Shown: positions 1-64,000 of the stretch, one piece after another
Numbering within the stretch: the first letter of the stretch is position 1
Layout: every line of letters starts with the position of its first letter
Notes under the pieces: generated by a model
Told to the model about the DNA's origin: nothing
Database searches by the model: none
What the model saw: the letters and a program-made list of their open reading frames with translations, nothing else
Assembly (NCBI RefSeq): GCF_024502345.1
Contig: NZ_JALDNN010000001.1
Length of the DNA: 64,000 nucleotides
Direction: 5' to 3' (one strand)
Source of the DNA: Escherichia coli
GTDB lineage: Bacteria > Pseudomonadota > Gammaproteobacteria > Enterobacterales > Enterobacteriaceae
Position numbers and translations under genes: made by a program

Positions 1-10277: not shown

Positions 10278-11042
10278 CTAACTCAGGTTCATCTCCAGCG
10301 GCACCGCCGAGCGAATCAAATGGTGGCCTTCCAGCTCGATATCGTGGAGATTCTTTTTCACGGTCCGCACATGATCGCGTGCTGCGCGCTGGGCGACGTG
10401 CGGCAGCCGCTGCAACACCGCGTTGTAGATCCTCGCATGCTGGCGATCGATCTGCTTTTTTTGCTGTGGTCGATGGTAGAGATTATTTACGCTGGCAAAC
10501 ACTGAATTAAACATCAGATCGGTCAATGATTGCAGCGTAAACACCAGCACCTGATTGTGAGAAGCCTGACAAATGGCGAGATGGAAAGCGTGATCCAACT
10601 GCGCATGTTCAATCAGCGAAATCTCTTTGTTGTTCTCACTGGCGGCGAGCATTTTTTCATAACAGCGGGTTATCACAACAAAATCAGCCTGCGTTCCCAG
10701 CGTTGCCGCCAGCCTTGCCGATTCGCCCTCCAGTAATGCGCGAACGTCGAGCAGATCGTACAGCGTTCGCGGCTGTGTACTGAACAGATGGATCAGCGGG
10801 CTGGTGTCCTGCACCCGATTAAGCCGTGCGACACGAGAATCGCGACCCTGCGCCGTTTCAATAATCCCGCGCCCGCGCAGCACGGTCAGCCCTTCACGCA
10901 GTGCGGAGCGTGAGAAGCCGAGCTTTTCACACAGTCGACGTTCCGAGGGAAGTGGCTGACCGACCTTCAGTACGCCGTCGATAATTAACCGTTCGATACT
11001 CTCTGCAACCACTTCGCAAATAGGGCGACGTTCATCTTTCAT
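10278..11042 (-). CDS. glcC: Glycolate operon transcriptional activator GlcC (GntR family)
   Basis: 254 aa from MKDERRPICEVVAESIERLI; divergent from glcD. Confidence 0.9.
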   Translation of the reverse strand: MKDERRPICEVVAESIERLIIDGVLKVGQPLPSERRLCEKLGFSRSALREGLTVLRGRGIIETAQGRDSRVARLNRVQDTSPLIHLFSTQPRTLYDLLDVRALLEGESARLAATLGTQADFVVITRCYEKMLAASENNKEISLIEHAQLDHAFHLAICQASHNQVLVFTLQSLTDLMFNSVFASVNNLYHRPQQKKQIDRQHARIYNAVLQRLPHVAQRAARDHVRTVKKNLHDIELEGHHLIRSAVPLEMNLS

Positions 11043-11292
11043 TCCCGGACCTCGTGCACAGGTAGGACCAATTTTTCTGTTCTTAACTCGCAAAACACGC
11101 ACATCACGCAAGTGATTATGTTACATCAATTTAACATTGAGTTAACCAAGGCAAGGTCACAGAGCTGGAAAAAAAATGGTCTGACCGGTAGCTAAAGAGA
11201 TAGACGAAAACGAAAAGCCCGCTTAATAACTGTTCACAGAAGCAGCGCGCAAAAATCAGCTGCCACACAACACAACAAAGCGAAGCCTACTC
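11043..11292. promoter_or_regulatory. glcC-glcD divergent promoter region
   Basis: Non-coding region between divergent glcC and glcD starts; function inferred from E. coli knowledge. Confidence 0.5.
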
Positions 11293-12792
11293 ATGAGCAT
11301 CTTGTACGAAGAGCGTCTTGATGGCGCTTTACCCGATGTCGACCGCACATCGGTACTGATGGCACTGCGTGAGCATGTCCCTGGACTTGAGATCCTGCAT
11401 ACCGATGAGGAGATCATTCCTTACGAGTGTGACGGGTTGAGCGCGTATCGCACGCGTCCATTACTGGTTGTTCTGCCTAAGCAAATGGAACAGGTGACAG
11501 CGATTCTTGCTGTCTGCCATCGCCTGCGTGTACCGGTGGTGACCCGTGGTGCAGGCACCGGGCTTTCTGGTGGCGCGCTGCCGCTGGAAAAAGGTGTGTT
11601 GTTGGTGATGGCGCGCTTTAAAGAGATCCTCGACATTAACCCCGTTGGTCGCCGCGCGCGCGTGCAGCCAGGCGTGCGTAACCTGGCGATCTCCCAGGCC
11701 GTTGCACCGCATAATCTCTACTACGCACCGGACCCTTCCTCACAAATCGCCTGTTCCATTGGCGGCAACGTGGCAGAAAATGCCGGCGGCGTCCACTGCC
11801 TGAAATATGGTCTGACCGTACATAACCTGCTGAAAATTGAAGTGCAAACGCTGGACGGCGAGGCGCTGACGCTGGGATCGGACGCGCTGGATTCACCTGG
11901 TTTTGACCTGCTGGCGCTGTTCACCGGATCGGAAGGTATGCTCGGCGTGACCACCGAAGTGACGGTAAAACTGCTGCCGAAGCCGCCCGTGGCGCGGGTT
12001 CTGTTAGCCAGCTTTGACTCGGTAGAAAAAGCCGGACTTGCAGTTGGTGACATCATCGCCAATGGCATTATCCCCGGCGGGCTGGAGATGATGGATAACC
12101 TGTCGATCCGCGCGGCGGAAGATTTTATTCATGCCGGTTATCCCGTCGACGCCGAAGCAATTTTGTTATGCGAGCTGGACGGCGTGGAGTCTGACGTACA
12201 GGAAGACTGCGAGCGGGTTAACGACATCTTGTTGAAAGCGGGCGCGACTGACGTCCGTCTGGCACAGGACGAAGCAGAGCGCGTACGTTTCTGGGCCGGT
12301 CGCAAAAATGCGTTCCCGGCGGTAGGACGTATCTCCCCGGATTACTACTGCATGGATGGCACCATCCCGCGTCGCGCCCTGCCTGGCGTACTGGAAGGCA
12401 TTGCCCGTTTATCGCAGCAATATGATTTACGTGTTGCCAACGTCTTTCATGCCGGAGATGGCAACATGCACCCGTTAATCCTTTTCGATGCCAACGAACC
12501 CGGTGAATTTGCCCGCGCGGAAGAGCTGGGTGGGAAGATCCTCGAACTCTGCGTTGAAGTTGGCGGCAGCATCAGTGGGGAACATGGCATCGGGCGAGAA
12601 AAAATCAATCAAATGTGCGCCCAGTTCAACAGCGATGAAATCACGACCTTCCATGCGGTCAAGGCGGCGTTTGACCCCGATGGTTTGCTGAACCCTGGGA
12701 AAAACATTCCCACGCTACACCGCTGTGCTGAATTTGGTGCCATGCATGTGCATCACGGTCATTTACCTTTCCCTGAACTGGAGCGTTTCTGA
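11293..12792 (+). CDS. glcD: Glycolate oxidase FAD-binding subunit GlcD
   Basis: 499 aa, first gene of glcDEFGBA in conserved order. Confidence 0.95.
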   Translation: MSILYEERLDGALPDVDRTSVLMALREHVPGLEILHTDEEIIPYECDGLSAYRTRPLLVVLPKQMEQVTAILAVCHRLRVPVVTRGAGTGLSGGALPLEKGVLLVMARFKEILDINPVGRRARVQPGVRNLAISQAVAPHNLYYAPDPSSQIACSIGGNVAENAGGVHCLKYGLTVHNLLKIEVQTLDGEALTLGSDALDSPGFDLLALFTGSEGMLGVTTEVTVKLLPKPPVARVLLASFDSVEKAGLAVGDIIANGIIPGGLEMMDNLSIRAAEDFIHAGYPVDAEAILLCELDGVESDVQEDCERVNDILLKAGATDVRLAQDEAERVRFWAGRKNAFPAVGRISPDYYCMDGTIPRRALPGVLEGIARLSQQYDLRVANVFHAGDGNMHPLILFDANEPGEFARAEELGGKILELCVEVGGSISGEHGIGREKINQMCAQFNSDEITTFHAVKAAFDPDGLLNPGKNIPTLHRCAEFGAMHVHHGHLPFPELERF

Positions 12793-13844
12793 TGCTACGC
12801 GAGTGTGATTACAGCCAGGCGCTGCTGGAGCAGGTGAATCAGGCAATTAGCGATAAAACGCCGCTGGTGATTCAGGGCAGCAATAGCAAAGCCTTTTTAG
12901 GTCGCCCTGTCACCGGGCAAACGCTGGATGTGCGTTGTCATCGCGGCATTGTTAATTACGACCCGACCGAGCTGGTGATAACCGCGCGTGCCGGAACGCC
13001 GCTGGTGGCGATTGAAGCGGCGCTGGAGAGCGCCGGGCAAATGCTCCCCTGCGAGCCGCCGCATTATGGTGAAGAAGCCACCTGGGGCGGGATGGTCGCC
13101 TGCGGGCTGGCGGGGCCGCGTCGCCCGTGGAGCGGTTCGGTCCGCGATTTTGTCCTCGGCACGCGCATCATTACCGGCGCTGGAAAACATCTGCGTTTTG
13201 GTGGCGAAGTGATGAAAAACGTTGCCGGATACGATCTCTCACGGTTAATGGCCGGAAGCTACGGTTGTCTTGGCGTGCTCACTGAAATCTCGATGAAAGT
13301 GTTACCGCGACCGCGCGCCTCCCTGAGCCTGCGTCGGGAAATCAGCCTGCAAGAAGCCATGAACGAAATCGCCCAGTGGCAACTCCAGCCGCTACCCATT
13401 AGTGGCTTATGTTACTTCGACAATGCGTTGTGGATCCGCCTTGAGGGCGGCGAAGGATCGGTAAAAGCGGCGCGTGAACTGCTGGGGGGCGAAGAGGTTG
13501 CGGGTCAGTTCTGGCAGCAATTGCGTGAACAACAACTGCCGTTCTTCTCGTTACCAGGTACCTTATGGCGCATTTCATTACCCAGCGATGCGCCGATGAT
13601 GGATTTACCCGGCGAGCAACTGATCGACTGGGGCGGTGCGTTACGCTGGCTGAAATCGACAGCCGAGGACAATCAAATCCATCGCATCGCCCGCAACGCT
13701 GGCGGTCATGCGACCCGCTTTAGTGCCGGAGATGGTGGCTTTGCCCCGCTATCGGCTCCTTTATTCCGCTATCACCAGCAGCTTAAACAGCAGCTCGACC
13801 CTTGCGGCGTGTTTAACCCCGGTCGCATGTACGCGGAACTTTGA
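12792..13844 (+). CDS. glcE: Glycolate oxidase subunit GlcE
   Basis: 350 aa; start overlaps glcD stop. Confidence 0.95.
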   Translation: MLRECDYSQALLEQVNQAISDKTPLVIQGSNSKAFLGRPVTGQTLDVRCHRGIVNYDPTELVITARAGTPLVAIEAALESAGQMLPCEPPHYGEEATWGGMVACGLAGPRRPWSGSVRDFVLGTRIITGAGKHLRFGGEVMKNVAGYDLSRLMAGSYGCLGVLTEISMKVLPRPRASLSLRREISLQEAMNEIAQWQLQPLPISGLCYFDNALWIRLEGGEGSVKAARELLGGEEVAGQFWQQLREQQLPFFSLPGTLWRISLPSDAPMMDLPGEQLIDWGGALRWLKSTAEDNQIHRIARNAGGHATRFSAGDGGFAPLSAPLFRYHQQLKQQLDPCGVFNPGRMYAEL

Positions 13845-13854
13845 GGAGCAGGCT

Positions 13855-15078
13855 ATGCAAACCCAATTAACTGAAGAGATGCGGCAGAACGCGCGCGCGC
13901 TGGAAGCCGACAGCATCCTGCGCGCCTGTGTTCACTGCGGATTTTGTACCGCAACCTGCCCAACCTATCAGCTTCTGGGCGATGAACTGGACGGGCCGCG
14001 CGGGCGCATCTATCTGATTAAACAGGTGCTGGAAGGCAACGAAGTCACGCTTAAAACACAGGAGCATCTCGATCGCTGCCTCACTTGCCGCAATTGTGAA
14101 ACCACCTGTCCTTCTGGTGTGCGCTATCACAATTTGCTGGATATCGGGCGTGATATTGTCGAGCAGAAAGTGAAACGCCCACTGCCGGAGCGAATACTGC
14201 GCGAAGGATTGCGCCAGGTAGTGCCGCGTCCGGCTGTCTTCCGTGCGCTGACGCAGGTAGGGCTGGTGCTGCGACCGTTTTTACCGGAACAGGTCAGAGC
14301 AAAACTGCCTGCCGAAACGGTGAAAGCTAAACCGCGTCCGCCGCTGCGCCATAAGCGTCGGGTTTTAATGCTGGAAGGCTGCGCCCAGCCTACGCTTTCG
14401 CCCAACACCAACGCGGCAACTGCGCGAGTGCTGGATCGTCTGGGGATCAGCGTCATGTCAGCTAACGAAGCAGGCTGTTGTGGCGCGGTGGACTATCATC
14501 TTAATGCGCAGGAGAAAGGGCTGGCACGGGCGCGCAATAATATTGATGCCTGGTGGCCCGCGATTGAAGCAGGTGCCGAGGCAATTTTGCAAACCGCCAG
14601 CGGTTGCGGCGCGTTTGTCAAAGAGTACGGGCAGATGCTGAAAAACGATGCGTTATATGCCGATAAAGCGCGTCAAGTCAGTGAACTGGCGGTCGATTTA
14701 GTCGAGCTTCTGCGCGAGGAACCGCTGGAAAAAATGGCAATTCGCGGCGATAAAAAACTGGCCTTCCACTGCCCGTGTACCCTACAACATGCGCAAAAGC
14801 TGAACGGCGAAGTGGAAAAAGTGTTGCTTCGTCTTGGATTTACCTTAACGGACGTTCCCGACAGCCATCTGTGCTGCGGTTCAGCGGGAACATATGCGTT
14901 AACGCATCCCGATCTGGCACGCCAGCTGCGGGATAACAAAATGAATGCGCTGGAAAGCGGCAAACCGGAAATGATCGTCACCGCCAACATTGGTTGCCAG
15001 ACGCATCTGGCGAGCGCCGGTCGTACCTCTGTGCGTCACTGGATTGAAATTGTAGAACAAGCCCTTGAAAAGGAATAA
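13855..15078 (+). CDS. glcF: Glycolate oxidase iron-sulfur subunit GlcF
   Basis: 407 aa from MQTQLTEEM with CxxCxxCP cluster motifs; ORF-track start at 13708 is an upstream extension overlapping glcE. Confidence 0.9.
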   Translation: MQTQLTEEMRQNARALEADSILRACVHCGFCTATCPTYQLLGDELDGPRGRIYLIKQVLEGNEVTLKTQEHLDRCLTCRNCETTCPSGVRYHNLLDIGRDIVEQKVKRPLPERILREGLRQVVPRPAVFRALTQVGLVLRPFLPEQVRAKLPAETVKAKPRPPLRHKRRVLMLEGCAQPTLSPNTNAATARVLDRLGISVMSANEAGCCGAVDYHLNAQEKGLARARNNIDAWWPAIEAGAEAILQTASGCGAFVKEYGQMLKNDALYADKARQVSELAVDLVELLREEPLEKMAIRGDKKLAFHCPCTLQHAQKLNGEVEKVLLRLGFTLTDVPDSHLCCGSAGTYALTHPDLARQLRDNKMNALESGKPEMIVTANIGCQTHLASAGRTSVRHWIEIVEQALEKE

Positions 15079-15082
15079 CAAA

Positions 15083-15487
15083 ATGAAAACTAAAGTCATT
15101 CTTAGCCAGCAAATGGCGAGTGCAATTATTGCCGCAGGTCAGGAAGAGGCGCAGAAAAATAACTGGTCTGTTTCCATTGCTGTTGCCGATGACGGCGGTC
15201 ATCTGCTGGCGTTAAGTCGCATGGACGATTGCGCGCCGATTGCGGCTTACATCTCCCAGGAGAAAGCGCGTACCGCCGCGCTGGGGCGTCGTGAAACTAA
15301 GGGCTATGAAGAGATGGTGAACAACGGACGTACCGCGTTCGTGACTGCGCCGTTATTAACGTCGCTGGAAGGCGGCGTACCGGTTGTTGTTGATGGGCAA
15401 ATTATTGGTGCCGTGGGCGTTTCTGGTTTAACCGGAGCACAGGATGCGCAGGTCGCGAAAGCGGCAGCAGCGGTGTTGGCGAAATAA
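15083..15487 (+). CDS. glcG: GlcG (heme-binding-like protein)
   Basis: 134 aa from MKTKVILSQQ. Confidence 0.9.
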   Translation: MKTKVILSQQMASAIIAAGQEEAQKNNWSVSIAVADDGGHLLALSRMDDCAPIAAYISQEKARTAALGRRETKGYEEMVNNGRTAFVTAPLLTSLEGGVPVVVDGQIIGAVGVSGLTGAQDAQVAKAAAAVLAK

Positions 15488-15508
15488 GCGAAAACGAGGA
15501 GATAAACA

Positions 15509-17680
15509 ATGAGTCAAACCATAACCCAGGGCCGTTTACGCATTGACGCCAATTTTAAACGTTTTGTGGATGAAGAAGTTTTACCGGGAACAGGGCTGGA
15601 CGCTGCGGCGTTCTGGCGCAATTTTGATGAAATCGTTCACGATCTGGCACCAGAAAATCGTCAGTTGCTGGCAGAACGCGATCGCATTCAGGCGGCGCTT
15701 GATGAGTGGCATCGCAGCAATCCGGGGCCGGTAAAAGATAAAGCGGCCTATAAATCTTTCCTGCGTGAACTGGGCTACCTGGTGCCGCAACCGGAGCGCG
15801 TGACGGTGGAAACCACGGGCATTGACAGCGAAATCACCAGTCAGGCGGGGCCACAGCTGGTGGTTCCGGCAATGAACGCCCGCTACGCGCTGAACGCGGC
15901 GAACGCTCGCTGGGGCTCACTGTACGATGCGTTATACGGCAGCGACATCATCCCGCAGGAAGGGGCGATGGTCAGCGGCTACGATCCGCAACGCGGTGAG
16001 CAGGTTATCGCCTGGGTTCGGCGTTTCCTCGATGAATCTCTACCGCTGGAAAACGGCAGCTATCAGGATGTGGTGGCGTTTAAGGTGGTCGATAAACAAT
16101 TACGCATCCAGTTGAAAAATGGTAAAGAAACCACGTTACGTACCCCGGCGCAGTTTGTCGGTTACCGTGGCGATGCCGCTGCGCCGACCTGCATTTTGCT
16201 GAAAAATAACGGCCTGCATATTGAACTGCAAATTGATGCCAACGGGCGGATTGGCAAAGACGATCCGGCGCACATCAACGATGTTATCGTCGAAGCGGCC
16301 ATCAGTACCATTCTCGACTGCGAAGATTCGGTCGCGGCGGTTGATGCGGAAGATAAAATCCTGCTGTACCGCAATCTGCTGGGCCTGATGCAGGGGACTC
16401 TGCAAGAGAAAATGGAGAAAAACGGTCGACAAATCGTGCGTAAACTGAATGACGATCGTCATTACACCGCCGCCGATGGCTCTGAAATTTCTCTGCACGG
16501 ACGCTCGCTGCTGTTTATCCGCAACGTGGGTCATTTGATGACCATTCCTGTGATTTGGGACAGCGAAGGCAATGAAATCCCGGAAGGCATTCTTGATGGC
16601 GTCATGACTGGCGCGATTGCCCTCTATGATTTAAAAGTGCAGAAAAACTCGCGCACTGGCAGCGTCTATATTGTGAAACCGAAAATGCACGGTCCGCAGG
16701 AAGTGGCGTTCGCCAACAAACTGTTTACCCGCATTGAGACAATGCTCGGTATGGCACCGAATACCCTGAAAATGGGCATTATGGATGAAGAACGTCGGAC
16801 CTCGCTGAACTTGCGTAGCTGTATCGCTCAGGCGCGCAACCGCGTGGCGTTCATCAATACCGGTTTCCTCGACCGTACCGGCGATGAAATGCATTCGGTG
16901 ATGGAAGCTGGCCCGATGCTGCGTAAAAATCAGATGAAATCGACGCCGTGGATCAAAGCCTACGAGCGTAATAACGTGCTTTCCGGCCTGTTCTGTGGGC
17001 TGCGCGGTAAAGCGCAAATCGGTAAAGGCATGTGGGCAATGCCGGACCTGATGGCAGACATGTACAGCCAGAAGGGCGACCAACTGCGTGCCGGGGCAAA
17101 CACAGCCTGGGTTCCGTCACCAACCGCTGCTACGCTCCATGCGCTGCACTACCACCAAACCAACGTACAGAGCGTGCAAGCCAACATTGCCCAGACCGAG
17201 TTTAATGCTGAATTTGAACCGCTGCTGGACGATCTGCTGACTATTCCGGTTGCTGAAAACGCTAACTGGTCGGCGCAAGAGATCCAACAAGAGCTGGATA
17301 ACAACGTGCAGGGGATTCTGGGGTACGTGGTGCGCTGGGTGGAGCAGGGGATTGGTTGTTCAAAAGTGCCGGATATTCACAATGTGGCGCTGATGGAAGA
17401 CCGCGCAACGCTGCGTATCTCCAGCCAGCATATCGCCAACTGGTTACGTCACGGTATTCTGACCAAAGAACAGGTGCAGGCGTCGCTGGAGAATATGGCG
17501 AAAGTGGTTGATCAGCAAAACGCTGGCGATCCGGCTTATCGTCCGATGGCGGGGAATTTCGCTAACTCGTGTGCTTTTAAAGCTGCCAGCGATTTGATCT
17601 TCCTCGGCGTGAAACAGCCAAACGGTTATACCGAACCGTTATTACACGCCTGGCGTTTACGCGAAAAAGAAAGTCATTAA
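15509..17680 (+). CDS. glcB: Malate synthase G
   Basis: 723 aa, glc operon position. Confidence 0.95.
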
Positions 17681-18034
17681 TAGCGTCAAAAAAGCCCCGG
17701 CAAGTTTTATTGTCGGGGCTATGATAGTAACTGCGGTAGTACATTTATCCCGGAAATAACCGGAGCGATTATCAGGGTTTAACAATATTAAATACCCGTA
17801 GCGCATTACTAGCGGGCCTAAAACAACAATATGGACATCTTAACGATACTCTGCGCCTGCGTGTGCGGAACAGAAACCCTTACCCGATATACTTGTTATG
17901 CCAGAGGTAGCAATTGCGTTAGCGGCGTACTGTTGCTGTAAAGTATAACGCCTATATTTTACAGTTCAGTCCTCTTTTGCTTATTACAACCTTAAGTATA
18001 TCAAGCATATAAAGATAATAAGAGACTGAACAAT

Positions 18035-19717
18035 ATGGTTACCTGGACCCAAATGTATATGCCGATGGGAGGACTGGGGCTATCCGCTCTGGTCGCCCTG
18101 ATCCCGATAATATTCTTCTTCGTTGCACTCGCGGTATTACGTCTGAAAGGACATGTCGCTGGAGCAATAACCCTTATATTATCTATCCTGATTGCAATAT
18201 TCGCCTTTAAAATGCCGATTGATATGGCTTTTGCTGCTGCGGGCTATGGCTTTATTTATGGATTATGGCCTATTGCGTGGATTATTGTCGCGGCGGTGTT
18301 CCTCTATAAATTAACCGTTGCCAGCGGTCAGTTCGATATTATCCGCAGCTCGGTTATCTCCATCACCGACGATCAGCGTTTGCAGGTGTTACTGATTGGT
18401 TTCTCCTTTGGTGCGTTGCTGGAAGGAGCGGCTGGCTTTGGTGCGCCGGTGGCGATTACCGGTGCGCTGCTGGTGGGCCTGGGCTTCAAACCGTTATACG
18501 CGGCGGGGCTGTGTCTGATTGCCAACACTGCGCCAGTGGCGTTTGGTGCGTTGGGCGTGCCGATTCTGGTCGCCGGTCAGGTAACGGGAATCGATCCGTT
18601 CCACATTGGCGCAATGGCGGGACGTCAGTTACCGTTCCTGTCGGTTCTTGTGCCGTTCTGGCTGGTAGCAATGATGGACGGCTGGAAAGGGGTGAAAGAG
18701 ACGTGGCCAGCGGCGCTGGTTGCTGGGGGAAGCTTCGCTGTCACTCAGTTCTTTACCTCTAACTATATTGGTCCGGAACTGCCGGATATTACTTCGGCGC
18801 TGGTGAGTATCGTCTCACTCGCTTTATTCCTTAAAGTCTGGCGGCCGAAAAATACCGAAACGGCAATCAGCATGGGGCAATCCGCAGGTGCGATGGTGGT
18901 AAATAAGCCATCTTCTGGCGGTCCCGTGCCTTCAGAATATAGTCTGGGGCAAATCATTCGTGCGTGGTCACCGTTTTTAATCTTAACGGTGCTGGTCACC
19001 ATCTGGACCATGAAGCCGTTTAAAGCGTTATTTGCTCCGGGCGGCGCGTTTTATTCACTGGTGATTAATTTCCAGATCCCTCATTTGCATCAACAAGTGT
19101 TGAAAGCGGCACCCATTGTCGCCCAACCAACGCCAATGGATGCGGTGTTTAAATTCGACCCTCTCTCGGCTGGCGGCACCGCTATTTTTATTGCGGCGAT
19201 TATCTCTATCTTCATCCTCGGCGTGGGCATCAAGAAAGGGATTGGCGTCTTTGCCGAAACGCTAATTAGTCTGAAGTGGCCGATATTGTCGATTGGCATG
19301 GTGCTGGCGTTCGCCTTCGTCACCAACTATTCCGGCATGTCCACCACGCTGGCGCTGGTACTGGCAGGTACAGGCGTGATGTTCCCGTTTTTCTCACCGT
19401 TCCTCGGCTGGCTGGGGGTATTCCTTACCGGCTCGGACACTTCTTCAAACGCCCTGTTTGGTTCACTGCAATCGACCACGGCGCAGCAAATCAATGTCTC
19501 TGACACTCTGCTGGTGGCAGCAAATACCAGCGGCGGCGTAACTGGCAAGATGATCTCCCCGCAATCTATCGCCGTGGCCTGCGCCGCGACGGGCATGGTG
19601 GGCCGAGAATCTGAACTATTCCGCTACACCGTGAAGCACAGTCTGATTTTTGCCAGCGTTATCGGCGTTATCACGTTGTTGCAGGCGTATGTGTTTACTG
19701 GAATGTTGGTCTCGTAA
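18035..19717 (+). CDS. glcA: Glycolate/lactate permease GlcA (LctP family)
   Basis: 560-aa multi-TM protein at end of glc operon. Confidence 0.95.
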
Positions 19718-19726
19718 ATCAATAAT

Positions 19727-19760
19727 GCCGGATGATCGTTAATATCATCCGGCTTCATTT
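19727..19760 (+). terminator. Rho-independent terminator candidate after glcA
   Basis: Perfect 10-bp inverted repeat gccggatgat / atcatccggc with 7-nt loop, followed by T-rich tract. Confidence 0.5.
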
Positions 19761-20202
19761 ACATTATTCTGTCTTATTAATTGAAAATTATTTCTCGCTT
19801 TATTATCCATGCGGCAATAATGTTTTGTGTTCAGATAACCTGATAAATAATTAAGAGCGTGAGAACATCTATTTTTTTTATCACGCAAAACAAGTCTGTA
19901 TTAATTATGTTCGCTTGATGAGCAAACACCGTTCTATCTGTTGCTTTTGCAATCTTAATCGTTAAAACTACCAACGAATTTATATAGTTGCGTTGTGAAA
20001 TGTTGTTAATTTTTTGTTTATTGAAATTTCGTAAAAATAGCCAGCCAGACATCAAATAGGGGTTATTCTTATAAATTTCACCTGTTTTCTATCAATGATG
20101 TCGTTTTCTTAAGAATGGAGGAAATTATTAAAGAAGATAAAGCATAAAACTATTTCTCCCAGTTACGAATTTTTTAACATTGTTTTGTCACTTGCGTTAT
20201 TA

Positions 20203-21300
<1,098 letters not shown>

Positions 21301-21399
21301 TATTACTGTCGCCTGTAAATAACCGGCACAGTGCGAACACCATGCCGGGAGATTATGGCTGACAAAACGGGAACGACAGGATCCCGCTGTTGTCGGGGG

Positions 21400-23082
21400 T
21401 CAGAAGGTTTCCCAGTTCTCGCTGGCGTGTTGTTCCGTTTCACGAACGGACTTTACCGCTTTAACCTTACTCTGCGGGCTGGTGTTGCTGATTGTCGGTA
21501 CTATGGTATTTTTTCGTTCAGCATCGCGTTTTTTATTATCACGGAGACGAAATACGCTCACCTTCTCCTGCAGAATCCGTGACTGATTCTGCAACGAAGC
21601 GGCAGTGGCTGCAGACTGTTCCACCAGAGCTGCATTTTGTTGGGTGGTGCTGTCTATCTGGCCCATGGCGCTGTTAATCTGGGCAATACCATCTCCCTGC
21701 TCACGACTGGCCTTGGCTATTTCGTCAATCAGCCCTTCCATGCTCTGGACGTTACTGATGATATCCTCCATTCCCCTGTCTGCTTTTTCAACCAGGGTAC
21801 GGCCGGATGCAATGCGGGAAACGGAGTCATCAATGAGCTCTTTTATTTCCCGCGCGGCAGAAGCACTGCGCTGAGCCAGATTACGAACCTCTCCGGCCAC
21901 AACCGCAAATCCACGGCCGGACTCGCCGGCGCGTGCGGCTTCCACGGCAGCATTAAGCGCGAGAATGTTGGTCTGGAAGGCAATCCCGTCGATGACCTGG
22001 ATGATGGCTGTCATTTCAGACGAGGTGTCGTAAATCTCCTGCATCCGGGAAGACACCTCACTCATGACCACTCCATTCTGTTTCACAATGGCCGTTGTTT
22101 CTGTCACAAACTGGTAAACCTGTGCTGTATTGCCGGCAGTATTGTTTATGGTGGCCGTCAGTTGTTCCAGAGTGGCCGCCGTCTGTTCCACACCGGCAGC
22201 CTGCTCTTCGGTGCGGGCTGACAGGTCTGTATTACCACTGCTGATTTCTGCTGCAGTCAGCGCAATATTGTCCGCTCCCTGACGTACTTCCCGGACGGTG
22301 TTACTCAGACTCCCGCACATATCACGCAGTGCCTGCATCAGTTGCCCCAGCTGGTCCTGTGAGTCCACTTTAATCTCCACACACAGGTTACCTTCCGCCA
22401 CTTCCCGGGCAATCCGGACGGCTGAAATCAACGGACTGGTAATGCTTCTGGTGATCAGCCATGCCAGCACACCTCCCAGAAGAAGCGCCATACACCCAGT
22501 GATGATCAGTGTCAGTATGGCTGCCGTACCATTATCAGCGATAACTTCACCCGCTTTATCTATGCTTGTTTTTTCGTATTCCACCAGTGCCTGCAGACTG
22601 GCCATGTAGTCATTTATGATCGGTAATTGCTGTGACTCAATGAAGTGGTTCAGGGCTTCACGGTCCCCCTGCTCACTGATCTGAAGAGCTTTTACCAGGG
22701 TATCTGCATACACCTGACGCTTTTCACCAATGGTTTTCAGCAGCTTAATACCCTGCTCTGAAGTAAGCTCCCTGTTAAATTTATCCTGCAGTATATCCAC
22801 GCGAGCACGGGTTTTCTCTATCCGCTGCTGTGCATATGTCCTGATATCCGGGTCCCCCGACGTCAGCAGAACCAGTCCAAGCGCACCGTTTGATTCAATA
22901 CCGGTCTGCCATTCATTCGCCATACGCTCCTGCAGAAGATAATTATTCATCACGCGATCGGTGGAAGTGAGCATAGAGTTCAGGTACCCCACTCCGGTCA
23001 CTGTCATGATCATGATAAGAACCAGAATTAGGCTGAAGCTGCCAGCCAGCCTGATACCCACACTAAAGTCTTTGATTTTCAT
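21400..23082 (-). CDS. Methyl-accepting chemotaxis protein, four-helix-bundle sensor, HAMP, Tar/Tsr-like signalling domain, C-terminal NWETF
   Basis: 560 aa; signalling domain VIDGIAFQTNILALNAAVEAARAGESGRGFAVVAGEVRNLA, methylation-region motifs, NWETF pentapeptide. Confidence 0.85.
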   Translation of the reverse strand: MKIKDFSVGIRLAGSFSLILVLIMIMTVTGVGYLNSMLTSTDRVMNNYLLQERMANEWQTGIESNGALGLVLLTSGDPDIRTYAQQRIEKTRARVDILQDKFNRELTSEQGIKLLKTIGEKRQVYADTLVKALQISEQGDREALNHFIESQQLPIINDYMASLQALVEYEKTSIDKAGEVIADNGTAAILTLIITGCMALLLGGVLAWLITRSITSPLISAVRIAREVAEGNLCVEIKVDSQDQLGQLMQALRDMCGSLSNTVREVRQGADNIALTAAEISSGNTDLSARTEEQAAGVEQTAATLEQLTATINNTAGNTAQVYQFVTETTAIVKQNGVVMSEVSSRMQEIYDTSSEMTAIIQVIDGIAFQTNILALNAAVEAARAGESGRGFAVVAGEVRNLAQRSASAAREIKELIDDSVSRIASGRTLVEKADRGMEDIISNVQSMEGLIDEIAKASREQGDGIAQINSAMGQIDSTTQQNAALVEQSAATAASLQNQSRILQEKVSVFRLRDNKKRDAERKNTIVPTISNTSPQSKVKAVKSVRETEQHASENWETF

Positions 23083-23380
23083 TTTATTACCCGTGAATGA
23101 AGCTGGTTATTTCGGACCCCGGTGTCCCTGACAAATAACTGGTGCCTCCAGACTTATTTATGAGGAATCATATTTTGATTAACGAGATCTGTTATCGGTA
23201 TCAGTGTGCCTGAATGGAGTATGTCAGACACGACCACTTAATACCCCGAAGCGTCCTGCCAAAAAAGACCAGACGGTGAGGGCTGGTCTGAAATCTGACA
23301 ATGTCTATGGGGTCTACCGTTGCGTAGAGGGCTGTCACAACGTTAATAAGATTATCGGCAACAGTCCGGTAAACTTTAAC

Positions 23381-24028
23381 GGCACTGTTGCAAATAGTCG
23401 GTGGTGATAAACTTATCATCCCCTTTTGCTGATGGAGCTGCACATGAACCCATTCAAAGGCCGGCATTTTCAGCGTGACATCATTCTGTGGGCCGTACGC
23501 TGGTACTGCAAATACGGCATCAGTTACCGTGAGCTGCAGGAGATGCTGGCTGAACGCGGAGTGAATGTCGATCACTCCACGATTTACCGCTGGGTTCAGC
23601 GTTATGCGCCTGAAATGGAAAAACGGCTGCGCTGGTACTGGCGTAACCCTTCCGATCTTTGCCCGTGGCACATGGATGAAACCTACGTGAAGGTCAATGG
23701 CCGCTGGGCGTATCTGTACCGGGCCGTCGACAGCCGGGGCCGCACTGTCGATTTTTATCTCTCCTCCCGTCGTAACAGCAAAGCTGCATACCGGTTTCTG
23801 GGTAAAATCCTCAACAACGTGAAGAAGTGGCAGATCCCGCGATTCATCAACACGGATAAAGCGCCCGCCTATGGTCGCGCGCTTGCTCTGCTCAAACGCG
23901 AAGGCCGGTGCCCGTCTGACGTTGAACACCGACAGATTAAGTACCGGAACAACGTGATTGAATGCGATCATGGCAAACTGAAACGGATAATCGGCGCCAC
24001 GCTGGGATTTAAATCCATGAAGACGGCT
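23381..24028 (+). mobile_element. IS26, 3'-truncated (left IR plus ~648 bp)
   Basis: Left IR GGCACTGTTGCAAA at 23381-23394; transposase matches IS26 Tnp to ...ATLGFKSMKTA, then sequence diverges; right IR absent. Confidence 0.85.
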
Positions 24029-24031
24029 TAA
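23444..24031 (+). pseudogene. tnpA: IS26 transposase, C-terminally truncated (195 of ~234 aa)
   Basis: MNPFKGRHFQRDIILWAVRWYCKYGISYRELQEMLAERGVNVDHSTIYRWVQRYAPEMEKRL...; stop created at junction. Confidence 0.8.
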
Positions 24032-24531
24032 CGGACATAACCTACATCAGGACCCACGAAGGCTGGCTGTATCTTGCCGTGGTGGTTGATCTGTTCTCAC
24101 GCAAAATTATCGGCTGGTCCATGCAATCCCGGATGACAAAGGACATTGTCCTGAACGCACTGCTGATGGCCGTATGGCGGCGTAATCCCCAAAAACAGGT
24201 GCTGGTTCATTCGGATCAGGGCAGTCAGTACACAAGCCATGAGTGGCAGTCGTTCCTGAAATCACACGGCCTGGAGGGCAGCATGAGCCGTCGCGGTAAT
24301 TGCCATGATAATGTGGTTGCAGAAAGCTTTTTCCAGTTGTTGAAACGCGAACGGATAAAGAAAAAGATCTACGGAACGCGGGAAGAAGCCCGCAGCGATA
24401 TTTTTGATTACATCGAAATGTTTTATAACAGTAAGCGTCGGCATGGTTCCAGCGATCAGATGTCACCGACAGAATATGAAAACCAGTATTATCAACGGCT
24501 CGGAAGTGTCTAGATTATCTGTGGCGATTCA
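24029..24531 (+). mobile_element. IS3-family orfB 3' fragment (~160 C-terminal codons) abutting truncated IS26
   Basis: Translation LTDITYIRTHEGWLYLAVVVDLFSRKIIGWSM...HSDQGSQYTS...SMSRRGNCHDNVVAESFF (DDE integrase core). Confidence 0.65.
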
Positions 24532-24546
24532 TATCTTGGAATATAA

Positions 24547-25017
24547 ATGTTAAAAAAATTAATAACTTTTTCTGCCATCCTGTGTACGGGACAAGCATGG
24601 GCTGCATGTGTGGATGGTGCAGCTGGCCCAAACGGCGTAGATAGTGCCACCGAAGGTAGTACCTGCGATAACAGCGGTACGTCATATATAGGGAATAATA
24701 CCGCTTATGCGAGCGGGTCAGGTTCTGTTCTTAATTTCTTACCTGGAACTGTAATCAGTAGTAATGGTGTTGCTGCCGTTTATACGCTTGCCGTGGGAGG
24801 AGTCAATAGTGGCGGTTCGATCCCTGGAGCTGGAGCAACGGTTCATGCAAAAGGAGATTTAACAGTTAATGGGAATGCTCTGGGCAGTACTCGGAGTATT
24901 TTTATCTTTTCTGGTACAGATGCAGGGGGAAAACGTAACTCACTTCAGATAGATGGAAACCTGACTGCAACGAGGACTGGCGGTCTTTATGGGGCTGTTA
25001 TAGGTGATAATGCCTGA
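24547..25017 (+). pseudogene. Autotransporter/adhesin-like secreted protein, N-terminal fragment (signal peptide plus Gly/Ser/Thr-rich beta-helix-like region)
   Basis: Signal peptide MLKKLITFSAILCTGQAWA followed by G/S/T/N-rich repeats; ORF ends where the antisense integrase fragment begins. Confidence 0.4.
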
Positions 25018-25548
25018 CTGGGCAGCATAGCGCATGATTGCAGTGATACGCTGCTGAAGGCGCGCTGCAATCTCATAAATCTCTTTGGCTTCGGCTGCCT
25101 TTACTGGAACAAGTAAATCGGGAGTTCTGAGGGTGGTAATGTCACGTGAACCGATAAAGGGAAACACATGAGTTTCTAGGCTTTTCAGTATCTTCTCACT
25201 ATGTGAGGCTGACCATTTTTTGTTGCTCTTATGCCACTGCCTTGCGATGCCTTCAAATGTCTGAGCTGTTTCGGGTACCGACTTTTTGATTCGTTTCTGT
25301 TCGCACGGGTCAGTTCCTTCAGCTATCTGCTTTCTCGCCGCATCGCGTTTTTCCCTTGCTTCTGATAACGAGACTTCAGGATAGACACCCAGGGCGAGCG
25401 TTTTCTCTTTGCCCAGAAACCGGTAGCGGAGTCGCCAGTAGCGCGAGCCGTTAGGGTGAACGAGCAAAAACATGTTGCCGCTGTCGGCAAGTTTATAAGG
25501 TTTTTCATCCGGTTTAGCTGCACGGATTTTAGCGTCAGTGAGCGCCAT
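25018..25548 (-). pseudogene. P4-type tyrosine integrase, N-terminal ~175 codons only (catalytic domain missing)
   Basis: MALTDAKIRAAKPDEKPYKLADSGNMFLLVHPNGSRYWRLRYRFLGKEKTLALGVYPEVSLSEAREKRDAARK matches P4/CP4 integrase N-termini; ~195 bp downstream of the tRNA-Phe terminator. Confidence 0.75.
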
Positions 25549-25704
25549 TGGCGGTATCTCCTGATAGTAAAAGGGGCATAAATTTTATCGAATCAGACTA
25601 TACCCTCAGTTGTACCCTCGCAAGGGGCTTGATGCGGGTAGAAGTTGATTGAGCTGGGTGGAGTTAATGGATTGAAGAGGTGTTGATTTCTGCGGGATTA
25701 GAAT

Positions 25705-25732
25705 GCAAAAACGGACCTCCGTGGAGGTCCGT
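25705..25732 (-). terminator. Rho-independent terminator downstream of tRNA-Phe
   Basis: Perfect hairpin acggacctcc-gt-ggaggtccgt followed on the minus strand by TTTTT. Confidence 0.6.
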
Positions 25733-25743
25733 TGATATGAATT

Positions 25744-25792
25744 TGGTGCCCGGACTCGGAATCGAACCAAGGACACGGGGATTTTCAATCCC
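25744..25792 (-). tRNA. tRNA-Phe (pheV/pheU type), 3'-terminal 49 nt only; island attachment-site remnant
   Basis: TGGTGCCCGGACTCGGAATCGAACCAAGGACACGGGGATTTTCAATCCC is the reverse complement of the tRNA-Phe 3' end including CCA; homology stops inside the anticodon arm. Confidence 0.8.
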
Positions 25793-26069
25793 TTTAAAAG
25801 AGCCCAAACGATCCATCAGCACTAACAGTTTTTTACTGGTTTACCTTGAGAAAAATGTTTAAGTTTGGTTCTTCATGACTTAAGTATTGCTTAAATACGG
25901 CGTTTCGAAGCTACCAGAATCCTACCATTATGAGCCTATACCCATAGAAGAGAAATTATCTCCCGTTCTCGCGATTCAATGACTAAAAATCAGACGGTGC
26001 AGGCTTTTAGATACTGATATTATATCTTTTGGGTAAAGTATTAATCTCTGTTGAGATAGGCTCTTAGCC

Positions 26070-26414
26070 CTAAAATAGCCGAGCAGCAAACGCCAAAACA
26101 ACAATACTAACATTACCATTAACTGTCGCGATGGTTCTGAGTCGATCGTCTTTAAGTGTTTTACCATCAAATGTTGCGATGGTGCGGAGTCGATCGTCTT
26201 TCAGGGTCTTGCCATCAAAGGTAGCGATGGTGCGGAGTCGGTCGTCTTTCAGGGTTTTACCGTCAAAAGTTGAGATGGTTCTGAGCCGGTCGTCTTTCAG
26301 GGTTTTACCGTCAAACGTTGCGATGGTCCTGAGCCGGTCGTCTTTCAGGGTTTTACCGTCAAAGGTAGCGATGGTACGGAGTCGATCGTCTTTTATAGTT
26401 ACGCTCATAAGCAT
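26070..26414 (-). CDS. Small protein made almost entirely of ~5.5 tandem 16-aa repeats (DGKTLKDDRLRTIATF)
   Basis: ATG at 26414 preceded by AGGAG at 7-nt spacing; the overlapping plus-strand ORF lacks an SD. Confidence 0.5.
   Translation of the reverse strand: MLMSVTIKDDRLRTIATFDGKTLKDDRLRTIATFDGKTLKDDRLRTISTFDGKTLKDDRLRTIATFDGKTLKDDRLRTIATFDGKTLKDDRLRTIATVNGNVSIVVLAFAARLF
26127..26395. repeat. 48-bp direct tandem repeat array, ~5.5 copies, slightly degenerate
   Basis: Unit cgatggtNNNgagNcgNtcgtctttcagggttttaccNtcaaaNgtNg repeated head-to-tail. Confidence 0.85.
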
Positions 26415-26629
26415 TCTCCTGTGATACGTCCGTTCAGCACTTTACCATCCAAAATCAAGCACTGGTTTCTGTGAGTTCTGGACGCTAATTGTCTGAATCA
26501 GCGATTAAAACTCATCCAGTTAGCATTAACATTAACCAGCGCCTCATCGATCATAACAGGTCTGATGCAGGTTAAAAGATACAATCTTACCCATAAATTG
26601 CGGTAGCGCATTGTTCTTTTATCTGACAT

Positions 26630-29600
26630 CTAGAGGTGTCCTCCAACCCCTTTAAATTTTTCGATAAATGCCCCAATTTTCTGGAATACAGTCTGCTTTT
26701 TCGTTTTGTACTGAGGATTCAGCGGACTGAGCTTTGGTAGCGTCTCATTTAGCTCCGTCCCATTTTCGGTGGCATACTCCCGTTTTAGTGATGTGCGGAT
26801 ATAGCGCCTTGCAGCCTCTTCATTGAGGTTTTCTTCCTTAATCAACGCCTCTGCTTCCCGTTGCTGTTCACGCTGAGCATAGGTAAAGAATGCATCAATG
26901 ATACTGGCCTTGTCCGGCATGTCATCAAGGTTAGTTTGCTGAATAAAGTCAACAATCAGACCTTCTTTGGCACGGTTGCCCAGACTTGAGCGGATTAAGC
27001 GTCTGACCTCTTCAGTCAGGGCTTCTTTACCTTTTTTCTGACGATTGTGGTCGAAAATCAGACCAAGGATGTAATCCAGGTTAATTTCCTGCGACTTCAG
27101 CAGGTCAATTTCAAACACCACGTCATCCCAGTCTGTGGTTGATTTATCCCTGTCGTTTGATGCTTTTTCGCGTCGCTGCCAGTCCCGGATATCATTGTAT
27201 GCTGAGCGATAGTCCTGAACTTTACGTTCTGCCGGGAGACGAATGGTTTGTAATTCAGCAAATTTTTCATCATCCACATAGTGCTCTGCTTTAAAGGTTT
27301 CTACCGCTTCCGGGTCACTAATATCAACCTTCTGCAGGGCTTTCAGCGTGGCAAATTCATCATAGTTTTGCAGGATGTTTTCTGCCCGCAGATATTCACC
27401 AAACAGTTTGACGAAGGCTTTTTTCTCTTTTTCACTGTCGATACTGGCAGGGTCAGGGAAGCGCTGCTCCAGCTCAGAGACAACAGCCATAAAACCTCGT
27501 TTAGCCTCACCGGTTGCCGCATCGGTAAAGCCCTGCATGTACTCTTCGTAGCTTTTTTCCAGCACCACATTCTTGGTGTTTTTGTCGCCGAAAAGTGTGA
27601 TGGCATCAATGGTCGGACGCTCCAGGTCCCTGAAAGTCACGATATTGCCGAAGGTTTTGGTTGCATCATAGATACGGTTGGTGCGTGAGAATGCCTGCAT
27701 CAGACCGTGATAACGCAGGTTTTTGTCAACGAACAGAGTATTGAGCGTCGGAGCATCAAAGCCAGTCAAGAACATTCCCACCACGATGAGAAGGTCAATA
27801 TCCTGATTTTTCACTCGTTGAGCTAAATCGCGGTAGTAGTTCTGGAAACCGTTACTGTCGGTGCTGAAATTGGTTTTAAAGTGGTTGTTATAGTCATCAA
27901 TGGCTGAATCCAGGAATTCCTTTGCGCTGCTGTTCATTGCACTGGTATCAAAACTTTCGTCGGTAATATCACCAATAGCGCTTTGCTCTTCATTAGCAGC
28001 AAAAGAGAAGATGGTTGCCACACGAAGACGTTTATAGCTGCCAGATTTCTTCTCAGCTTCTTCCTGTAGCATTTTAAATGTCGTGTAATAAGCTTTTGCC
28101 GCGTCCACGCTGCTCACTGCTAACATGGCATTGAAGCCTTTTGCTCCCGGGAAGGTACGATGCGTTTTCTGGCGGAAGTTATTGAGAATGTATTGCGTTA
28201 TTTCCTGGATACGCAGTGGGTGCAGAAAGGCCTGGTGGTTTTCAGCCGCGCTGAGTTTTTTCTCATCAGTTTCCGTTTCAAGAGACTTAAACTGTGGGCG
28301 GACATCGTTATAGTCCACCTTAAACTTCAGCACTTTTTCATCACGAATCGCATCAGTAATGACGTAAGAATGTAATTCACGCCCGAAGACGCTGGCGGTG
28401 GTTTCTGCCCCCAGTGCGTTTTCCGGGAAAATAGGTGTACCGGTAAAACCAAACTGATAAAAGCTTCTGAATTTCTTTTTGAGGTTTTTCTGGGCCTCAC
28501 CAAACTGGCTGCGGTGACACTCATCAAAGATAAACACAACCTGCTGCTGATAGACGGGCAGGTCAGCTTCGGCTTTCATCAGGTTATTGAGTTTCTGAAT
28601 GGTTGTGACGATAATTTTGTTATCGTCCTTATCCAGGTTTCTTCTGAGGCCAGCTGTATTATCCGAACCATTCACACTGTCCGGAGAGAAGCGCTGATAC
28701 TCCTTCATGGTCTGGTAATCGAGGTCTTTCCTGTCGACCACGAAGAAGACTTTATCAATAAAGTCCAGCTCGGTTGCCAGACGTGCGGCCTTAAAACTGG
28801 TCAACGTTTTACCGCTACCTGTGGTATGCCAGATAAACCCGCCGCTTTCGGGTTTTGACCAGTTCTTCGCTTTAAATGAGCTGTTAATTTTCCAGAGGAT
28901 TCGCTCAGTGGCAGCAATCTGATAGGGGCGCATGACGAGCAGCGTCTGGCTGCTGTCAAACACGCTGTAATTAAACAGAACATTCAGCAGAGTATGCTTC
29001 TGGAAGAAAGTGGCGGTAAAGTCCTTCAGGTCCTTAATCAGAGTGTTATCCGACTTTGCCCAGTTCATGGTGAAATCAAAGCTATTTTTATCCCGTTTAG
29101 TGGTACTGGCAAAGTACCGGGTATCAGTCCCGTTGGAAATCACGAAGAGTTGCAGGTATTTAAACAGGGAGTTATCGCTGTTAAAGCTTTCCTTGCTGTA
29201 ACGGTGTATCTGGTTAAAGGCTTCACGAATCGCCACACCGCGTTTTTTGAGTTCGATTTGCACCAGTGGAAGGCCGTTGACCAGAATGGTGACGTCATAA
29301 CGGTTAGCGTGTGAGCCAGTCTGCTCAAACTGCTGAATGACCTGCACCTTATTGCGCAGCAGGTTCTTTTTATCTATCAGATAGATGTTTTCCAGACGAC
29401 CATCATCAAACGTAAAATCACAGATATAGTCGATATGGATTTTACGGGTTTTGTCCAGGCTGCTGTCACTGGGACTGTCCAGATACTGCTCTGCGAAGCG
29501 CCGCCATTCACTTTCGTTAAACACCACACCATTAAGACGCTGAAGCTGGTCTCGCACATTCGCCAGCATCGCAGCCGGTGACTTAACGGAGATAAACTCA

Positions 29601-29746
29601 TACCCCTGATTAAGAAGGTCTTGAATCAGCTCCCGCTCAAGGTCCGATTCGCTCTGGTAACTCTCACCAGTTTCCTGAGCTTTAGAGTACTTATCAAGGA
29701 CGATAAAGTTATTGGATTCAGCAATAGTATGTGTCTGTTGTGTCAT
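26630..29746 (-). CDS. hsdR: Type I restriction enzyme R subunit (HsdR)
   Basis: 1038 aa; DEAD/DEAH-type helicase motifs (TGSGKT, DECH) in an HsdR-like architecture. Confidence 0.9.
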
Positions 29747-29861
29747 GGTGCATCCTGTGCGTCATCTGGCAAAGTCCGGAAGGGTATCAGAAACATCATC
29801 CGGCACTCGTAAAGCCTGATACCGGTAGGTGAAAGCAGACACTGCCGGTATCAGTGGCCTG

Positions 29862-31087
<1,226 letters not shown>

Positions 31088-31091
<4 letters not shown>

Positions 31092-32644
31092 TTCTGCACC
31101 TCGCAGCCTTCAATTTCAGCCACAATCGCATCAATATCTTTGCGCAACTGGTCGATTTTGCTGACCGTGGTTTTCAGCTCTGCATTCAACTCAGCGATAT
31201 CGATAATTTCGCGAGTATCTTTCGCTTCCACATAGCTGCTCACCGACAGGTTATAGTCATTCGCGACAACAGTCTCAAACGCAACAGATTTCGCCAGATG
31301 AGCAACATCTTCCTTGCTGGCAAATACCTGCATAATTTGTTCGATATGGGCATCGGTCAGGATATTGTTGTTGGTCTCTTTTTTGAATAGTTCACTGGCG
31401 TCAATAAACTGAACTTTGGTATCGGTTTTATGTTTAGACAACACCAGAATATTGACGGCAATAGTGGTGCCAAAGAACAGGTTCGGTGCCAGTGAAATCA
31501 CGGTTTCGACATAGTTATTGTCAACCAGGTACTGTCGGATTTTCTGCTCTGCACCGCCACGGTAAAAAATACCGGGGAAGCAAACTATTGCTGCACGCCC
31601 TTTAGCAGACAGGTAGTTCAGCGCATGTAGGACAAATGCAAAGTCCGCTTTTGATTTCGGGGCCAGTACACCAGCTGGAGCAAAGCGCTCATCGTTAATC
31701 AGGGTCGGGTCGTCACTGCCAATCCACTTAACCGAGTACGGCGGGTTAGAGACAATCGCATCGAACGGTTTTTCATCGCCAAAGTGAGGCTCAGTCAGGG
31801 TATTCCCCAGTCTGATATCAAATTTGTCGTAGTTGATGTTGTGCAGGAACATGTTCATACGCGCCAGGTTAAAGGTTGTATGATTTATCTCCTGACCATA
31901 AAAACCTTCTTCAATGATATGGTTATCAAAGTGCTTCTTCGCCTGAAGCAGCAGTGAACCAGAGCCAGCGGCAGGGTCATAGATTTTGTTGACGTGAGTC
32001 TGACCGTGCATCGCAAGCTGAGCAATCAGCTTGGAGACGTGCTGAGGTGTGAAGAACTCCCCTCCAGACTTACCGGCATTTGCCGCATAGTTAGAAATCA
32101 GGAACTCGTAGGCATCACCAAACAGGTCAATCTGGTGCTCGTTAAAATTCCCCAGGTTAAGCCCTTCAACGCCTTTCAGAACGGCGGCAAGACGGCTGTT
32201 TTTGTCTTTAACTGTGTTACCCAGTCGATTGCTGGTCGTATCGAAATCGGCGAACAGGCCTTTGATGTCGGCCTCGGACGGATAGCCGTAGGCAGAGCTT
32301 TCTATAGCGACGAAGATACTATTTAAATCAGCATTCAGCCTGTCGTTGGTGTTCGCTTTAGCGGCAACGTTGCAGAACAGCTGGCTCGGGTAGATGAAAT
32401 AGCCTTTAGTCCTGATGGCATCGTCTTTGATGTCATCGGTAATGATGCTGTCATCAAGTGCTGCATAATGTATGCTCTCATCCCCTGCTTCCATGTAGCT
32501 GGAAAAATTCTCACTGATGAAGCGGTAGAAAAGTGCACCGAGTACATACTGTTTAAAATCCCATCCATCTACTGAGCCCCTGACATCATTGGCAATGGCC
32601 CAGATTTGACGGTGTAGCTCTGCACGCTGTTGAAGGCTTGTCAT
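31088..32644 (-). CDS. hsdM: Type I R-M N6-adenine DNA methyltransferase subunit (HsdM)
   Basis: 518 aa with NPPY catalytic motif ([10 protein letters not shown]); stop overlaps hsdS start. Confidence 0.9.
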
Positions 32645-32847
32645 TTTGTATCCTGTTGTATGATTCTTAAGTACTGTTATTGGCCCGATTTTATCGCAAT
32701 TTCATATGGATGACAGGCTTTGTATGTCATGCGTTGCACTGAGAGTTCGTTTGCCCGGTTGTGTAGCCAACACTCTTTCAGTCAGGCCAGTAGAAACGTT
32801 GCGCTGACGATAAATACTGAAGCCCCAATACCATCGGGGCTGAACGT

Positions 32848-34725
32848 TCAGTCGGTGAGAATTTCTTCATCCGTATCCATTGTGGATGGTGATGAATCTA
32901 TTTTTGTTGTAAGAAATACCCGATTCAGTAGTCTTTGCTTCAGGGCGTTTCTTCGCTCATTGTAGAATTCCGGGAAGTGACTGAACTCAATATTTTCATC
33001 TGAAACTAACAGCATTGATGGCGAATAGTTGTTTGATGGCTGAGATAGCCATTGTTTCAGGGAAGTATCCTGTTTACTTATATTCTGAGAGTGATTCAGT
33101 AAATGAAGATTCGGTATGGTGTCCCAGTATTCCGGATTTTCATAAAAGCTGAGCTTCTCAGGTGAATTCGCAATATAATCTAGTTTTTCAAGATATTTCT
33201 TTGAAAAATGATTTCTTGGGTGAAGGTGATCAATATGAAATACCTCGGTTGGATTCATTTCAGGGAACAGAAGATGCAATAGTGCGCGGCAACGACCTTC
33301 GCCATATCTGATATTGAGAAGGCTTTCGATGTATTCGTCGTCAAATCTGAGGTCTTTATTCGAGCCTTTATATCTGTCAATAATCTTTTCAAGAGGAAAG
33401 TGAATATCTGAAAGACTATTTTTCATTACCTCTCTGATACTCGTGAGTAGCGCATCTGCCTGGCTTCCAAAGATCCCTTTCAGAAGTACCATGTAAAACC
33501 ACTGGCTAATTACTGAGCGTTCATTGTGGTTTTTATTCAGGAGGTTAATCGTTGTATATAATGGATGTCCACTGGTTTGCTTTTTGTAAAGCCAGTAGAC
33601 CACAGGAATGACTGCATTTTTAGATATCAAAGACTGTGGATTGATGCCGAATCGCCTGATAAGAATAAAGGTCTCCTTGATACAGGATTTTATTTCAGAC
33701 CATTGTTGTTGTATCTTACCGACCTCCTCTGAAGTGAAGTTTTTTACTTTGAACCGGACGTCAGAGTCAATAAGCATCAGGCTGGTTTTTAAGAACCAGT
33801 CTCTTTCAATATAAAAACCCATTTCATTATTCTGATAAATGTTTTTTGTCAGTTCATCCAGTTCTCTTCTGAAATCCCCCTGCCAGTGCGCTACCGCTAT
33901 TGACATCAGTAAGTCTGAAAACTCAAGTTTTGTCCCCCCGCTGTTCGTGCGGATGAAAACATCCAGCACATGATCAATGTCCTGACTGCTCTCATTGAAG
34001 TAGTGGATAAGATTCTCAGTTCTTATCTTGGTATAAAGTTTAAGCAGAGTTTTTCTGGAAAATTCACTGGAAATGAGATCTCTTTTTTCAAGTTCTGGTA
34101 CGACAACGTTAAATAAAATATCATCAGGCGAATCATGTTGCTCGTATTTGAATATTTCGTGCAGGCAGAACCAGTGATGTTTGTTGTCTGTAAGTGAATC
34201 AGCGTATTGCTTGTCGGTCAGGAACCTGAAGTTATACTTCATCATGAGTTCGTCGTCTGACTTAAGTGGCGCGGTTAAATCGACGTAAAGCTTTCTGGGC
34301 GGCAGGATGCGATCATCCTGTGCCGAAGGCCACCACATCCGGGGCTGTTTATACGCATACGTTCCACACAATCCAATATATAATGATGTGAGACGCTGCT
34401 GACCATCAATCACCGCTTTGAAATCATGAAATCCAGCATTTGTTGCTACGCAGGGGTTTTCTTCATTAAATCGCTGACAGTATTCTTTCAGGAATTCATA
34501 GAATTTGTAATCATTTTTAATACTGGCACTACGGATATCCCACATCATGAAAGAGTTTATCGGGTAGTCTCGCATGATGGAATCAAACAGCAAACATATC
34601 TGACTGCTGCTCCAGACGAACTTCCTCTGAATTGCAGGCAGAAGATAGTGGCGTAAATTAATTGAATCTATCGCTTGTTTTATCGTTATTGCTTTTTCAT
34701 ACTGGCCAGCCATCATAAACCTCAT
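32848..34725 (-). CDS. DUF262 (ParB/GmrS-like) plus DUF1524 (His-Me finger, GmrD-like) two-domain protein; candidate Type IV (modification-dependent) restriction or defense nuclease
   Basis: 625 aa; N-terminal ...IQRKFVW...VIDGQQRLTSLYIGL; C-terminal HIDHLHPRNHFSKK; AT-rich coding sequence. Confidence 0.75.
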   Translation of the reverse strand: MRFMMAGQYEKAITIKQAIDSINLRHYLLPAIQRKFVWSSSQICLLFDSIMRDYPINSFMMWDIRSASIKNDYKFYEFLKEYCQRFNEENPCVATNAGFHDFKAVIDGQQRLTSLYIGLCGTYAYKQPRMWWPSAQDDRILPPRKLYVDLTAPLKSDDELMMKYNFRFLTDKQYADSLTDNKHHWFCLHEIFKYEQHDSPDDILFNVVVPELEKRDLISSEFSRKTLLKLYTKIRTENLIHYFNESSQDIDHVLDVFIRTNSGGTKLEFSDLLMSIAVAHWQGDFRRELDELTKNIYQNNEMGFYIERDWFLKTSLMLIDSDVRFKVKNFTSEEVGKIQQQWSEIKSCIKETFILIRRFGINPQSLISKNAVIPVVYWLYKKQTSGHPLYTTINLLNKNHNERSVISQWFYMVLLKGIFGSQADALLTSIREVMKNSLSDIHFPLEKIIDRYKGSNKDLRFDDEYIESLLNIRYGEGRCRALLHLLFPEMNPTEVFHIDHLHPRNHFSKKYLEKLDYIANSPEKLSFYENPEYWDTIPNLHLLNHSQNISKQDTSLKQWLSQPSNNYSPSMLLVSDENIEFSHFPEFYNERRNALKQRLLNRVFLTTKIDSSPSTMDTDEEILTD

Positions 34726-34786
34726 ATGTTATATTAGCTGGCCTATTTTAATTTATTGCGTGTCGGTAGTACAGTCTTTGCACAAA

Positions 34787-35116
34787 CTAATTTATGCAAT
34801 GGAAAAGCTGACGGCTCGGTTTGTGTTTTTCATTCGGGTAGACTCGCATTGCGGATGCACAAAGTGATGAAACCTGTCTTGCTATATTTTTACCGAAGTT
34901 AACAAGAAGGCCGTGCTTTATTTTTTCACCCTCTGCCCTGATGCTGATGATAAAGCTGAACTGATATACGATTACCTCAATGAGGTCATTGCCAAATGTT
35001 ATAATGGCGGCGTTGTTTATTTCATGTTCATAATCCCTCAGGTCAGTGTTAAGTCTTGCTGTTGCATCTACAAGTGCGTATTCTTTATCGATAATCATAA
35101 CTTTCTCACTTATCAT
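34787..35116 (-). CDS. Small hypothetical protein between the WYL regulator and the DUF262/DUF1524 gene
   Basis: ORF of 109 codons co-oriented with flanking genes; start uncertain (MISEKV or MIIDKEY); no family recognised. Confidence 0.3.
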   Translation of the reverse strand: MISEKVMIIDKEYALVDATARLNTDLRDYEHEINNAAIITFGNDLIEVIVYQFSFIISIRAEGEKIKHGLLVNFGKNIARQVSSLCASAMRVYPNEKHKPSRQLFHCIN

Positions 35117-35156
35117 GTTAATGTGATTTAATCATCACTAATAATATGTTGTGATT

Positions 35157-35870
35157 TTAATTACGATTATTCGTCTGTTTACTCCCGTAATGCATTATCT
35201 TATGAATAATGTTCATGTGGGGTAAGGCTTCCATAAAGTCAGACTGTTCAATCAGCGAAATGAGTGTGTTATCGATCTCAAACGTTGTATCCGGTAATAC
35301 CTCAACCAGCCTGATTCGGGACAGGGAAATAACGAACACGCCCGATGACGTACATCCGGCAAGAAACCACTCCGCATGGCTGCAAAGCAGACGGTAGGGA
35401 TGAACGGTATGGCTGACGTTTTCGTCGGTTCTGATACGCACCTGGGTCTGGTTAAGTATGGCGAGCGTCAGTCTGCTGAAATCACCGAAAAGGGTGGGTT
35501 TCTGGCGCGGCTCCGGTAGCATAATCCTGTATGGCGAGGGACGTTCCCCGTCAAGCATCAGGCTCAGTAGTTTGGCATCCATCGCGGGTAACAGACGGTC
35601 AAGATGCAGCAACCTCGCCAGTATCTTCATATCCCGTTCCGTGCGGCGACGAAAGTAATGTGAGGCAAGCTGATACACGCCGTTGCTCTGTTCAATATCA
35701 AGGTAGGTCAGACGGACGTTGAAATCCCGTCGCAGCGTTCGCGTCGTCACTCCAAATTCTTCTGCCAGCGTCCCGATATGCAGCTTTTCACCCTGAAACA
35801 AACGGCTCAGGATGATGGAAAGGCGGGTTGCCAGTCTGTCATGTTCGTTTTCTTGTGTTATCAGCGTCAT
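35157..35870 (-). CDS. HTH plus WYL-domain transcriptional regulator (YfjR / BrxR-like)
   Basis: 237 aa; N-terminal HTH LHIGTLAEEFGVTTRTLRRDFN, C-terminal ligand-binding-type region. Confidence 0.7.
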   Translation of the reverse strand: MTLITQENEHDRLATRLSIILSRLFQGEKLHIGTLAEEFGVTTRTLRRDFNVRLTYLDIEQSNGVYQLASHYFRRRTERDMKILARLLHLDRLLPAMDAKLLSLMLDGERPSPYRIMLPEPRQKPTLFGDFSRLTLAILNQTQVRIRTDENVSHTVHPYRLLCSHAEWFLAGCTSSGVFVISLSRIRLVEVLPDTTFEIDNTLISLIEQSDFMEALPHMNIIHKIMHYGSKQTNNRN

Positions 35871-35871
35871 A

Positions 35872-35930
35872 CATCATTTCCGAATTTAGCCGGGAAATGA
35901 TGCCAGCAGTAGCGGACAGGATTTGTCCGC
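35872..35930. promoter_or_regulatory. Two inverted repeats immediately upstream of the WYL regulator start (candidate operators)
   Basis: catcatttcc-N11-ggaaatgatg at 35872-35902 and gcggaca-ggatt-tgtccgc at 35911-35929. Confidence 0.4.
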
Positions 35931-35972
35931 CCTCTGAAGTTTTTTAAAGTCTGAATACCTTAAATGTAAGTG

Positions 35973-36266
35973 CTAAACGTCAGTATTCTCAGGTGAATAA
36001 AGATGCTTCTGGCGCATGTAGGCAATAAAAATGCAGGATGGTAGCGTCACCCGGTATGCGGGACCGGCTAAATCAATCAGCAGCCAGAGAGAACTGAGCA
36101 CCCAGCCCACGGGACCGGCAAAAGCGCCCATGGTACGCGTCAGCATGGCATTTCCTGCAACGGTCAGCCCTCTGCCTAACAGGGCTTTCGCCACACCATT
36201 TGTGACAACAAGTGCCATCTGATAGGCCGCAAACCCGGATGTTTTAATCCCCGCCTGGATTGCCAT
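35973..36266 (-). CDS. Hypothetical membrane-associated protein; possibly the 3' half of a frameshifted gene
   Basis: 97-aa ORF starting 2 nt after the stop of the upstream ORF, different frame. Confidence 0.3.
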   Translation of the reverse strand: MAIQAGIKTSGFAAYQMALVVTNGVAKALLGRGLTVAGNAMLTRTMGAFAGPVGWVLSSLWLLIDLAGPAYRVTLPSCIFIAYMRQKHLYSPENTDV

Positions 36267-36268
36267 GG

Positions 36269-36589
36269 TCAGCAGCTCCGGCGTGGGATTGCTGTATCGC
36301 AGACGATACCGAGCAGGAGATACCAGCCATCATCAAGTGCGGTGACGTATTCCGGGTTAGCCAGTGCCACTGCCAGCAGCGGGTCTTCGGGGAGTGTGTC
36401 ATCGTGGTTGAGATGCCAGAGCAGGGTTCCCGTTTCGTTCCAGAAGGCGGTAAACAGGTCGATATCATCGACAGGGCCAAGGATTTCATTGCTGAGGGCC
36501 ACCAGTGCGGAGGCGGGCAGGTTGAGAAGGGGAAGACTGGTGGGAGTCGTGAGTTTAAACATGATTATCTCCATAAGTAATTGATTCAT
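36269..36589 (-). CDS. Hypothetical protein; possibly the 5' half of a frameshifted gene
   Basis: 106-aa ORF immediately upstream of 35973-36266 on the same strand. Confidence 0.3.
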   Translation of the reverse strand: MNQLLMEIIMFKLTTPTSLPLLNLPASALVALSNEILGPVDDIDLFTAFWNETGTLLWHLNHDDTLPEDPLLAVALANPEYVTALDDGWYLLLGIVCDTAIPRRSC

Positions 36590-37081
36590 ATTGATAATAT
36601 GTTTTCAAATGACTTTTAGTTACATTTTTTTTACGTTGTTTGCTTATTTTGGATTATGTCCTTAAATTTAGTAGTGGGCTGGCGTTAAATCCCGTTTTTT
36701 TTCCGATTTGCAGCATTTTGTAAGCAAATTAGCATGAGCTGTTTTAACTGAAAATGAGAGAAGGCTTGCGCACAATTGCTATTGATTTTCTTACTTATTT
36801 TCTCAATCACAAAACGCCTTAAATAGTTCAAAAAACAATCAACACCCCATAATCGATATTATTTATGGGGAGAAACGACGTTTAAGCCTGAAAGTGGGGG
36901 AGTGGCACTTTCAGGAGATTAAGGAGGCAAACAGGCCTCTTTAACGCGTGTTTTTCTCACCAAAATGTCAGAGTCGGTGATTTGCACTTCAGTATTTCTG
37001 CCAATACTATTCGCTCCATGTGCTGGCCAGCATCTAACTCAATACCCTTAATCTGTATTAATTGAGCGAGATGTATGCATT

Positions 37082-38404
37082 ATGAAACCCGATAGTTCTT
37101 TAAACCAAATAACGCAGACAATGAAACGGAATGATGTTGATTCTGTGGATAGTCGCTTTTTTGAGTCAGCGCAAAACATGAAAACCAGCGTTGACGTTGA
37201 AGATTGCTGCGTTGAAGTGATGGTTCGACATCACAGCCCAAAGAATCAAAGAGAGGCATTCACTAAAGCTTTTTTTGATGAGTGTAAAATCCGTGCAGTA
37301 CAAACTGGCCGGACTATCGAAGCCAGCGATACAAAATGTACCGGGCTTAAGGCTATATTCCACTCATCCGGACGCATTAAGTTTATTGTCCGCAAAAGTA
37401 TTCGCGGAAAGAATGTTTACGTTGCAGTAGGAAGTTACCCTGAATTTTCCATTAATAACGCAAGGGAACATGCCTTTAAAATAATTCAGGAGCTTAAGGC
37501 TTCCGTTGAGACTTATGGTGAGCGTTTTCTTACGCACAGCAAAATAACGTTTAATGAACTTGTGGAACAGTATGTGAAATGCGTACTTAACACGGGCGTT
37601 AAGCGTTCAGCTAACACCGACCTTTCTAAGATCCGTAAATACCTGCGCCCTCTTCTCGGTGACAAAAAGCTGGCAGGTATGACGGAGGCAGATGTTCTGA
37701 GCTATCTACACGATCTCGATCTTAAGCCTGCCACACGCAACCGCCACCTGGCGCTCATTAAAGCGGTCTTTACCTGGGCTATACGCATGGGATACACCAG
37801 CCGCTCTCCGGCGCTTTATATCAAAGCGCTGCCTGAAGTGACGTCAGATCGCCGCGCCATGGATGACTCCCAGCTTCAGCGCTGGATGGAAGTCTGTGAG
37901 TGCTGGCGTAATGGTAAACCCGATCATGAAGCCCTTGCTCTGCTCATGTTCCTTGCCCTGACGGGGCTGCGTCTGGGGGAAACCCGTCACCTTCGTCTTG
38001 AAGATGTGGACTGGAGCCGCAAGGTTATCACCCTTCGCCATACCAAAAACGGCAAACTCCGCCGTGTACCGGTATGTGATAAGGCTTTCGTTCTTCTGAC
38101 AGAACAGCGTCAGCATCTGGGTGATGAAGGCTGGGTATTTCCGGGCAAGGGGACCGACAATCCGGTTTCTGAGCCGCGTCGCCTGCAAAAACGGCTTTGT
38201 GAGGCTGCGGGTATTCCACCGTTCACCATCCATGAGATGCGCCATACCTTTGCGACAAAACTCATTGAGAGCGGGGCCGACATTCACACCGTCAAAGACT
38301 TACTGGGCCACAGCACTATCAAAGTGACGGAGCTTTACTTGCACGCTTCCCCGGCGCGTTACCACGAAGCTGTTAACCGGGCGATGAATGTTTTTCCGGC
38401 CTAA
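37082..38404 (+). CDS. Tyrosine site-specific recombinase / integrase (not P4-type)
   Basis: 440 aa; C-terminal catalytic signature ...FTIHEMRHTFATKLIESGADIHTVKDLLGHSTIKVTELYLH. Confidence 0.8.
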   Translation: MKPDSSLNQITQTMKRNDVDSVDSRFFESAQNMKTSVDVEDCCVEVMVRHHSPKNQREAFTKAFFDECKIRAVQTGRTIEASDTKCTGLKAIFHSSGRIKFIVRKSIRGKNVYVAVGSYPEFSINNAREHAFKIIQELKASVETYGERFLTHSKITFNELVEQYVKCVLNTGVKRSANTDLSKIRKYLRPLLGDKKLAGMTEADVLSYLHDLDLKPATRNRHLALIKAVFTWAIRMGYTSRSPALYIKALPEVTSDRRAMDDSQLQRWMEVCECWRNGKPDHEALALLMFLALTGLRLGETRHLRLEDVDWSRKVITLRHTKNGKLRRVPVCDKAFVLLTEQRQHLGDEGWVFPGKGTDNPVSEPRRLQKRLCEAAGIPPFTIHEMRHTFATKLIESGADIHTVKDLLGHSTIKVTELYLHASPARYHEAVNRAMNVFPA

Positions 38405-38476
38405 ACAGAATTCCCCCTCAGGCAAGTGAGTTCTGCGCTTTACTGCCTGTGGTTCACATTCAAAAGGAACCTGTAA

Positions 38477-39172
38477 ATGAATAATAAATCAACACCATCC
38501 CCCTTGACTACAACGACCCCCGCTCGTTTTGCCTGCAGGAAATTAAATGCATTTCTGGCTCGTCGTGCTCTTCATATGAAGGTGGTAAGAAAAAACCTGA
38601 ACAAGGCTGCTGCAATCGACATCGATCTCGATGACATTTCTAAGTGCGGATGCCGTGATGGTCTGCCTGAAGGCTTTGTCAATACTGCAAAAGGGCTTTT
38701 CTATTATGAAGGAAAAAAATGGTACCAGTTAAGCTCGACCCCCATTCTCCCTGTCTACAGGCATTATTCTGATTGTAAAACGCGCAATATGGGCGTCGAG
38801 TTGATGACTATCAACCATGCTGGAGAGTTCGCCTGTGCTGATGTCTCATTAAGTGATGCAATGGTAAAACCTGATCACGTCATGGCTTCTCTGGCGGGCA
38901 AAGGTTTTGGTATCTCCCTGACGATAAAGTCTAAAGAGCTTCTGGTGCAATTCTTACAGGTGTGTATGAAGAAATCGCTGGAATTGCCTACTTATCTTGT
39001 CGCAGATTCGATGGGTTTTGTGCCTGGCAACAAAGCATTTCTTCACGGCAGTATACCTATCGCGCAGCACCTTTTGGAATTTGACTATTTGATTCCGGCT
39101 TCCCGTGTTCCACGAGGGCTTGTCGAGTCGGGAACGCTGGATGACTGGAAAACGATGGTACCTGTGAAATGA
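38477..39172 (+). CDS. Hypothetical protein downstream of the integrase
   Basis: 231-aa ORF with AAGGA-type SD; 3' end overlaps convergent ORF 39085-39468. Confidence 0.4.
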   Translation: MNNKSTPSPLTTTTPARFACRKLNAFLARRALHMKVVRKNLNKAAAIDIDLDDISKCGCRDGLPEGFVNTAKGLFYYEGKKWYQLSSTPILPVYRHYSDCKTRNMGVELMTINHAGEFACADVSLSDAMVKPDHVMASLAGKGFGISLTIKSKELLVQFLQVCMKKSLELPTYLVADSMGFVPGNKAFLHGSIPIAQHLLEFDYLIPASRVPRGLVESGTLDDWKTMVPVK

Positions 39173-39468
39173 ATCCATTCTGATTCACCGAAGTCACTGG
39201 TCTGGTGTGACAGCGAGTACAGCCAGGCGTTATCCTTTTCCGTGATATGTGCGGTACTGCAGCGTATGCCGGCAAGGGTTGCAAACGGTGGTAGTGTGCA
39301 GGTTGACTGTTGGTCGGATTCCTCCACCACGCGGAGTGAATAACCGTTTTCAGCGACCTTGTTAATCAGTTCAGTGAGATTAACACCATCGACATCAACG
39401 ACAATTCGCCCCATGTTCAGTGCCTGCACATTAATGCTGTCGGCTTCCAACGTCAGGGCCAGTTTCAT
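39085..39468 (-). CDS. Hypothetical small protein downstream of the WYL regulator
   Basis: ATG at 39468 preceded by GGAGG; C-terminal extent uncertain because of overlap with 38477-39172. Confidence 0.4.
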   Translation of the reverse strand: MKLALTLEADSINVQALNMGRIVVDVDGVNLTELINKVAENGYSLRVVEESDQQSTCTLPPFATLAGIRCSTAHITEKDNAWLYSLSHQTSDFGESEWIHFTGTIVFQSSSVPDSTSPRGTREAGIK

Positions 39469-39577
39469 TGTTTCGCCTCCGGATGCTTCCCCTGGGTAAT
39501 GTTATTTACCGTTCTGTAGTTATCGCGGGTCATCAGGCCGGTTGCCCTGCGAGCCCGGAGAATATCAATACTGTTTA

Positions 39578-40228
39578 TTAACTGAGAGCGGGTAAGGACT
39601 GAATAAATCCCGGGTCTTCAACAAGACGACACAGACTGTCGTTACGCCGGAAAGTCTCCTGCAGGGGCTGAACCAGATGGATTTCATCCAGGGAGAATAC
39701 GGCGATATGTCCGTCGTGCTCTGCCACCAGATACCAGGCCTGCTGGTGGATAAGTAACCGGCAGGGAGCCAGCCGCTCACAGCGCTGCCCCTCGGCAATC
39801 AGAGTCACCCGCCTGCGCCCGGTAATGGCCTGAATCAGTCGCCAGAAAGACAATGCGCCTGATGGCGAAGGAGCCGGACTGGCGGGTGCGATTACGCAGG
39901 GAGACTCATCGCACATCAGCAGTGCGTTTACCAGACGACGGTCAAAGCCAGGGAAAAGACCGGCCATCCCGCTGCGGTGGGCAAAGATAAGCACGTCGGG
40001 CACCATCTGCGTCTCACTGCCCGCAGTGCGTAAGCGGTAATATCCGGACTGATACTCCAGGTCCAGATACATCAGCCGCTCACGAAAATCACGCCGCAGC
40101 GTGCGCACCGACACACCAAACTCAGCGGCAAGCTTACGCACACTCAGCGTTTCCCCTGCCACCAGACGGCTGATTATCAGTGACAGCCTGACAGCCAGCC
40201 GGTCATGGCGGCGTTCTGCCTGTGTCAT
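39578..40228 (-). CDS. HTH plus WYL-domain transcriptional regulator (YfjR-like), paralog of 35157-35870
   Basis: 216 aa; [28 protein letters not shown]; same architecture as the first WYL regulator. Confidence 0.7.
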
Positions 40229-40444
40229 GAGACGTTCTCCGTGAAAGTTAACTGACTGAAAATGATGTGATTACTTTAAAGAGGGGGTCGGACAGGGTAT
40301 GGACACCACAGAAACTATTTTTCATTTCTGCAAAAGCCAGAGGCAGCGGGGGTTACAGGCCTTCCCTCGGTGAGTGAGGACCGTCAGCACGGTGCGATGC
40401 GGACAGGTGGTGTCCGATATTAACAAAGCAGCAACATTAAACGG

Positions 40445-41266
40445 TCACTGCAGTTGCGTGAGCAGGGCTTCCGCCATCACCCACAGTGCCCGGTTAAGTT
40501 TCACGTCCCCGTCGATACCGCGAACGGCACGGGTATGTGACCGTCCTCCTTTGGCATTACGGCCACTGAGCCCGCCCTTAATCAGGTTCTCCTGAATACG
40601 CTGGTACGTGGTCCACAGGTCATTGCTCTCATCCTGCCAGCGGCGAGGGGAGAGGATCTGCGATTCAGTCACCGGCTGGTGGTCTTCACCAAAGCGGTAT
40701 GTGAGGGCGGCTTTTGCCAGTGCCTGCTGTGCCGGGGGTGGCAACAGCAACGACTGCATGGCATCCCGTTTCTCCTCCACCCGGTCAAAAATCCCCAGCA
40801 CCTCATACGCGCCTTCAATCACCTGACTCACCACGTCCCCCTTGTGTGGCACCCGCACCTCGCCAAACGACTCACCGCAGACGAGCCCGTTCTGACAAAC
40901 CGCACGAAATAGTCCCGGCAACATCTGATACGAACTAGTGCCATCGTGGGAGTTGAGCAGGATAATTTCTGGTACCTGTTTACCGGTAATCTGCCCCTCA
41001 CGCCGCAGACGCAGCATATGCTTTGTATGTTCACGACGACCGGGGTCACGCACGCGGGTCTGACAGGCAAAGAATGGCTGGAAGCCTTCTCGCTGTAGGC
41101 TGTCGAGCAGGGAGATGGTAGGTATATAGGTATAACGCTCACTGCGGGATTCATGTTTGTCCTCGCTGAATACACTGGGCACCACGCGAAACAGCTCCTC
41201 ACGGGTTAACGGGCGGTCGCGACGGATAAGGTTTGCTGCGCCAAAGCGCGAAGCCAGACGGGTCAT
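40445..41266 (-). CDS. DUF932-family protein (YfjQ-like)
   Basis: 273 aa from MTRLASRFGAANLIRRDRPLTREELF; sits in the YfjP-YfjQ-YfjR order of CP4-type islands. Confidence 0.6.
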   Translation of the reverse strand: MTRLASRFGAANLIRRDRPLTREELFRVVPSVFSEDKHESRSERYTYIPTISLLDSLQREGFQPFFACQTRVRDPGRREHTKHMLRLRREGQITGKQVPEIILLNSHDGTSSYQMLPGLFRAVCQNGLVCGESFGEVRVPHKGDVVSQVIEGAYEVLGIFDRVEEKRDAMQSLLLPPPAQQALAKAALTYRFGEDHQPVTESQILSPRRWQDESNDLWTTYQRIQENLIKGGLSGRNAKGGRSHTRAVRGIDGDVKLNRALWVMAEALLTQLQ

Positions 41267-41357
41267 AAGCAGACTCCTCATAATGGGAAAACAAATAAAA
41301 GAAATCCCCGTCGCATCGGCGACAGGGTTAGGGAAATAACAGGGATGGGTTAAATAC

Positions 41358-42221
41358 TCAGAAGAAGAAATCCCAGACGGCACGGGCCACTGACACCACG
41401 GTGGTGCGCACGGCCTGAATGACGGCCCGCACCGGGGCGGGGATCAGGGGAAAGGCACTGATGCTATCGAGTACAGCACCGACGGTTTCACCAAAATCGC
41501 TACGCGCCTGTTCCCGGACTACCGTCGTGCGAAAGGAAGGCTGGAGTTGCGACACCACCGGGCTGGTGGCCTCACGTGGCAGGCACTTAATCATTCGCTC
41601 GGCCATCACCCGCAGTCCCCACTGAAGACGGACCGACACGGCACACACTGGATGTACGGGCTGGAACAGCTCATGCAGCAGGCAGATTTTGCGGCTGATA
41701 TTCTGCTTCTGCGCCGTGGACAACTGTCCCCCACCGCTGGTAGGTTCGGCCTTATCCGACTGGCTGATAACAAACAGCACCTTATGCCGGTATACCTCTC
41801 CAATCACCTGATGATAAAAATGTTCATCCACCGTCAGCGCCCGGTCATCGGCCTTAATCAGCCACAGTACCAGGTCGAGGCGAGGAAGCTGTTCGCGGTA
41901 CAGCGCAGCATACTCGGTATCGCGAGCACCACTTTCGCCCACGCCGGGCAGATCCATCAGCGTTATATAGCGGTCGCCAACCTGCAGGCGAAAGCGCAGT
42001 GGCTCACGTGTACAGGCCGCCACATCGCTGACCGGTGATACCTCACTGGCAAACAGGGCATTGCAGAGTGAGGATTTACCGGCACCGCTCTTACCCATAA
42101 TGCCGATCACTGGCTCGTAGCGGGTTAACTGATTTATCTGCTGCAATATACGTTCAGACACCCACTGTGGCAGACCAGCGAGCGATTGCTGAAACGGCTT
42201 CAATCCTTCAGAATTGTTCAT
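41358..42221 (-). CDS. YfjP/YeeP/YkfA-family GTPase
   Basis: 287 aa from MNNSEGLKPFQQ; P-loop GIMGKSGAGKSSL and DLPG motif. Confidence 0.7.
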   Translation of the reverse strand: MNNSEGLKPFQQSLAGLPQWVSERILQQINQLTRYEPVIGIMGKSGAGKSSLCNALFASEVSPVSDVAACTREPLRFRLQVGDRYITLMDLPGVGESGARDTEYAALYREQLPRLDLVLWLIKADDRALTVDEHFYHQVIGEVYRHKVLFVISQSDKAEPTSGGGQLSTAQKQNISRKICLLHELFQPVHPVCAVSVRLQWGLRVMAERMIKCLPREATSPVVSQLQPSFRTTVVREQARSDFGETVGAVLDSISAFPLIPAPVRAVIQAVRTTVVSVARAVWDFFF

Positions 42222-42327
42222 TACTACTCCTCTGAAAAATAATACAAAAACGGCAGAATCGTGAGATTCCACCGTTAATCTGGTATGTTCAAAGGGATGA
42301 TATATATCTGAAAATTATTAACTTGAT

Positions 42328-43254
42328 CTACTTTTTGTCTTTTTTACGTGATGAAACAGCCTGCAGCCAAGCATGCTTCATTTTCTGAATAAAGAAATAT
42401 TTTTCTTCAACTCCAGTGTCCCAACTATCCATGCATGCAATGATCATCTGTATTCTCATTGCAGTGTTATATGGTTTTAAATAAAAGGGGATCATATTTT
42501 TATTTCTCAGATACTCCCAGCAATAGATAGCTTGCTTTTCATCTTTTTTATCTAGCCAGTCATAATCAGTAAGAAATGTATTATATTGCTCTAGCCATTT
42601 ATCATGCAACTTACGAAAATAGGAAATTTTCTGACTTAAACTTACAGGAGCTAAATCAATAAACCTCATCAAAGTACAAATGCGTTCTTGTTCGGATGTT
42701 GTATTCGGGCTGTAGTTGTCGGGATCTGCGCCAGATGTTAAATAAAATCTACGCGAGTATTTTTCAGGTATATCTCTATTTTTTTCTTTATTGCTAGGGG
42801 AGGTTCCCACCTGCATTTCGGCTTGTACTTCATCAAGTGAGAAATTTTTAATTTCATCAATGTTTATAAATTCAAAAAAGGATGCAGGAGTTGAGTTCGG
42901 GTTGTAAATATTATCTTGTGCAAAGATATTCACGCTCGAGGAGGTTTCAGGACTGATTCTGTTGTTATATATATACATTAAGGCAAACCACGATCCTCTA
43001 TCAGAACCTTTGAAACAATCGAACTTCTCTTTGTCAATGATTTTGTAATGGAACTGTTTTTTCAAGTAAGTACGCGCACTTTGTATTGCTTCATTATTGA
43101 ATAGGAATTTAGTGTTCAATATATGATTAATGAGTTTTTGAAATTCCTCAGGCGTGTCGAAATTACTCGCCTGCTTAATGTAATCTTCGTTGTAATACAG
43201 ACTCAGAACGTAAAGGGAAAAGAACTCCTCTCTCACTTCGTCATACCTAAGCAT
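42328..43254 (-). CDS. Hypothetical low-GC 308-aa protein, Asn/Lys/Tyr/Phe-rich
   Basis: Long ORF in strongly AT-rich DNA, first gene of the co-oriented block containing the YfjP/YfjQ/WYL genes. Confidence 0.5.
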   Translation of the reverse strand: MLRYDEVREEFFSLYVLSLYYNEDYIKQASNFDTPEEFQKLINHILNTKFLFNNEAIQSARTYLKKQFHYKIIDKEKFDCFKGSDRGSWFALMYIYNNRISPETSSSVNIFAQDNIYNPNSTPASFFEFINIDEIKNFSLDEVQAEMQVGTSPSNKEKNRDIPEKYSRRFYLTSGADPDNYSPNTTSEQERICTLMRFIDLAPVSLSQKISYFRKLHDKWLEQYNTFLTDYDWLDKKDEKQAIYCWEYLRNKNMIPFYLKPYNTAMRIQMIIACMDSWDTGVEEKYFFIQKMKHAWLQAVSSRKKDKK

Positions 43255-43572
43255 GTACCCTCCAGTGTGATATCACATCTGTCCGATGCTTTCAAAAGTA
43301 TAAATGAACCATGATGATTTGGCATCTGCAAGGTGACTGTTGACTGGTTTTTTGCTGATTTTTTAATGATAAAGTAGTGATTACTAACTGATTAGTAAGT
43401 GATTAATGGCTGGTTGCCTCCTGTGATTTTTCTGCCTCTGGTAAATTGGGGGAGAGTACTGATCAACTCACCACTCTGAATAATTTTCATGATTGCACTC
43501 TACAAAGTTTCGACATCCGTCAAATTGTAACGGTCAGAGAACAGCGTTACACGAGGTTTTCCGTATCTATGC

Positions 43573-44629
43573 GGCTTTGTTGAATAAATCGAACTTTTGC
43601 TGAGTTGAAGGATCAGATCACGTATCTTCCCGACAACGCAGACCGTTCCGTGGCAAAGCAAAAGTTCAAAATCACCAACTGGCCCACCTACAATAAAGCC
43701 CTCATCAACCGTGGCTCCATAACTTTCTGGCTGGATGATGAAGCTATTCAGGCCTGGTATGAGTCAGCAACACCTTCTTCACGAGGCAGACCTCAGCGCT
43801 ATTCTGACCTTGCCATCACGACTGTGCTGGTCATTAAACGCGTATTCAGGCTGACCCTGCGCGCTGCGCAGGGCTTTATTGATTCCATTTTTTCTCTGAT
43901 GAACGTTCCGCTACGCTGCCCGGATTACAGCTGTGTCAGCAGGCGGGCAAAGTCGGTTAATGTCAGTTTCAAAACGCCCACCCGGGGTGAAATCGCACAC
44001 CTGGTAATTGATTCCACCGGGCTGAAGGTCTTCGGTGAAGGCGAGTGGAAAGTCAAAAAGCATGGCCAGGAACGCCGCCGTATCTGGCGTAAGCTGCATC
44101 TCGCCGTTGACAGTAAAACACATGAAATCATCTGCGCTGACCTGTCGCTGAACAACGTTACGGACTCAGAGGCCTTCCCCGGGTTAATCCGGCAAACCCA
44201 CCGGAAAATCAGGTCAGCCGCCGCCGATGGCGCTTACGATACCCGGCTATGTCACGATGAACTGCGGCGTAAGAAAATCAGCGCGCTTATCCCTCCCCGA
44301 AAAGGTGCGGGTTACTGGCCCGGTGAATATGCAGACCGTAACCGTGCAGTGGCTAATCAGCGAATGACCGGGAGTAATGCGCGGTGGAAATGGACAACAG
44401 ATTACAACCGTCGCTCGATAGCGGAAACGGCGATGTACCGGGTAAAACAGCTGTTCGGGGGTTCACTGACACTGCGTGACTACGATGGTCAGGTTGCAGA
44501 GGCTATGGCCCTGGTACGAGCGCTGAACAAAATGACGAAAGCAGGTATGCCTGAAAGCGTGCGTATTGCCTGAAAACACAACCCGCTACGGGGGAGACTT
44601 ACCCGAAATCTGATTTATTCAACAAAGCC
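43573..44629 (+). mobile_element. IS903-group (IS5 family) insertion sequence, complete, 1057 bp, no target-site duplication
   Basis: Terminal inverted repeats GGCTTTGTTGAATAAATC at 43573-43590 and 44612-44629; flanking 9-mers tatctatgc vs actgtgttt differ. Confidence 0.9.
43605..44573 (+). CDS. IS903-type transposase
   Basis: 322-aa ORF MKDQITYLPDNADRSVAKQKFKITNWPTYNKALINRGSITFWLDDEAIQAWY... with DDE motif region. Confidence 0.9.
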   Translation: MKDQITYLPDNADRSVAKQKFKITNWPTYNKALINRGSITFWLDDEAIQAWYESATPSSRGRPQRYSDLAITTVLVIKRVFRLTLRAAQGFIDSIFSLMNVPLRCPDYSCVSRRAKSVNVSFKTPTRGEIAHLVIDSTGLKVFGEGEWKVKKHGQERRRIWRKLHLAVDSKTHEIICADLSLNNVTDSEAFPGLIRQTHRKIRSAAADGAYDTRLCHDELRRKKISALIPPRKGAGYWPGEYADRNRAVANQRMTGSNARWKWTTDYNRRSIAETAMYRVKQLFGGSLTLRDYDGQVAEAMALVRALNKMTKAGMPESVRIA

Positions 44630-45024
44630 ACTGTGTTTATCAAATTCCATGCCCTTTTTGCTGCTTAATTTTAAATGACACTCTGATCATGCACCGTGAT
44701 TGAAATAAGTTATAGCCACCCCTTAATCATTTTTTTCAGACGACATTAACTTCGGAGTAAATAATTTAACACAATGAAATATCAAACCGCATCTGGCCTG
44801 AATGTTGAGTATTAATACGTGACGGATTGTTAATATATATCAGTACATAAACCCCAATATTCCAGTAATACACACCTACACAATACACACCAAGCAATTT
44901 AGTCAGCATCACCCAACTAACATCCAACACAAACTCAATAAGCCAGATTTGATACCACCTAATTACCTCAACCATCGCGGGTAAGGTTCCGTCCTGCCCG
45001 ATATTCAGATCACAGGAATCTATT

Positions 45025-45636
45025 ATGCTTAATGATATTTATCTTGACCAACGTCATGCCCCATTCAATACAACGTATTTGCAACGGATGCTGGGTGTAA
45101 TTGATAACGCTATAGCACAACACCCAAGGACAATGGCTGTCCGTGTCGATCTACGTCTGCCTGATGACAACTGTAATAGGAATAGTGGTCTGATATCCCG
45201 TTTCATTGAATCGCTTAATGCAAAAATCGATGCTCGGTACCGAAATAAAATAAAGAATGGCATCAGGAGCTACCCATGCCAGTTGCGTTACGCCTGGGTT
45301 CGGGAAGTGGGAGAAATAAACGAGAAGTCCCATTACCACATGGTACTTTTCGTGAACAAAGACACATTCAATGGACTTGGGAGCTATGGAGAAGGGGGAA
45401 CGGGATTAGCCAGCCTGATACGTGAAGCCTGGCTGAGCGCTTTGCAACTAGGCCCTTACCCCGAATACCGAACGTTGGTCCACATCCCGGACAACCCATT
45501 GTATTACCTGGACGTCAATAATTTAGACTACAAAACGGTTTACGATAAACTCACTTTCAGGCTGAGTTATTTTGCGAAAGAGCGCACCAAGTCATACAGC
45601 CGAGATGAACGCTCGTTTGGCTGCAGTCAGTCCTGA
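45025..45636 (+). CDS. YagK/YfjJ-family protein (inovirus Gp2-like), CP4-type island backbone
   Basis: 203 aa; MLNDIYLDQRHAPFNTTYLQRM...YHMVLFVNKDTF pattern recalled for YfjJ/YagK. Confidence 0.55.
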   Translation: MLNDIYLDQRHAPFNTTYLQRMLGVIDNAIAQHPRTMAVRVDLRLPDDNCNRNSGLISRFIESLNAKIDARYRNKIKNGIRSYPCQLRYAWVREVGEINEKSHYHMVLFVNKDTFNGLGSYGEGGTGLASLIREAWLSALQLGPYPEYRTLVHIPDNPLYYLDVNNLDYKTVYDKLTFRLSYFAKERTKSYSRDERSFGCSQS

Positions 45637-45871
45637 GGCAAAACAAACTAAGTCTATAAAGATTTTTTCAGCCTGGCTCTAATCGACTGAATCTCAGCAT
45701 ACTCCGCTTTTGAAGCCTTGACACGTCAGTTGTTCTTTCACCTCTGAGTGGCTACTCGCGACTGCCTGCAGGAGACTGATTATGTTATTGACCGCAAAAT
45801 CCATTAACTGACTTTTCGACTTAATCTCCTTAAGTTATGTGAGAAATTTGCCGATATGAAAACATGATCCT

Positions 45872-45908
45872 CCAGTCGCTACTGACATGCCCTGTCAGTA
45901 GCGACTGG
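45872..45908. promoter_or_regulatory. Perfect 16-bp inverted repeat with 5-nt spacer upstream of the HTH gene fragment
   Basis: ccagtcgctactgaca-tgccc-tgtcagtagcgactgg, ~35 bp upstream of the ATG at 45942. Confidence 0.4.
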
Positions 45909-45941
45909 TAATCTCAAGGAAAAATTACAAGGAGAACGCGC

Positions 45942-46176
45942 ATGAGCGGGCATGAGGTAATGGTACAAAGAATAACCGCTATTATTGCAGAACTTTACCA
46001 GTACGGTTTTGTATCACGTAAGAAGATGATGGACGAATTCAACATCAGTGAGCGTACTTTGTATCGTGATCTTAATCGTCTGGGCGACAGAATCGTCCCC
46101 GATGGTGATGGTATTTACAGGCTGGCTCCCGCTTACGCTAAACCTCAGGCTCTAAAAGAACAACAAAATCTCGGCC
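45942..46176 (+). pseudogene. HTH (DeoR-like) regulator gene, 5' fragment (~78 codons), joined without IS to appC
   Basis: MSGHEVMVQRITAIIAELYQYGFVSRKKMMDEFNISERTLYRDLNRL; frame runs into appC sequence at ~46175. Confidence 0.45.
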
Positions 46177-47133
46177 ATGTTTATTATGGCGATCAGCGCC
46201 TGGTATTTACTGCGCGGACGGGAGCGCGATGTCGCATTACGCTCGTTTGCCATCGGTTCCGTCTTCGGTACTCTGGCGATTATTGGCACGCTGCAACTCG
46301 GAGACAGTTCTGCGTATGAAGTCGCGCAAGTACAACCGGTAAAACTGGCGGCGATGGAAGGGGAGTGGCAAACGGAACCTGCACCTGCACCGTTCCATGT
46401 GGTTGCCTGGCCGGAACAGGATCAAGAGCGTAACGCCTTTGCCATCAAAATTCCCGCGCTGCTAGGGATCCTCGCCACTCACTCATTAGATAAACCCGTG
46501 CCGGGTCTGAAGAATTTGATGGCTGAAACCTACCCACGCTTGCAACGCGGACGTATGGCCTGGCTGTTAATGCAGGAAATATCGCAAGGCAATCGTGAGC
46601 CGCATGTGTTGCAGGCATTCCGGGAACTGGAAGGTGACCTGGGCTACGGCATGTTGCTCTCCCGCTATGCGCCGGATATGAATCATGTCACAGCCGCACA
46701 GTACCAGGCGGCGATGCGTGGTGCAATACCTCAGGTTGCGCCGGTATTCTGGAGTTTCCGCATCATGGTGGGCTGTGGTTCCCTGCTGCTACTGGTGATG
46801 CTGATTGCGCTTGTCCAGACGCTGCGTGGCAAAATCGACCAGCATCGCTGGGTGCTGAAAATGGCGCTCTGGAGTTTGCCGTTGCCGTGGATTGCGATTG
46901 AAGCCGGGTGGTTTATGACCGAGTTTGGTCGTCAGCCGTGGGCGATACAGGACATCTTACCGACATACTCCGCGCACTCCGCCTTAACCACAGGACAACT
47001 GGCTTTCTCACTGATCATGATCGTAGGGCTTTACACCCTGTTCTTAATCGCCGAAGTCTACCTGATGCAGAAATATGCCCGTCTGGGGCCGAGCGCGATG
47101 CAGAGTGAACAACCGACGCAGCAACAGGGGTAA
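46177..47133 (+). pseudogene. appC: Cytochrome bd-II oxidase subunit I (AppC/CbdA), 3' portion only (~318 of ~514 codons)
   Basis: C-terminal AppC sequence ...WIAIEAGWFMTEFGRQPWAIQDILPTYSAHS...; N-terminal heme-binding half absent. Confidence 0.8.
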
Positions 47134-47144
47134 AGGAGAAAATC

Positions 47145-48281
47145 ATGTTTGATTATGAAACATTGCGCTTCATCTGGTGGCTGCTGATTGGCGTGATCCT
47201 GGTGGTCTTTATGATCTCCGACGGATTTGACATGGGGATCGGCTGTTTGCTGCCGCTGGTGGCGCGTAATGATGATGAACGCCGGATAGTGATTAATAGC
47301 GTTGGTGCGCACTGGGAAGGCAATCAGGTCTGGTTGATCCTCGCAGGTGGGGCATTATTTGCCGCCTGGCCCAGAGTGTATGCAGCGGCGTTTTCCGGCT
47401 TTTATGTGGCGATGATCCTGGTGCTGTGCTCGCTGTTCTTCCGCCCGCTGGCCTTTGATTATCGCGGAAAAATCGCCGATGCACGCTGGCGTAAAATGTG
47501 GGATGCCGGTCTGGTCATCGGCAGTCTGGTGCCGCCGGTAGTCTTCGGTATCGCCTTCGGCAACTTGTTGCTCGGCGTGCCGTTTGCCTTCACACCGCAA
47601 TTACGCGTGGAGTATCTCGGCAGCTTCTGGCAACTGCTGACGCCATTCCCTTTATTGTGCGGATTGCTCAGCCTTGGGATGGTGATTTTGCAAGGTGGCG
47701 TCTGGTTACAACTGAAAACTGTTGGTGTGATTCATCTGCGTTCACAGCTGGCGACTAAACGCGCTGCACTGTTGGTGATGCTGTGCTTTTTGCTGGCGGG
47801 TTACTGGCTGTGGGTCGGTATTGATGGCTTTGTACTGCTCGCCCAGGATGCTAACGGTCCTTCCAATCCGTTAATGAAACTGGTGGCAGTGCTACCTGGT
47901 GCCTGGATGAATAATTTTGTCGAGTCGCCCGTTTTGTGGATCTTCCCGCTACTGGGGTTCTTCTGCCCATTGCTGACGGTGATGGCGATTTATCGTGGTC
48001 GCCCGGGTTGGGGATTTTTGATGGCATCATTGATGCAATTTGGCGTGATTTTCACGGCAGGCATCACGCTGTTCCCCTTTGTCATGCCGTCAAGCGTGAG
48101 TCCAATCTCCAGCCTGACGTTGTGGGACAGCACTTCCAGTCAGCTGACGCTGAGTATTATGTTGGTAATCGTGCTGATATTTTTGCCCATTGTGTTGCTC
48201 TACACTCTCTGGAGCTACTACAAAATGTGGGGGCGCATGACGACAGAAACTCTCCGCCGTAACGAAAACGAGCTGTACTAA
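47145..48281 (+). CDS. appB: Cytochrome bd-II oxidase subunit II (AppB/CbdB)
   Basis: 378-aa membrane protein [33 protein letters not shown]... Confidence 0.9.
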
Positions 48282-48293
48282 GGAGCAGGAACA

Positions 48294-48386
48294 ATGTGGT
48301 ATTTACTTTGGTTCGTCGGCATTTTGTTGATGTGTTCGCTCTCCACCCTTGTGTTGGTATGGCTGGACCCGCGATTGAAAAGTTAA
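48294..48386 (+). CDS. appX: Cytochrome bd-II accessory small membrane protein AppX
   Basis: 30-codon ORF MWYLLWFVGILLMCSLSTLVLVWLDPRLKS with SD AGGAGCAGG upstream. Confidence 0.7.
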   Translation: MWYLLWFVGILLMCSLSTLVLVWLDPRLKS

Positions 48387-48465
48387 CGAACGTAAGTCTG
48401 ATGCGGCGCATTAGCGTCGTATCAGGCAATCAATAATGTCGGATATGAAAAGCGGAAACATATCG

Positions 48466-49764
48466 ATGAAAGCGATCTTGATCCCATTTTTATCTCTTCT
48501 GATTCCGTTAACCCCGCAATCTGCATTCGCTCAGAGTGAGCCGGAGCTGAAGCTGGAAAGTGTGGTGATTGTCAGTCGTCATGGTGTGCGTGCCCCAACC
48601 AAGGCCACGCAACTGATGCAGGATGTCACCCCAGACGCATGGCCAACCTGGCCGGTAAAACTGGGTTGGCTGACACCGCGCGGTGGTGAGCTAATCGCTT
48701 ATCTCGGACATTACCAACGCCAGCGTCTGGTAGCCGACGGATTGCTGACGAAAAAGGGCTGCCCGCAGCCTGGTCAGGTCGCGATTATTGCTGATGTCGA
48801 CGAGCGTACCCGTAAAACAGGCGAAGCCTTCGCCGCCGGGCTGGCACCTGACTGTGCAATAACCGTACATACCCAGGCAGATACGTCCAGTCCCGATCCG
48901 TTATTTAATCCTCTAAAAACTGGCGTTTGCCAACTGGATAACGCGAACGTGACTGACGCGATCCTCAGCAGGGCTGGAGGGTCAATTGCTGACTTTACCG
49001 GGCATCGGCAAACGGCGTTTCGCGAACTGGAACGGGTGCTTAATTTTCCGCAATCAAACTTGTGCCTTAACCGTGAGAAACAGGACGAAAGCTGTTCATT
49101 AACGCAGGCATTACCATCGGAACTCAAGGTGAGCGCCGACAATGTCTCATTAACCGGTGCGGTAAGCCTCGCATCAATGCTGACGGAGATATTTCTCCTG
49201 CAACAGGCACAGGGAATGCCGGAGCCGGGGTGGGGAAGGATCACTGATTCACACCAGTGGAACACGTTGCTAAGTTTGCATAACGCGCAATTTTATTTAC
49301 TACAACGCACGCCGGAGGTTGCCCGCAGCCGCGCCACCCCGTTGTTGGATTTGATCATGACAGCGTTGACGCCCCATCCACCGCAAAAACAGGCGTATGG
49401 TGTGATATTACCCACTTCAGTGCTGTTTATCGCCGGACACGATACTAATCTGGCAAATCTCGGCGGCGCACTGGAGCTCAACTGGACGCTTCCAGGTCAG
49501 CCGGATAACACGCCGCCAGGTGGTGAACTGGTGTTTGAACGCTGGCGTCGGCTAAGCGATAACAGCCAGTGGATTCAGGTTTCGCTGGTCTTCCAGACTT
49601 TACAGCAGATGCGTGATAAAACGCCGCTGTCATTAAATACGCCGCCCGGAGAGGTGAAACTGACCCTGGCAGGATGTGAAGAGCGAAATGCGCAGGGCAT
49701 GTGTTCGTTGGCCGGTTTTACGCAAATCGTGAATGAAGCACGCATACCGGCGTGCAGTTTGTAA
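48466..49764 (+). CDS. appA: Periplasmic acid phosphatase / phytase AppA
   Basis: 432 aa from MKAILIPFLSLLIPLTPQSAFA; histidine acid phosphatase motif RHGVRAP. Confidence 0.9.
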   Translation: MKAILIPFLSLLIPLTPQSAFAQSEPELKLESVVIVSRHGVRAPTKATQLMQDVTPDAWPTWPVKLGWLTPRGGELIAYLGHYQRQRLVADGLLTKKGCPQPGQVAIIADVDERTRKTGEAFAAGLAPDCAITVHTQADTSSPDPLFNPLKTGVCQLDNANVTDAILSRAGGSIADFTGHRQTAFRELERVLNFPQSNLCLNREKQDESCSLTQALPSELKVSADNVSLTGAVSLASMLTEIFLLQQAQGMPEPGWGRITDSHQWNTLLSLHNAQFYLLQRTPEVARSRATPLLDLIMTALTPHPPQKQAYGVILPTSVLFIAGHDTNLANLGGALELNWTLPGQPDNTPPGGELVFERWRRLSDNSQWIQVSLVFQTLQQMRDKTPLSLNTPPGEVKLTLAGCEERNAQGMCSLAGFTQIVNEARIPACSL

Positions 49765-49774
49765 TGCATAAAAA

Positions 49775-49800
49775 AGAGCATTCAGCTACCTGAATGCTCT
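49775..49800. terminator. Hairpin between convergent appA and etk ends
   Basis: Perfect 11-bp inverted repeat agagcattcag-ctac-ctgaatgctct. Confidence 0.45.
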
Positions 49801-49830
49801 GAGGCTGATGACAAACGAAGAACTGTCTAA

Positions 49831-49870
49831 TGCGTAGACCGGAAAAGGCGTTCACGCCGCATCCGGTCAC
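49831..49870. repeat. REP (repetitive extragenic palindromic) element
   Basis: tgcgtagaccggaaaaggcgttcacgccgcatccggtcac resembles the E. coli REP consensus. Confidence 0.5.
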
Positions 49871-49883
49871 TTTACCTTCAGTT

Positions 49884-50578
49884 TTACTCTTTCTCGGAGT
49901 AACTATAACCGTAATAGTTATAGCCGTAACTGTAAGCGGTGCTGGCGCGTTTAATCACACCATTGAGGATAGCGCCTTTAATATTGACGCCTGCCTGTTC
50001 CAGACGCTGCATTGACAAGCTCACCTCTTTGGCGGTGTTCAGGCCAAAACGCGCAACCAGCAGGCTGGTGCCGACAGAGCGCCCCACGACCGCAGCATCG
50101 CTCACCGCCAGCATCGGCGGCGTATCGACAATCACCAGATCGTAATGGTCGTTCGCCCATTCCAGTAATTGACGCATCCGATCGCGCATCAGCAGTTCAG
50201 ACGGGTTAGGTGGCATCTGACCGCGAGTAATCACATCAAAGCCTCCTTTGCCAAAATGCTGGATCACTTTGTTGAGCTCATCTTTACCTGCCAGATATTC
50301 CGACAAGCCATGTGCATTACTCACGGTAAACAGGTTATGCGAATAACCATGGCGTAAGTCGGCATCAATAAATAACACTTTTTGATCGGACTGGGCGATC
50401 ACCGCTGCCAGAGTTGAACTGACAAATGTTTTACCACTGTCTGGCGTCGCACCGGTGATCATCAGAATGTTATTCTCAGTCTCCATCATAGCGAAATGCA
50501 GACTGGTTCGTAGCGCACGTACGGCTTCCACAGCAGAATCCGCCGGGTTATCCACCGCCAGGAAGGGGATATTTTTAG
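49884..50578 (-). pseudogene. etk: Tyrosine-protein kinase Etk/Wzc family, C-terminal ~230 codons only; 5' part removed at the IS5 junction
   Basis: Walker A/B kinase domain (GATPDSGKTFVSSTLAAV, DLVIVDTPP) and Tyr-rich tail YSYGYNYYGYSYSEKE; reading frame runs into the IS5 end at 50579. Confidence 0.75.
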
Positions 50579-51773
<1,195 letters not shown>

Positions 51774-52368
51774 CAAGAGAACGCAACAGCGCACTTGCTT
51801 TGCCACAGTTGAATTTTGTGCCGTAACGATGTGCAAGCATGTAAGCATAAGGAGTCAAGGTATAGCGTGTTACTTAGTTACTCGGATTAACAATCCCAAC
51901 GTACAGAGCGGCGGATTTACAGAGTCAGCGCAGTCCCTGCTCCGGCAGTCAGTGGCAGGCGGCGTACTGAAGCAAACCATTATCGATACCGGCATCGGCG
52001 ATACCATCGGCATGCTGATGTCACACGGCAATATTTCTCCCTACATCATGGCGTGGTTGATAACCGTGCTGATCCGTCTGGCAACGGGTCAGGGCGTGGT
52101 CTCAGCCATGACGGCGGCGGGGATTATTAGCGCAGCAATCCTCGACCCGGCAACCGGTCAACTGGTGGGCGTCGACCCGGCGTTGCTGGTGCTGGCAACA
52201 GCGGCTGGCTCCAACACGCTGACCCATATCAACGATGCTTCGTTCTGGCTGTTCAAAGGCTACTTTGATCTGTCGGTGAAGGATACGCTGAAAACCTGGG
52301 GTCTGCTGGAGCTGGTAAACTCCGTGGTTGGCCTGATAATCGTGTTGATCATCAGCATGATTGCATAA
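51774..52368 (+). pseudogene. GntP-family permease, C-terminal fragment
   Basis: ...[44 protein letters not shown]...[27 protein letters not shown]; 5' boundary not resolved, upstream frame runs into IS5. Confidence 0.55.
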
Positions 52369-52417
52369 CGTTGATACCGCTCTGGCCCACAGCGCCAGAG
52401 CGGTTTTCCATCCTGCC

Positions 52418-53113
52418 TCAACAATCCTCAATAATCAGATATACCGCCTTCACCGGACCATGCACCCCAACCACCTTGATAAGCTCAATATCCGCCGTCG
52501 AGCTGGGTCCACTGATGATATTAATGCACGATGGCATACGCTCACCGGCCTGTGCTTTCTGATGCAGTTTTTCTGCCAGCTGCGCCACGCGCGGCAGGAT
52601 GGTGCTTTTACGCAGCACGAAAATAGAGGACTCCGGCAACAGGCTCAGGGAGCGCCCGCGCTCCGGTGCGGAAAACAGCACCACGCCGCCGGACTCGGTC
52701 AGGCCATATTCGGCATACACCACGCCGACTTTCGCCTGCTCGGCCTGGGTAATATTTTCGCTACCACGCGCCGGATCCCAGACCACGGCGTTGCATTCCT
52801 GCTGCAAGCGTTCGGTGATGCCCAGCTCCACCAGCCGGCTGTCGCCGCTCAGCACCACCGGCTGCTGACCCAATTCTTCGCACAGGCGCAGTGCCGCGTC
52901 TGCGGCCTGGTCCTCGCTGGTCAGTTCGCAGCGGGCCAGCATCACTTCGCTGGCAAACTGGATAAACGCAGAGCAGCGCTGCTCGGGGCTAAGCTCGGTC
53001 AGGCGCTCGTTGGCATAGTTGTTAACCGGTGCGGCATCCGCTTGCGGTTCGAAGCGCAGCGGGCGACCCAGCGCCTGGGCGATGGTGTTTAAAAACGCGG
53101 TACGGTTATCCAT
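52418..53113 (-). CDS. ykgG: LutC-like lactate utilization protein YkgG
   Basis: 231 aa from MDNRTAFLNTIAQALGRPL; overlaps ykgF stop. Confidence 0.85.
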   Translation of the reverse strand: MDNRTAFLNTIAQALGRPLRFEPQADAAPVNNYANERLTELSPEQRCSAFIQFASEVMLARCELTSEDQAADAALRLCEELGQQPVVLSGDSRLVELGITERLQQECNAVVWDPARGSENITQAEQAKVGVVYAEYGLTESGGVVLFSAPERGRSLSLLPESSIFVLRKSTILPRVAQLAEKLHQKAQAGERMPSCINIISGPSSTADIELIKVVGVHGPVKAVYLIIEDC

Positions 53114-54533
53114 TCTTTTTCTCCTGCGCCTGATGTTTCTTAAACCAGCTGCGGAAGCTCTCGCCGTCAGCATCAGGCAGATCGCGCGCCTCCATCCAGT
53201 CACCAATCGCGCCAACCTTGAGCGGGGTTTTGCCGCCATTGATAAACCAGCTCGCCGCATGCGCGCCCGCCATCATCCCGACTTTCCACAGCCCCGGATG
53301 GCTATTGGCATAGGCGAACATCTTGATCGCCCGTCGCTCGGCTTTCGGCGTAATGCCCTCCTCGGCCATCACCCGGCGATGACGCAGGATCAGTTTTGAC
53401 AACGGAATACGCACCGGGCAGACGCTGTCACAAGCCGTGCACAAAGAACAGGCGTACGGCAGGTCTTTAAAATCTTTATAGCCGCCGAGCAGCGGAGAAA
53501 TCACCGCGCCGATAGGGCCGGGATAGATAGAGCCATAGCCGTGCCCGCCGATGTGGCGGTACGCCGGACAGGTGTTCATACAGGCTCCGCAGCGGATGCA
53601 GCGCAGCACATCGCGAAACTCTGAGCCCAGCACCTGCGAGCGACCGTTATCGACAATCACCAGATGGAACTCTTCCGGTCCGTCAACGTTGTCCGCCTCA
53701 CGCGGGCCGGTCAGCCAGGTGTTGTAGCCCGTCAGACGTGCGCCCACGGCGCTGCGCGCCAGCATGGTAATCAGCACATCCACCTCGGCAAAGGTCGGCG
53801 CGATACGCTCCATGCCCATCACCGCAATGTGCGTTTTCGGTAGCGTGGTGCACATGCGCGCGTTGCCTTCGTTGGTCACCAGACACACCGAGCCGGTTTC
53901 CGCCACGGCAAAGTTACAGCCAGTAATACCGATTTCGGCACTGAGGAAATCCTCGCGGATCTTCTGACGAATGAACAAGGTCATAGCTTCCGGGGTTTCC
54001 GGGCCGTCGTACCCCAGACGTTCGTTCAGCACGCGGCGGATCTGGTAGCGATCTTTATGAATCGCCGGAACCACGACGTGCGAAGGCGGATCCTGATCCA
54101 ACTGCAGGATATATTCCCCGAGATCGGTTTCGATCACCTGGATTCCGGCATCCTGCAACACATGGTTGACGCTGATTTCTTCGGTCACCATCGACTTGGA
54201 CTTCACCACCTTCTGCGCATTTTTACTCTGCGCGACCTGCAAAATGTAGCGAGTGGCATCTTCTTTGGTTTTGGCGAAATAGACGTGTCCGCCGTTTTCC
54301 GTCACTTTCTCGGAGAGTTGGTACAGGTAAGCGTCGAGGTTGCTCAGAACGTGATCGCGGATCTGGCTGGCACGATCGCGCCATTCTTCCCAGTGGCCTA
54401 ACTCATCGACCATTTTTTGCCGATTCGCGCCGATACGCTCCTGCGCATTAGCCACGGCTTTGCGCATAATCGGATCTTCTATCTGCTGACGAATACGCAG
54501 TTTAAATTCTACATCGCTGGTTTTTATCGACAT
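53106..54533 (-). CDS. ykgF: LutB-like iron-sulfur lactate utilization protein YkgF
   Basis: 475 aa with two CxxCxxCxxxCP ferredoxin motifs. Confidence 0.85.
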   Translation of the reverse strand: MSIKTSDVEFKLRIRQQIEDPIMRKAVANAQERIGANRQKMVDELGHWEEWRDRASQIRDHVLSNLDAYLYQLSEKVTENGGHVYFAKTKEDATRYILQVAQSKNAQKVVKSKSMVTEEISVNHVLQDAGIQVIETDLGEYILQLDQDPPSHVVVPAIHKDRYQIRRVLNERLGYDGPETPEAMTLFIRQKIREDFLSAEIGITGCNFAVAETGSVCLVTNEGNARMCTTLPKTHIAVMGMERIAPTFAEVDVLITMLARSAVGARLTGYNTWLTGPREADNVDGPEEFHLVIVDNGRSQVLGSEFRDVLRCIRCGACMNTCPAYRHIGGHGYGSIYPGPIGAVISPLLGGYKDFKDLPYACSLCTACDSVCPVRIPLSKLILRHRRVMAEEGITPKAERRAIKMFAYANSHPGLWKVGMMAGAHAASWFINGGKTPLKVGAIGDWMEARDLPDADGESFRSWFKKHQAQEKKNG

Positions 54534-54543
54534 CTCTTTCCCC

Positions 54544-55263
54544 TCAGCGGCTCATCAGCACTTCAGCAATATGCATCACTTTGACCGGCTGGCCTTCCCG
54601 TTGCAGTCGACCGCCAATGTTCAGCAGGCAGCTAACGTCTGCGCCAATCAAAAATTCCGGCTTTGCGTCCATCAGATGTAATACTTTCTCTTTCACCATC
54701 TCACCGGATATCTCGGCCATCTTGACCGAGAACGTCCCGCCAAAGCCGCAACAGGTATCCTGATCGGCAAACGTCAACAGCTCCAGTCCGCGCACGTTTT
54801 TCAGCAGCGTAAGCGGCTCTTCCTTCACTCCCAGTTTGCGGGTCAGGCTACAGGAAGGATGATACACAGCGCGGCCCTGCAGGCTGGCACCAACGTCCAC
54901 CACACCCAGTTTGTTGACGATAAAGGAGGTGAGATCCTGCATACGCGCGGAAACTTTCTCAGCACGCAGCGCCCATTCCGGTTCATCGGCCAGATACGTC
55001 GGGTAGCTTTTAACCGCGTAGGTGCAGGAGCCCGCCGGGGAGATAATCGGATCGTCGTTGTCTTCCAGCGCGGCGATCAGGTTTTTCATCCCGGGGATCG
55101 CCTCTTTGATGTAACCGCTGTTGATGGCTGGCTGACCGCAACACCCTTGCTTCTCGGGGAAATTAACGCGACAACCCAGTTTTTCCAGCAGCAATACGGA
55201 GTCTCGTGCCATCCGTGATTTCAGTGCGTCACCAATACAGGTGACAAAGAAATTTACATTCAC
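54544..55263 (-). CDS. ykgE: LutA-like Fe-S oxidoreductase YkgE (cysteine-rich domain)
   Basis: 239 aa MNVNFFVTCIGDALKSRMARDSVLLLEKLGCRV... with CCG motifs. Confidence 0.85.
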   Translation of the reverse strand: MNVNFFVTCIGDALKSRMARDSVLLLEKLGCRVNFPEKQGCCGQPAINSGYIKEAIPGMKNLIAALEDNDDPIISPAGSCTYAVKSYPTYLADEPEWALRAEKVSARMQDLTSFIVNKLGVVDVGASLQGRAVYHPSCSLTRKLGVKEEPLTLLKNVRGLELLTFADQDTCCGFGGTFSVKMAEISGEMVKEKVLHLMDAKPEFLIGADVSCLLNIGGRLQREGQPVKVMHIAEVLMSR

Positions 55264-55337
55264 AATAACTACTCCATTGCTTCATTTCTGTTTATTGCGC
55301 TTGATATCGCGATATCAAACAAATGTTCATTCGTATT

Positions 55338-57035
55338 TCATGCCCAGTTTTTATGTTTGCTGGTTTTACCAATACCTGGGTTCATAGTGTTGGTCGGATC
55401 ATTTTCCTGATAAAAACGTGCCAAATTTTCCGGCGCTTTATACAGATGGCCGACATTGTGTTCCGCCGGATATTGCGCTCCGCGTTGGCGCAGTAATTCC
55501 AGCATCTGTTCTTTTAACGCGTGGGCATCTACGCCTTTTTTAACGATATAATCCTGATGGAATACATGGCACATAAAATGGCCGTAATAGAGTTTATGCA
55601 CCAACTGACTGTCAATTTCCGCCGGTAAATGCTCATACCATTCGGTATCATTGCGGCGTAATGCAATATCCAGCGCGAGAATATCCTCAACCTCGTCAGA
55701 ATGAACGGCCTGATAACGAATGGCAGCACCCGCGGCGGCAAAACGATGCAGAAACGCCTTACTGCCCTCTTCCGCGGTACAGGTAAAGAACGCGCCCTCG
55801 GCCGATTTAAAATAGTCCGTTAACCATGCCTGGGCTTCGGCCACACCCTCACCGGACATTTTCAACATCAGATGGTGTTCATAGTTATCGCGCCAGGTCT
55901 TCATCCGCGCCGGGAGATGGCTCGGGAACAGATGGCTAAAAGCCTGCATCGCGCGGTCGGTAAAGTGCGGGCGAAAGATCTTCACCTTCTCAAGTATGGC
56001 CTCGGTACGCCCCTTCAGGTTGAAGAAGAACGGCATTTTGTCCGTGCCAAGTTTGTCGATCATCAGGAAGGTATCTTTGCTGTATTTCTCTGCAATATCA
56101 TAGATATCGCGGTGCATATACTCCCCAGCAACCGGCAGGTTTGTAAAATTCGCCAGGATGTGGCGGCGAATCTCAGTCAGGACATCAGTCTGATTGGTAC
56201 CGATATAAAAGACCTGCTGGTTCTTCTCGGCTTCAAAGGTATCCAGACGTACGGCAAACACCGCTAACTTGCCCGCACAGCCAGAGGATTCAAACAGGCG
56301 ATCCGGGTCAGCGTTGTAACGTGCTGGCGTGTCGGCATTGATGTCCCGCACGCGGCTAACATAGTCGTGATCGTGCGCGTGACGCCCGTCATGGTTGACG
56401 AGCACGGCTTCAATCGCATTGTTATCCAGCCGGGCAAGGATTTGCTCTGGCGTCTGACCTAGCTCAATGCCGAGGTGATTGACCAGCTGCAAGCGTCCCT
56501 GTTCATCAATACGGGCAAACAGCGACATCTCGGTATAAGCCGGGCCACGCTGGACCAGAGAACCGCCGGAGTTATTACAGATACCGCCGATAACCGACGC
56601 GCCGATGCACGAAGAGCCAATCACCGAATGCGGCTCACGGCCAAACGGCTTCAGCGCCTTTTCCAGCGAATACAGCGTGGTGCCCGGATAAGCCAGCACC
56701 TGCTTACCCTCATCCAGCACATGCAGACTGTCCAGCCGCAGCGTGCTGATAATGACGATCTCGCGGTCGTAATCATTACCATTGGGCGTCGAACCCTCAG
56801 TCAGGCCAGTGTTCGACGCCTGCATCAGGATTATTTTATCGGCCTCAACGCAGGCGCTAAGGACTTTCCAGAGTTCAAGCAAAGAGCCGGGGATAACCAC
56901 CGCCAGAGCATCACCCTGACCCGAGCGAAAACCCTTACGGTAACGCGCAGTTTTTGACGGTTCGGTGAGGATATGAGCAGGGCCAACCAATTGGGTAAGA
57001 GTTGTCAAAAAGGTCTTATTATCAGTATGTTTCAT
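55338..57035 (-). CDS. FAD-dependent D-lactate dehydrogenase, Dld paralog
   Basis: ~565 aa from MKHTDNKTFLTTLTQLVGPAHILTEPSKTARYRKGFRSGQGDALAVV; ORF-track start at 57083 is probably an extension. Confidence 0.8.
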   Translation of the reverse strand: MKHTDNKTFLTTLTQLVGPAHILTEPSKTARYRKGFRSGQGDALAVVIPGSLLELWKVLSACVEADKIILMQASNTGLTEGSTPNGNDYDREIVIISTLRLDSLHVLDEGKQVLAYPGTTLYSLEKALKPFGREPHSVIGSSCIGASVIGGICNNSGGSLVQRGPAYTEMSLFARIDEQGRLQLVNHLGIELGQTPEQILARLDNNAIEAVLVNHDGRHAHDHDYVSRVRDINADTPARYNADPDRLFESSGCAGKLAVFAVRLDTFEAEKNQQVFYIGTNQTDVLTEIRRHILANFTNLPVAGEYMHRDIYDIAEKYSKDTFLMIDKLGTDKMPFFFNLKGRTEAILEKVKIFRPHFTDRAMQAFSHLFPSHLPARMKTWRDNYEHHLMLKMSGEGVAEAQAWLTDYFKSAEGAFFTCTAEEGSKAFLHRFAAAGAAIRYQAVHSDEVEDILALDIALRRNDTEWYEHLPAEIDSQLVHKLYYGHFMCHVFHQDYIVKKGVDAHALKEQMLELLRQRGAQYPAEHNVGHLYKAPENLARFYQENDPTNTMNPGIGKTSKHKNWA

Positions 57036-57470
57036 GGAGGGCGGCTCTCCGCTCCTTATATCAGGGCCAGTGAAAATGGCCATAAGTTCATTTGTACGAC
57101 AAAACAGAATATTCCCTCAATCAATATCCACATGCAATACCCCATTTTATTTCTTTCGGCACCGCTCACATTTTTTAATGAAATTACCACTACCACATAA
57201 TTCATACTCCGTTCTTTTACTGGATGCCAAAACGCTTATTTCATTTATTGCAAAGACCATTTCATACCTATTAATGATTAACTCTAATGGGTATTATTAT
57301 ATTTAGTGGTTATTCATGTTTAATAAAAAAATAACATTATTTATACAATTATTAACCTTTGTAACTTTATTTCACTGAAGCGATTCAGTTTGCATTTTTT
57401 ATTTTATTATTAAGGTAGCCTCCTTCCCCCTAAATATAGTTAAGTCTAAAAAAGTAAATCGGGAATTGTA

Positions 57471-59024
57471 ATGCACGAATATTTAATGTTTGCTCTGGCA
57501 CTCTCTCCTTTGCTGCTGATGGTATTTTTAATACTGAAATTAAAAATGCCCATCCATTATTCCGTACTGATCTCTTTGGTATTCACTGCTGCACTATCGG
57601 CAATATTCTGGGAAATGCCCACACAGAATCTGAAAGCCGCGATAGGCTATGGTGCACTGAAGGGACTATGGCCGATCGTAATTGTTATCCTCGGCGCTAT
57701 CTTCAGTTATAACGTCATGCAGGCGACCAAAGCGCTGGATATTCTGCGCGATATTCTCGCCAGCATTAGCGAAGATAAGCGTATTCAGGTGCTGCTGATT
57801 TCATGGTGTTTTGGTGGATTTCTTGAAGCCGCTGCGGGCTATGGCACGGCGGTCGCTATTCCGATCGGTATTCTCATTGCGCTGGGATTCAACCCGTTGA
57901 AGGCGGCGATTGCTTCCCTCGTAGCAAATACCGTTCCGACCGCATTTGGCGCGGTTGGGATCCCGGTTTCTATTCTGGCAGAGCAGGTTAATCTGCCGGT
58001 TTATACCTTAGGCGGAACCATTATTTTGCAGCTCGCGCTGTTTAATATCCTGCTGCCGTTTGTGATTGTCTGCATTATTGGCGGTGGCCTGAAAGCCATT
58101 CGCGGCGTATTTCTGATCACGTTGATTTGCGGCATTTCCACGCTGGTTCCGCAATATTTTGTCGCCATCCATCTTGGCGCGGAATTACCCGCCTTTGCCG
58201 GTAGCCTGGTCAGCCTGTTTGCCGTGGCGATGGTCAGTCGCCTGCGCAAAGGGAAAACCGATCCCGAGTGGCGCATTGAGGTCAGCCATACCCGCGAAAC
58301 CACGCCGCGCTCGGCAAAAGTGTTGTTCCGGGTTGGCTCTATTTATCTGTTTATTTTTGTGTTTATCCTGCTGTGTTCGCCGCTGTTCCCGACAATAAAA
58401 GGCGCGGCATCCCAACTGGCTTCGGTGCTGCATTTCCCGTTGGCTGACGGCAAAACGATGGCGCTGAAAGTTGAATGGGCGACCACACCGGGGATGCTGA
58501 TCATCTTTGCGACCATTATCGGCGGTTTTATTCAGGGAGCGTCCGCACGTGGGATGCTGGAAGTATTTATCAAAACGATTTTCCAGCTTAAAAACTCTAT
58601 CGTCGCAATTATGGCGATCGTCGCGCTGGCCACGGTGATGGATCTCAGCGGGATTATCTCCACGCTGGCCCAGTCGATTGTCGATCTGACCGGCAGCTCG
58701 TACGTCTTCCTCGCCCCGGTGATTGGCGCGCTGGGCACGTTCGTGACCGGCAGCGATACCAACTCGAACATTCTGTTCGGCAAGCTGCAAACCATTGCCG
58801 CCAGCAAGTTACATATCGATCCTAACTGGCTGGCGGCGGCCAATACCTCTGGCGCTACGGGGGGGAAAATGATTTCGCCGCAAAGCATCGCCATCGCAGT
58901 TTCTGCCACCAAAATGGACGGTCAGGCCAACCAGATTATGTCTGGCACCATGAAATACTGCTGCGCCTACATTGTGATCCTCGGCCTGAAAGTCGGTCTG
59001 TTTTATTACTGGTTTATGGCGTAA
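57471..59024 (+). CDS. L-lactate permease family transporter (LctP)
   Basis: 517-aa multi-TM protein with LctP-family C-terminal block TGSDTNSNILFGKLQ...[13 protein letters not shown]; divergent from the dld-like gene. Confidence 0.8.
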   Translation: MHEYLMFALALSPLLLMVFLILKLKMPIHYSVLISLVFTAALSAIFWEMPTQNLKAAIGYGALKGLWPIVIVILGAIFSYNVMQATKALDILRDILASISEDKRIQVLLISWCFGGFLEAAAGYGTAVAIPIGILIALGFNPLKAAIASLVANTVPTAFGAVGIPVSILAEQVNLPVYTLGGTIILQLALFNILLPFVIVCIIGGGLKAIRGVFLITLICGISTLVPQYFVAIHLGAELPAFAGSLVSLFAVAMVSRLRKGKTDPEWRIEVSHTRETTPRSAKVLFRVGSIYLFIFVFILLCSPLFPTIKGAASQLASVLHFPLADGKTMALKVEWATTPGMLIIFATIIGGFIQGASARGMLEVFIKTIFQLKNSIVAIMAIVALATVMDLSGIISTLAQSIVDLTGSSYVFLAPVIGALGTFVTGSDTNSNILFGKLQTIAASKLHIDPNWLAAANTSGATGGKMISPQSIAIAVSATKMDGQANQIMSGTMKYCCAYIVILGLKVGLFYYWFMA

Positions 59025-59281
59025 ACCATTGTCAACCCCGTCAAATTCGCGGCAATCGAATTTGACGACATAGTGACCAAAAAGGTTTGCACCGCCCCGG
59101 GAACGGAACGAGGCAACAGACTTTACGATTTGTCGGCGCTGACTAAAATAGCGCCGATGTTTCAAATCGAGGATTGTTGTTATGTTGTTCTGGAAAAAGA
59201 TGGTGAAGAAGTTCGACGCCTTTTCCGGTGATGCTGCCAACTTACTGATTTAGTGTATGATGGTGTTTTTGAGGTGCTCCA

Positions 59282-59557
59282 GTGGCTTCTGTTTCTATCA
59301 GCTGTCCCTCCTGTTCAGCTACTGACGGGGTGGTGCGTAACGGCAAAAGCACCGCCGGACATCAGCGCTATCTCTGCTCTCACTGCCGTAAAACATGGCA
59401 ACTGCAGTTCACTTACACCGCTTCTCAACCCGGTACGCACCAGAAAATCATTGATATGGCCATGAATGGCGTTGGATGCCGGGCAACCGCCCGCATTATG
59501 GGCGTTGGCCTCAACACGATTTTCCGCCATTTAAAAAACTCAGGCCGCAGTCGGTAA
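59282..59557 (+). CDS. insA: IS1 InsA
   Basis: 91 aa [43 protein letters not shown]... Confidence 0.85.
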
Positions 59558-59979
59558 CCTCGCGCATACAGCCGGGCAGTGACGTCATCGTCTGCGCGGA
59601 AATGGACGAACAGTGGGGATACGTCGGGGCTAAATCGCGCCAGCGCTGGCTGTTTTACGCGTATGACAGGCTCCGGAAGACGGTTGTTGCGCACGTATTC
59701 GGTGAACGCACTATGGCGACGCTGGGGCGTCTTATGAGCCTGCTGTCACCCTTTGACGTGGTGATATGGATGACGGATGGCTGGCCGCTGTATGAATCCC
59801 GCCTGAAGGGAAAGCTGCACGTAATCAGCAAGCGATATACGCAGCGAATTGAGCGGCATAACCTGAATCTGAGGCAGCACCTGGCACGGCTGGGACGGAA
59901 GTCGCTGTCGTTCTCAAAATCGGTGGAGCTGCATGACAAAGTCATCGGGCATTATCTGAACATAAAACACTATCAATAA
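59476..59979 (+). CDS. insB: IS1 InsB (made as InsAB' by programmed frameshift)
   Basis: 167-aa overlapping ORF, typical IS1 organisation. Confidence 0.8.
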
Positions 59980-60253
59980 GTTGGAGTCATTACCGACCGG
60001 GTTAAACCGGAAATGCGACACCTCGGAAGTGTCTCCTGAAAACCTTTCATCAGTACGCTCATCATGCTGTTCATAGAGTAGTCCAAATACAGTACCGTAC
60101 AGTACGGTACGTTTTATATCTTGACTTCTGAGCGCCGTCAAATGAAAATGTACTCGTCAGTACGATTACGAACCCTACTATCTGACGTGATTCCGAAATC
60201 TGAGAACAAAAAGTGTTGGCCCCGGCCAGACACCTAAACTAACGAGGAAACAT

Positions 60254-60898
60254 ATGGATAAAAGAGCGCTTAAACGGCAACAGATCCTGGAGGTCGCATC
60301 CGGACTGTTTCGACAAAAGGGATTTGATGCCACGTCTATCTCAGAAATTAACGCGATTGTTGGTGGCTCAAAATCGACAATTTACAGTCACTTTTCTTCG
60401 AAAGAAGAGCTATTTGTAGAATGCATGTCTTCAGAAACTGAACAGTATATAAAAAGCATGACTATTGAAACTGCGGGGCAGGTGCGCCTTTTCAGAAAAT
60501 CACCACAGCTGGTCATCGAGCAATTTGCCGTTGCCTTTTTACGCTATATTTGCTCTCCGGATATTGTGGATTTGCAAAGATTAATGATTTCCGAGGCCGG
60601 AAGATCGGGTATCGGAGAATTATATTATGCGCGAATGCAAAAACTGCGTTCAAATGTTTCGGCGCTTTTTACCGATTTAATGAATCAAAATATTTTAAGA
60701 AAAGATGATCCTGTGTTGGCGGCTGAGTATTTTCGTTCTCTTCTCCAGGCCGACATACTGGAACCCTTGCTTTTAAAAGCAAGAAAGGATCAGCCTGACG
60801 AAAGTGAAATCGTCATGAAAGCGCAGGCCTCCGTTAATGCGTTTATGAAACTGTATGGTCCTGAAAAAATTGAGGATGTAGCAAAGACATCTTTCTAA
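60254..60898 (+). CDS. TetR/AcrR-family transcriptional regulator
   Basis: 214 aa; N-terminal HTH LEVASGLFRQKGFDATSISEINAIVGGSKSTIYSHFSSKEELF; AT-rich gene. Confidence 0.75.
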   Translation: MDKRALKRQQILEVASGLFRQKGFDATSISEINAIVGGSKSTIYSHFSSKEELFVECMSSETEQYIKSMTIETAGQVRLFRKSPQLVIEQFAVAFLRYICSPDIVDLQRLMISEAGRSGIGELYYARMQKLRSNVSALFTDLMNQNILRKDDPVLAAEYFRSLLQADILEPLLLKARKDQPDESEIVMKAQASVNAFMKLYGPEKIEDVAKTSF

Positions 60899-60916
60899 AA
60901 TACAGTAAGCGTTCTT

Positions 60917-60946
60917 TCACCCTATTATTAGGGTGATTTTTCTTTT
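60917..60946 (+). terminator. Rho-independent terminator after the TetR-family gene
   Basis: tcaccct-attatt-agggtga hairpin followed by TTTTTCTTTT. Confidence 0.55.
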
Positions 60947-61021
60947 AGGAATATTTATTTTCAATTGTCATTGGATGACTTTGCCAACGGCCTTCTTGTA
61001 AATAAAATTTCGTGGATACTT

Positions 61022-61426
61022 ATGTGTATAAAGTTTACTCTCTTAAAAGATCGTGAAGCTGTAATTAAGTCTCTTACTCACTGGATTGACTCGAATTTAT
61101 ACCGGCCCATTACCGTTTTAGATGTGGCGCGGAAATCCGGTTATTCATTGGCTTACATTCAGCGTAACTTTCGCCAGGAGTGTGGCATAAGTATAGGTCT
61201 CTATATCCGAAGCCGGAAACTCGAAAAAGCCGCGCATATGCTCAGACATACGCAGCTCTCTGTTTCAGATATATTCACGATGTTAGGGTACGAGGAGCCG
61301 TCAACGTTCAGCAGAGCGTTCTCGAATCAATATGGGCTCTCCCCAACCAAATACCGCGAGCTGGCTAAAAAAAGTCACTACATGAATGGATTGTCGATGT
61401 TGATTACTGAGGTAACGCGCGAATAA
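61022..61426 (+). CDS. Small AraC-family (MarA/SoxS-like) transcriptional regulator
   Basis: Twin HTH pattern ...WIDSNLYRPITVLDVARKSGYSLAYIQRNFRQECGISIGLYIRSRKLEKAAHML...; start uncertain (ATG 61022, or TTG 60965). Confidence 0.65.
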   Translation: MCIKFTLLKDREAVIKSLTHWIDSNLYRPITVLDVARKSGYSLAYIQRNFRQECGISIGLYIRSRKLEKAAHMLRHTQLSVSDIFTMLGYEEPSTFSRAFSNQYGLSPTKYRELAKKSHYMNGLSMLITEVTRE

Positions 61427-61438
61427 AGCGATAATCCG

Positions 61439-63223
61439 CTAACCCGCCTCCAGCATCCCAAAGCTCACAATCCGCGCGCGGCCCAGCTCTTTCGCCCGGT
61501 ACAAGGCCACATCCGCGGCGCGCAGCAGGTTGTCAGTCTGGGCATGTTGCGGGTAGCTGGCAATGCCAATCGACACGTCCACCGGCCCAATCTCGGTCAG
61601 CCCGTAGCGAATCGACAGCTCATGTACGCCGGTGTAAATCGTCTGCACGCAGGCGTGCGCCTCTGGTTCATCGGCACCGGGAAGCAGCACCAGAAACTCC
61701 TCGCCCCCGTAGCGGAATGCGAGTCCGTTGTCATGGGCAGCCCGCTGGACAATTGACGCCACGCTTTTAATCACCTGATCGCCCGCTTCATGGCCGAATC
61801 GGTCGTTGATGCTCTTGAAGTGATCGATGTCGATCATCATGCAGCTTAACGGCTCGCCGGTGCGCAACGCCTGTGCCGTTTGGGTTTGCAGGGTATCTTC
61901 CAGATGATGACGATTACGCAGGCCGGTGAGCGGGTCGAACAAGGCTTTTTCCAGCAACGCGTCGCGCAGACGCTGGTTGGCCAGCGCCAGACCGAGCGCT
62001 TCGGCCATCAGTTCCAGATAGGCGCGGGATGGGGCGTTGTCCGCCGTAATATTCTGGAAGGAGAGCAGGCCAATGGCCTCGCCCTGGGCGATAAGCGGCA
62101 CGCACAGCGAACTATCCGCCTGGGGGGCCGGAAGATGATAGCAGGCGATATCCGGCTCACCGTTTACCGGCGGGTGGCTCTGCCCGCGACGCACGGCCCA
62201 GCACTCGTCAGGGTGGAAGCTCGTCTCTTCCCCAACCGGTGAAAGCCATTGCGCGACGCAGCGCATCTGCCACGGCTCCCGGTCAAGGACGTAAAGTCGG
62301 CCCGCGATCCCCGGTGCGATATTAGGCGCAAACAGCTCCGCCACGTTAATCACATCGTTAAAGTTCTCACACCCCTGCAGCCGCTGGGTCATGCGCGCCA
62401 GCAGTTCGCGGATGGCCCAGTCGGCATCGCGTTCTCTTTCCAGACGCTGTCGCGCCAGGCCGTTTTCGCGGAAGATGCGGATGGCCTGGGCCATATCGCC
62501 AATCTCATCAATCTGGTTGAAATTGGGCGTTTCAACCGCGTAATCCTGGGACGCCAGACGGTGCACCACGTCGCTCAGGCGCACCACGGGACGCAGCACG
62601 CGGCGCTTTAATATAAAGCCGAGAACAAACAGGAACAGCAGGGCGGTCAGGCCGACCATCAGCTCAGAGGCCGTACGCAGCGCTTTCGATTTTTTTGTCG
62701 CATCCTGAACGGAGGCGATGACGCGTTTGTCGAGTATCTGGCGGAAGTGATCGAGCTGGCTCTGCGCGCGCTCCAGCTCCTGCTCATAGGGCGCACCGTA
62801 GAGCAGCGCAACGGCCTGCGCGTCTTCTCCCTGCGTCGCGCTCGTTAGTGCCGTTTGCTGCTCGTCCTGTAGCTCATCGACGATCTTTATCCCTTCATGC
62901 AGCAGGGCCAGTTCTTCATCCGATGCGCCGTTATCCTGCAACTTTTCCAGCCGAAGCTCGATGCTCTTCAGGCTGTTTTCCGCCTGGTTATATTCCTTGA
63001 GAACCTGAGGATCTTTTTTAATGACGTACAGTCGTGCTAAATCAGACTGGGCCCAGATATCGGTTTCGATATCTTCCGTGAGCTGATCAAATTTCTGCCG
63101 TTGTTCAACGGCCTGACGCTCGAGGGTATCAGCACTGGACGCCATCAGCATGATGATGCCGGAGGCGATGGTCAGGCAGACCGTGGCCCCATAGGCCCAG
63201 TTTGTTATCGTTGCGATTCGCAC
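61439..63223 (-). CDS. Membrane-anchored diguanylate cyclase with N-terminal sensor/coiled-coil, GAF-like region and C-terminal GGDEF domain
   Basis: 594 aa; GGDEF-domain motifs RYGGEEF and DPLTGLRNRHHLED; GC-rich relative to neighbours. Confidence 0.8.
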   Translation of the reverse strand: MRIATITNWAYGATVCLTIASGIIMLMASSADTLERQAVEQRQKFDQLTEDIETDIWAQSDLARLYVIKKDPQVLKEYNQAENSLKSIELRLEKLQDNGASDEELALLHEGIKIVDELQDEQQTALTSATQGEDAQAVALLYGAPYEQELERAQSQLDHFRQILDKRVIASVQDATKKSKALRTASELMVGLTALLFLFVLGFILKRRVLRPVVRLSDVVHRLASQDYAVETPNFNQIDEIGDMAQAIRIFRENGLARQRLERERDADWAIRELLARMTQRLQGCENFNDVINVAELFAPNIAPGIAGRLYVLDREPWQMRCVAQWLSPVGEETSFHPDECWAVRRGQSHPPVNGEPDIACYHLPAPQADSSLCVPLIAQGEAIGLLSFQNITADNAPSRAYLELMAEALGLALANQRLRDALLEKALFDPLTGLRNRHHLEDTLQTQTAQALRTGEPLSCMMIDIDHFKSINDRFGHEAGDQVIKSVASIVQRAAHDNGLAFRYGGEEFLVLLPGADEPEAHACVQTIYTGVHELSIRYGLTEIGPVDVSIGIASYPQHAQTDNLLRAADVALYRAKELGRARIVSFGMLEAG

Positions 63224-63342
63224 CTGATGATCCTTTTACGACATGAGTAGGATGGCGTTCTTCAAATTATAGAAAACGTCTGATTTAAGGCGAAAAAAAA
63301 GGCGGCACATCGCCGCCTGGTGTGGTCTATATCGTCACATCC

Positions 63343-64000
63343 TCACAATTCTGGAGGATTTTTTCCTTCTTCGATGAAGTCGGGGTCCAGCTCTTCGGCG
63401 TTACCTTCGTGATCGCGCCCTGAGAAGAGGTTCCAGCAGGCGATAAACAGCGCGGCAATGAGCGGCCCAATCACAAAGCCGTTAATGCCGTACAGCTCCA
63501 TGCCGCCGAGGGTGGAGATCAGTATCAGGTAGTCCGGCATTTTGGTGTCTTTCCCGACCAGCAGCGGGCGCAGGATATTGTCCACCAGCCCGACGATAAT
63601 CACGAAGAAGCCGACAATAAACAGCCCTTGCCAAAGCTGATGGGTGGCGAACAGGAAGATGGCGGCGGGCACCCAGACAATCGCCGAGCCGATGGCGGGC
63701 ACCAGCGAGAGGAAGGCCATCAGCGCGCCCCAGAGCACGCTGCCGTCAATACCGGCAATCGCAAACGCAATCCCGCCGAGGATGCCCTGAACCACCGCCA
63801 CCGCCGCCGTACCTTTTACCGTGGCGCGCGACACGCCGACGAATTTGGCGAACAGGTGTTGCTTGGCGAAATCAGACAGCGGCAGGGAGTCGAGGATCTG
63901 GCGCACCAGATACGGGCCGTCTTTCAGCAGGAAGAACAGCAGATAAAGCATGATGCCGAAGCTTATCGCAAAGCCAAACGTGCCCTTGCCAATCAGAAAC
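63343..64000 (-). CDS. AI-2E-family (PerM/UPF0118) transporter, 3' part; gene continues beyond window end
   Basis: Multi-TM C-terminal region ending ...DPDFIEEGKNPPEL; ORF open to position 64000. Confidence 0.6.
   Translation of the reverse strand, partial: FLIGKGTFGFAISFGIMLYLLFFLLKDGPYLVRQILDSLPLSDFAKQHLFAKFVGVSRATVKGTAAVAVVQGILGGIAFAIAGIDGSVLWGALMAFLSLVPAIGSAIVWVPAAIFLFATHQLWQGLFIVGFFVIIVGLVDNILRPLLVGKDTKMPDYLILISTLGGMELYGINGFVIGPLIAALFIACWNLFSGRDHEGNAEELDPDFIEEGKNPPEL

What the first reader, a model, noticed from the sequence alone, without database searches (positions are those of the whole stretch)
23381..24531. Truncated IS26 fused in-line to an IS3-family orfB tail
IS26 is intact from its left IR through codon 195 of the transposase, then switches abruptly at ~24029 into the C-terminal half of an IS3-family OrfB. 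There is no IS26 right IR. A chimeric IS junction of this kind points to illegitimate recombination or deletion, or to a mis-join.
Basis: seen in the sequence. Interest (0 to 1): 0.35.

Follow-up and report, generated by a model that had tools for sequence, protein, structure and literature searches.

The report
Dead IS26 joined to IS3-family tail
Two broken jumping genes (the first 650 bp of IS26 and the last 501 bp of an IS3-family element) are joined at an ordinary rearrangement scar in an E. coli genomic island; the join is real and inherited, not an assembly error.

Summary
IS26 runs from its left inverted repeat (23381) to bp 650 (24030) at 100% identity. A TAA stop created by the junction follows codon 195. 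The next 501 bp (24031-24531) are bp 760-1260 of an unnamed 1,260-bp IS3-family element ("ISx"), ending in its right inverted repeat. They lie on the same strand but out of frame. No IS26 right inverted repeat exists in the 64 kb.

The junction is not a mis-join. It recurs in an independent metagenome contig and in a draft genome whose neighbouring DNA differs. It is not a simple deletion either. In four complete E. coli genomes IS26 is whole and points the opposite way, 4-9 kb from the ISx tail.

In the window a 3.5-kb block (IS30 fragment, ISx head, hypothetical gene, chemoreceptor gene, IS26) is flipped. It is bounded by two junctions that lie at no IS end and share 4 bp and 2 bp of homology. 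Two further scars lie nearby.

The best reading is a stepwise history: an IS-associated inversion followed by microhomology-level deletions, which left two immobile IS relics. This is ordinary genomic-island decay and of low interest. Breakpoints that coincide with transposon insertion sites seen elsewhere remain unexplained.

The parts
23381..24030 (+). Truncated IS26 (bp 1-650 of 820). Left IR at 23381-23394; tnp26 codons 1-195 at 23444-24028; junction-created TAA at 24029-24031. The right IR and the last 39 codons are missing.
24029..24030 (.). J3: the IS26 | ISx joint. The dinucleotide TA is shared by both parent sequences.
   Evidence: recurs in L006 and L017
24031..24531 (+). Tail of an unnamed 1,260-bp IS3-family element 'ISx' (bp 760-1260). 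OrfB C-terminal 160 codons at 24031-24510, stop at 24511-24513, right IR ending ...GATTCA at 24531.
20719..20998 (-). Head of the same ISx (bp 1-280: left IR plus most of orfA). It is inverted relative to the tail and lies 3 kb away.
20507..20721 (+). Internal 215-bp IS30 fragment (bp 392-606). On the left, J1 joins it to truncated sslE (20507-20510, TAAC shared). On the right, J2 joins it to the ISx head (20719-20721, TAC shared).
20999..23380 (-). Cargo of the flipped block: a hypothetical gene (20983-21300), a methyl-accepting chemotaxis protein gene (21400-23082) and the native flank of the IS26 left IR. It is 99.97% identical, in reverse orientation, to E. coli C 236-04A.
24532..25001 (+). 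5' fragment of an autotransporter passenger gene (ORF 24547-25017). At J4 (24997-25001, GTTAT shared) it is cut and joined to a truncated P4-type integrase gene.
24940..25548 (-). N-terminal half (arm-binding and central domains) of the pheV-island integrase. The catalytic domain has been deleted.
25744..25792 (-). The 3' 49 nt of tRNA-Phe (pheV), an att-like remnant. Beyond it the sequence belongs to another island.

Best explanation
The feature is a non-functional, vertically inherited scar in the pheV genomic island of a gut E. coli lineage.

Shown:
- IS26 bp 1-650 is joined to ISx bp 760-1260 at a point that is no transposon end. The parents share only TA.
- The joint is the right-hand boundary of a 3.5-kb block (IS30 fragment, ISx head, hypothetical gene, MCP gene, IS26). 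This block lies in the opposite orientation to genomes where IS26, IS30 and ISx are intact.
- The left-hand boundary (J1) is another microhomology joint.
- About 4.4 kb on one side of the block and about 0.8 kb on the other side are missing.

Inferred mechanism (stepwise):
1. An older 0.68-kb deletion (J2) occurred inside an ISx::IS30 composite.
2. The IS26-to-IS30 block was inverted. The most likely cause is intramolecular replicative transposition of the resident IS26 into IS30 near bp 392. That reaction flips the DNA between the IS and its target and leaves an IS26 copy at each end.
3. Two microhomology-mediated deletions followed, by end-joining or replication slippage and not by transposase. 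One removed the left IS26 copy (J1). The other removed the right 170 bp of the right-hand IS26 copy together with the IS30 remnant and ISx bp 345-759. That second deletion created J3.
4. J4 is a separate deletion.

Consequence: neither relic can move. IS26 has one IR and a truncated transposase. ISx has no left IR next to it, no orfA, no frameshift site and no start codon. They persist only as 650 bp and 500 bp of homology for RecA recombination with other copies.

The confidence of 0.5 is for the whole stepwise route. That J3 is a real, inherited joint not made by a transposase I put at about 0.9.
For: The joint is real.
- An exact 42-mer across J3 occurs in metagenome contig L006. L006 follows the window from 23976 to 25001 at 99.7% identity, then continues into an intact autotransporter gene.
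- L017, from GCA_050022275.1, spans J3 and J4 and then diverges at 25766.
- J1 and J2 occur in the same draft genome (100% identity over 13,255 bp), in a second draft genome and in many human-gut metagenome contigs.

The joint is not a transposase product.
- It carries no IR, and the window has only one IS26 IR.
- Shared bases at the four junctions are TAAC, TAC, TA and GTTAT.

An inversion is involved.
- Window 20719-24030 equals C 236-04A 11869-8558 reversed, at 99.97% identity. The flanking pieces are collinear.
- The IS26 left IR keeps its native flank, as expected for the second copy made by an IS26 intramolecular inversion.
- The block's other end is IS30 bp 392. An IS26 left IR abuts IS30 at exactly that base in strain VG888-46E9.
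- Plasmid pEc4097 carries the same MCP module bounded by IS26, with an IS26 right IR abutting IS30 bp 395. IS26 has therefore acted on this module.

J2 arose separately.
- The identical joint sits at another chromosomal locus in L031.
- Relative to the ISx::IS30 arrangement in 77 complete genomes and 64 plasmids, J2 is a plain 0.68-kb deletion.

Background: E. coli is reported to join ends at microhomologies using LigA (PMC4872102, citing Chayot et al. 2010).
Against: - No intermediate was found. No complete E. coli genome has a whole IS26 next to the ISx tail or the reciprocal joint. No PLSDB plasmid carries J3 or J2.
- The stepwise route needs a deletion (J1) that ends exactly at the former IS26/IS30 boundary. 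That is unexplained unless a transposase nick at the IS end started it.
- The two IS26|IS30 junctions seen elsewhere overlap by 4 bp, not by the 8-bp IS26 target duplication.
- The genomes with the identical ISx head allele and flank carry IS30 in the opposite orientation to the window. The direct ancestor has therefore not been sampled.
- The window's ISx tail differs from theirs at 9 sites.
- A single two-switch replication event would give the same end product with fewer steps.
Confidence: 0.5

Rival explanations
1. One-step inversion without transposase. During replication or break repair the nascent strand switched template twice. It went from sslE to the opposite strand at IS30 bp 392 (TAAC), then from IS26 bp 650 back to the original strand at ISx bp 760 (TA). 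This flipped the block and dropped the DNA on both sides in a single MMBIR/FoSTeS-like or break-and-rejoin event.
For: - J1 and J3 are the two ends of the flipped block, and both are microhomology joints at non-IS-end positions.
- No intermediate or reciprocal joint exists in 5,426 complete genomes or in PLSDB.
- J1, J2 and J3 co-occur in GCA_050022275.1.
- Template-switch models were derived partly from E. coli data (PMC2621351, PMC3161906).
Against: - It does not explain why J1 coincides with an IS26/IS30 boundary seen in VG888-46E9 and, within 4 bp, in pEc4097.
- It does not explain why J3 coincides with a Tn3-family insertion site in IS26.
- Co-occurrence could be tested in only one genome.
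Confidence: 0.3
2. J3 formed elsewhere, on a plasmid or at another locus, between IS26 and a different ISx copy. It then entered the pheV island by homologous recombination, with one crossover in the last ~80 bp of the ISx tail.
For: - The window's ISx tail is identical over 24031-24512 to the allele found in heat-resistance-island copies (14EC047). A 152-bp stretch is 100% identical to Klebsiella plasmids.
- The same tail differs at 9 sites from the tail in C 236-04A.
- Its last 81 bp match the C 236-04A type.
Against: - No plasmid or other locus with J3 was found.
- The allele pattern is equally explained by gene conversion after the event, or if the C 236-04A tail is the recombinant one.
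- IS26 keeps its native flank from the MCP module.
Confidence: 0.1
3. Simple deletion between an IS26 and an ISx that lay in the same orientation. No inversion was involved.
For: The two halves are co-oriented in the window, and deletions with 2-bp microhomology are common.
Against: - In every relative with the same IS26 flank and the same ISx/autotransporter flank, IS26 is in the opposite orientation to the ISx tail.
- The MCP block between J2 and J3 is reversed.
Confidence: 0.05
4. Assembly mis-join or chimeric read.
For: Both halves are multicopy repeats, and repeats are where assemblies go wrong.
Against: - The joint occurs in two other assemblies. They come from different samples and assemblers, and their strain backgrounds differ around the joint.
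- A 2-bp overlap cannot create a k-mer graph mis-join.
- Contigs start 55 bp and 77 bp inside IS26 and read through the joint.
Confidence: 0.02

Closest known systems
Truncated IS26 ('delta-IS26') remnants in resistance plasmids and genomic islands
   Same: It is a 100% identical IS26 fragment with one IR and a cut transposase gene, left by a later rearrangement. Such remnants are routinely reported: 56 papers hold at least two of the search terms, and the listed papers mention 'truncated IS26'.
   Different: Reported truncations that I recall are mostly caused by insertion of another element or by IS-end-mediated deletion. Here the partner is itself cut internally, so neither side of the joint is a transposon end.
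IS26 intramolecular replicative transposition (inversion mode) and IS26 translocatable units
   Same: The flipped block keeps the native IS26 left-IR flank. The same MCP module is IS26-bounded on plasmid pEc4097, and an IS26 abuts IS30 bp 392 in VG888-46E9.
   Different: The defining products are absent from the window: two inversely oriented complete IS26 copies and an inverted 8-bp target duplication. If they existed, later deletions erased them.
Microhomology-mediated template switching (FoSTeS/MMBIR; PMC2621351) and E. coli alternative end-joining (Chayot 2010, cited in PMC4872102)
   Same: The junctions share 2-5 bp, the breakpoints are non-recurrent in sequence terms, and an inversion is combined with flanking deletions within about 10 kb.
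   Different: No duplicated or triplicated segments were seen, and no genetic or experimental evidence is available. At least one neighbouring junction (J2) appears to have a separate history.
IS3-family insertion sequence (NF033516)
   Same: The tail encodes the OrfB catalytic (rve) region and ends with an IS3-type right IR (...CA). It is 99.6% identical to copies in other E. coli genomes.
   Different: Only bp 760-1260 lie at this position. The head (bp 1-280) lies 3 kb away in the opposite orientation and bp 281-759 are gone. NCBI annotation gives the element no specific IS name, and it is unrelated at DNA level to the ISEc52-family fragment annotated in VG888-46E9.

Membership tests
IS26 (IS6/IS26 family) as an intact element | 14-bp terminal inverted repeats at both ends | tested here: not met
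   Only one copy of GGCACTGTTGCAAA (one mismatch allowed, both strands) in 64 kb, at 23381-23394.
IS26 (IS6/IS26 family) as an intact element | 820 bp encoding the 234-aa Tnp26 | tested here: not met
   650 bp and 195 codons followed by TAA. Profile NF033587 is covered at positions 1-187 of 202.
IS26 (IS6/IS26 family) as an intact element | Sequence identity to IS26 | tested here: met
   100% identity over bp 1-650.
IS26 (IS6/IS26 family) as an intact element | 8-bp target site duplication | not testable with these tools
   The right end is absent, so no duplication can be read.
IS3 family as an intact element | orfA and orfB with a programmed -1 frameshift between IRs | tested here: not met
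   Only the OrfB C-terminus (profile positions 221-369 of 369) lies at 24031-24513. The orfA fragment lies at 20684-20962 on the other strand.
IS3 family as an intact element | DDE (rve) catalytic domain | tested here: met
   PF00665 positions 10-102 of 102, E = 1.6e-30. NF033516 scores 226 bits against a cutoff of 160.
IS3 family as an intact element | Terminal IRs (TG...CA) with a 3-4 bp target duplication | tested here: not met
   The right IR ends ...TCA at 24531 and the left IR starts TGTAG at 20998 on the minus strand. The flanks differ (GCT versus TAT), so there is no duplication.
IS26-mediated intramolecular inversion product | Flipped segment bounded by two inversely oriented IS26 copies with an inverted 8-bp duplication | tested here: not met
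   One truncated IS26 only. The segment is flipped relative to relatives. The model requires that later deletions removed the second copy.
IS26-mediated intramolecular inversion product | Native IS-end/flank junction retained at the inner side of the flipped segment | tested here: met
   The 81 bp left of the left IR are identical to the flank in five chromosomes and one plasmid.
Microhomology-mediated illegitimate junction (alternative end-joining or MMBIR type) | Junction at non-specific internal positions with 1-9 bp shared by both parents and no transposon end | tested here: met
   J3 shares TA. J1, J2 and J4 share TAAC, TAC and GTTAT.
Microhomology-mediated illegitimate junction (alternative end-joining or MMBIR type) | Dependence on LigA/RecBCD, or on break-induced replication functions | not testable with these tools
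   Requires genetics.

The most novel reading that the evidence does not exclude
J1 and J3, and perhaps other junctions here, are not random. Each lies exactly where a transposon end sits in other genomes. IS30 bp 392 abuts an IS26 left IR in VG888-46E9. IS26 bp 650 is the boundary of Tn1/2/3-type and Tn3-type MITE insertions. All four junction microhomologies also contain TA. This would fit a recurrent process in natural E. coli: a transposase nick at an element end collapses a replication fork, and microhomology joining then deletes the whole element plus adjacent DNA. That would be a route for exact loss of replicative transposons and for inversion-with-deletion scars.
Probability: 0.15. 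Interest if true: 0.4.

Novelty: already known. Interest (0 to 1): 0.15.

Why it matters
It matters little for biology at large. It is one more example of how IS-rich genomic islands decay, with mobile elements cut and immobilised by illegitimate recombination.

- For annotation: the 195-aa 'IS6 family transposase' and the 'IS3 family transposase' fragment are pseudogenes. Neither element can move. The chimera is not an assembly fault.
- For typing: the junction 42-mer (and likewise J1 and J2, which I did not screen as DNA patterns) was absent from 5,426 complete RefSeq E. coli genomes, PLSDB and the genome-contig collection (J1 and J2 checked in the E. coli genomes only; J2 also in PLSDB). 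They recur in gut metagenomes, so they could serve as lineage markers.
- The coincidence of breakpoints with transposon insertion sites is the only aspect that could lead to something new.

Tried and rejected
- **Translational fusion.** Rejected: the frames differ by +2 and a TAA stop sits at the joint.
- **Transposition of one element into the other.** Rejected: neither side of J3 is an IR, and there is no target duplication.
- **Reciprocal joint inside the window.** No IS26 right end is present.
- **Reciprocal joint (ISx ..759 | IS26 651..) in complete E. coli genomes.** None found.
- **J3 in one genome per species.** The genome-contig scan gave 0 matches.
- **J3 and J2 on PLSDB plasmids.** None found.
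- **Exact 195-aa truncated Tnp26 as a marker for J3.** Not specific. It is listed in 127 index blocks. None of the 10 places examined is J3; they are a Tn1/2/3-type transposon or a 209-bp Tn3-type MITE inserted at IS26 bp 646-650, scaffold N-gaps, or contig ends. None shares the window's IS26 flank.
- **Group II intron involvement.** ABWA45 has an intron in ISx 11-15 bp from the J3 breakpoint. It is not at the same base and no intron sequence is present in the window.
- **Long inverted repeats that could have mediated the inversion.** None found.
- **J2 as a fold-back junction made together with J1 and J3.** Weakened: J2 is a plain deletion relative to the common ISx::IS30 arrangement and occurs at a second locus.
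- **J2 with an intact IS30 left half, looked up by the predicted chimeric protein.** Nothing is on record. This is uninformative, because short-read contigs break inside IS30.
- **Naming ISx as ISEc52.** Rejected: the ISEc52-family fragment in VG888-46E9 has no DNA similarity to ISx.

Full report
**What is there.** The window is E. coli chromosome around the pheV tRNA island (glcB, glcA, sslE ... integrase, tRNA-Phe).
- At 23381-23394 lies the IS26 left inverted repeat. It is the only copy of that 14-mer on either strand in 64 kb.
- Window 23381-24030 is 100% identical to bp 1-650 of an 820-bp IS26.
- tnp26 starts at 23444 and is intact through codon 195 (24028). The next triplet is TAA where IS26 has TAC.
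- From 24031 the sequence is bp 760-1260 of a 1,260-bp IS3-family element, here called ISx. I reconstructed ISx from strain C 236-04A. NCBI annotation gives it no specific IS name.
- The 160 codons at 24031-24510 match the IS3 transposase profile at positions 221-369 of 369 and the rve domains.
- The element ends with its right IR at 24531.
- The two reading frames are offset by +2, so the 'fusion' is in the DNA only.
- The parents share just TA at the joint: IS26 ...GGCTTA|CGCC and ISx ...TGGGTA|ACGG.

**Real or artefact.** No complete RefSeq E. coli genome (5,426 genomes) and no PLSDB plasmid spans the joint. One genome per species in the genome-contig collection also gave nothing.
- An exact 42-mer across the joint does occur in metagenome contig OGWT01009660.1 (L006). 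L006 matches the window from 23976 to 25001 with three mismatches. It then continues into an intact autotransporter gene that the window lacks.
- NCBI draft GCA_050022275.1 carries the joint on a 2.3-kb contig (L017). That contig leaves the window at 25766, inside the tRNA remnant, so a different island lies next door.

The window and these two assemblies thus come from three sources, and the strain backgrounds differ around the same joint. A 2-bp overlap could not produce a k-mer graph mis-join. The joint is real and inherited.

**Context.** Four complete genomes carry both halves unjoined: C 236-04A, 2021CK-01361, ABWA45 and 2273-PO3. I inspected the arrangement in C 236-04A and ABWA45.
- In those two IS26 is whole, lies 4-9 kb from the ISx tail and points the opposite way.
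- In those two ISx is whole apart from an IS30 insertion at bp 344/345.

Against C 236-04A, the window consists of these pieces:

| Window | Source | Orientation |
|---|---|---|
| 16354-20510 | glcB, glcA, 5' part of sslE | forward |
| 20507-20721 | IS30 bp 392-606 | forward |
| 20719-24030 | ISx bp 280-1, hypothetical gene, MCP gene, IS26 flank, IS26 bp 1-650 | reversed, 99.97% identical |
| 24029-25001 | ISx tail plus 5' part of an autotransporter gene | forward |
| 24997 onward | N-terminal half of the island integrase | forward |

Four junctions result. None is at an IS end.

| Junction | Window position | Shared bases |
|---|---|---|
| J1 | 20507-20510 | TAAC |
| J2 | 20719-20721 | TAC |
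| J3 | 24029-24030 | TA |
| J4 | 24997-25001 | GTTAT |

All four recur in independent assemblies.
- J1 and J2 occur in GCA_050022275.1 (100% identity over 13,255 bp), in GCA_050023715.1 and in many human-gut metagenome contigs.
- J4 occurs in ten contigs, among them two (L024 and L026) that carry no ISx at all.

**History.**
- J4 is separate from J3. L006 has J3 without J4, and L024/L026 have J4 without ISx.
- J2 is also separate.
  - The identical joint sits at another chromosomal locus in L031. There the ISx head allele equals the window's from bp 13 onward, which rules out a k-mer chimera.
  - At that locus 77 complete genomes carry ISx::IS30 with IS30 opposed to ISx. 64 plasmids carry the same ISx::IS30 arrangement. 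Relative to it J2 is a plain 0.68-kb deletion.
- That leaves J1 and J3 as the two ends of a flipped 3.5-kb block (20507-24030). About 4.4 kb is lost on one side: the rest of sslE', the cbtA-to-DUF905 genes and IS26 bp 651-820. About 0.8 kb is lost on the other side: IS30 bp 1-391 and ISx bp 345-759.

**Mechanism.** Intact elements cannot be regenerated from fragments, so the window arrangement is the derived one. Two routes fit.

Route A (stepwise):
1. The resident IS26 transposes replicatively into IS30 near bp 392 within the same molecule. By the established mechanism (my knowledge of IS26 and Tn3-type replicative transposition), this flips the intervening DNA and places an inverted IS26 copy at each end.
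2. A microhomology deletion removes the left copy, giving J1.
3. Another removes the right copy's last 170 bp together with the IS30 remnant and ISx bp 345-759, giving J3.

Support for route A:
- The IS26 left IR keeps its native flank.
- An IS26 left IR abuts IS30 at exactly bp 392 in strain VG888-46E9.
- Plasmid pEc4097 carries the same MCP module bounded by IS26, with an IS26 right IR abutting IS30 bp 395.

Route B (one step): two template switches, or a break-and-rejoin event, create J1 and J3 together in the manner of MMBIR/FoSTeS (PMC2621351, PMC3161906). Microhomology end-joining is also reported in E. coli (PMC4872102, citing Chayot et al. 2010).

Support for route B:
- No intermediate and no reciprocal joint were found.

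I rate route A at about 0.45-0.5 and route B at about 0.3. Importation of a pre-formed joint rates about 0.1. The ISx tail allele suggests that last option: it is identical to heat-resistance-island copies over 24031-24512, yet differs at 9 sites from the C 236-04A tail. In every route J3 itself is a non-transposase, microhomology-level joint. I put that conclusion at about 0.9.

**Loose ends.**
- Route A needs J1 to end exactly at the former IS26/IS30 boundary.
- The two IS26|IS30 junctions seen elsewhere overlap by 4 bp, not 8.
- The genomes with the identical ISx head and flank carry IS30 in the other orientation.
- The J3 breakpoint in IS26 (bp 646-650, GCTTA) is also the insertion site of a Tn1/2/3-type transposon and of a 209-bp Tn3-type MITE in unrelated loci.
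- All four microhomologies contain TA.

These coincidences might reflect AT-rich hot spots, or breakage started at transposon ends. I could not decide between the two.

**Verdict.** This is an ordinary scar of island decay. The feature is real, non-functional and already represented in public assemblies.

Noticed in passing
window 20507-20721 (J1 at 20507-20510, J2 at 20719-20721): A 215-bp internal IS30 fragment (bp 392-606) is wedged between a truncated sslE/yghJ gene (about 105 codons left) and the inverted ISx head. Both joints are microhomology scars (TAAC and TAC) and recur in draft genomes and gut metagenomes.
   Followed up: yes
window 24997-25001 (J4); ORFs 24547-25017 (+) and 24940-25548 (-): An autotransporter 5' fragment is joined to the N-terminal half of the pheV-island integrase gene, with GTTAT shared. 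The resulting 156-aa ORF is found unchanged in 10 independent contigs, including two that lack ISx. This scar therefore has its own history.
   Followed up: partly
window 25744-25792 and onward to about 40300: Only the 3' 49 nt of tRNA-Phe remain, and ARAGORN finds no tRNA in the whole window. Beyond the remnant lies another island. It carries a type I R-M system (hsdR 26630-29746, hsdS 29862-31091, hsdM 31088-32644), a GmrSD-like nuclease gene (32848-34725), two WYL/HTH regulator genes and a second integrase gene (37082-38404).
   Followed up: partly
window 26070-26414 (-): A 114-aa ORF is built from about 6 tandem 48-bp repeats (a 16-aa unit, KDDRLRTIATFDGKTL). It matches Pfam 'Bflower_2' (5-fold beta-flower).
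   Followed up: no
L007, L008, L014, L015 (about 10588-10796 in L007); L010, L011: IS26 bp 646-650 (GCTTA) is hit in unrelated loci by two different Tn3-family elements with a 5-bp duplication. One is a 4,950-bp Tn1/2/3-type transposon. The other is a 209-bp MITE with Tn3-like IRs (GGGGTTTGAGGGCCAACCGTACG...). Both produce the same 195-aa truncated Tnp26 as the window. This may be an insertion or breakage hot spot.
   Followed up: partly
L041 (pEc4097, CP047278) 1361-7903; L043 (VG888-46E9, CP128581) 11240-12890: The MCP module is IS26-bounded on a 256-kb plasmid, with an IS26 right IR abutting IS30 bp 395. In another chromosome an IS26 left IR abuts IS30 bp 392. Together with window J1, three independent breakpoints fall within 4 bp of each other in IS30.
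   Followed up: partly
L005 (ABWA45) about 15748-18014: A group II intron (ltrA) is inserted in ISx orfB at ISx bp about 771-775. That is 11-15 bp downstream of the position where the window's ISx is cut.
   Followed up: no
window 24084-24450 versus 24451-24531: The ISx tail is an allele mosaic. Nine sites match the copy next to heat-resistance islands (14EC047) and differ from C 236-04A. The last 81 bp match C 236-04A and differ from 14EC047 at two sites.
   Followed up: partly
L004 11934 and L040 4831 (ISx bp 344/345): IS30 sits at the identical position in two ISx alleles that are about 96% identical, but in opposite orientations. This fits IS30's known preference for specific hot-spot targets. 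The opposed arrangement is widespread (64 plasmids and many chromosomes).
   Followed up: partly
window 59227-59995: An IS1-family copy. It is 100% identical to the IS1B copies in VG888-46E9 and 92-95% identical to the IS1 copies in the reference islands.
   Followed up: no

Follow-up and report, generated by a model that had tools for sequence, protein, structure and literature searches.

A probable tandem array of three tRNA-Phe islands, eroded stepwise, next to glc-sslE in Escherichia coli

A 64,000-nucleotide stretch of an Escherichia coli chromosome (assembly GCF_024502345.1, contig NZ_JALDNN010000001.1), referred to below as the window, contains a dense cluster of breakpoints, and the question that it raises is whether this arrangement is real and inherited and, if so, how it arose. 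The initial annotation had counted eleven or more truncated genes and IS fragments within about 40 kb and had proposed extreme IS-mediated decay of a Shigella-like kind, a chimeric assembly or an engineered construct. Comparison with relatives mapped at least 16 such remnants to the base between 20.2 and 60.0 kb. The three complete insertion elements, IS903B, ISKpn26 and IS1, indeed lacked target duplications, and the IS-less junctions pointed out earlier, sslE'|IS30', IS26'|IS3' and DeoR'|appC' (the former HTH fragment), were all found, together with five more.

The region proved to be biologically ordinary: the islands stacked at the tRNA-Phe (pheV) hotspot of E. coli are real and have been inherited, and pheV islands with a mosaic make-up and this mode of evolution are already known. 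The tandem array very probably represents three integrative islands at tRNA-Phe att sites next to glc-sslE that were later immobilised, eroded stepwise and inherited. The junction positions, the microhomologies, the recurrence of the junctions in independent assemblies and the intermediates in sister strains were observed directly.

The breakpoints are concentrated in the island, while the adjoining 20 kb of core genes are collinear with relatives; positions 1-20510 matched strain 2022CK-00450 at 98.1-98.9% identity, the sole difference being an IS1 in 2022CK-00450. The left edge is formed by sslE' (20203..20510, plus strand), a 308-bp 5' piece of the SslE metalloprotease gene, whose full length is 4.56 kb; the piece matched NCBIfam NF037973 residues 1-104 and was collinear with C 236-04A and 2022CK-00450 as far as base 20510. 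The remainder of sslE, the entire gsp/T2SS-beta cluster and yghD are missing here.

Reading from left to right, the first element, island C, would be a module rich in IS that includes IS26 and a chemotaxis-receptor gene; its end would be formed by a P4-type integrase, truncated, and a 23-bp att repeat. It begins with an internal IS30 fragment (20507..20721, plus; 215 bp, IS30 nt 392-606) that has an IS end on neither side, matched the IS30 of G3/10 and C 236-04A at 100%, and is joined to its neighbors through microhomologies of 4 bp (TAAC) and 3 bp (TAC). Three independent contigs contained both junctions internally; one of them equals window 10203-23457 at 100% and the other two run across sslE'|IS30'|tnp'. 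The 132-amino acid chimeric ORF at sslE' likewise recurred in independent assemblies. The MCP module that follows (20719..23380, minus) comprises an IS3-family orfA remnant (about 20719-20998, minus; gene 20684-20926), a 105-residue hypothetical gene and an intact methyl-accepting chemotaxis protein gene (21400-23082, minus; 560 residues). It shared 99.97% identity with C 236-04A and 98.8-99.4% with large plasmids, and its orientation relative to glc is inverted when compared with C 236-04A. An 80-residue chimeric ORF was indexed in 36 collection blocks, from which 24 contigs were read.

The next segment, IS26' (23381..24030, plus), consists of nt 1-650 of 820 bp; it retains an intact terminal repeat at 23381, on the side of the transposase start codon, and its transposase is cut at codon 195. 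It meets, with 2-bp microhomology, a 3' fragment of an IS3-family orfB (24031-24546, plus; NF033516 positions 237-369), which is followed by the first 151 codons of a 392-residue secreted hypothetical protein (hyp', 24547-25001, plus). Together, 24031..25001 were 98.97% identical to C 236-04A (L005, 18301-17329). A 5-bp microhomology (GTTAT) joins hyp' to intP4' (24997..25548, minus), of which only the N-terminal 184 codons of a P4-type integrase remain (NF007246, E=7e-32); the fragment shared 99.87% identity with the integrase next to pheV in C 236-04A. The resulting 202-residue chimeric ORF was present in 13 contigs and, among the matches listed, its 10 places came from 10 different samples. 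A contig of the isolate draft GCA_050022275.1 (L009) covered 23954-25766, and no independent contig spanned the IS26' interior from 23458 to 23953.

Next to intP4' lies a 49-nt tRNA-Phe 3' remnant (25744..25792, minus) that marks the boundary between two tandem islands; there is no intact tRNA anywhere in the window. Within the remnant, at 25744-25766, is the 23-bp direct repeat TTCGATTCCGAGTCCGGGCACCA, which is the att reported in PMC11537424. The presence of this repeat, and the fact that the cargo of GCA_050022275.1 diverges exactly at its edge (25766), indicate that site-specific tandem integration at att repeats was one of the processes that produced the breakpoints.

The five segments between 20.5 and 25.8 kb might instead have been scrambled in a single microhomology-mediated event, by serial template switching or by shattering and rejoining, as opposed to successive deletions and inversions. 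Four junctions, each with 2-5 bp of microhomology, fall inside 5.3 kb; the segments, one of just 215 bp, can all be traced to at most 17 kb of a C 236-04A-like island, with their order and orientation mixed, and none of the samples examined had only some of the four junctions. However, segments D and E are single-copy in GCA_050022275.1, since contig L009 runs straight through, so that the scramble was conservative rather than duplicative. Moreover, the neighboring junctions at 36-39.6 kb are demonstrably stepwise, an IS30-IS30 inversion with two later deletions would yield the same result, and one scaffold has IS30'|tnp' in another context. A one-step origin is thus unlikely.

The second element, island B, would be a defence island (type I R-M, GmrSD-like nuclease, regulators) that kept its cargo and had its own P4 integrase and att site deleted. 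The cargo (26070..35870, minus) is intact and encodes a 5-fold beta-flower protein, HsdR (1038 residues), HsdS (409), HsdM (518), a DUF262/GmrSD protein (625), a 109-residue hypothetical protein and an HTH regulator (237). It was collinear with the F11 island at about 95% identity, and two independent contigs, one equal to window 24861-35342, matched it at 99.9%. The C-terminal part of a DUF3944 gene (35973-36296, minus) then abuts the N-terminal part of a 117-residue hypothetical gene (36296-36562, minus), the scar of a 2.76-kb IS-less deletion at 36295/36296 with 2-bp microhomology (F11 L003, 18246|21003). The 97-residue chimeric ORF at the scar was found in 13 contigs, including drafts under KUG accessions. 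An intact tyrosine recombinase gene (37082-38404, plus; 440 residues) is followed by the first 229 of the 643 codons of a DUF927 gene (38477-39164, plus), and 37082..39164 were 99.06% identical to F11 up to 39164. Five contigs, each from a different sample, contained the chimeric 231-residue ORF of DUF927'. There are two distinct DUF927 junctions no more than 4 bp apart, an observation not accounted for by the proposed history.

The third element, island A, would be a CP4-like cryptic element with DUF5983/CbtA remnants, WYL, DUF932, GTPase and Gp2-family genes, which would additionally hold a partial second copy of appCBA-etk. The N-terminal part of DUF5983 and the C-terminal part of cbtA (39159..39604, minus; 99.3% identical to G3/10 and 2022CK-00450) form the remnant between two deletions that fused the defence island to the CP4-like island. 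A contig from run ERR14375843 matched 31493-39724, across this fusion, at 99.96%. The second of these deletions, about 3.5 kb from cbtA to ypjK, occurred at a 5-bp GGGTA microhomology and left a WYL regulator gene without its last 21 codons (39590-40228, minus), followed by intact DUF932, GTPase and 308-residue hypothetical genes on the same strand; 39590..43572 were 100% identical to and collinear with G3/10. The 216-residue WYL' was found in 4 other contigs, in all of which DUF5983 was still whole.

IS903B (43573..44629, plus) is complete, with 1057 bp and 18-bp inverted repeats. The 9-bp target duplication is missing because, as reconstructed, the element would have inserted with loss of 347 adjacent bp; these bp, replaced here, are kept in relatives and include an AlpA-type HTH gene. 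G3/10 and three other contigs showed the empty site, IS903B occupied this position in no complete genome, and neither of its junctions was confirmed independently. To its right are a Gp2/YagK-family gene (from 45025, plus; G3/10 annotation) and a truncated DeoR remnant (45960-46028, plus).

The DeoR remnant precedes appC' (46174-47133, plus), which lacks its N-terminus and belongs to appC'-appB-cbdX-appA (plus, to 49764; G3/10 annotation). Homology to appC begins at 46173, and the DeoR'|appC' junction was present in 16 of 5426 complete genomes. In 5403 of the 5419 matching genomes the junction probe matched in its appC-internal part only; among the matches listed, the ten of this kind all had an annotated intact appC and a single place per genome, and the probe matched four places in G3/10. 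The app/etk segment is thus an island-borne extra copy, and OY754834 shows a longer ancestral cargo. Everything that the initial annotation had pointed out is present in the sequence, but app/etk is not the K-12 locus relocated.

Of etk, a tyrosine kinase gene, the last 230 codons are present (49884..50576, minus); the gene is cut by ISKpn26 of the IS5 family (50579..51773, minus), a complete element flanked by TTAG and CAAG with no 4-bp duplication. This element is the joint between the CP4-like island and the ykg locus, and the etk'|ISKpn26 junction was present in 12 of 5426 complete genomes. Beyond it are a truncated gntP remnant (51955-52368, plus) and, within 51955..59024, intact ykgG-ykgF-ykgE and dld (minus) and an intact L-lactate permease gene (plus), followed by a complete 768-bp IS1 (59227..59994, plus) without a 9-bp duplication. 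In AH04, ISKpn26 has the same right flank and a different left flank (yahM), while the second G3/10 copy has the same left flank and a different right flank. IS1 has the same left flank and different right flanks in other lineages, and the matches in CX strains, AH04 and others end at its right end. The absence of target duplications at ISKpn26 and IS1 is explained by these other flanks on one side in relatives; the method detected the 9-bp duplication of an IS1 (L036) and the 4-bp duplication of an IS5 (L034) used as positive controls.

Three arrangements in relatives support the island model. OY754834 has the intact order sslE'...attR-DUF4942...WYL...Gp2-appC'BA-etk-etp-gfcEDCBA...int-pheV-yqgA, 2022CK-00450 has glc-sslE-gsp-yghD-attR and then the same island running into etk'-ISKpn26-gntP'-ykg, and AH04 has ISKpn26-gntP'-ykg...IS1 in its native yah/mmu context with different outer flanks. 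Recombination between IS copies would have joined etk' of island A to gntP'-ykg-dld-lldP via ISKpn26. The reciprocal products of this proposed IS5-mediated rearrangement (pheV-int...etk 5' part-IS5) were not located. The backbone context also varies among relatives; in C 236-04A the same right half adjoins cadC, on the pheU side, and the large-scale history is consequently more complicated than a single inversion.

The seven alignable IS-less junctions had microhomologies of 4, 3, 2, 5, 2, 2 and 5 bp, for which the probability of at least 2 bp at all seven by chance is about 2e-6. Overlaps of this length point to illegitimate recombination, probably RecA-independent, which would have produced deletions of 2.8, 3.5, about 5.4 and about 17 kb and the local scramble of island C. 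Such junctions had been considered unusual, but they are ordinary microhomology deletions, and DeoR'|appC' is old. Metagenome contigs of ERZ27268145 carried the sslE'|IS30', int'|hyp' and cbtA'|WYL' junctions and still held whole DUF5983, DUF957, DUF4942 and attR and lacked IS903B. Since sister strains keep such intermediate states, the decay was stepwise; what we infer is the sequence in which the events took place and how each deletion or inversion came about at the molecular level. As to IS-mediated decay, that part of the earlier proposal stood, in that the three IS without duplications serve as joints of recombination or deletion and older events left three IS fragments behind; the readings offered beside it failed.

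One of these was that the window samples a chromosome undergoing Shigella-like, genome-wide reduction with massive IS expansion and pseudogenisation. In its favor, 40 kb contain three IS that lack target duplications and about 16 broken genes; the source chromosome of about 4.74 Mb would fit as well, as would the close relative G3/10, in which an etk'/ISKpn26 probe matched 24 places and the pheV region is duplicated and riddled with IS. However, the damage is confined to the tRNA-Phe island array: 1-20510 and, IS1 aside, 52418-64000 are collinear with relatives and have intact genes, as do the hsdRSM and GmrSD cargo, and most of the broken genes serve mobility, belong to IS or are situated at island edges. 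Probe places in relatives numbered 3-24 (3-11 outside G3/10), not hundreds, and the locus is IS-scarred in many ordinary E. coli as well (EC596, ET220, OY754834). Genome-wide reduction is accordingly quite improbable.

Still less probable is that an assembler joined unrelated pieces at repeats. The comparison with complete genomes was favorable for the right half only: the right 24 kb were 99.96-100% identical to five independent complete genomes (G3/10, ST536 mussel, 2022CK-00450, C 236-04A and 1368KP), with 44630-64000 collinear with G3/10 at 99.96%, but the left half is found in this order in no complete RefSeq E. coli genome, so that continuity over the 40 kb depends on contigs of different samples that overlap one another. 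IS26, IS30, IS3, IS5, IS1 and CP4-like modules are, moreover, multicopy repeats prone to assembly error, and the IS903B junctions and the IS26 interior are the only parts lacking independent support. Nevertheless, most junctions are found not at repeat edges but within unique sequence or the bodies of IS, with the joined pieces overlapping by 2-5 bp, and nearly every left-half junction recurred base for base, at 99.9-100% identity across samples and assemblers, in isolate drafts of SPAdes-like type (GCA_050022275.1, GCA_050023715.1, GCA_001484235.1, GCA_001484085.1), Logan assemblies of separate SRA runs and MEGAHIT (k119-141) or SPAdes contigs of gut metagenomes. A mosaic made or altered in the laboratory is hardly credible, the resemblance of many short fragments of different loci joined without IS ends being superficial: FRT, loxP, Gateway att, T7, lacO, I-SceI and Tn5 mosaic-end motifs were absent at up to 3 mismatches, the only hits being two 3-mismatch chance matches to an M13 primer, every component is a natural E. 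coli island or IS sequence, and the same junctions occur in human-gut metagenomes and isolates of several projects, including PRJEB10878 and PRJEB15371.

The array of tRNA-Phe islands resembles several known systems. Defence islands carry exchangeable cargo at integration hotspots, and here intact hsdRSM and a GmrSD-like nuclease lie between conserved island flanks. Two other contigs kept these flanks with different cargo; in other samples the same slot held a Bil-like ubiquitin-type cassette and a second slot beside the integrase held SIR2 or other genes. Nothing is new in kind, and the window copy, having lost its integrase and att site, is presumably immobile. The CP4-6, CP4-44 and CP4-57 elements of K-12 contain modules for a YkfA/YfjP GTPase, YafZ/DUF932, YfjR/WYL, antirestriction, RadC/JAB and the YeeU-CbtA type IV toxin-antitoxin. 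Relatives share this gene set and its order, DUF4942-DUF957-DUF5983-CbtA-YafW-DUF987-JAB-antirestriction-DUF905-YkfB-YafY-YpjK-WYL-DUF932-GTPase, whereas the window copy has lost about 3.5 kb from CbtA to YpjK as well as the DUF4942-DUF957 end. To our knowledge, the appC'BA-etk' cargo present in the window's element is absent from the K-12 CP4 elements. In Shigella, deletions and recombination between IS are marked by IS copies that lack target duplications, and truncated genes abut IS ends. The window is alike in both respects, but it differs in that a single island array is affected, half of the junctions have no IS end and the core flanks are intact.

The closest parallel is GI-pheV, at a tRNA-Phe island site that is a known plasticity hotspot; these islands are mosaics of IS-separated modules that evolve by insertion, deletion and recombination, and 34% of those studied have no attR (PMC11537424). 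Unlike them, the present locus has three islands in tandem with a truncated integrase, pheV and yqgA lie outside the window, the ykg-dld-lldP locus has, via ISKpn26, taken the place of the oldest island's pheV-proximal end, and the cargo is type I R-M, GmrSD and an extra app/etk copy instead of UPEC virulence genes. As in pheV islands, it lies beside glc-sslE, has a P4-type integrase gene next to the 23-bp tRNA-Phe-derived repeat, and is a mosaic of IS-separated modules from which att sites and gene modules have been lost by deletion.

As judged from its sequence, the flagged region of the window, which begins at 20510, is three stacked tRNA-Phe islands, followed by the ykg locus. Positions 1-20510 hold the yghO-glcC-glcDEFGBA-glcA-sslE neighbourhood, which we take to be the pheV side of the chromosome (~3.12 Mb in K-12), and are collinear with 2022CK-00450 (98.1-98.9%) and EC596 (99.6%). 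The segments were mapped by local BLAST against the annotated genomes of G3/10, EC596, F11, C 236-04A, OY754834, ET220, 2022CK-00450 and AH04. Island C (20.5-25.8 kb) is an MCP/IS26 module that terminates in a truncated integrase gene, intP4' (primes denote truncated genes or elements), and an att site. Island B (25.8-39.16 kb) has the order beta-flower-hsdRSM-GmrSD-HTH-...-recombinase-DUF927', while island A (39.16-50.6 kb), with the ykg locus next to it, is of CP4-like type and carries app/etk. Three observations led to this architecture, 1) a tRNA-Phe/att remnant in the window, 2) the clean backbone of 2022CK-00450 and 3) an older form of the locus in OY754834.

The remnant, 49 nt of the tRNA-Phe 3' end, lies on the minus strand at 25744-25792, immediately upstream of the P4-type integrase gene (24997-25548; NF007246, E=7e-32), which is truncated to 184 codons and shares 99.87% identity with the integrase next to pheV in C 236-04A. 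Within it, a 23-bp repeat, TTCGATTCCGAGTCCGGGCACCA (25744-25766, minus strand), is the same as the att reported for GI-pheV (Table 1 of PMC11537424). The draft GCA_050022275.1 was identical to the window as far as the edge of the repeat (25766) and had different DNA beyond, with a gene that reads as ParE-like. Divergence exactly at the att edge is the pattern expected when different islands share one att site. Island B was ~95-99% identical to an island of F11 that is flanked by two att repeats. The glc-glcA-sslE' flank was present and collinear with relatives, and pheV and yqgA were absent from the window.

In the clean backbone of 2022CK-00450, glc-sslE-gsp-yghD-attR (a G-less variant) was followed by a CP4-like island with the order DUF4942-DUF957-DUF5983-CbtA-YafW-...-WYL-DUF932-GTPase-hyp-HTH-Gp2-appC'BA-etk'-ISKpn26-gntP'-ykgGFE-dld-lldP-IS1. 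OY754834 had a still older form, in which the CP4-like island runs on via complete etk-etp-gfcEDCBA to IS5, an integrase, pheV and yqgA. These two island forms identify the app/etk segment, which the initial annotation had mapped to a distant K-12 locus, as island cargo. A translocated K-12 locus was rejected because the longer island form is found in OY754834 and a native appC is kept in other genomes. A probe for the appC junction matched 5419 genomes, 5403 of them through the appC-internal part alone and 16 with the island junction; the ten appC-internal matches listed were all annotated as intact appC, at one place per genome and 92.9-98.9% identity.

G3/10 had two copies of a Gp2'-appC'-appB-appA-etk'-ISKpn26 module ~38 kb apart (L004 13656-21354 and L001 17316-24064; L-numbers denote loci or contigs of other genomes, drafts and metagenomes), and one copy had an IS30 with a 2-bp duplication between appB and appA, so that the app/etk cargo is itself a repeated, rearrangement-prone unit. 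An identical CP4-like island-app'-ISKpn26-ykg...hemB block has cadC, on the pheU side, as its neighbour in C 236-04A (L033, 4.43-4.47 Mb), whereas in 2022CK-00450 and G3/10 (L001/L036) it adjoins yghD or pitB, on the pheV side; this implies that large-scale rearrangements linked the two tRNA-Phe island sites in a single lineage. Since this right-hand block adjoins cadC/pheU in C 236-04A, a simple pheV-to-ykg inversion is only partly tenable as the entire large-scale history.

The truncated genes and IS fragments between 20.2 and 52.4 kb numbered at least 16, where the initial annotation had estimated at least eleven. The three complete IS elements, IS903B (43573-44629), ISKpn26 (50579-51773) and IS1 (59227-59994), all had intact terminal repeats and, as it had also stated, no target duplication. 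The result is meaningful because the same procedure detected a 9-bp duplication at an IS1 of 2022CK-00450 and a 4-bp duplication at an IS5 of OY754834. To the left of ISKpn26, etk' was present in 12 genomes and yahM in AH04. To the right was gntP' in the window and HTH-RelE in the second G3/10 app copy, which had the same etk'/ISKpn26 junction as the window with a different right flank. The IS1 flank differed among lineages (TetR side versus afuC' side), and in AH04 the ISKpn26-gntP'-ykgGFE-dld-lldP-IS1 unit was found in its native yah/prp-mmu context, where its outer flanks were different. On this comparison of flanking sequences, ISKpn26 and IS1 are joints at which different lineages attached different DNA, which would account for their missing duplications. 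The IS903B site was empty in relatives, which keep 347 bp there, and no IS903B was found at this site in the complete genomes searched. Between ISKpn26 and IS1, the window (52418-59024) carries ykgEFG (lutABC-type lactate utilisation) accompanied by genes for a dld-like D-lactate dehydrogenase and an L-lactate permease; this ykgEFG-dld-lldP unit recurs in many lineages with different outer flanks.

Other junctions had no IS end. Three had been noticed initially, sslE'/IS30' (20510), IS26'/IS3' (24030) and DeoR'/appC' (46173), and were borne out, and five more were found: IS30'/tnp' (20720), hyp'/intP4' (25000), the DUF3944 scar (36296), DUF927'/DUF5983' (39162) and cbtA'/WYL' (39597), the last with a 5-bp overlap, GGGTA. 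The seven alignable junctions had microhomology of 4, 3, 2, 5, 2, 2 and 5 bp with no IS end or att site, and the chance of 2 bp or more at all seven would be ~2e-6 if the joins were random. On established knowledge, such microhomology points to RecA-independent illegitimate recombination by slippage, template switching or end joining. DUF927 was cut within 4 bp of one nucleotide in two different junctions (window 39164; L003, from F11, 23867-23871; L023 ~3404), its partner being DUF5983 in the window and DUF4102/intP4 in some drafts. It seems that the older scar was the starting point of the younger deletion; the coincidence could reflect chance, a fragile site or a wrongly chosen ancestor.

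So many breakpoints within a short distance had raised the suspicion of a chimeric assembly. This was not supported, since all junctions except the two ends of IS903B were found again in complete genomes or in independent contigs. The right 24 kb was collinear with G3/10, at 99.96-100% identity outside the IS903B site. The right block was also present (96% cover, 99.6-100% identity) in an ST536 mussel strain (deposited twice), 2022CK-00450, C 236-04A and 1368KP; the genomes with this block came from Germany, the USA, Denmark and shellfish. When RefSeq was searched for a complete E. coli genome that matched the entire region in order, none was found for the left half, which was therefore validated junction by junction. 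The ORFs that cross its junctions were translated and looked up by exact sequence in public collections, where nine of the ten were present on contigs 99.9-100% identical to the window.

These contigs included the draft GCA_050022275.1 (L016; window 10203-23457), GCA_050023715.1 (L039) and L040 for sslE'/IS30'/tnp', L009 (23954-25766), two metagenomes (L006, 24861-35342; L007, 24861-31182), a Logan contig (L018, ERR14375843; 31493-39724) that by itself carries three IS-less junctions, and L048-L051 for the WYL' junction. The IS26 interior (23458-23953) and both ends of IS903B fell outside this independent coverage. The contigs came from different assemblers and ended k-1 bases into repeats, the behaviour of genuine junctions beside multicopy IS elements in short-read assemblies. 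Two candidates were discarded as junction evidence. The truncated IS26 transposase (195 aa) was present in 67 contigs and fits ordinary partial calls at contig ends, and P0014, a 132-aa sequence in the same cluster as the sslE' chimera, is an ordinary sslE fragment that continues as native sequence past the junction point. Exact-sequence lookup of junction-spanning chimeric ORFs against very large collections of proteins and contigs is a cheap and reusable check of suspicious joins that can be made without reads. An engineered construct was likewise not supported, as a scan of the window for FRT, loxP, attB1, T7, lacO, I-SceI and Tn5-ME, allowing up to 3 mismatches, found none of these motifs.

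Sister strains retain intermediates from which an order of events was proposed. Metagenome contigs of ERZ27268145 carry the sslE'/IS30', hyp'/intP4' and cbtA'/WYL' junctions and no IS903B, and keep the whole of DUF5983-DUF957-DUF4942-attR, followed by two cargo genes; L048 overlaps L023, where the P4 integrase comes next. In the drafts GCA_001484235.1 and GCA_001484085.1 the DUF3944 scar is present, but DUF927' is longer and lies beside the P4 integrase. The DUF3944 and cbtA-ypjK deletions would have come first, then a ~5.4-kb deletion that joined DUF927' to DUF5983' and took the island B integrase and att with it, and finally the insertion of IS903B with the loss of 347 bp.

Island C is a scrambled version of an island like that of C 236-04A. 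Its five segments are sslE', a 215-bp IS30 core, the inverted tnp'-MCP-IS26', IS3'-hyp' and intP4'-att, and their order in C 236-04A locus coordinates is 27714, 19545 to 19331, 20001 to 23312 (inverted), 18301 to 17329 and 11611 to 10816. There is only a slim chance that the scramble at 20.5-25.8 kb arose in a single complex microhomology-mediated rearrangement. If it did, it would be a natural bacterial counterpart of eukaryotic chromoanasynthesis or chromothripsis-like events that became fixed in a commensal lineage of E. coli and can be traced through gut metagenomes. Duplicative template switching was weakened as an explanation because the IS3'-hyp' and intP4' segments are single-copy in an isolate draft. 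Segments of large plasmids of E. coli (191-304 kb) matched the tnp'-hypothetical-MCP-IS26 module (20719-24030) at 98.8-99.4% identity, and in some chromosomes an IS66 element splits the module. This suggests that DNA has moved between plasmids and the pheV island in association with IS26.

The cargo of the islands also varied. The beta-flower gene (26113-26393; 5-fold) had self-similarity at 48-bp offsets with 83-87% identity, and so contains short tandem coding repeats. In two gut metagenomes (L008, L027), the same island flanks (window 25804-34790) hold an M78 peptidase-HTH pair and Multi_ubiq/ThiF(E1)/BubE genes, by their gene content a Bil-like ubiquitin-type defence cassette. Its presence in place of beta-flower-hsdRSM-GmrSD makes the slot an exchangeable cargo position within the island. 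A second variable slot of the defence island, flanked by the att repeat and the P4 integrase, is entirely gone from the window; in F11 it holds SIR2 and a 667-aa protein (L003 27167-30132), and in other samples 472-aa and 71-aa genes (L023 35-1897; L048 7683-9372).

The IS-mediated decay that had been proposed is real. It is, however, local, and microhomology deletions occurred alongside it. Relatives had 3-24 places matching an etk'/ISKpn26 probe, the core flanks of the window were intact, and nothing in this one 64-kb window suggests a Shigella-like genome-wide process. The locus was IS-scarred likewise in the unrelated E. coli EC596, ET220 and OY754834. The contig is trustworthy, and the breakpoint density is that of a known plasticity hotspot, with neither an artefact nor a construct nor a Shigella-like lifestyle behind it. 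The region provides a well-resolved example of the fixation of tRNA islands, in which mobility genes and att sites were lost by IS events and microhomology deletions with the defence cargo left intact, and the intermediate stages can still be recovered from public isolates and metagenomes.

GI-pheV has been described as a highly diverse mosaic of IS-separated modules that evolves via insertion, deletion and recombination, with attR lost in a third of the islands (PMC11537424). The window shares the modular structure, its modules being bounded by IS30', IS26', IS3', IS903B, ISKpn26 and IS1, as well as a cargo that varies between samples and a P4-family integrase gene beside a tRNA-Phe-derived direct repeat. 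Unlike the described islands, it is a triple tandem array, its cargo consists of defence genes and app/etk, and one end was swapped via ISKpn26 for the ykg locus. The window adds a new instance to a class of structures already known.

Follow-up and report, generated by a model that had tools for sequence, protein, structure and literature searches.

Restriction systems of the EcoR124 type require only HsdR, HsdM and HsdS. The GmrSD-type enzyme BrxU attacks modified cytosine DNA, complementing a methylation-based system (PMC8565348). HEC-05 is the same as BrxU, BrxU/HEC-05 homologues act as single genes, and it is common for GmrSD genes to be embedded within type I restriction-modification (R-M) systems (bioRxiv 10.1101/2024.01.29.577857). 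The defence genes found most often next to jukA are WYL and R-M genes (bioRxiv 10.1101/2022.09.17.508391). Both the pairing of GmrSD enzymes with type I R-M and the association of WYL regulators with type I or type IV restriction are already published, as is the 5-fold beta-flower fold (PMC10584680).

The window analysed here, a stretch of 64,000 nucleotides from Escherichia coli (contig NZ_JALDNN010000001.1, assembly GCF_024502345.1), carries an array of seven consecutive minus-strand ORFs at 26070-35870, all real genes with exactly the coordinates given in an earlier note on this DNA. The region is an ordinary defence island with two well-known restriction systems and two small genes, and its WYL regulator belongs to the island backbone rather than to the restriction systems. 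We consider it probable that the array represents the cargo-bearing end of a tRNA-Phe island that has decayed, with a slot holding BrxU-like, type IC and beta-flower modules, and with WYL and orphan genes that are part of a backbone carrying a JukA-like/WYL/orphan regulon.

The attachment end is marked by a 3' remnant of tRNA-Phe (pheV) at 25744..25792 on the minus strand, the distal attachment-site repeat (attR), followed by the native tRNA terminator (25710-25733). The 49 nt of the remnant are identical to the pheV 3' end, including the tRNA-Phe 3' ends of Hafnia and E. coli NT1F10; an exact 23-mer of it has a single occurrence in the window (0 expected by chance), and a search of the whole window with ARAGORN yielded no intact tRNA. 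The remnant that the earlier note had placed at the end of the array is real, though it falls just outside the interval claimed (26070-35930). The note was also right to see a defence array here, placed where an island ends at its tRNA-Phe attachment site. The same attR repeat closes the island in Hafnia, Edwardsiella and Pseudocitrobacter; in the Hafnia locus the intact tRNA-Phe gene occupies 112-187 and the 3' repeat lies at 17431.

The gene order of the backbone is integrase, DUF927, integrase, several small genes, JukA-like, HTH-WYL and a 103-aa orphan, and in E. coli NT1F10 the full order reads yqgA-pheV-integrase-DUF927-integrase-backbone-JukA-WYL-orphan. This conserved backbone is followed by a slot for variable defence cargo adjoining attR. 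In the present genome the tRNA-Phe (pheV)-integrating island has decayed, through a 2.76-kb deletion and a truncated integrase end. The JukA-like (DUF3944/YaaW) gene survives as a 3' remnant of 97 codons (35973..36266, minus strand) that matches the PADLOC JukA model (1e-28) at positions 152-240 only. Beside it lies a homologue of the 117-aa first backbone gene (36269..36589, minus strand; tblastn), which in intact islands is found about 3 kb from the JukA-like gene (tblastn) and which was moved here by the internal deletion (about 2.76 kb, junction 36295/36296). In blastn alignments with the Pseudocitrobacter island (L007), window positions 36295-36602 correspond to 6508-6817 and 31035-36296 to 9575-14836. 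The backbone tyrosine recombinase (37082..38404, plus strand; NCBIfam Xer/integrase, about 1e-29) lies in a region with 95-97% DNA identity to the integrase region of L007, L009 and L001, and is followed by a 5' fragment of the DUF927 (primase-like) gene (38477..39172, plus strand; blastn, window 37259-39164 to L007 3871-5776). Island homology ends at about 39164, and the DNA from 39160 onward matches a locus placed elsewhere in other E. coli genomes.

At least 80% of the region is present in 27 of 5426 complete E. coli genomes. In the neighbourhood comparison that had been proposed earlier, the seven-gene cargo end recurred, at 95-99% amino acid identity (HsdS excepted), in E. coli G3/10, Pseudocitrobacter and two Enterobacter species. 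Related islands carry other cargo: type IC genes with a 388-aa protein and no GmrSD in Edwardsiella, Kiwa on the opposite strand in Silvania, a PDC-M26A-like pair on the opposite strand in Hafnia, and type II R-M with PDC-S08 in Pantoea, with further differing cargo in Morganella, in L033 (DUF6708) and in the form of a GHKL-like pair. Across Enterobacterales islands the cargo often lies on the strand opposite to the backbone. The Edwardsiella HsdM and HsdR share 92-96% identity with those of the window, WYL and orphan only 58%, showing that cargo and backbone have separate histories. A fixed slot in a mobile-element backbone, in which unrelated defence systems are swapped, is also seen in P2/P4 hotspots, in SXT ICE hotspot 5 and in genes 'embedded' in defence systems; in the present island family two tyrosine recombinases flank DUF927 and a JukA-like/WYL/orphan module adjoins the slot. 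No description of the tRNA-Phe island family was found in the literature searched, the searches having been aimed at subjects other than pheV/tRNA-Phe islands.

The first gene of the array (35157..35870, minus strand) encodes a YafY-like HTH-WYL regulator of 237 aa, as previously assigned, with matches to HTH_DeoR (6e-6) and WYL (4.6e-4) in Pfam and to WYL in PADLOC (2.4e-15). Its best Foldseek matches are BrxR, CapW, PafBC and DriD (E 2e-7 to 1e-5), obtained with a predicted structure of only moderate confidence (pLDDT 66). Like BrxR and CapW, the protein has an N-terminal HTH followed by WYL, its gene lies upstream of defence genes and a conserved palindrome precedes it. Unlike them, it is shorter (237 aa against about 290-300) and is without the WCX domain, the region also being missing in comparison with its 304-aa relative P0099; sequence similarity to pEFER BrxR was not detectable (E 0.048). 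The WCX domain helps BrxR and CapW to dimerise.

The palindrome, GGACA-N5-TGTCC (35914..35928), is likely the operator of the WYL regulator, judging from its conservation and position. Measured from its centre, it stands 51 bp ahead of the WYL start codon; a spacing of 51-54 bp to the WYL gene is kept at 10 loci, and its flank in Edwardsiella and Hafnia shows a compensatory change. In all nine intact islands (9/9) a second copy precedes the JukA-like gene by 56-58 bp, directly downstream of an intrinsic terminator, and hence in a promoter region. Upstream of cargo genes the palindrome was never found, and the array in the window retains one copy only, the WYL gene's own. The divergent WYL/orphan intergenic region of a distant locus (L018) contains a related doubled motif. 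Scanning for sigma-70 promoters turned up nothing convincing ahead of the WYL gene, and promoter-like sites were altogether less numerous than in shuffled sequences. With copies ahead of the JukA-like and WYL genes and never ahead of cargo, the most likely targets of the WYL protein are the JukA-like gene and the operon to which the WYL gene itself belongs; in this the locus differs from BrxR and CapW, as the copies mark those two genes and not the restriction genes. A WYL dimer would bind the palindrome in both promoter regions and would control the JukA-like/WYL/orphan regulon on a ligand cue, by analogy with ssDNA sensing by CapW and DriD.

The placement of the palindrome also bears on a rather unlikely alternative, in which the JukA-like, WYL and orphan genes form a Juk-type defence system, with JukA as sensor, a variable partner and the orphan as effector or adaptor, the WYL and orphan genes being leftovers unrelated to the restriction cargo; given the truncated JukA-like gene, such a system would be dead in the window. 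In its favour, the JukA-like and WYL genes are preceded by the same palindrome, the intact 249-aa JukA-like protein of the backbone in E. coli G3/10 scores 3.5e-72 against PADLOC JukA, the trio is kept at deep divergence in the distant island L020 (34%, 24% and remote-profile similarity for JukA-like, WYL and orphan, respectively), and JukA has been reported with variable effectors and often WYL neighbours (bioRxiv 10.1101/2022.09.17.508391). However, no JukB homologue was detected, the orphan is also found in places where neither a JukA-like nor a WYL gene adjoins it (Pantoea L006, and L032), and E. coli JukA homologues were reported to be sufficient alone (bioRxiv 10.1101/2022.09.17.508391).

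The orphan itself (34787..35116, minus strand; 109 aa, motif KIKHGLLVNFGK) comes last in the island backbone and belongs to a conserved protein family of 77 clusters; its start is probably M7 (35098), giving 103 aa. In L032 a remote homologue stands in an apparent operon, flanked by a DUF927 primase-like gene and an integrase. This arrangement would fit a role of the WYL and orphan genes in the life cycle of the island (damage- or phage-induced excision, replication or transfer), with the orphan as a small nucleic-acid-binding accessory and any defence effects incidental, a reading to which we give a low probability. In all informative contexts the surrounding element is integrative and carries an integrase and a DUF927 or D5 primase, and WYL regulators such as DriD, CapW and PafBC are sensors of ssDNA or DNA damage according to their PDB descriptions; against this, the orphan has neither an HUH motif nor catalytic residues, its one conserved histidine is lost in remote homologues, and in the main family the WYL/orphan pair sits at the cargo end, distant from the integrases.

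In the favoured reading, that of a backbone followed by exchangeable cargo, the first cargo module is a 625-aa GmrSD type IV enzyme of the BrxU/HEC-05 type (32848..34725, minus strand). Of the DUF262/DUF1524 architecture suggested for it, the first half was confirmed by Pfam (GmrSD_N, DUF262; 2e-33); Pfam DUF1524 gave no match even at E<=10, yet a full-length alignment with BrxU (PDB 7P9K, E 1.7e-99) spans the C-terminal nuclease motif, DHLHP here and DHIYP in BrxU. The PADLOC HEC-05 model matches at 1.8e-230, identity to pEFER BrxU is 35% over 600 aa (E 2e-110 to the crystallised protein), and the motifs QR, LFDS, DGQQR, FxxxN and DHLHP are kept. The likeness to BrxU covers the DUF262 motifs, the nuclease DHxxP and the setting on a mobile element, where a methylation-based system is adjacent and a WYL regulator close by. 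It differs in its low identity, in a DUF1524 domain below Pfam detection, and in adjoining type IC R-M, whereas BrxU is embedded in BREX. By homology, the DUF262 NTPase would sense modified-cytosine DNA and the His-Me nuclease would cut it.

The type I R-M assignment also holds. The genes, all on the minus strand, are hsdM (31088..32644, 518 aa; TIGR00497, 644 bits, full length), hsdS (29862..31091, 409 aa; PADLOC Specificity_I full length, 3.5e-122), which overlaps hsdM by 4 bp, and a type IC (EcoR124-type) hsdR (26630..29746, 1038 aa; TIGR00348, 733 bits). As in EcoR124I/II, the order is hsdM-hsdS-hsdR and the HsdS conserved regions are present; HsdR is near-identical over its full length (residues 1-1037 matched to PDB 2W00, 2129 bits). 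The central conserved region of HsdS has three TAEL repeats, read in translation, in common with EcoR124II, a repeat whose copy number reportedly has a role (Price et al. 1989). In contrast to the plasmid-borne EcoR124, the system is chromosomal and on an island. The target-recognition domains of its HsdS are unlike those in EcoR124II (PDB 7BST, 7e-64, 219 bits only), which suggests that a different DNA sequence is recognised. They also depart from the domains in related islands, HsdS being just 36-39% identical across islands whose other proteins reach 95-99%. With its own predicted specificity, the system would methylate host DNA and cut unmethylated DNA; together with the BrxU-like module it would cover unmodified and modified phage genomes.

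The WYL-orphan and orphan-GmrSD gaps (40 and 61 bp) are short and without terminator, so that the BrxU-like gene may be co-transcribed by read-through. The gaps before hsdM, hsdR and the beta-flower gene are 203, 115 and 215 bp, and hsdMS, hsdR and the beta-flower gene would probably each be under their own promoters. Of the "one regulated unit" formerly proposed, what stands is a BrxU-like gene that the WYL regulator could reach by read-through only; WYL and orphan are backbone genes, the cargo varies and operator copies are absent upstream of it. Several genera share the full arrangement of seven genes, so that there may be functional coupling of some kind, at least of WYL to the BrxU-like gene. 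That all seven genes form one dedicated WYL-controlled defence system, with the orphan and beta-flower proteins as components alongside the GmrSD and type I enzymes, is improbable despite their common orientation, the terminator-free gaps and the identical arrangement in E. coli, Pseudocitrobacter and Enterobacter, since the same WYL and orphan genes precede unrelated cargo elsewhere, sometimes on the opposite strand, and type IC genes without GmrSD or beta-flower genes, since BrxU/HEC-05 homologues function singly and EcoR124-type enzymes need their three subunits only, since cargo genes have no upstream operator copy, and since the 95-99% identity reflects the recent spread of one element and not independent retention.

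Both small genes singled out in the earlier note are real, the orphan by its conserved family and the repeat gene (26070..26414, minus strand) by its codons and its domain. The latter encodes a 5-fold beta-flower protein of 114 aa (Pfam Bflower_2, PF21785, 1.7e-10) with 5.9 copies of a 48-nt (16-aa) unit, KDDRLRTIATFDGKTL (TRF, period 48). Comparing the units in pairs gives 56 synonymous and 4 nonsynonymous codon differences, an excess which argues for a genuine minus-strand gene, and the E. coli G3/10 orthologue carries the PGAP label '5-fold beta-flower protein'. As in the family described by Durairaj et al. (2023), beta-hairpin units with a D-G turn motif are repeated, the loops contain basic residues and Phe, and the C-terminus forms a hydrophobic helix; the protein is probably membrane-associated. 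No earlier report of a beta-flower protein beside restriction cargo was found in the literature. Among the islands compared, the gene was seen with this particular cargo only, and so it could be a cargo accessory.

The seven co-oriented minus-strand ORFs of the array (26070-35870) were recovered by ORF calling and translation exactly where the earlier note had placed them, and its reading of the region as a defence array at the end of a tRNA-Phe island was right. The tRNA-Phe remnant that it described is also real, since a 49-nt stretch at 25744-25792 (minus strand), just outside the 26070-35930 span it had given, exactly matches the 3′ end of pheV, and the native tRNA terminator comes directly after it; ARAGORN found no intact tRNA in the window. 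The region is an ordinary defence-cargo region built from known system types, and its two restriction systems, close relatives of the well-studied EcoR124 and BrxU, need no new components.

The 625-aa protein is a full-length BrxU homologue, belonging to the BrxU/HEC-05 subfamily of GmrSD. Of the DUF262/DUF1524 architecture proposed for it, the DUF262 half was found directly (Pfam GmrSD_N, residues 16-276, 2e-33), whereas DUF1524 gave no Pfam match even at E<=10 and was, with Pfam silent, assigned from homology to BrxU. The protein aligned with BrxU in PDB 7P9K at an E value of 1.7e-99 (query 9-600 to chain 2-575), shares 35% identity with the pEFER BrxU over 600 residues and matched PADLOC HEC-05 at 1.8e-230. 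The translation and the BrxU alignment contain the DUF262 motifs IQRKF, VIDGQQRLT and FIRTN; QR, LFDS, DGQQR and FxxxN, together with the nuclease motif DHxxP, are all in place. Towards the C-terminus, FHIDHLHPRN is aligned to FHVDHIYPKG of the BrxU nuclease domain, and a second stretch of this domain pairs NLHLLNHSQNISK with NLQLLEGTINNQK of BrxU. The His-Me finger signature of the GmrSD family is D/E-H-x-x-P followed by Asn residues, and the 625-aa protein has DHLHP. BrxU, a type IV enzyme made of one protein, cleaves modified-cytosine DNA and complements BREX (PMC8565348); HEC-05 is the same system (bioRxiv 10.1101/2024.01.29.577857), and GmrSD-like genes are reported to be often embedded in Hma and type I restriction-modification (R-M) loci (bioRxiv 10.1101/2024.01.29.577857; Vibrio TgvAB paper).

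The BrxU-like gene occurs in 114 of 5426 complete E. coli genomes. In several E. coli genomes the DUF262 gene that comes after the orphan is reduced to its first ~240 nt; the orphan is the small ORF at 34787-35116 (minus strand; 109 aa as called, 103 aa from the probable start M7). In the one such strain inspected, NT1F10 (locus L028, 11469-11939), IS1/IS3 elements replace the remaining cargo. The plasmid pQnrS1_005237 (L029) carries a BrxU-like gene and a WYL fragment with an IS1 between them, beside a type II Zorya system.

The type I R-M system named in the earlier note was confirmed, with HsdR, HsdM and HsdS all present and full length (TIGR00348, TIGR00497; PADLOC Specificity_I covering residues 1-409 of HsdS). 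HsdR matches EcoR124 HsdR (PDB 2W00) with 2129 bits over residues 1-1037, and HsdS matches EcoR124II HsdS (PDB 7BST) at 7e-64 over its full length, with the resemblance limited to the conserved regions. Three TAEL repeats were read in the translated central region of HsdS (30480-30520); the copy number of this repeat, which differs between EcoR124I and EcoR124II, determines how long the spacer in the recognition site is. On the strength of the EcoR124-like HsdR, the HsdS likeness confined to conserved regions, the three TAEL repeats and the hsdM-hsdS-hsdR order given by the coordinates, the system is an archetypal type IC, EcoR124-like one of probably differing specificity.

The 114-aa repeat protein matched Pfam Bflower_2 (PF21785, '5-fold beta-flower protein') at 1.7e-10, and consists of 5.9 units of 16 aa containing FDGK, followed by the tail VSIVVLAFAARLF. 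Pairwise comparison among the five full 16-aa units gave 56 synonymous against 4 nonsynonymous codon differences, so this is a genuine coding gene. Members of PF21785 are built from five repeated beta-hairpins, each with the turn motif [DNEQ]xxG, and often end in a hydrophobic helix, a pattern that the repeat protein fits at the sequence level. As described in 2023, the beta-flower fold is without known function and in many members encloses the hydrophobic C-terminal helix (PMC10584680), as it would in the repeat protein. The repeat, GmrSD, orphan and WYL proteins had no NCBIfam match. Longer beta-flower 'homologues' (proteins P0132 and P0134) carry an N-terminal extension that looks like gene calls entering from transposase fragments, and stop codons upstream in all three frames leave no hidden N-terminal domain in the window's gene. 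A 43-codon ORF (26498-26629, minus strand) occupies part of the 215 bp that separate hsdR from the beta-flower gene. Small mobilisable E. coli Mob/Rop plasmids (L022-L027) encode shorter beta-flower-like proteins (64-88 aa) that match half of the query at 48-53% identity, flanked by a NikA-like gene and a reverse transcriptase/cold-shock-domain pair; these plasmids are a second case of a beta-flower gene adjoining a likely defence module.

Genomic-neighbourhood comparison changes how the array is to be understood. The earlier note had suggested a single regulated system of seven genes with two new components, and this is not supported, as the WYL gene (35157-35870) and the orphan recur with unrelated cargo and are not dedicated restriction partners; both are instead backbone genes next to a cargo slot. 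The island structure was deduced from the encoding contexts of orphan and WYL homologues. Intact islands have the order tRNA-Phe, integrase, DUF927, integrase, 117-aa gene, 143-aa gene, DUF2787, LRAT, DeoR fragment, 127-aa gene, DUF3944 (JukA-like), HTH-WYL, orphan, variable genes and tRNA-Phe 3′ repeat; in Hafnia a complete element of 17.3 kb is bounded by the intact tRNA-Phe and the repeat, and in E. coli NT1F10 the island adjoins yqgA-pheV. About 8 distinct cargo types were found across ~20 loci. The GmrSD, type IC and beta-flower combination is shared by E. coli G3/10, Pseudocitrobacter and two Enterobacter species at 95-99% protein identity (36-39% for HsdS). Edwardsiella carries a type IC system and a 388-aa gene with neither GmrSD nor beta-flower, Silvania carries Kiwa and Hafnia a PDC-M26A-like pair (both on the opposite strand), Pantoea a type II R-M system with PDC-S08, Morganella a GHKL-like pair, and locus L033 a DUF6708 gene. 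Cargo and backbone have recombined, since HsdM and HsdR of Edwardsiella are 92-96% identical to those of the window while its WYL and orphan proteins are only 58% identical. The practical result is a correction of scope. The WYL/orphan pair is present in 106 of 5426 complete E. coli genomes (~2%), and 27 of the 5426 contain 80% or more of the full 11.5 kb; in G3/10, a strain with an intact island backbone, every array gene was already annotated by PGAP.

The window's own island is damaged. Comparison with intact islands by blastn placed a deletion junction at 36295/36296, with ~2.76 kb gone: five backbone genes (143-aa, DUF2787, LRAT, DeoR fragment and 127-aa), together with the greater part of the JukA-like gene. 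What remains of the latter is a 3′ remnant of 97 codons (35973-36266; PADLOC JukA, model positions 152-240), directly beside the 117-aa backbone gene (36269-36589; tblastn) and followed by the backbone tyrosine recombinase (37082-38404). A reading of the ORF at 36269-36589 as the front half of a JukA-like gene broken by a frameshift was rejected, as tblastn and blastn identify it as the 117-aa first backbone gene. Island homology stops at ~39164, inside the DUF927 gene (blastn), and the outer integrase and intact tRNA are missing.

The 237-aa WYL protein matched HTH_DeoR (6e-6) and weakly WYL (4.6e-4) in Pfam, and WYL in PADLOC (2.4e-15). Its AF2 model is of moderate quality, with an overall pLDDT of 66, rising to 72-89 in the HTH and WYL domains, and the best PDB fold matches of this model (Foldseek) are BrxR (7QFZ, 2e-7), CapW including its ssDNA complex, PafBC and DriD. 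Fold comparison alone found BrxR and CapW: PDB sequence search with the WYL protein returned neither, and BLASTP against the pEFER BrxR gave an E value of 0.048, no relationship by sequence. The BrxR family has a wHTH-WYL-WCX architecture in which WCX dimerises, whereas the 237-aa protein ends ~45 residues past its WYL domain, leaving a ~55-residue gap against P0099, a related 304-aa protein with WCX (PF25583). Thus, of the BrxR/CapW type suggested earlier, the HTH and WYL domains and the fold stand, but WCX and sequence homology to BrxR do not; the protein falls in the broad HTH-WYL (YafY-like) class, outside the strict BrxR family.

The WYL gene is preceded by the palindrome G(C/T)GGACA-N5-TGTCC(G/A)C, which every related locus keeps; both of its flanks are altered in Edwardsiella and Hafnia, with the symmetry retained. 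All nine islands with an intact JukA-like gene have a palindrome centred 56-58 bp upstream of this gene and another 51-54 bp upstream of WYL. In the window the palindrome (35914-35928), centred 51 bp upstream of WYL, is the sole copy within the array; the window's two other matches are at chance level, and no palindrome adjoined cargo genes in any locus examined. The distant locus L018 has two occurrences of a related motif, GGACAGGATGAGTCC, in the intergenic region from which a WYL+WCX regulator and an orphan homologue diverge. Lacking a T-run, the palindrome does not qualify as a terminator; the JukA-like copy sits directly after a true intrinsic terminator, which places it in a promoter region. 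BrxR-family proteins bind inverted repeats 5′ of their own gene and repress downstream defence genes. The WYL protein here probably binds the GGACA-N5-TGTCC palindrome as its operator and controls both the JukA-like gene and its own operon, including the orphan. A second, weaker inverted repeat (35876-35900, minus strand), just 5′ of the WYL start codon, overlaps the ribosome-binding region; it reads TTCCCG-N8-CGGGAA in most loci, is imperfect in the window, and retains its symmetry in Edwardsiella despite changes.

The BrxU-like gene begins 61 bp past the orphan, and as this gap has no terminator-like structure, read-through from WYL and the orphan into it is plausible but unproven. The gaps before hsdM, hsdR and the beta-flower gene are 203, 115 and 215 bp. 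The 54 bp adjoining hsdM on its 5′ side are common to the Edwardsiella island, which has no GmrSD gene, and this fits hsdM having its own promoter. A promoter scan gave fewer sites than shuffled sequences and did not define transcription units, and Rfam found no known RNA family over 25000-39500.

The orphan had no match in Pfam, NCBIfam, PADLOC or PDB. It is a real but narrow family, of 77 clusters, all from Enterobacterales and down to 52% identity; a profile search of 1.84 billion proteins returned only 42 representatives. The AF2 model (pLDDT 81, pTM 0.73) is an alpha/beta ferredoxin-like fold. An HUH (Y1) transposase of the IS200/IS605 TnpA or RAYT kind requires the HUH motif and a catalytic Tyr, and the motif and the catalytic residues are absent from the orphan; its sole conserved histidine is lost in remote homologues, and we do not call it a nuclease. 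There was no similarity to the pEFER BrxT (E 0.71). Remote homologues again lie in integrative elements: in L020, where a JukA-like gene and a WYL-like regulator (34% and 24% identity, respectively) accompany the homologue and the element also encodes an integrase, a D5-type primase and BsuBI/PstI R-M; in L032 between a DUF927 gene and an integrase; and in Pantoea with no WYL or JukA-like neighbours. The contigs of three further remote contexts (L017, L019 and L031) were too short to inform. Conservation of the orphan extends over distant integrative islands, where a WYL regulator is usually its neighbour.

Juk requires an intact JukA (DUF3944 plus a Cbp3-like domain), of which the window keeps the last 97 codons only; intact islands encode a JukA-like protein of 249 aa, and PADLOC detected no JukB among the window's genes or the G3/10 backbone genes. 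WYL and R-M genes are reported to be the commonest defence neighbours of jukA (Juk preprint, bioRxiv 10.1101/2022.09.17.508391), so the JukA-WYL link was already known. It is conceivable, though in our judgement unlikely, that the JukA-like protein, the WCX-less WYL protein and the 103-aa orphan form a conserved three-gene sensing/regulatory module with one GGACA-N5-TGTCC operator at the mouth of the cargo slot; co-oriented cargo, here the BrxU-like gene, would then be inducible by a WYL-read signal, and the orphan, which would have a TnpA-like ferredoxin fold and might bind ssDNA, would represent a novel type of co-factor. If the WYL regulator, through the shared palindrome, does couple a JukA-like sensor to downstream cargo, this family of islands would exemplify, in a simple natural form, a slot into which defence genes are plugged and there regulated.

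Beyond the island, the comparison covered window positions 39160-50000 and 10000-25800. The DNA to the right of the truncated island (appCBA, a GTPase-family protein and others) is 100% identical to a locus that other E. coli genomes have megabases from pheV/glc. G3/10 has the array at 4.44 Mb and the right-hand flanking DNA at 0.84 Mb, and strain C 236-04A shows the reverse arrangement. The pattern suggests a large inversion or rearrangement with its breakpoint inside the island's DUF927 gene. On the other side, a truncated P4-type integrase gene (202 aa; 24940-25548, minus strand) starts 196 bp beyond the tRNA-Phe remnant, and in Hafnia the remnant is followed by an integrase that shares this gene's N-terminal sequence (L004, 17649-18905), from which it follows that the pheV site carries tandem islands.

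What the first reader, a model, noticed from the sequence alone, without database searches (positions are those of the whole stretch)
26070..26414. Gene built from ~5.5 tandem 48-bp repeats directly downstream of hsdR
The ORF encodes little more than MLMSVTIK followed by repeated DGKTLKDDRLRTIATF units. It has a strong SD (AGGAG) and sits 216 bp downstream of hsdR on the same strand. Near-identical 48-bp units make it a likely variable-number locus. A charged repeat protein at this position is unexplained and could be a phase-variable or decoy component.
Basis: seen in the sequence. Interest (0 to 1): 0.6.

Follow-up and report, generated by a model that had tools for sequence, protein, structure and literature searches.

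The report
Repeat-built beta-flower gene beside hsdR
The repeat ORF is a real, selected gene for a small "beta-flower" barrel protein that public databases already name but whose function is unknown; its relatives often sit next to different anti-phage defence systems, and its repeat number varies between strains.

Summary
A minus-strand ORF at 26070-26414 holds 5.9 tandem 48-bp units. The likely start is the second ATG at 26408, giving 112 aa.

It is a real gene. Eleven of the 12 variable nucleotide columns among the five full units are synonymous. Orthologues at about 91% DNA identity differ by 22-25 synonymous and only 2-3 non-synonymous codons.

It is not part of the R-M enzyme, because Klebsiella plasmids carry the same hsdRSM cassette without it. 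Relatives lie beside Bunzi, type V retrons, a viperin-like gene, a type IIG R-M enzyme and DNA methyltransferases, and others lie in ordinary contexts.

Unit number varies (2, 3, 4, 5, 6 or 7) but always in frame, so this is not phase variation. The protein is basic (pI 10), so it is not a DNA-mimic decoy.

My best reading is an independent, probably membrane-binding cargo gene of defence islands. The gene and the fold are solid. The function is inference.

The parts
26070..26408 (-). Coding sequence of the beta-flower protein (112 aa from the second ATG, stop included). The mechanical ORF extends to 26414.
   Evidence: ORF list. Pfam PF21785, E 1.7e-10. 100% protein identity to RefSeq WP_020838577.1, '5-fold beta-flower protein'. 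Start choice from Shine-Dalgarno spacing and loss of the first ATG in orthologues.
26416..26420 (-). Shine-Dalgarno AGGAG, 7 nt before the ATG at 26408.
   Evidence: Read from the sequence. CAGGAGAAT is invariant in 10 aligned orthologous spacers.
26113..26393 (-). Tandem array, 48 bp x 5.9. Each unit encodes one 16-residue beta-hairpin (DDRLRTIATFDGKTLK).
   Evidence: TRF, unit table, alternating strands in the AlphaFold2 model.
26076..26111 (-). Codons for the C-terminal hydrophobic helix (SIVVLAFAARLF), predicted to be the core of the barrel.
   Evidence: DSSP helix at residues 102-113 of the 114-aa numbering. Hydrophobic C-terminal helices are described for the fold in PMC10584680.
26409..26629 (-). 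Non-coding spacer between hsdR and the gene. No terminator-like or promoter-like site was found on this strand. The 43-aa ORF inside it is spurious.
   Evidence: Promoter/terminator scan. Spacer alignment shows the ORF43 start is lost and stops or frameshifts occur in 8 of 9 orthologues. The spacer is found only in the hsdR-linked lineage.
26630..32644 (-). Context: type I (EcoR124-family) R-M genes hsdR 26630-29746, hsdS 29862-31091 and hsdM 31088-32644.
   Evidence: ORFs, RefSeq names and Pfam domains of orthologues.
32848..34725 (-). Context: DUF262/GmrSD_N protein, PADLOC candidate defence gene HEC-05.
   Evidence: PADLOC PDLC04151, E 1.8e-230. Pfam GmrSD_N in the orthologue.
25747..25822 (-). 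Context: truncated tRNA-like remnant at the island end. By my own reading it is the 3' part of a tRNA-Phe gene.
   Evidence: Rfam tRNA at 17.7 bits, below the gathering score. ARAGORN finds no intact tRNA. A terminator hairpin lies at 25733-25710. The Phe identity rests on my own knowledge and was not tested.

Best explanation
This is a genuine, expressed-type protein gene for a small (112 aa), basic beta-flower protein with no signal peptide (Pfam PF21785, Tubby-like clan). Six 16-residue beta-hairpin repeats close into a shallow 12-stranded barrel around the C-terminal hydrophobic helix.

It is not a subunit of the type I restriction enzyme. It is a separate cargo gene sitting at the outer edge of an integrated defence island (HEC-05, then hsdMSR, then this gene) beside a tRNA remnant. 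Relatives are scattered next to unrelated defence systems on islands and on 4-kb plasmids.

The array gains and loses whole units by recombination between repeats, and substitutions spread to all units. Selection keeps the hairpin sequence intact.

Inferred, not shown: the ring of Lys/Arg and Phe on the hairpin loops docks the barrel on anionic phospholipid head groups at the cytoplasmic face of the inner membrane, as Tubby-like barrels do. There it would act as a stand-alone or accessory factor that benefits the mobile element, in defence or in conflict with other elements. It is probably transcribed by read-through from hsdR, because no terminator was detected between the two genes.
For: Coding:
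- Among the five full units, 12 nucleotide columns vary. Ten are at codon position 3, one is a synonymous CGN/AGR change, and only one changes an amino acid. I calculated a binomial P of about 5e-4 for at least 10 of 12 falling at position 3.
- Orthologues at 90-92% DNA identity differ by 22-25 synonymous and 2-3 non-synonymous codons.
- The opposite-strand ORF changes amino acids at those same columns.

Family and fold:
- Pfam PF21785, 41.2 bits.
- AlphaFold2 pLDDT 85 and pTM 0.67, with 12 strands and a helix.
- Foldseek TM about 0.85 to many 110-140 aa bacterial proteins.
- The fold description in PMC10584680 matches.

Not part of the R-M enzyme:
- Klebsiella IncFIB plasmids carry hsdR/M at 97-99% protein identity with no flower gene. 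The DNA homology stops at the hsdR stop codon.

Defence-island residency of relatives:
- BnzA/BnzB (E 1e-201 to 1e-203), type V retron RT_V + CSD_V, and a type IIG R-M enzyme.
- A pVip-like radical SAM protein.
- Two methyltransferases plus Nmad2/Nmad3 domains.
- All 78 E. coli complete genomes that carry either subtype have it beside hsdR or beside the retron.

Repeat dynamics:
- The unit matrices show a recent duplication, and deletions that join existing units exactly.
- Whole-array substitutions occur: R to H in all units of L005, and I to L in all units of L038.

Charge: pI 10.06.
Against: - There are no expression data.
- No function is known for any member of the family.
- PADLOC, NCBIfam and PHROGs give no meaningful hit for the protein itself.
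- Several relatives lie in ordinary chromosomal contexts: Succinatimonas between dgkA/tadA-like genes and an alpha-2-macroglobulin-like gene, a spirochaete beside a two-component system, and one beside Fur/AhpC.
- More distant type V retron plasmids lack the gene.
- The defence association rests on about 13 hand-picked contexts with no computed background.
Confidence: 0.6

Rival explanations
1. It is an accessory or regulatory component of this type IC R-M system, for example modulating HsdR assembly, alleviating restriction during establishment, or acting as a decoy.
For: The gene and its 221-bp spacer are attached to the 3' end of the same hsdR in all 50 E. coli genomes that have it, and in Enterobacter, Pseudocitrobacter and Mixta. 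It lies on the same strand with no terminator-like site between. It stays attached even where the far flank differs.
Against: All these copies belong to one lineage (at least 90% DNA identity), so they count as a single observation. Klebsiella plasmids carry the same cassette without the gene. Close relatives (82-87% identity) sit beside Bunzi, a retron or a pVip-like gene with no hsd genes nearby. In one E. coli the gene persists beside a truncated hsdR pseudogene. pI 10 rules out a DNA mimic.
Confidence: 0.1
2. It is a general mobile-element maintenance or fitness gene (exclusion, addiction, stability) unrelated to defence. It appears beside defence genes only because both accumulate in the same cargo hotspots.
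For: It occurs on 4-kb Col-type plasmids next to mobA/nikA and rop. It occurs in an element with a PRTRC cassette and integrase, in a toxin-antitoxin-rich patch, and at island ends next to integrases. No orientation or operon structure is conserved relative to the defence genes.
Against: Nothing links the fold to any known maintenance function. On the tiny plasmids the only other cargo is a defence system. Core-genome copies exist in Succinatimonas.
Confidence: 0.22
3. It is a contingency (phase-variable) locus whose repeat changes switch the gene or the neighbouring R-M system on and off.
For: Unit number is polymorphic: 3, 5, 6 and 7 in the hsdR-linked lineage, and 4, 5 and 6 spread across 28 E. 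coli plasmids.
Against: The unit is 48 bp, so all observed alleles stay in frame. Synonymous divergence between units (87% identity) lowers slippage. 48 of 50 chromosomal E. coli copies have the same length. The array lies downstream of hsdR, not in a promoter or in hsdS.
Confidence: 0.04
4. It is a non-coding satellite and the ORF is an accident of a period divisible by three. Alternatively, the opposite-strand ORF 26131-26424 is the real gene.
For: Both strands are open across the array. There are no expression data.
Against: Variation is confined to synonymous sites of the minus-strand frame, both between units and between orthologues. The Shine-Dalgarno sequence is conserved. There is a Pfam match and a confident fold. 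Homologues at 25-55% identity keep the same hairpin-plus-helix architecture.
Confidence: 0.02

Closest known systems
Pfam PF21785 Bflower_2 ('5-fold beta-flower protein'), the beta-flower fold of Durairaj et al. 2023 (PMC10584680)
   Same: HMM match at 41.2 bits. Short antiparallel hairpin repeats form a shallow barrel. The loops carry Lys/Arg and Phe. There is a C-terminal hydrophobic helix. The proteins are bacterial, small and of unknown function.
   Different: This member has six hairpins and 12 strands in the model, not five and ten. Its unit is 16 residues, whereas the type example has about 19. The units are almost identical to one another. Alleles with 2 to 7 units exist. The published description does not mention defence-island context or repeat-number polymorphism.
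Tubby C-terminal domain / LURP-one-related At5g01750 / phospholipid-scramblase-like barrels (Pfam clan CL0395)
   Different: Sequence identity is 9-10%. The strands and loops are much shorter. According to PMC10584680 the strand order is circularly permuted and the helix runs the other way. Lipid binding is untested here.
Repeat-driven contingency loci of R-M systems (phase-variable hsdS, hsdM or mod genes)
   Same: A tandem repeat inside a gene of an R-M locus, with copy number differing between strains.
   Different: The unit is a multiple of three and codes for a structural module. Changes resize the protein rather than switching it off. The gene is not a subunit of the R-M enzyme.
DNA-mimic anti-restriction proteins (Ocr, ArdA)
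   Different: Those proteins are strongly acidic and imitate DNA (my own knowledge). This protein has pI 10.06 and net charge about +7. It has no sequence or fold match to them.

Membership tests
Pfam PF21785 Bflower_2 (beta-flower) | Significant match to the family HMM | tested here: met
   hmmscan gives i-Evalue 1.7e-10 and 41.2 bits, covering residues 6-104 on model positions 3-101 of 112. The authors generally used a 27-bit inclusion threshold. PGAP gives the same name to the identical E. coli protein.
Pfam PF21785 Bflower_2 (beta-flower) | Short antiparallel beta-hairpin repeats forming a shallow symmetric barrel | tested here: met
   AlphaFold2 pLDDT 85 with 12 strands of 3-5 residues in a strict 16-residue rhythm. 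Foldseek TM 0.81-0.87 to AFDB beta-flower-sized proteins. This is a prediction only, and the coordinates were not inspected.
Pfam PF21785 Bflower_2 (beta-flower) | Five-fold symmetry (ten strands), as in the family name | tested here: not met
   The model has 12 strands, meaning six hairpins, and its best PDB matches are 12-stranded barrels. Natural alleles have 2 to 7 units. The family HMM evidently also accepts members that are not five-fold.
Pfam PF21785 Bflower_2 (beta-flower) | C-terminal hydrophobic helix enclosed by the barrel (stated for 'many' members) | tested here: inconclusive
Pfam PF21785 Bflower_2 (beta-flower) | Semi-conserved [DNEQ]xxG motif at the hairpin tip | tested here: inconclusive
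   The units read TFDGK, so the turn Gly is present and invariant across homologues (G52 and G84). The residue three positions before it is Thr here, though it is Asp in relatives such as P0046 (DFDG).
Tubby-like clan CL0395 | 12-stranded barrel around a central helix, with phosphoinositide or lipid binding | tested here: inconclusive
Known anti-phage defence proteins (PADLOC-DB 2.0) | Match to a model of a known or candidate defence protein | tested here: not met
   No families at E <= 0.001 for the protein. The neighbours of its relatives do match: BnzA/B, RT_V, CSD_V, pVip, type IIG and HEC-05.
Type V retron (RT + CSD) as a third component | Present wherever the retron is present | tested here: not met
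   In 27 of 28 plasmids with an RT at least 84% identical, the gene sits just upstream of the msr/msd region. Hafnia, Edwardsiella and Halomonas retron V loci have no flower-like ORF. Mestre 2020 lists only RT and CSD.
Phase-variable contingency locus | Repeat changes shift the frame or alter a promoter so that expression switches | tested here: not met
   The unit is 48 bp, and all alleles are in frame with intact ends.
DNA-mimic anti-restriction (decoy) | Strongly acidic surface imitating DNA | tested here: not met
   pI 10.06, with 24 K+R against 17 D+E.

The most novel reading that the evidence does not exclude
Beta-flower (PF21785) proteins are an unrecognised family associated with defence islands. 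They would be a minimal, single-gene, membrane-acting module that travels with, and perhaps assists or complements, unrelated immune systems: type I and type IIG R-M, Bunzi, type V retrons, viperin-like enzymes and DNA-modification cassettes. In this reading, hairpin number and sequence diversify by repeat recombination under conflict-driven selection.
Probability: 0.25. Interest if true: 0.65.

Novelty: already known. Interest (0 to 1): 0.4.

Why it matters
The gene itself is already catalogued.

Three things remain open and may be useful.
- No beta-flower protein has a known function. The contexts gathered here place the enterobacterial members beside five different defence or DNA-modification systems, including on 4-kb plasmids whose only other cargo is a retron or a viperin-like gene. 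That gives a concrete and cheap experimental handle.
- The locus is a natural series of 2- to 7-hairpin alleles of a closed, symmetric barrel. It shows both concerted evolution and purifying selection, which makes it an unusually clean system for studying how repeat proteins change symmetry.
- The Pfam and PGAP name "5-fold" does not describe this member, which is predicted to have six hairpins.

Tried and rejected
1. NCBIfam scan of the protein: only noise. The RefSeq name comes from Pfam.
2. PDB sequence search: only weak repeat-on-repeat matches to designed Kelch-like proteins. Not used.
3. Rfam over 24500-27500: nothing relevant.
4. A seventh, decayed unit upstream supplying the Shine-Dalgarno sequence: the alignment score is reached by 227 of 2000 shuffles. 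Rejected.
5. The 43-aa ORF abutting the hsdR stop codon: not conserved. Rejected.
6. The opposite-strand 97-aa ORF: non-synonymous at the variable columns. Rejected.
7. Phage origin or anti-defence role: there are no close relatives in INPHARED phages (one weak Gordonia hit), none in IMG/VR, and no fold match in BFVD. PHROG hits have no aligned stretch.
8. The search for related loci with the family alignment failed because no conserved stretch was available. The single-protein scan of genomes gave 10 loci.
9. My error: the metagenome DNA pattern was typed with 48 Ns instead of 40, giving period 56 instead of 48.
10. tblastn of a distant relative (P0046) against plasmids returned only the same enterobacterial plasmids.
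11. AlphaFold2 on the 7-unit Mixta allele gives 14 strands but low confidence (pLDDT 74.5, pTM 0.52, helix below 50). Whether a 7-hairpin barrel closes is left open.

Full report
**Observation**

Tandem Repeats Finder reports a single array at 26113-26393 with period 48, 5.9 copies, 87% matches and no indels. The ORF at 26070-26414 is on the minus strand. It reads MLMSVTIK, then five units of DDRLRTIATFDGKTLK (one with Ala to Ser), a sixth diverged unit (DDRLRTIATVNGNVSI) and the tail VVLAFAARLF. A degenerate back-translation of the unit matches five times in the window, all inside the array, and never in 100 shuffles.

hsdR (26630-29746) is the next gene upstream on the same strand, followed by hsdS and hsdM. 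AGGAG (26420-26416) is 1 nt from the first ATG and 7 nt from the second ATG at 26408. The first ATG is ATA in most orthologues, while CAGGAGAAT is invariant. RefSeq annotates 339 bp. I therefore take 26070-26408 (112 aa) as the gene. The first 6 kb of the window are 95-99% identical to more than 4,600 E. coli chromosomes, so the host is Escherichia coli.

**Is it a gene?**

Yes. Among the five full units, 12 nucleotide columns vary. Ten are third codon positions, one is a synonymous CGN/AGR first-position change, and one changes Ala to Ser. Orthologues from E. coli, Enterobacter and Pseudocitrobacter are 90-92% identical in DNA but differ from the window by 22-25 synonymous and only 2-3 non-synonymous codons. 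One E. coli copy is 100% identical in protein. The open frame on the opposite strand changes amino acids at those same columns. The 43-aa ORF in the spacer is destroyed in 8 of 9 orthologues.

**What is it?**

Pfam-A gives PF21785 Bflower_2, "5-fold beta-flower protein" (E 1.7e-10, 41.2 bits). PGAP uses that name for the E. coli orthologues. The fold was described from AlphaFold models by Durairaj et al. 2023. It is a shallow symmetric barrel of short hairpins with 4-, 5- or 6-fold versions. Lys/Arg and Phe lie on the long loops, and a C-terminal hydrophobic helix is often enclosed. It was placed in the Tubby clan, and its function is unknown. No paper in the library says more.

This member is therefore predicted to have six hairpins, not five. 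The protein has no N-terminal signal sequence, although some relatives do. Its pI is 10.06.

**Relation to the restriction system**

In 50 of 5,426 complete E. coli genomes the gene is present, each time with the end of the same hsdR. The same holds in three Enterobacter species, Pseudocitrobacter and Mixta. All of these belong to one lineage. In 27 of the E. coli genomes the homology begins exactly at the stop codon of the flower gene. The far flank is variable: a tRNA remnant and integrase, a 5'-nucleotidase, or TacA/T.

Klebsiella IncFIB plasmids carry the same DUF262-hsdM-hsdS-hsdR cassette (HsdR 97.6% and HsdM 98.6% identical) without the gene, and homology stops at the hsdR stop codon. 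In one E. coli the gene survives next to a truncated hsdR pseudogene. The gene plus its 221-bp spacer is thus a separable module, not a component of the enzyme. No terminator-like or promoter-like site was found on the minus strand between hsdR and the gene. Read-through transcription is therefore plausible but unproven. The spacer does not travel with the gene into other contexts.

**Contexts of relatives**

Beside defence or DNA-modification systems:
- An 82%-identical copy lies about 1.2 kb downstream of BnzA/BnzB of the Bunzi system, with transposase fragments between them.
- On 4.0-4.3-kb Col-type plasmids of E. coli, Salmonella, Shigella, Klebsiella and Serratia, two different subtypes (about 50% and 82% identical to the window protein) sit immediately upstream of the msr/msd region of a type V retron (RT_V + CSD_V). 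This holds for 27 of the 28 plasmids whose RT is at least 84% identical.
- More distant type V retron plasmids (Hafnia, Edwardsiella) and a Halomonas locus have no such ORF. The published definition of type V lists only RT and CSD.
- A 4.8-kb Klebsiella plasmid carries an 87%-identical copy next to a radical SAM protein that matches prokaryotic viperins (E 1e-25).
- A 42%-identical relative is adjacent to a type IIG restriction-methylase.
- One in Ferrovum lies between Nmad3 and Nmad2 domain proteins, just after two DNA methyltransferases.

In mobile-element patches without a recognised defence system:
- One lies next to an 816-aa AAA protein and an integrase fragment.
- One lies in an element with a PRTRC cassette and an integrase.
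- One lies in a toxin-antitoxin-rich patch.

In ordinary surroundings:
- The Succinatimonas copies, a spirochaete copy, and one beside Fur/AhpC.

The window's own DUF262 gene is the PADLOC candidate HEC-05. Close relatives are absent from phage genomes and viral contigs, and the fold is absent from BFVD.

This pattern is typical of a defence-island resident. However, I sampled about 13 contexts by hand and computed no background, so it is a lead rather than a statistical result.

**Repeat dynamics**

Beside the same hsdR there are alleles with 3 units (64 aa, in metagenome contigs and E. coli ES1), 5 units (96 aa, strain ET220), 6 units (48 of 50 E. coli) and 7 units (128 aa, Mixta). The plasmid subtype has 6, 5 or 4 units, and plasmid sizes of 4148, 4100 and 4051 bp track this. 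A Klebsiella plasmid has a 2-unit remnant.

The unit-by-unit distance matrices show three things:
- The last two units are positional orthologues across alleles.
- The 3-unit allele equals the window allele with units 1-3 removed exactly.
- Window units 2 and 3, and Mixta units 3 and 4, are recent duplicates.

Substitutions also spread through whole arrays: R to H in every unit of the Bunzi-linked copy, and I to L in every unit of the viperin-plasmid copy. All changes are in frame.

The 7-unit allele models as 14 strands with low confidence.

**Mechanism**

Shown:
- It is a selected coding gene.
- It belongs to PF21785.
- The predicted fold is a Tubby-like 12-stranded barrel with a C-terminal helix.
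- It is basic and has no signal peptide.
- It is separable from the R-M cassette.
- It is recurrently adjacent to unrelated defence systems.
- Its repeat number changes in frame, with concerted evolution.

Inferred:
- The barrel docks on acidic phospholipids of the inner membrane through its Lys/Arg/Phe loops.
- It acts as an independent or accessory factor that benefits the element carrying it.
- It is co-transcribed with hsdR.

I put 0.6 on this overall reading. The gene and fold parts are above 0.9. The defence-related function is about 0.25-0.35.

**Novelty**

The object is already catalogued, both as an identical RefSeq protein and as a Pfam family, so I rate it "already known". Possibly new are the defence-island association, the allele series of 2-7 hairpins, and the mismatch between the "5-fold" name and the six-hairpin prediction.

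Noticed in passing
window 25701-25822 (-), 24940-25548 (-), 23426-24031 (+): Island junction. A truncated tRNA-like remnant (Rfam tRNA at 17.7 bits, below threshold) is followed by a terminator hairpin at 25733-25710. By my own reading it is the 3' part of a tRNA-Phe gene. Next comes the N-terminal 202 aa of a P4-type integrase, whose full-length relative lies at the same place in E. coli ET220. An IS26-like transposase ORF follows. No intact tRNA occurs anywhere in the 64 kb.
   Followed up: partly
window 32848-34725 (-): The DUF262/GmrSD_N protein upstream of hsdM matches the PADLOC candidate defence gene HEC-05 (E 1.8e-230). It travels with the hsdMSR cassette on chromosomes and on Klebsiella IncFIB plasmids.
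   Followed up: partly
window 29862-31091 (-) and loci L001, L002, L004, L020-L025: HsdS is only 35-67% identical between cassettes whose HsdR and HsdM are 96-99% identical, which indicates specificity-subunit swapping. One E. coli (L001) also has an AAA-family ATPase gene inserted between hsdS and hsdR.
   Followed up: no
L009 8301-8483; L160 about 2330-2515: Type V retron plasmids from E. coli and Hafnia share a roughly 60-aa ORF between the msr/msd region and the RT gene (MFIINININVTK... and MLNFNINLSVTK...). The 2020 retron classification I read does not list it as a component.
   Followed up: no
L038 (Klebsiella plasmid NZ_CP084821.1) 1349-2239: A 4.8-kb ColRNAI plasmid whose main cargo is a radical SAM protein matching prokaryotic viperin models (88.8 bits). 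It also carries the beta-flower gene and two small hypothetical genes. It appears to be a miniature defence plasmid.
   Followed up: partly
L154 (Ferrovum myxofaciens CP053676.1) 4329-8988: A conserved trio Nmad3 - beta-flower - Nmad2 lies directly after two ParB-/N6_N4-type DNA methyltransferases in a mobile region. The trio recurs on a second contig (L155).
   Followed up: no
L028 (Succinatimonas hippei) 8257-8493 versus L027 10001-10348: In two Succinatimonas genomes the gene is syntenic in a core-like context. One copy is full length (115 aa, diverged units). The other ends at 78 aa without the C-terminal helix, so it is a possible pseudogene or 'half flower'.
   Followed up: no
window 26498-26629 (-): A 43-aa ORF starts right after the hsdR stop codon (TAGATG). 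It looks translationally coupled but is not conserved: the start is lost and stops or frameshifts occur in 8 of 9 orthologous spacers.
   Followed up: yes

Follow-up and report, generated by a model that had tools for sequence, protein, structure and literature searches.

DriD of Caulobacter crescentus, a wHTH-3HB-WYL-WCX activator that is triggered by single-stranded DNA (ssDNA), regulates its own promoter; its site has the form ATACGAC-N7-GTCGTAT, and the DriD promoter bapE has two sites. On its recognition helix Arg37 and Arg41, like Arg46 and Arg50 of PafB, read both guanines of the GTC triplet, and Glu40 contacts the outer C of CGAC. PafBC of mycobacteria is a WYL heterodimer that works by 'sigma adaptation', with one HTH on the DNA and the other on sigma; the HTH contacts positions -23 to -28 of a consensus, tGTCgg(N10)tA(N3)T, that has no -35 element, and the regulon comprises about 150 genes of an actinobacterial host. 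BrxR and CapW are WYL proteins that repress defence systems. The operators of BrxR from E. fergusonii pEFER and from Acinetobacter have arms of 10-11 bp and a 5 bp spacer, those of E. fergusonii lying downstream of the predicted -10, and the CapW palindromes (19-24 bp) overlap the -10.

YfjR of E. coli K-12 (b2634, CP4-57 prophage) is a transcription factor that has so far been without a known site or function. ChIP-exo recovered no YfjR binding sites in unstressed K-12, a review table gives the 'yfjR operon' as its only target, a published analysis with standard tools predicted no promoter for yfjR, and the papers that could be searched yielded nothing on an operator or binding motif of YfjR, nor on the WYL regulators of CP4-type islands. 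The 64,000-nucleotide stretch of E. coli DNA analysed here (the window) carries two WYL regulators, WYL1 and WYL2, the second of which is a YfjR orthologue. The initial annotation had proposed that both bind related operators built on the repeated motif CGGACAGG, in the manner of BrxR-type autoregulators, and that they could cross-regulate. Our analysis now puts to hand a precise box, GGAC-N7-GTCC, together with a promoter model and a candidate specificity residue, Arg45.

Results

WYL1 (35157..35870, - strand) is an ORF for a 237-aa wHTH and WYL regulator; WYL2 (39578..40228, - strand) was compared with a full-length relative from strain G3/10, which is 94% identical to K-12 YfjR. Both are HTH_DeoR plus WYL proteins in Pfam (6e-6 and 4.6e-4, respectively, for WYL1; 1.6e-5 and 3e-5 for WYL2). 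They are 36% identical overall, their wHTH domains are nearly identical, and the recognition helix RTLRRD is invariant in the WYL1 and YfjR subfamilies. WYL1 closes the conserved gene set of an island that bears an integrase, directly before variable defence cargo, and its orthologues hold the same position in seven other islands. Behind it, at 32848..35116 and in the same orientation, lie a 109-aa ORF to which no family was assigned and a candidate defence gene of the DUF262 / HEC-05 type, no terminator-like site being found in between; beyond them comes a type I restriction-modification system (26630-32644). YfjR-type islands have WYL2/YfjR before anti-restriction, RadC-like and CbtA toxin-antitoxin genes. 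In the window this downstream operon has been deleted, and WYL2 ends after residue 213 of 233, its last 20 residues lost by an internal island deletion, whereas K-12 yfjR is intact and followed by ypjK-yfjS-yfjT. According to the gene tables, the WYL regulator is the only regulator family common to both island types.

The AlphaFold model (pLDDT 80) has helices at residues 3-23, 30-37 and 41-51 and then a beta hairpin. A fold search with it matched CapW, BrxR, DriD and PafBC, all at E ~1e-6, and also the DriD C-domain and Hfq within the WYL domain; when the family profile was compared with the PDB, the WYL domain of PafBC was the best sequence-profile match (E = 3e-8). The likeness to DriD, at 16-18% sequence identity, is detectable by fold only, and BrxR, which was matched neither by phmmer nor by the PDB profile search, is likewise reached at the fold level only (17-18% identity). 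The HTH alone, searched against solved WYL regulators, matched none of DriD, PafB and BrxR, so the equivalence of its residues to those of DriD and PafB is one that we infer. Pfam gave no match to WCX (PF25583) in WYL1 or WYL2; alignment with P0022, which carries WCX, leaves a gap of ~58 residues, and only short helices follow the WYL barrel.

The initial annotation had listed four sequence elements upstream of the two genes, and all are there, at the coordinates it gave. Before WYL1, GCGGACA-GGATT-TGTCCGC (35912-35930, complementarity 7/7) reads GCGGACAAATCCTGTCCGC on the coding (-) strand, with exact 7-bp arms and a core of GGACA at 35928-35924 and TGTCC at 35918-35914; closer to the gene, on the same strand, stands a second palindrome, CATCATTTCC-N11-GGAAATGATG (35872..35902), whose arms (35872-35881 and 35893-35902) are complementary at 10/10 positions. 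Before WYL2, GTCGGACAGGGTATGGACACC at 40287-40307 is a GGACA direct repeat with starts 11 nt apart, and GCGGACAGGTGGTGTCCG at 40399-40416 is an inverted repeat that extends to 40417. The comparison with BrxR had invoked inverted repeats; this arrangement holds for the box before WYL1 and for the distal box before WYL2, and not for the site nearest WYL2.

Whether the motif exceeds chance depends on how much of it is considered. The 8-mer CGGACAGG occurs four times in the window against 1.47 expected, a count that 10 of 100 shuffles reached, and we rejected it as evidence by itself. The inverted repeat stands above chance: CGGACAGGNNNTGTCCG with up to two mismatches gives six strand-hits in the window against 0.28 expected, a number that none of 100 shuffles attained, and GGACA-N5-TGTCC is found three times in the 64 kb, where about 0.06 copies would be expected by our own arithmetic. 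Two of these three copies are sites described above. The third (45128-45142) lies inside a Gp2/YfjJ-like ORF, and a homologue with 84% identity does not keep its left arm, reading GAACA there; we rejected it as a regulon member and treat it as a chance or coding by-product. Across 564 kb of loci, exact GGACA-N5-TGTCC occurs only at orthologous promoter positions and at one coding-region site. A search for further island promoters combining the half-site with a -10 gave only two extra matches, at 41725 and 45493, both intragenic and discarded.

Conservation of the box is sharply local. It stands at fixed positions upstream of ~80 YfjR-type genes (43-100% identity), in intergenic DNA that is otherwise ~39% identical, and the 58 genomic YfjR-type loci (49-97% identity) have four half-sites at fixed positions. 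Column conservation in the YfjR-type loci is 0.85-0.89 in the boxes against 0.55 between the two sites; among eight subfamily representatives, pairwise identity is 0.79-0.84 in the boxes against 0.39 between them. Viral contigs and K-12 show the same box conservation, and the yfjQ-yfjR spacer of K-12 agrees with the window in its distal box, its proximal box and its TAAAGT hexamer (see below). The proximal site, which aligns as the direct repeat GTGTCCATACCCTGTCCGAC on the coding strand (40287..40307, - strand; TGTCC copies at 40305-40301 and 40294-40290), is near-invariant across 56 distinct upstream regions, with a mean column conservation of 0.89. The distal box, TCGGACACCACCTGTCCGC on the coding strand (40399..40417, - strand; consensus GGACAYnnCCTGTCCR, mean conservation 0.85), is set off from the proximal site by ~110 bp on its upstream side and comes directly after the terminator-like hairpin (40451-40428) of a DUF932 gene; the distance between the two sites is held at 100-103 nt in 53 of 56 loci, and the intervening DNA is ~39% identical. 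The box before WYL1 is conserved in all seven orthologous islands (protein identity 59-88%), each keeping G[C/T]GGACA-N5-TGTCC[G/A]C with symmetric C/T...G/A changes, and a second copy stands upstream of the DUF3944 gene, just past a terminator.

The box also changes with the protein. The 83 distinct RTLRRD loci yielded 70 GGAC-N7-GTCC boxes and one CGAC-N7-GTCG box; for the 40 distinct RTLQRD loci the numbers are 0 and 40, the box of these relatives being CGACA-N5-TGTCG. A single Arg-to-Gln exchange in the helix accompanies the exchange of one base in the box (from GGAC/GTCC to CGAC/GTCG), a covariation that ties the box to the adjacent WYL regulator. As few as two evolutionary switches may lie behind this pattern. 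The Q-helix loci were found with a two-sequence alignment, an alignment of seven sequences being too diverse, and widening the set through viral contigs added nothing new. On the recognition helix Arg42 and Arg46 are invariant, with the same i/i+4 spacing as Arg37/Arg41 of DriD and Arg46/Arg50 of PafB, and it is residue 45 that co-varies with the outer base of the box. By spacing, residue 45 would occupy the helix position of DriD Glu40; as in DriD, the residue between the two arginines would face the outer base, Glu40 being paired with C in DriD and Arg45 with G or Gln45 with C here.

These comparisons support the motif as a conserved, gene-linked functional element, and CGGACAGG is very probably part of the DNA site that both neighbouring WYL regulators read. 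The proposal that the two genes share an operator, so that cross-recognition is possible, draws support from the conservation of the box, the invariant RTLRRD helix and the R/Q covariation.

The promoter-proximal half-site is always followed, after 10 nt, by a -10-like hexamer, and the arrangement TGTCCN-N10-(T/C)AnnnT recurs across three promoter contexts as well as among distant relatives. Before WYL1 the hexamer, assigned from sequence, is CATCAT (35897..35902, - strand), exactly 10 nt downstream of TGTCCG, and TGTCC[G/A]-N10-CAT[C/T/G]AT is present in 8/8 WYL1-type promoters; (T/C)AnnnT follows at N10 in seven of eight DUF3944 promoters. The yfjR promoter has TAAAGT (40273..40278, - strand), assigned in the same way, 10 nt downstream of the promoter-proximal TGTCCG. 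TGTCCN-N10-TA(A/G/C)A(G/A/C)T was found in 54 of 57 YfjR-type loci and in the viral-contig copies, and CATAAT or TATACT follows in more distant relatives. A consensus scan of the WYL1 and WYL2 regions returned no sigma-70 promoter, with neither a -35 element nor an extended -10; the only TTGACA-like hexamer, (C/T)GGACA, sits 21 bp from the -10.

Discussion

The position of the box suggests that these regulators switch genes on, not off. We propose that CGGACAGG makes up half of a box of 15 bp, GGAC-N7-GTCC, which the winged-helix domain of YfjR-family proteins would read, and that in WYL1 and WYL2, both YfjR-family WYL regulators, this box is part of their own promoters. The TGTCCR half would lie at about -28 to -23 and the other half at the place of the missing -35. 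The regulator, probably after its WYL domain binds single-stranded DNA, would dock on the box and recruit RNA polymerase to an otherwise weak promoter, and its own gene and the genes behind it would be switched on. Reading of the box by the YfjR family, combined with activation at -35-less promoters of their own genes, is the best explanation we can offer, and we consider it evenly poised between right and wrong. The analysis shows that the box is present, conserved, fixed in its geometry and covariant with the protein; that it is bound, where the -10 lies, which ligand acts and whether the genes are turned on or off are what we infer.

The likeness to DriD and PafBC is what makes activation the most likely mechanism. 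As with DriD, the box of the proteins described here has a GAC-N7-GTC core and overlaps the place of an absent -35 element, its distance to the -10 being constant; where the didA probe of DriD has TGTCGC-N10-CAATCT, the present promoters have TGTCCG-N10-TAAAGT or CATCAT. As for PafBC, TGTCCR-N10-TAnnnT has the same spacing as its consensus and nearly the same hexamer; PafBC is a heterodimer, and here a single gene accompanies a box of two half-sites. A regulator that needs a ligand to bind, acting at a non-canonical promoter, would be consistent both with the absence of ChIP-exo sites in unstressed cells and with the lack of a predicted yfjR promoter. Against this explanation count the lack of most of WCX, which DriD, CapW and BrxR all have, the CATCAT hexamer of the WYL1 promoter, which lacks the usual first T, and the proximal yfjR direct repeat, to which a DriD-like two-fold symmetric dimer would not bind symmetrically. 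Also unlike DriD are the second box ~110 bp upstream in the yfjR promoter and the setting, which is that of mobile islands of Enterobacterales in place of a chromosomal DNA-damage regulon.

The same box could instead serve the opposite sign. The regulators might be autorepressors like BrxR and CapW, an unliganded dimer blocking RNA polymerase at the -35/spacer region and leaving on a phage or DNA-damage signal, with the distal box helping by looping. All of the evidence on binding applies equally to such a repressor, and the fold search puts CapW and BrxR level with the activators. A box that extends from about -38 to -23 would shut polymerase out, and the constrained distance of ~110 bp between two boxes fits repression by looping, for which such a pattern is typical; like BrxR homologues, WYL1 stands first in a defence island, here one with HEC-05 and a type I restriction-modification system. 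The 'yfjR operon' target of the review table, if it came from in-vitro SELEX with unliganded protein, would also fit a repressor that binds DNA without ligand. We nevertheless think repression the less likely of the two signs: published repressor sites overlap or follow the -10, whereas the boxes here lie upstream of it at the DriD/PafBC distance; a promoter with no -35 and no extended -10 would have little basal activity to repress; and ChIP-exo found no YfjR occupancy in unstressed cells, where a repressor should sit. The analogy with BrxR that had been drawn for these genes survives in part. The architecture begins wHTH-WYL, BrxR and CapW are among the top fold matches, WYL1 (though not WYL2) is placed at the head of a defence island, a repeat precedes each regulator's own gene and autoregulation is expected; no sequence-level match was found, the arms are 5-7 bp where BrxR has 10-11 bp, and the position relative to the -10 differs.

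That the repeats act as RNA or DNA hairpins, for instance by forming a stem-loop behind the upstream gene that stabilises or terminates the transcript, and not as protein sites, is a reading we regard as highly improbable. The 7-bp stem folds well, its outer positions change on both sides (C...G to T...A) and both inverted repeats lie downstream of the preceding gene; but the core 5 bp are invariant in sequence and not merely complementary, the equally conserved site proximal to yfjR is a direct repeat and unable to pair, and the box co-varies with a residue of the adjacent protein. An intrinsic terminator was rejected, as no T-tract follows either inverted repeat on the coding strand and the only terminator-like hairpin near WYL2 is the separate one of the DUF932 gene; Rfam families searched over 34500-46500 at E up to 1 gave no match. 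We give no more credence to binding of the box by another island protein, such as the 79-aa stand-alone wHTH protein that intact WYL1-type islands encode, whose similar helix (SPRTARRDL) could read the same half-site. The YfjR-type island regions examined have boxes and no such gene, the window has lost the gene and kept the box, boxes stay conserved in islands that lack it, and the covariation is with the helix of the WYL protein itself. Instead of substituting for the WYL protein, this small protein may use the box jointly with it or compete for it.

Helix and box being identical in both subfamilies, either protein is expected to recognise the other's promoters. Cross-regulation as proposed for the two genes would have little to act on in the window, WYL2 being truncated and its operon gone. 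The comparison shows the box in a second island family, which it would control through a regulator that heads variable defence cargo. If the regulators are indeed activators, the same helix and the same box in dozens of island variants would imply one regulon, and -35-less WYL-dependent promoters, so far described in Caulobacter and mycobacteria, would be at work on widespread islands of enterobacteria too. A single signal would then be common to co-resident islands, namely ssDNA that arises when DNA is damaged, when phages attack or when an island is transferred or replicated. It would trigger the islands together, inducing operons for anti-restriction and for toxin-antitoxin pairs along with the heads of defence islands; the orphan YfjR of K-12 would gain a target, a signal and a mechanism. 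That all co-resident YfjR- and WYL1-type islands form one cross-talking regulon of ssDNA-triggered activators in the style of DriD and PafBC, at -35-less promoters of E. coli and other Enterobacterales, is a tentative suggestion, towards which we lean less than away from it. The pairing of Arg or Gln with G or C lends itself to a simple swap test.

Other conserved features accompany the boxes. The upstream arm of the second palindrome before WYL1 covers the CATCAT hexamer, and its downstream arm covers a Shine-Dalgarno-like GGAA and stops 1 nt before the WYL1 ATG; the palindrome is retained in close orthologues with a few two-sided changes and lost in the orthologous locus L009, and we rejected it as an RNA hairpin because its consensus structure is weak (-2.6 kcal/mol, one compensatory pair). 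An A6 tract (35940..35945, - strand; T6 on the + strand) ~10 nt upstream of the WYL1 box is a candidate UP-like element, and A/T-rich stretches stand at this position in WYL1 orthologues and in the yfjR promoter as well. There, the near-invariant A-tract AAAAATAGTT (40313..40322, - strand; 56-sequence alignment), upstream of the proximal site, may be a UP-like element or a bend. The presumed 5' leader of yfjR contains a conserved alignment block, TTTTCAGTCAGTTAAC (40248..40263, - strand), and a similar element, TTCAGTCAGTTA, is found upstream of a Hafnia relative (L012).

Two damaged islands with one common regulator family

Two damaged mobile islands lie side by side in the window, which is E. 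coli chromosomal DNA. The first has its integrase at 37082-38404 (+) and a DUF927 gene truncated at about 39164, adjoining a stretch of DUF5983 and cbtA fragments; on the strand opposite the integrase lie a DUF3944 remnant, the gene for the regulator WYL1 (35157-35870), a 109-aa ORF, a DUF262/HEC-05 defence candidate and a type I restriction-modification system. Compared with the island of strain WCHEC025943 (locus L001), it carries a clean 2.76-kb deletion (window junction 36295/36296, L001 10598-13353), which took the DUF3944 gene's 5' part and five other genes (a hypothetical gene, a small DeoR-like gene, LRAT, DUF2787 and a second hypothetical gene), and left a fused 106-aa ORF (36269-36589). 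The second island, of the CP4-57 type, has the genes for a GTPase (yfjP-like), DUF932 (yfjQ-like) and WYL2 (39578-40228), in that order. WYL2, whose full-length relative in strain G3/10 is 94% identical to K-12 YfjR, keeps the first 213 of 233 residues; a ~3.5-kb internal deletion (2464-6000 of comparison locus L002) joined yfjR to the 3' part of cbtA, a toxin gene, and the DUF5983 and cbtA-toxin gene fragments at 39159-39604 come from this same YfjR-type island. The gene tables show the WYL regulator to be the only regulator family common to both island types. WYL1 and WYL2 both combine HTH_DeoR and WYL domains and share 36% identity overall, with a much closer match in the N-terminal domain.

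A conserved box upstream of both WYL genes

The initial annotation described a shared operator-like half-site upstream of both WYL genes, and all four of its sequence elements are present where it placed them; the one at 40287-40307 is not a palindrome but repeats GGACA directly, at 11 nt from start to start. Shuffle tests of the window separate the 8-mer, which alone is not significant (4 observed against 1.47 expected, with at least 4 in 10 of 100 shuffles), from the inverted-repeat pattern, which is (6 strand-hits against 0.28 expected, equalled in none of 100). Across 564 kb of fetched DNA, the exact box GGACA-N5-TGTCC occurs at orthologous positions only, plus one coding-region site. That site, the third exact copy in the window (45128-45142), falls within a Gp2/YfjJ-like ORF (45025-45636) and is probably due to chance or a coding by-product, since its left arm reads GAACA in an 84%-identical homologue. 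The fourth copy of CGGACAGG (53565-53572) lies in a long ORF (53106-54533) far outside both islands and was taken as chance.

The 58 YfjR-type loci recovered by a genome scan (49-97% identity) span about 30 genera, and virtually all have four half-sites at fixed positions: an inverted pair, GGACA(Y)nnCCTGTCC(R), at about -187/-177 and a direct pair, GTGTCCAT(W)CCCTGTCC, at about -78/-67. When 56 distinct spacers are aligned, conservation is 0.85 and 0.89 in the two box blocks and 0.55 in the stretch that separates them; among eight subfamily representatives the corresponding pairwise identities are 0.79-0.84 and 0.39. The distal and proximal sites are 100-103 nt apart in 53 of the 56, and the same arrangement is found in K-12 and in 20 viral-contig copies. 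Two neighbouring elements were also noted. A strongly conserved TTTTCAGTCAGTTAAC block, kept in all subfamilies, occupies the presumed yfjR 5' leader (40248-40263) and resembles a palindromic GTCAGTTACTGAC upstream of a Hafnia relative (L012 3868-3885). Directly upstream of the distal box (40418-40445), TGTT-N8-TGTTAATA is kept in most YfjR-type subfamilies and overlaps the terminator-like hairpin of the DUF932 gene.

Seven other islands, from E. coli, Edwardsiella and metagenomes, contain a WYL1 orthologue (59-88% identity), and in front of every orthologue G[C/T]GGACA-N5-TGTCC[G/A]C is kept, ~50 nt before the ATG, in spacers that have otherwise diverged; its outer positions vary symmetrically between orthologous loci. 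Intact WYL1-type islands carry a second copy ~50 nt before the DUF3944 gene, right behind a strong terminator, and this copy was lost from the window with the 2.76-kb deletion. The other palindrome upstream of WYL1 (35872-35902), with its upstream arm over the -10-like hexamer and its downstream arm over the ribosome-binding region, is retained in closer orthologues only and shows weak covariation; as an RNA hairpin it would form only in transcripts reading through from upstream.

Covariation of the recognition helix with the box

The recognition helix R42-T-L-R45-R46-D47 is invariant within both the WYL1-type and YfjR-type subfamilies. Relatives with Gln45 (loci L099, L103-L176 and L077), which include the L099 clade (43% identity), several deeper branches within it and the 304-aa protein P0022 (25-31% identity), instead have CGACA-N5-TGTCG at the box positions, with the promoter layout unchanged. 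The 83 distinct loci with the helix RTLRRD yield 70 GGAC-N7-GTCC boxes and one CGAC-N7-GTCG box, and the 40 distinct RTLQRD loci yield no GGAC-N7-GTCC box and 40 CGAC-N7-GTCG boxes; as few as two evolutionary switches may lie behind this covariation. In the published DriD-DNA structure, Arg37 and Arg41 read the two guanines of a G-x-C core and Glu40 touches the outer C, and in PafB a GTC triplet is read by R46 and R50. A search with the HTH alone gave no hit to DriD, PafB or BrxR; by spacing, R42, R45 and R46 of YfjR would correspond to R37, E40 and R41 of DriD, and the pairing of one residue (position 45) with one outer base parallels that of DriD Glu40 with its outer C. Taken from sequence comparison, the box is very probably the binding site of WYL1/YfjR-type regulators and common to both.

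Promoter layout and mode of regulation

The promoter-proximal half-site is followed by 10 nt and then by a -10-like hexamer, assigned by sequence, and this spacing is constant across promoter types. The hexamer is TAAAGT, TAGAAT, TAAAAT or TACAAT at 54 of 57 YfjR-type loci, CAT(C/T/G)AT at all eight WYL1 promoters, TAAACT, TACACT or TATTTT at seven of eight DUF3944 promoters, and CATAAT, TATACT or TAATCT in more distant relatives. These promoters have no -35 element, and consensus scans of both regions give no sigma-70 promoter; a published survey likewise found none for yfjR. A TTGACA-like hexamer, (C/T)GGACA, is present 21 bp away from the -10, and an A-rich tract lies ~10 nt upstream of each box. 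The same layout is seen in the mycobacterial activator PafBC, with its consensus tGTCgg(N10)tA(N3)T, contacts at -23 to -28 and no -35, and in Caulobacter DriD, where the binding sites overlap the place of the absent -35 and keep a constant distance to the -10; the DriD didA probe reads TGTCGC-N10-CAATCT, and its authors' 'optimised -35' is 17 bp from CAATCT.

We propose that a DriD/PafBC-like activator docks on the box, at a promoter that would be weak without it, and put the chances of this whole chain at roughly even. The negative ChIP-exo result for YfjR in unstressed K-12 fits DNA binding that depends on a ligand. The main rival keeps the binding site and makes the box a BrxR/CapW-like operator. 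Of the BrxR-type regulation originally suggested, the binding site is retained and the repressor sign is a less likely second choice: the distal box and its constrained spacing point to looping and repression, but in the two characterised WYL repressors the palindromes of CapW lie over the -10 and the repeats of E. fergusonii BrxR, with arms of 10-11 bp, downstream of it, unlike the boxes here, whose layout matches PafBC and DriD. Homology leaves the sign undecided, since an AlphaFold model (pLDDT 80) matches CapW, BrxR, DriD and PafBC about equally (E around 1e-6, 14-20% identity); phmmer with the WYL proteins found no solved relative, and a family profile search reaches only one solved structure, the PafBC WYL domain (3e-8). 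That the inverted repeats are instead a hairpin or terminator is unlikely, because they have no T-tract, their core is invariant in sequence beyond mere complementarity, the direct repeat is unable to pair, and the box co-varies with a protein residue.

Possible cross-regulation and variable cargo

Cross-regulation of the two paralogues, raised in the initial annotation, would be expected on sequence grounds because recognition helix and box are identical in both; in the window, however, YfjR is truncated and its operon gone, so that just WYL1 acting on the orphan yfjR promoter is plausible. E. coli genomes carry a median of three copies of the island module, which makes cross-talk among islands likely. 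A WYL regulator whose own promoter carries a cognate box is of a known kind; we found no description of the YfjR box, or of a promoter layout of this kind in enterobacterial islands, in the literature searched. What sets the YfjR/WYL1 system apart is its two sites, one a direct repeat, and the lack of a WCX domain, most of which is absent from the family.

Intact WYL1-type islands also encode a 79-aa stand-alone wHTH protein (L001 11628-11867, -), without counterpart in the window, with a helix, SPRTARRDL, similar to the one in the WYL regulators; it could use their box jointly or in competition with them. The small ORF after WYL1 on the same strand (34787-35116, -) encodes 102-110 aa across islands, has no match in PADLOC, NCBIfam or PHROGs, and is present in five of the seven other islands, being absent from L003 and L014. 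In each of the seven islands the WYL1 orthologue is the final conserved gene ahead of variable cargo. Downstream of it in L003-L016 the cargo differs in each island, its types including type I RM, HEC-05, an AAA_23 ATPase with a DUF676-like protein, Hcp/T6SS-related genes, fimbrial genes and an N6/N4 methyltransferase; WYL1 thus stands at the boundary beyond which the cargo varies.

What the first reader, a model, noticed from the sequence alone, without database searches (positions are those of the whole stretch)
35973..36589. Two adjacent out-of-frame ORFs that may be one disrupted gene
ORF 36269-36589 ends 2 nt before the start of ORF 35973-36266 on the same strand, in different frames. The second is hydrophobic and membrane-like. 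This is either translational coupling of two small genes or a frameshifted gene of ~200 aa.
Basis: seen in the sequence. Interest (0 to 1): 0.3.

Follow-up and report, generated by a model that had tools for sequence, protein, structure and literature searches.

The report
Deletion scar joining two gene remnants
The two small back-to-back ORFs are not one frameshifted gene but leftovers of two unrelated genes, joined when a 2.76-kb deletion in an E. coli defence island removed five genes and the front 60% of a JukA/YaaW anti-phage sensor gene; this is ordinary gene decay.

Summary
Two ORFs lie on the minus strand, 2 nt apart and in different frames. In related E. coli islands (strains ES1, AREA_C483, ABWA45, F11), ORF1 is the start of a 117-aa hypothetical gene. 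ORF2 is the last 97 codons of a 249-aa JukA/YaaW-family gene (DUF3944 + Cbp3-like domain). There, the two genes lie about 2.2 kb apart with five genes between them. The window lacks 2,757 bp. The joint is at window 36296/36295 and has only a 2-nt TA microhomology. The deletion puts 89 codons of the first gene out of frame with the jukA tail, which adds 8 new codons and a stop. The next in-frame ATG of jukA then opens "ORF2". The identical joint occurs in eight independent public contigs, so it is a real allele and not a sequencing error. None of 5,426 complete E. coli genomes carries it. NCBI already lists both ORFs as small E. coli proteins. Most likely both are non-functional remnants, and this island has lost its JukA-type jumbo-phage sensor. 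Residual expression of the JukA C-terminal fragment by translational coupling cannot be excluded, but nothing supports it. Interest is low.

The parts
36269..36562 (-). Chimeric ORF1 (97 aa; the ORF listing extends it to an upstream ATG at 36589). Codons 1-89 are the 5' part of a 117-aa hypothetical island gene. The last 8 codons (TAIPRRSC) and the stop are jukA DNA read out of frame.
   Evidence: There is an 89-aa identical prefix with WP_020838591.1 of E. coli ABWA45. The homologues are 117 aa. GGAG lies 6 nt before the ATG at 36562. NCBI holds the chimeric protein as WP_060659202.1, a hypothetical protein of E. coli.
36295..36296 (-). Deletion joint. The 2-nt 'TA' is shared by both flanks, and 2,757 bp present in intact islands are missing here.
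   Evidence: blastn gives window 36602..36295 = L001 935..1244 and window 36296..32004 = L001 4001..8293. The same holds against L003 at 4010|6768. No long direct repeat lies at the end points in the intact island.
35973..36296 (-). 3' remnant of a jukA/yaaW-family gene, codons 143-249 of 249. Within it, ORF2 (35973..36266, 97 aa) starts at the internal Met153.
   Evidence: tblastn matches JukA249 residues 143-249 at 100% identity. PADLOC JukA profiles match at positions 152-240 of 245-250, E=1e-28. Pfam PF03981 matches its C-terminal part. The intact homologue is 249 aa with DUF3944 + PF03981.
35912..35930 (-). Hairpin GCGGACA-AATCC-TGTCCGC just downstream of the jukA stop. In intact islands a second copy lies just upstream of jukA, and that copy was lost with the deletion.
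   Evidence: Repeat family D2 in L003 (6276-6294 and 7133-7151).
35157..35870 (-). Intact HTH-WYL transcriptional regulator immediately downstream. It is the usual neighbour of jukA genes.
   Evidence: Pfam HTH_DeoR + WYL. PADLOC WYL at E=2.4e-15. The Juk paper names WYL and restriction-modification genes as the commonest jukA neighbours.
37082..38404 (+). Divergently transcribed tyrosine integrase of the island. This is context: ORF1 is the first gene of the cargo operon that faces it.
   Evidence: Pfam Phage_integrase at E=8.6e-32. The same layout occurs in E. coli F11 and ABWA45.

Best explanation
The two ORFs are the stumps left by one 2,757-bp deletion inside the cargo operon of an integrase-borne E. 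coli defence island. In the intact island the gene order is hyp117, hyp143, DUF2787, LRAT-like, 79-aa HTH, hyp127, jukA, WYL regulator, hyp103, GmrSD, type I R-M. The deletion runs from codon 90 of the first gene (117 aa, unknown function) to codon 142 of jukA. JukA is a 249-aa YaaW-family protein, the sensor of the Juk anti-jumbo-phage system. The break was repaired at a 2-nt TA microhomology, which indicates illegitimate recombination and not recombination between repeats or IS activity. The joint is out of frame, so the first gene now ends after 8 foreign codons. 'ORF2' is simply the stretch of jukA from its internal Met153 to its natural stop. Shown: the origin of both ORFs, the exact joint, the missing content, and the presence of the same allele in independent assemblies. 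Inferred: both stumps are non-functional and this island has lost JukA-type immunity along with five other cargo genes. Also inferred: the deletion is recent, because ORF2 has no nucleotide change in any carrier and the 89 retained residues of ORF1 are identical to an intact homologue. Transcription from the operon's start presumably now runs straight into the WYL regulator and the GmrSD and R-M genes.
For: The missing 2,757 bp and the flank alignments are. The intact protein matches PADLOC JukA end to end (3-241 against profile 4-239/245, E=3.5e-72), while ORF2 matches only profile 152-240. The intact protein carries Pfam DUF3944 + PF03981. ORF1 homologues are 117 aa and cover 94% of ORF1. 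The deleted DNA and its proteins are absent from the rest of the window. The same joint is in 8 loci from NCBI, Logan and ENA, with ORF2 identical in nucleotide sequence. 118 of the best 150 cluster representatives matching ORF2 are at least 200 aa, and the match usually starts near residue 140-165. The JukA=YaaW function and its WYL and R-M neighbourhood come from bioRxiv 10.1101/2022.09.17.508391.
Against: Loss of function is inferred, not measured. ORF2 keeps an ATG with GGAG 9 nt upstream, and the ORF1 stop lies 2 nt before it (TGAccATG), so it could be translated by coupling. 13 of the 150 best representatives matching ORF2 are 135 aa or shorter, and their status is unknown. The allele occurs with at least two different downstream cargos (L008 versus the rest), so it has persisted through some recombination. 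No sigma-70 consensus promoter was found upstream of ORF1, so transcription is not established either way.
Confidence: 0.9

Rival explanations
1. This is a single ~200-aa gene broken by a frameshift, either a sequencing error or a true indel near 36260-36275.
For: The only support is the geometry: same strand, 2-nt gap, different frames.
Against: The two halves belong to unrelated families whose intact members are 117 aa and 249 aa and are encoded about 2.2 kb apart. The frame change coincides with a 2,757-bp deletion joint at 36296/36295, not with an indel at 36260-36275. The sequence is identical in 8 independent assemblies. There is no slippery heptamer in the 60-nt stretch where both frames are open.
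Confidence: 0.01
2. The two ORFs are translationally coupled small genes that are both functional. For example, the JukA C-terminal fragment might act alone or modulate another YaaW/JukA paralogue.
For: The stop and start are arranged as TGAccATG, with GGAG 9 nt upstream of the ORF2 ATG. The allele is carried in several E. coli backgrounds and with two different downstream cargos. A minority of representatives matching ORF2 (13 of 150) are short C-terminal-only proteins.
Against: The arrangement arose by one deletion and is absent from 5,426 complete E. coli genomes. ORF2 lacks the DUF3944 domain and about 60% of the Cbp3-like domain. ORF1 lacks its last 28 residues. There are no substitutions among carriers, so there is no signal of selection. 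The GGAG and the Met are native internal jukA sequence (PELLTM) and were not acquired.
Confidence: 0.07
3. The window shows the ancestral state, and the 2.76 kb in other strains is an insertion.
For: Nothing specific supports this. It is considered only because deletion and insertion are formally symmetrical.
Against: In the long form both flanking genes are complete members of their families. JukA matches its profile end to end, and the 117-aa form is the norm in Escherichia, Citrobacter, Enterobacter and Edwardsiella. An insertion would have to supply exactly the missing N-terminal 142 codons of JukA and the C-terminal 28 codons of the other gene.
Confidence: 0.01
4. The joint is an assembly artefact: a collapsed or mis-joined contig.
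For: None.
Against: The identical 38-nt joint is present in two NCBI assemblies, four Logan run assemblies and two ENA metagenome assemblies, on backbones that differ by 0.04 to 3.5%.
Confidence: 0.01

Closest known systems
JukA (formerly YaaW), sensor of the Juk 'jumbo phage killer' system (bioRxiv 10.1101/2022.09.17.508391); Pfam DUF3944 (PF13099) + Ubiq_cyt_C_chap/Cbp3 (PF03981)
   Same: ORF2 is 100% identical to residues 153-249 of a 249-aa E. coli protein that matches PADLOC JukA models end to end. The neighbourhood of a WYL regulator, GmrSD and type I R-M is the one the paper reports as typical for jukA.
   Different: Only the C-terminal 39% (97 of 249 residues) can be translated, or 43% if the whole remnant DNA is counted. 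The DUF3944 domain and most of the Cbp3-like domain are deleted. No JukB was recognised among the neighbours scanned. No phage assay exists for this subfamily.
Deletion-generated pseudogene remnants in bacterial genomic islands (illegitimate, microhomology-mediated deletion)
   Same: The joint is clean with 2-nt microhomology, no IS and no long repeats. It produces an out-of-frame fusion of the 5' end of one gene to the 3' end of another. Other scars lie in the same island.
   Different: Nothing unusual. The only peculiarity is that the stop of the chimeric ORF falls 2 nt before an internal ATG, which mimics a coupled gene pair.
E. coli K-12 YaaW (UPF0174), the chromosomal paralogue known for the antisense overlapping gene htgA/mbiA (PMC2268670)
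   Same: Same family: RefSeq names the intact island protein 'YaaW family protein'.
   Different: The island copy is a distinct, horizontally mobile paralogue. It reaches only 92 bits against the NCBIfam model NF007593, whose cut-off is 395. No antisense gene was examined here.

Membership tests
JukA / YaaW family | Significant match to JukA sequence profiles | tested here: met
   ORF2 matches PDLC04111 at E=1e-28 and PDLC04113 at E=2.3e-26. The intact homologue scores E=3.5e-72.
JukA / YaaW family | N-terminal DUF3944 (PF13099) domain | tested here: not met
   It is present at residues 4-38 of the intact 249-aa homologue. It is absent from the window: tblastn finds only residues 143-249, and Pfam finds no DUF3944 in ORF1 or ORF2.
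JukA / YaaW family | Complete Cbp3-like (PF03981) domain covering most of the protein | tested here: not met
   The intact homologue covers PF03981 positions 4-138 of 140. ORF2 covers only positions 80-138, at 20.8 bits, below the 21.5-bit cut-off. The window therefore holds a fragment of a family member, not a member.
JukA / YaaW family | Partner effector (JukB or another) in the same operon | tested here: inconclusive
   No PADLOC hit other than WYL was found for the neighbours or for the deleted genes. The paper reports JukA proteins that work alone or sit beside transcription regulators.
JukA / YaaW family | Protection against PhiKZ-like nucleus-forming jumbo phages | not testable with these tools
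   This needs a phage challenge of strains with the intact and the deleted allele.
Programmed ribosomal frameshift gene | Slippery heptamer in the overlap, and a fusion product conserved in homologues | tested here: not met
   No X XXY YYZ motif occurs in 36332-36269. No homologue spans both ORFs.
Native translationally coupled gene pair | Stop and start within a few nt, with a ribosome-binding site in the upstream ORF | tested here: met
   TGAccATG, with GGAG 9 nt upstream of the ATG.
Native translationally coupled gene pair | The adjacency is conserved among homologues | tested here: not met
   In ES1, AREA_C483, ABWA45 and F11 the parent genes are about 2.2 kb apart with five genes between them. 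No complete E. coli genome has the adjacency.

The most novel reading that the evidence does not exclude
The 97-aa C-terminal JukA fragment is still made, by termination-reinitiation after the chimeric ORF1. It would then act on its own, for example as a dominant-negative or modulating partner of the chromosomal YaaW/JukA paralogue, or as a free version of the hydrophobic C-terminal module that also occurs in some short proteins. The deletion allele would then be a neofunctionalised mini-operon and not debris.
Probability: 0.05. Interest if true: 0.4.

Novelty: already known. Interest (0 to 1): 0.08.

Why it matters
It matters little beyond annotation. The two ORFs should be flagged as remnants: a truncated jukA/yaaW-family pseudogene and a truncated hypothetical gene. 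Public records currently list them as a 'hypothetical protein' and a 'ubiquinol-cytochrome C chaperone family protein'. For work on defence islands, this is a dated example of cargo loss. One microhomology deletion removed a JukA-type sensor and five neighbouring genes while sparing the WYL regulator, GmrSD and the type I R-M system. The deleted allele then spread to several E. coli backgrounds.

Tried and rejected
The word-indexed protein search with ORF2 returned only 13 hits, mostly fragments, and said nothing about typical lengths. The exhaustive representative search replaced it.

The sequence search of the PDB with the intact JukA homologue found nothing meaningful. I did not run structure prediction, because the tool returns no coordinates for testing whether the C-terminal third folds independently.

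The Rfam scan of 33000-40500 found no RNA family.

The promoter scan found no sigma-70 consensus site upstream of ORF1. The terminator-like hits inside ORF2 are weak, with 5-bp stems. Expression therefore remains undetermined.

I looked for direct repeats at the deletion end points in the intact island and found none longer than the TA dinucleotide. A nearby imperfect GACAGG(G/C)TA motif is offset and does not explain the joint.

A search for the deleted 2.76 kb elsewhere in the window, to test for translocation or inversion, found nothing.

I considered a joint formed between two different island variants, because identity to relatives switches at the joint. I rejected this as unnecessary, since intact islands close to the window on both sides exist: ABWA45 is 96.8% identical on the left and 99.2% on the right.

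NCBIfam gave only a sub-threshold match, to a model whose name is evidently misleading (PRK10236 'acidic protein MsyB'; 92 bits against a 395-bit cut-off). I did not use it.

Full report
**Observation.** On the minus strand, ORF 36269..36589 (106 aa from the first ATG) ends in TGA at 36271-36269. Two bases (CC) follow, and then the ATG of ORF 35973..36266 (97 aa) in another frame. The description is accurate. The biologically likely start of the upstream ORF is the ATG at 36562, which has GGAG 6 nt upstream. RefSeq and gene callers use this start for the homologues, and it also gives 97 aa. ORF2 is moderately hydrophobic, with GRAVY +0.58 and a best 19-residue window of 1.59.

**What the two ORFs are.** A megablast of the region against 5,426 complete E. 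coli genomes found 114 genomes with matches. In each of them the query split into two separate places, and no genome covered the query in one piece. The downstream half (window 36296 and lower) lies under a gene annotated 'YaaW family protein / DUF3944 domain-containing protein', followed by an HTH/WYL regulator. The upstream half (36297-37080) lies under a 'hypothetical protein' about 2.8 kb away in the same genomes.

Annotated regions from strains ES1, AREA_C483, ABWA45 and F11 all show the same operon. Its order is: 117-aa hypothetical, 143-aa hypothetical, DUF2787 protein, LRAT-family protein, 79-aa DeoR-type HTH protein, 127-aa hypothetical, 249-aa DUF3944/YaaW protein, WYL regulator, 103-aa hypothetical, DUF262/GmrSD, and type I R-M. 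The operon faces a divergently transcribed integrase and a DUF927 gene (Pfam).

**The joint.** blastn places window 36602..36295 on L001 935..1244 and window 36296..32004 on L001 4001..8293. Against ABWA45 (L003) the break is 4010|6768. A three-way alignment shows perfect continuity with the left flank up to ...GTCTGCGATA and with the right flank from TACAGCAAT... onward. Only the dinucleotide TA is shared, and 2,757 bp are missing. The intact island has no long direct repeat at the end points and no IS, which indicates microhomology-mediated illegitimate recombination. The missing DNA and its proteins are nowhere else in the window.

The consequences for the two ORFs are as follows.
- **ORF1.** It keeps 89 codons identical to WP_020838591.1. 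It then reads 8 codons of jukA DNA out of frame (TAIPRRSC) and stops.
- **jukA remnant.** The jukA-derived DNA (36296..35973) encodes residues 143-249 at 100% identity.
- **ORF2.** It is the part of that remnant from the internal Met153 onward.

The GGAG upstream of the ORF2 ATG and the ATG itself are native internal jukA sequence (P-E-L-L-T-M). They were not acquired as start signals.

**Family identity.** The intact 249-aa protein matches PADLOC JukA models end to end (E=3.5e-72) and carries Pfam DUF3944 + PF03981. ORF2 matches only profile positions 152-240 (E=1e-28). JukA, formerly YaaW, is described as the sensor of the Juk system. It recognises ejected factors of PhiKZ-like nucleus-forming jumbo phages. 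WYL regulators and R-M genes are its most frequent neighbours, and some JukA proteins, including one from Escherichia, were sufficient for immunity without a partner (bioRxiv 10.1101/2022.09.17.508391). The intact island fits that picture. The window retains only a fragment.

ORF1's family has no Pfam, NCBIfam or PADLOC match. Its homologues are overwhelmingly 117 aa, in Escherichia, Citrobacter, Enterobacter and Edwardsiella, and they cover 94% of ORF1, that is everything except the novel tail. In an exhaustive search with ORF2, 118 of the best 150 cluster representatives are at least 200 aa (median 257). The matching stretch typically starts around residue 140-165. Thirteen are 135 aa or shorter, and their status is unknown.

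**Is it real?** The exact chimeric ORF1 protein is on record in at least 13 contigs. Eight loci were retrieved: two NCBI assemblies, four Logan run assemblies and two ENA metagenome assemblies. All contain the same 38-nt joint. They sit on backbones 0.04-3.5% divergent from the window and carry at least two different downstream cargos. ORF2 is identical in nucleotide sequence in all of them, and ORF1 shows one synonymous difference in one locus. The allele is therefore genuine and arose once. It is young, and the data carry no signal of selection in either direction. NCBI already lists both products: WP_060659202.1 as 'hypothetical protein', and MCQ7033450.1 and others as 'ubiquinol-cytochrome C chaperone family protein'.

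**Mechanism and rivals.** The best explanation, with confidence about 0.9 for the origin, is a deletion scar whose two stumps are non-functional. The island has lost JukA-type immunity and five other cargo genes, and the operon's start now sits closer to the WYL regulator and the GmrSD and R-M genes.

The other readings fare as follows.
- **Frameshifted single gene.** This is refuted by the homologues, by the position of the frame change at the deletion joint, and by the absence of a slippery site.
- **Assembly artefact.** This is refuted by the eight independent assemblies.
- **The short form is ancestral.** This is refuted because the long form has complete family members on both sides.
- **Functional coupled pair.** This is the only rival left alive. 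The fragment may still be translated by coupling (TGAccATG, with GGAG at -9) and may do something. I give it about 0.05-0.07.

**Context.** The window is Escherichia coli chromosome. The first 6 kb (lptF, lptG and neighbours) match 4,075 genomes over at least 80% of their length, at 95-99.4% identity. The island is a mosaic and carries further scars, listed under the items noticed in passing.

**Verdict.** Interest is low, and the practical outcome is an annotation correction.

Noticed in passing
window 38477-39468: There is a second scar in the same island. The DUF927 gene is cut to 231 aa, against 643 aa in E. coli F11. Homology to F11 stops at 39164 and resumes at 39319 inside a DUF5983 remnant on the opposite strand (39085..39468), so another deletion or recombination joint lies near 39165. 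Locus L007 shares this joint, but L004-L006 do not.
   Followed up: partly
window 23400-25550: This stretch holds a cluster of fragments: an IS26 transposase fragment (23426..24031 +), an IS3-family orfB fragment (24079..24513 +), and an integrase N-terminal fragment (24940..25548 -). The integrase fragment has the Arm-DNA-binding and central domains but no catalytic domain.
   Followed up: partly
window 26070-26414 (-): A 114-aa ORF is built almost entirely of tandem ~16-aa repeats (DDRLRTIATFDGKTLK). RefSeq annotates the relatives as '5-fold beta-flower protein', and the ORF sits next to hsdR.
   Followed up: no
window 35912-35930 (-); L003 6276-6294 and 7133-7151: In intact islands a 19-nt hairpin-forming repeat (GGCGGACAAAYCCTGTCCG) flanks jukA on both sides, as if it marks a gene module. 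Only the downstream copy survives in the window.
   Followed up: no
window 31036-39164, either side of 36296: The closest relatives switch at the joint. The left side (ORF1 and integrase) is 99.1% identical to E. coli F11 but 92.6% to ES1. The right side (jukA tail and WYL) is 99.5% identical to ES1 but 94.8% to F11. The island backbone is therefore a recombination mosaic.
   Followed up: partly
L008 2942-6626 (ENA ERZ27268294): A contig with the same deletion joint carries different cargo downstream of the WYL regulator. It has a Peptidase_M78 + HTH pair and Multi_ubiq / ThiF / BubE genes, which form a ubiquitin-like (Bil-type) system, in place of GmrSD and type I R-M.
   Followed up: no
window 39578-43254 (-) and 43605-44573 (+): A CP4-57-like island remnant lies next door: a second HTH-WYL regulator (39578..40228), a DUF932 protein (40445..41383) and a YeeP-like GTPase (41358..42272). 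An IS5-family transposase gene follows at 43605..44573.
   Followed up: no
window 36260-36580 (+): A 106-aa ORF and an 80-aa ORF run antisense to ORF1, and a 63-aa ORF (36031..36222) runs antisense to ORF2. There is no evidence that they are genes. They are noted only because K-12 yaaW is known for an antisense overlapping gene (PMC2268670).
   Followed up: no
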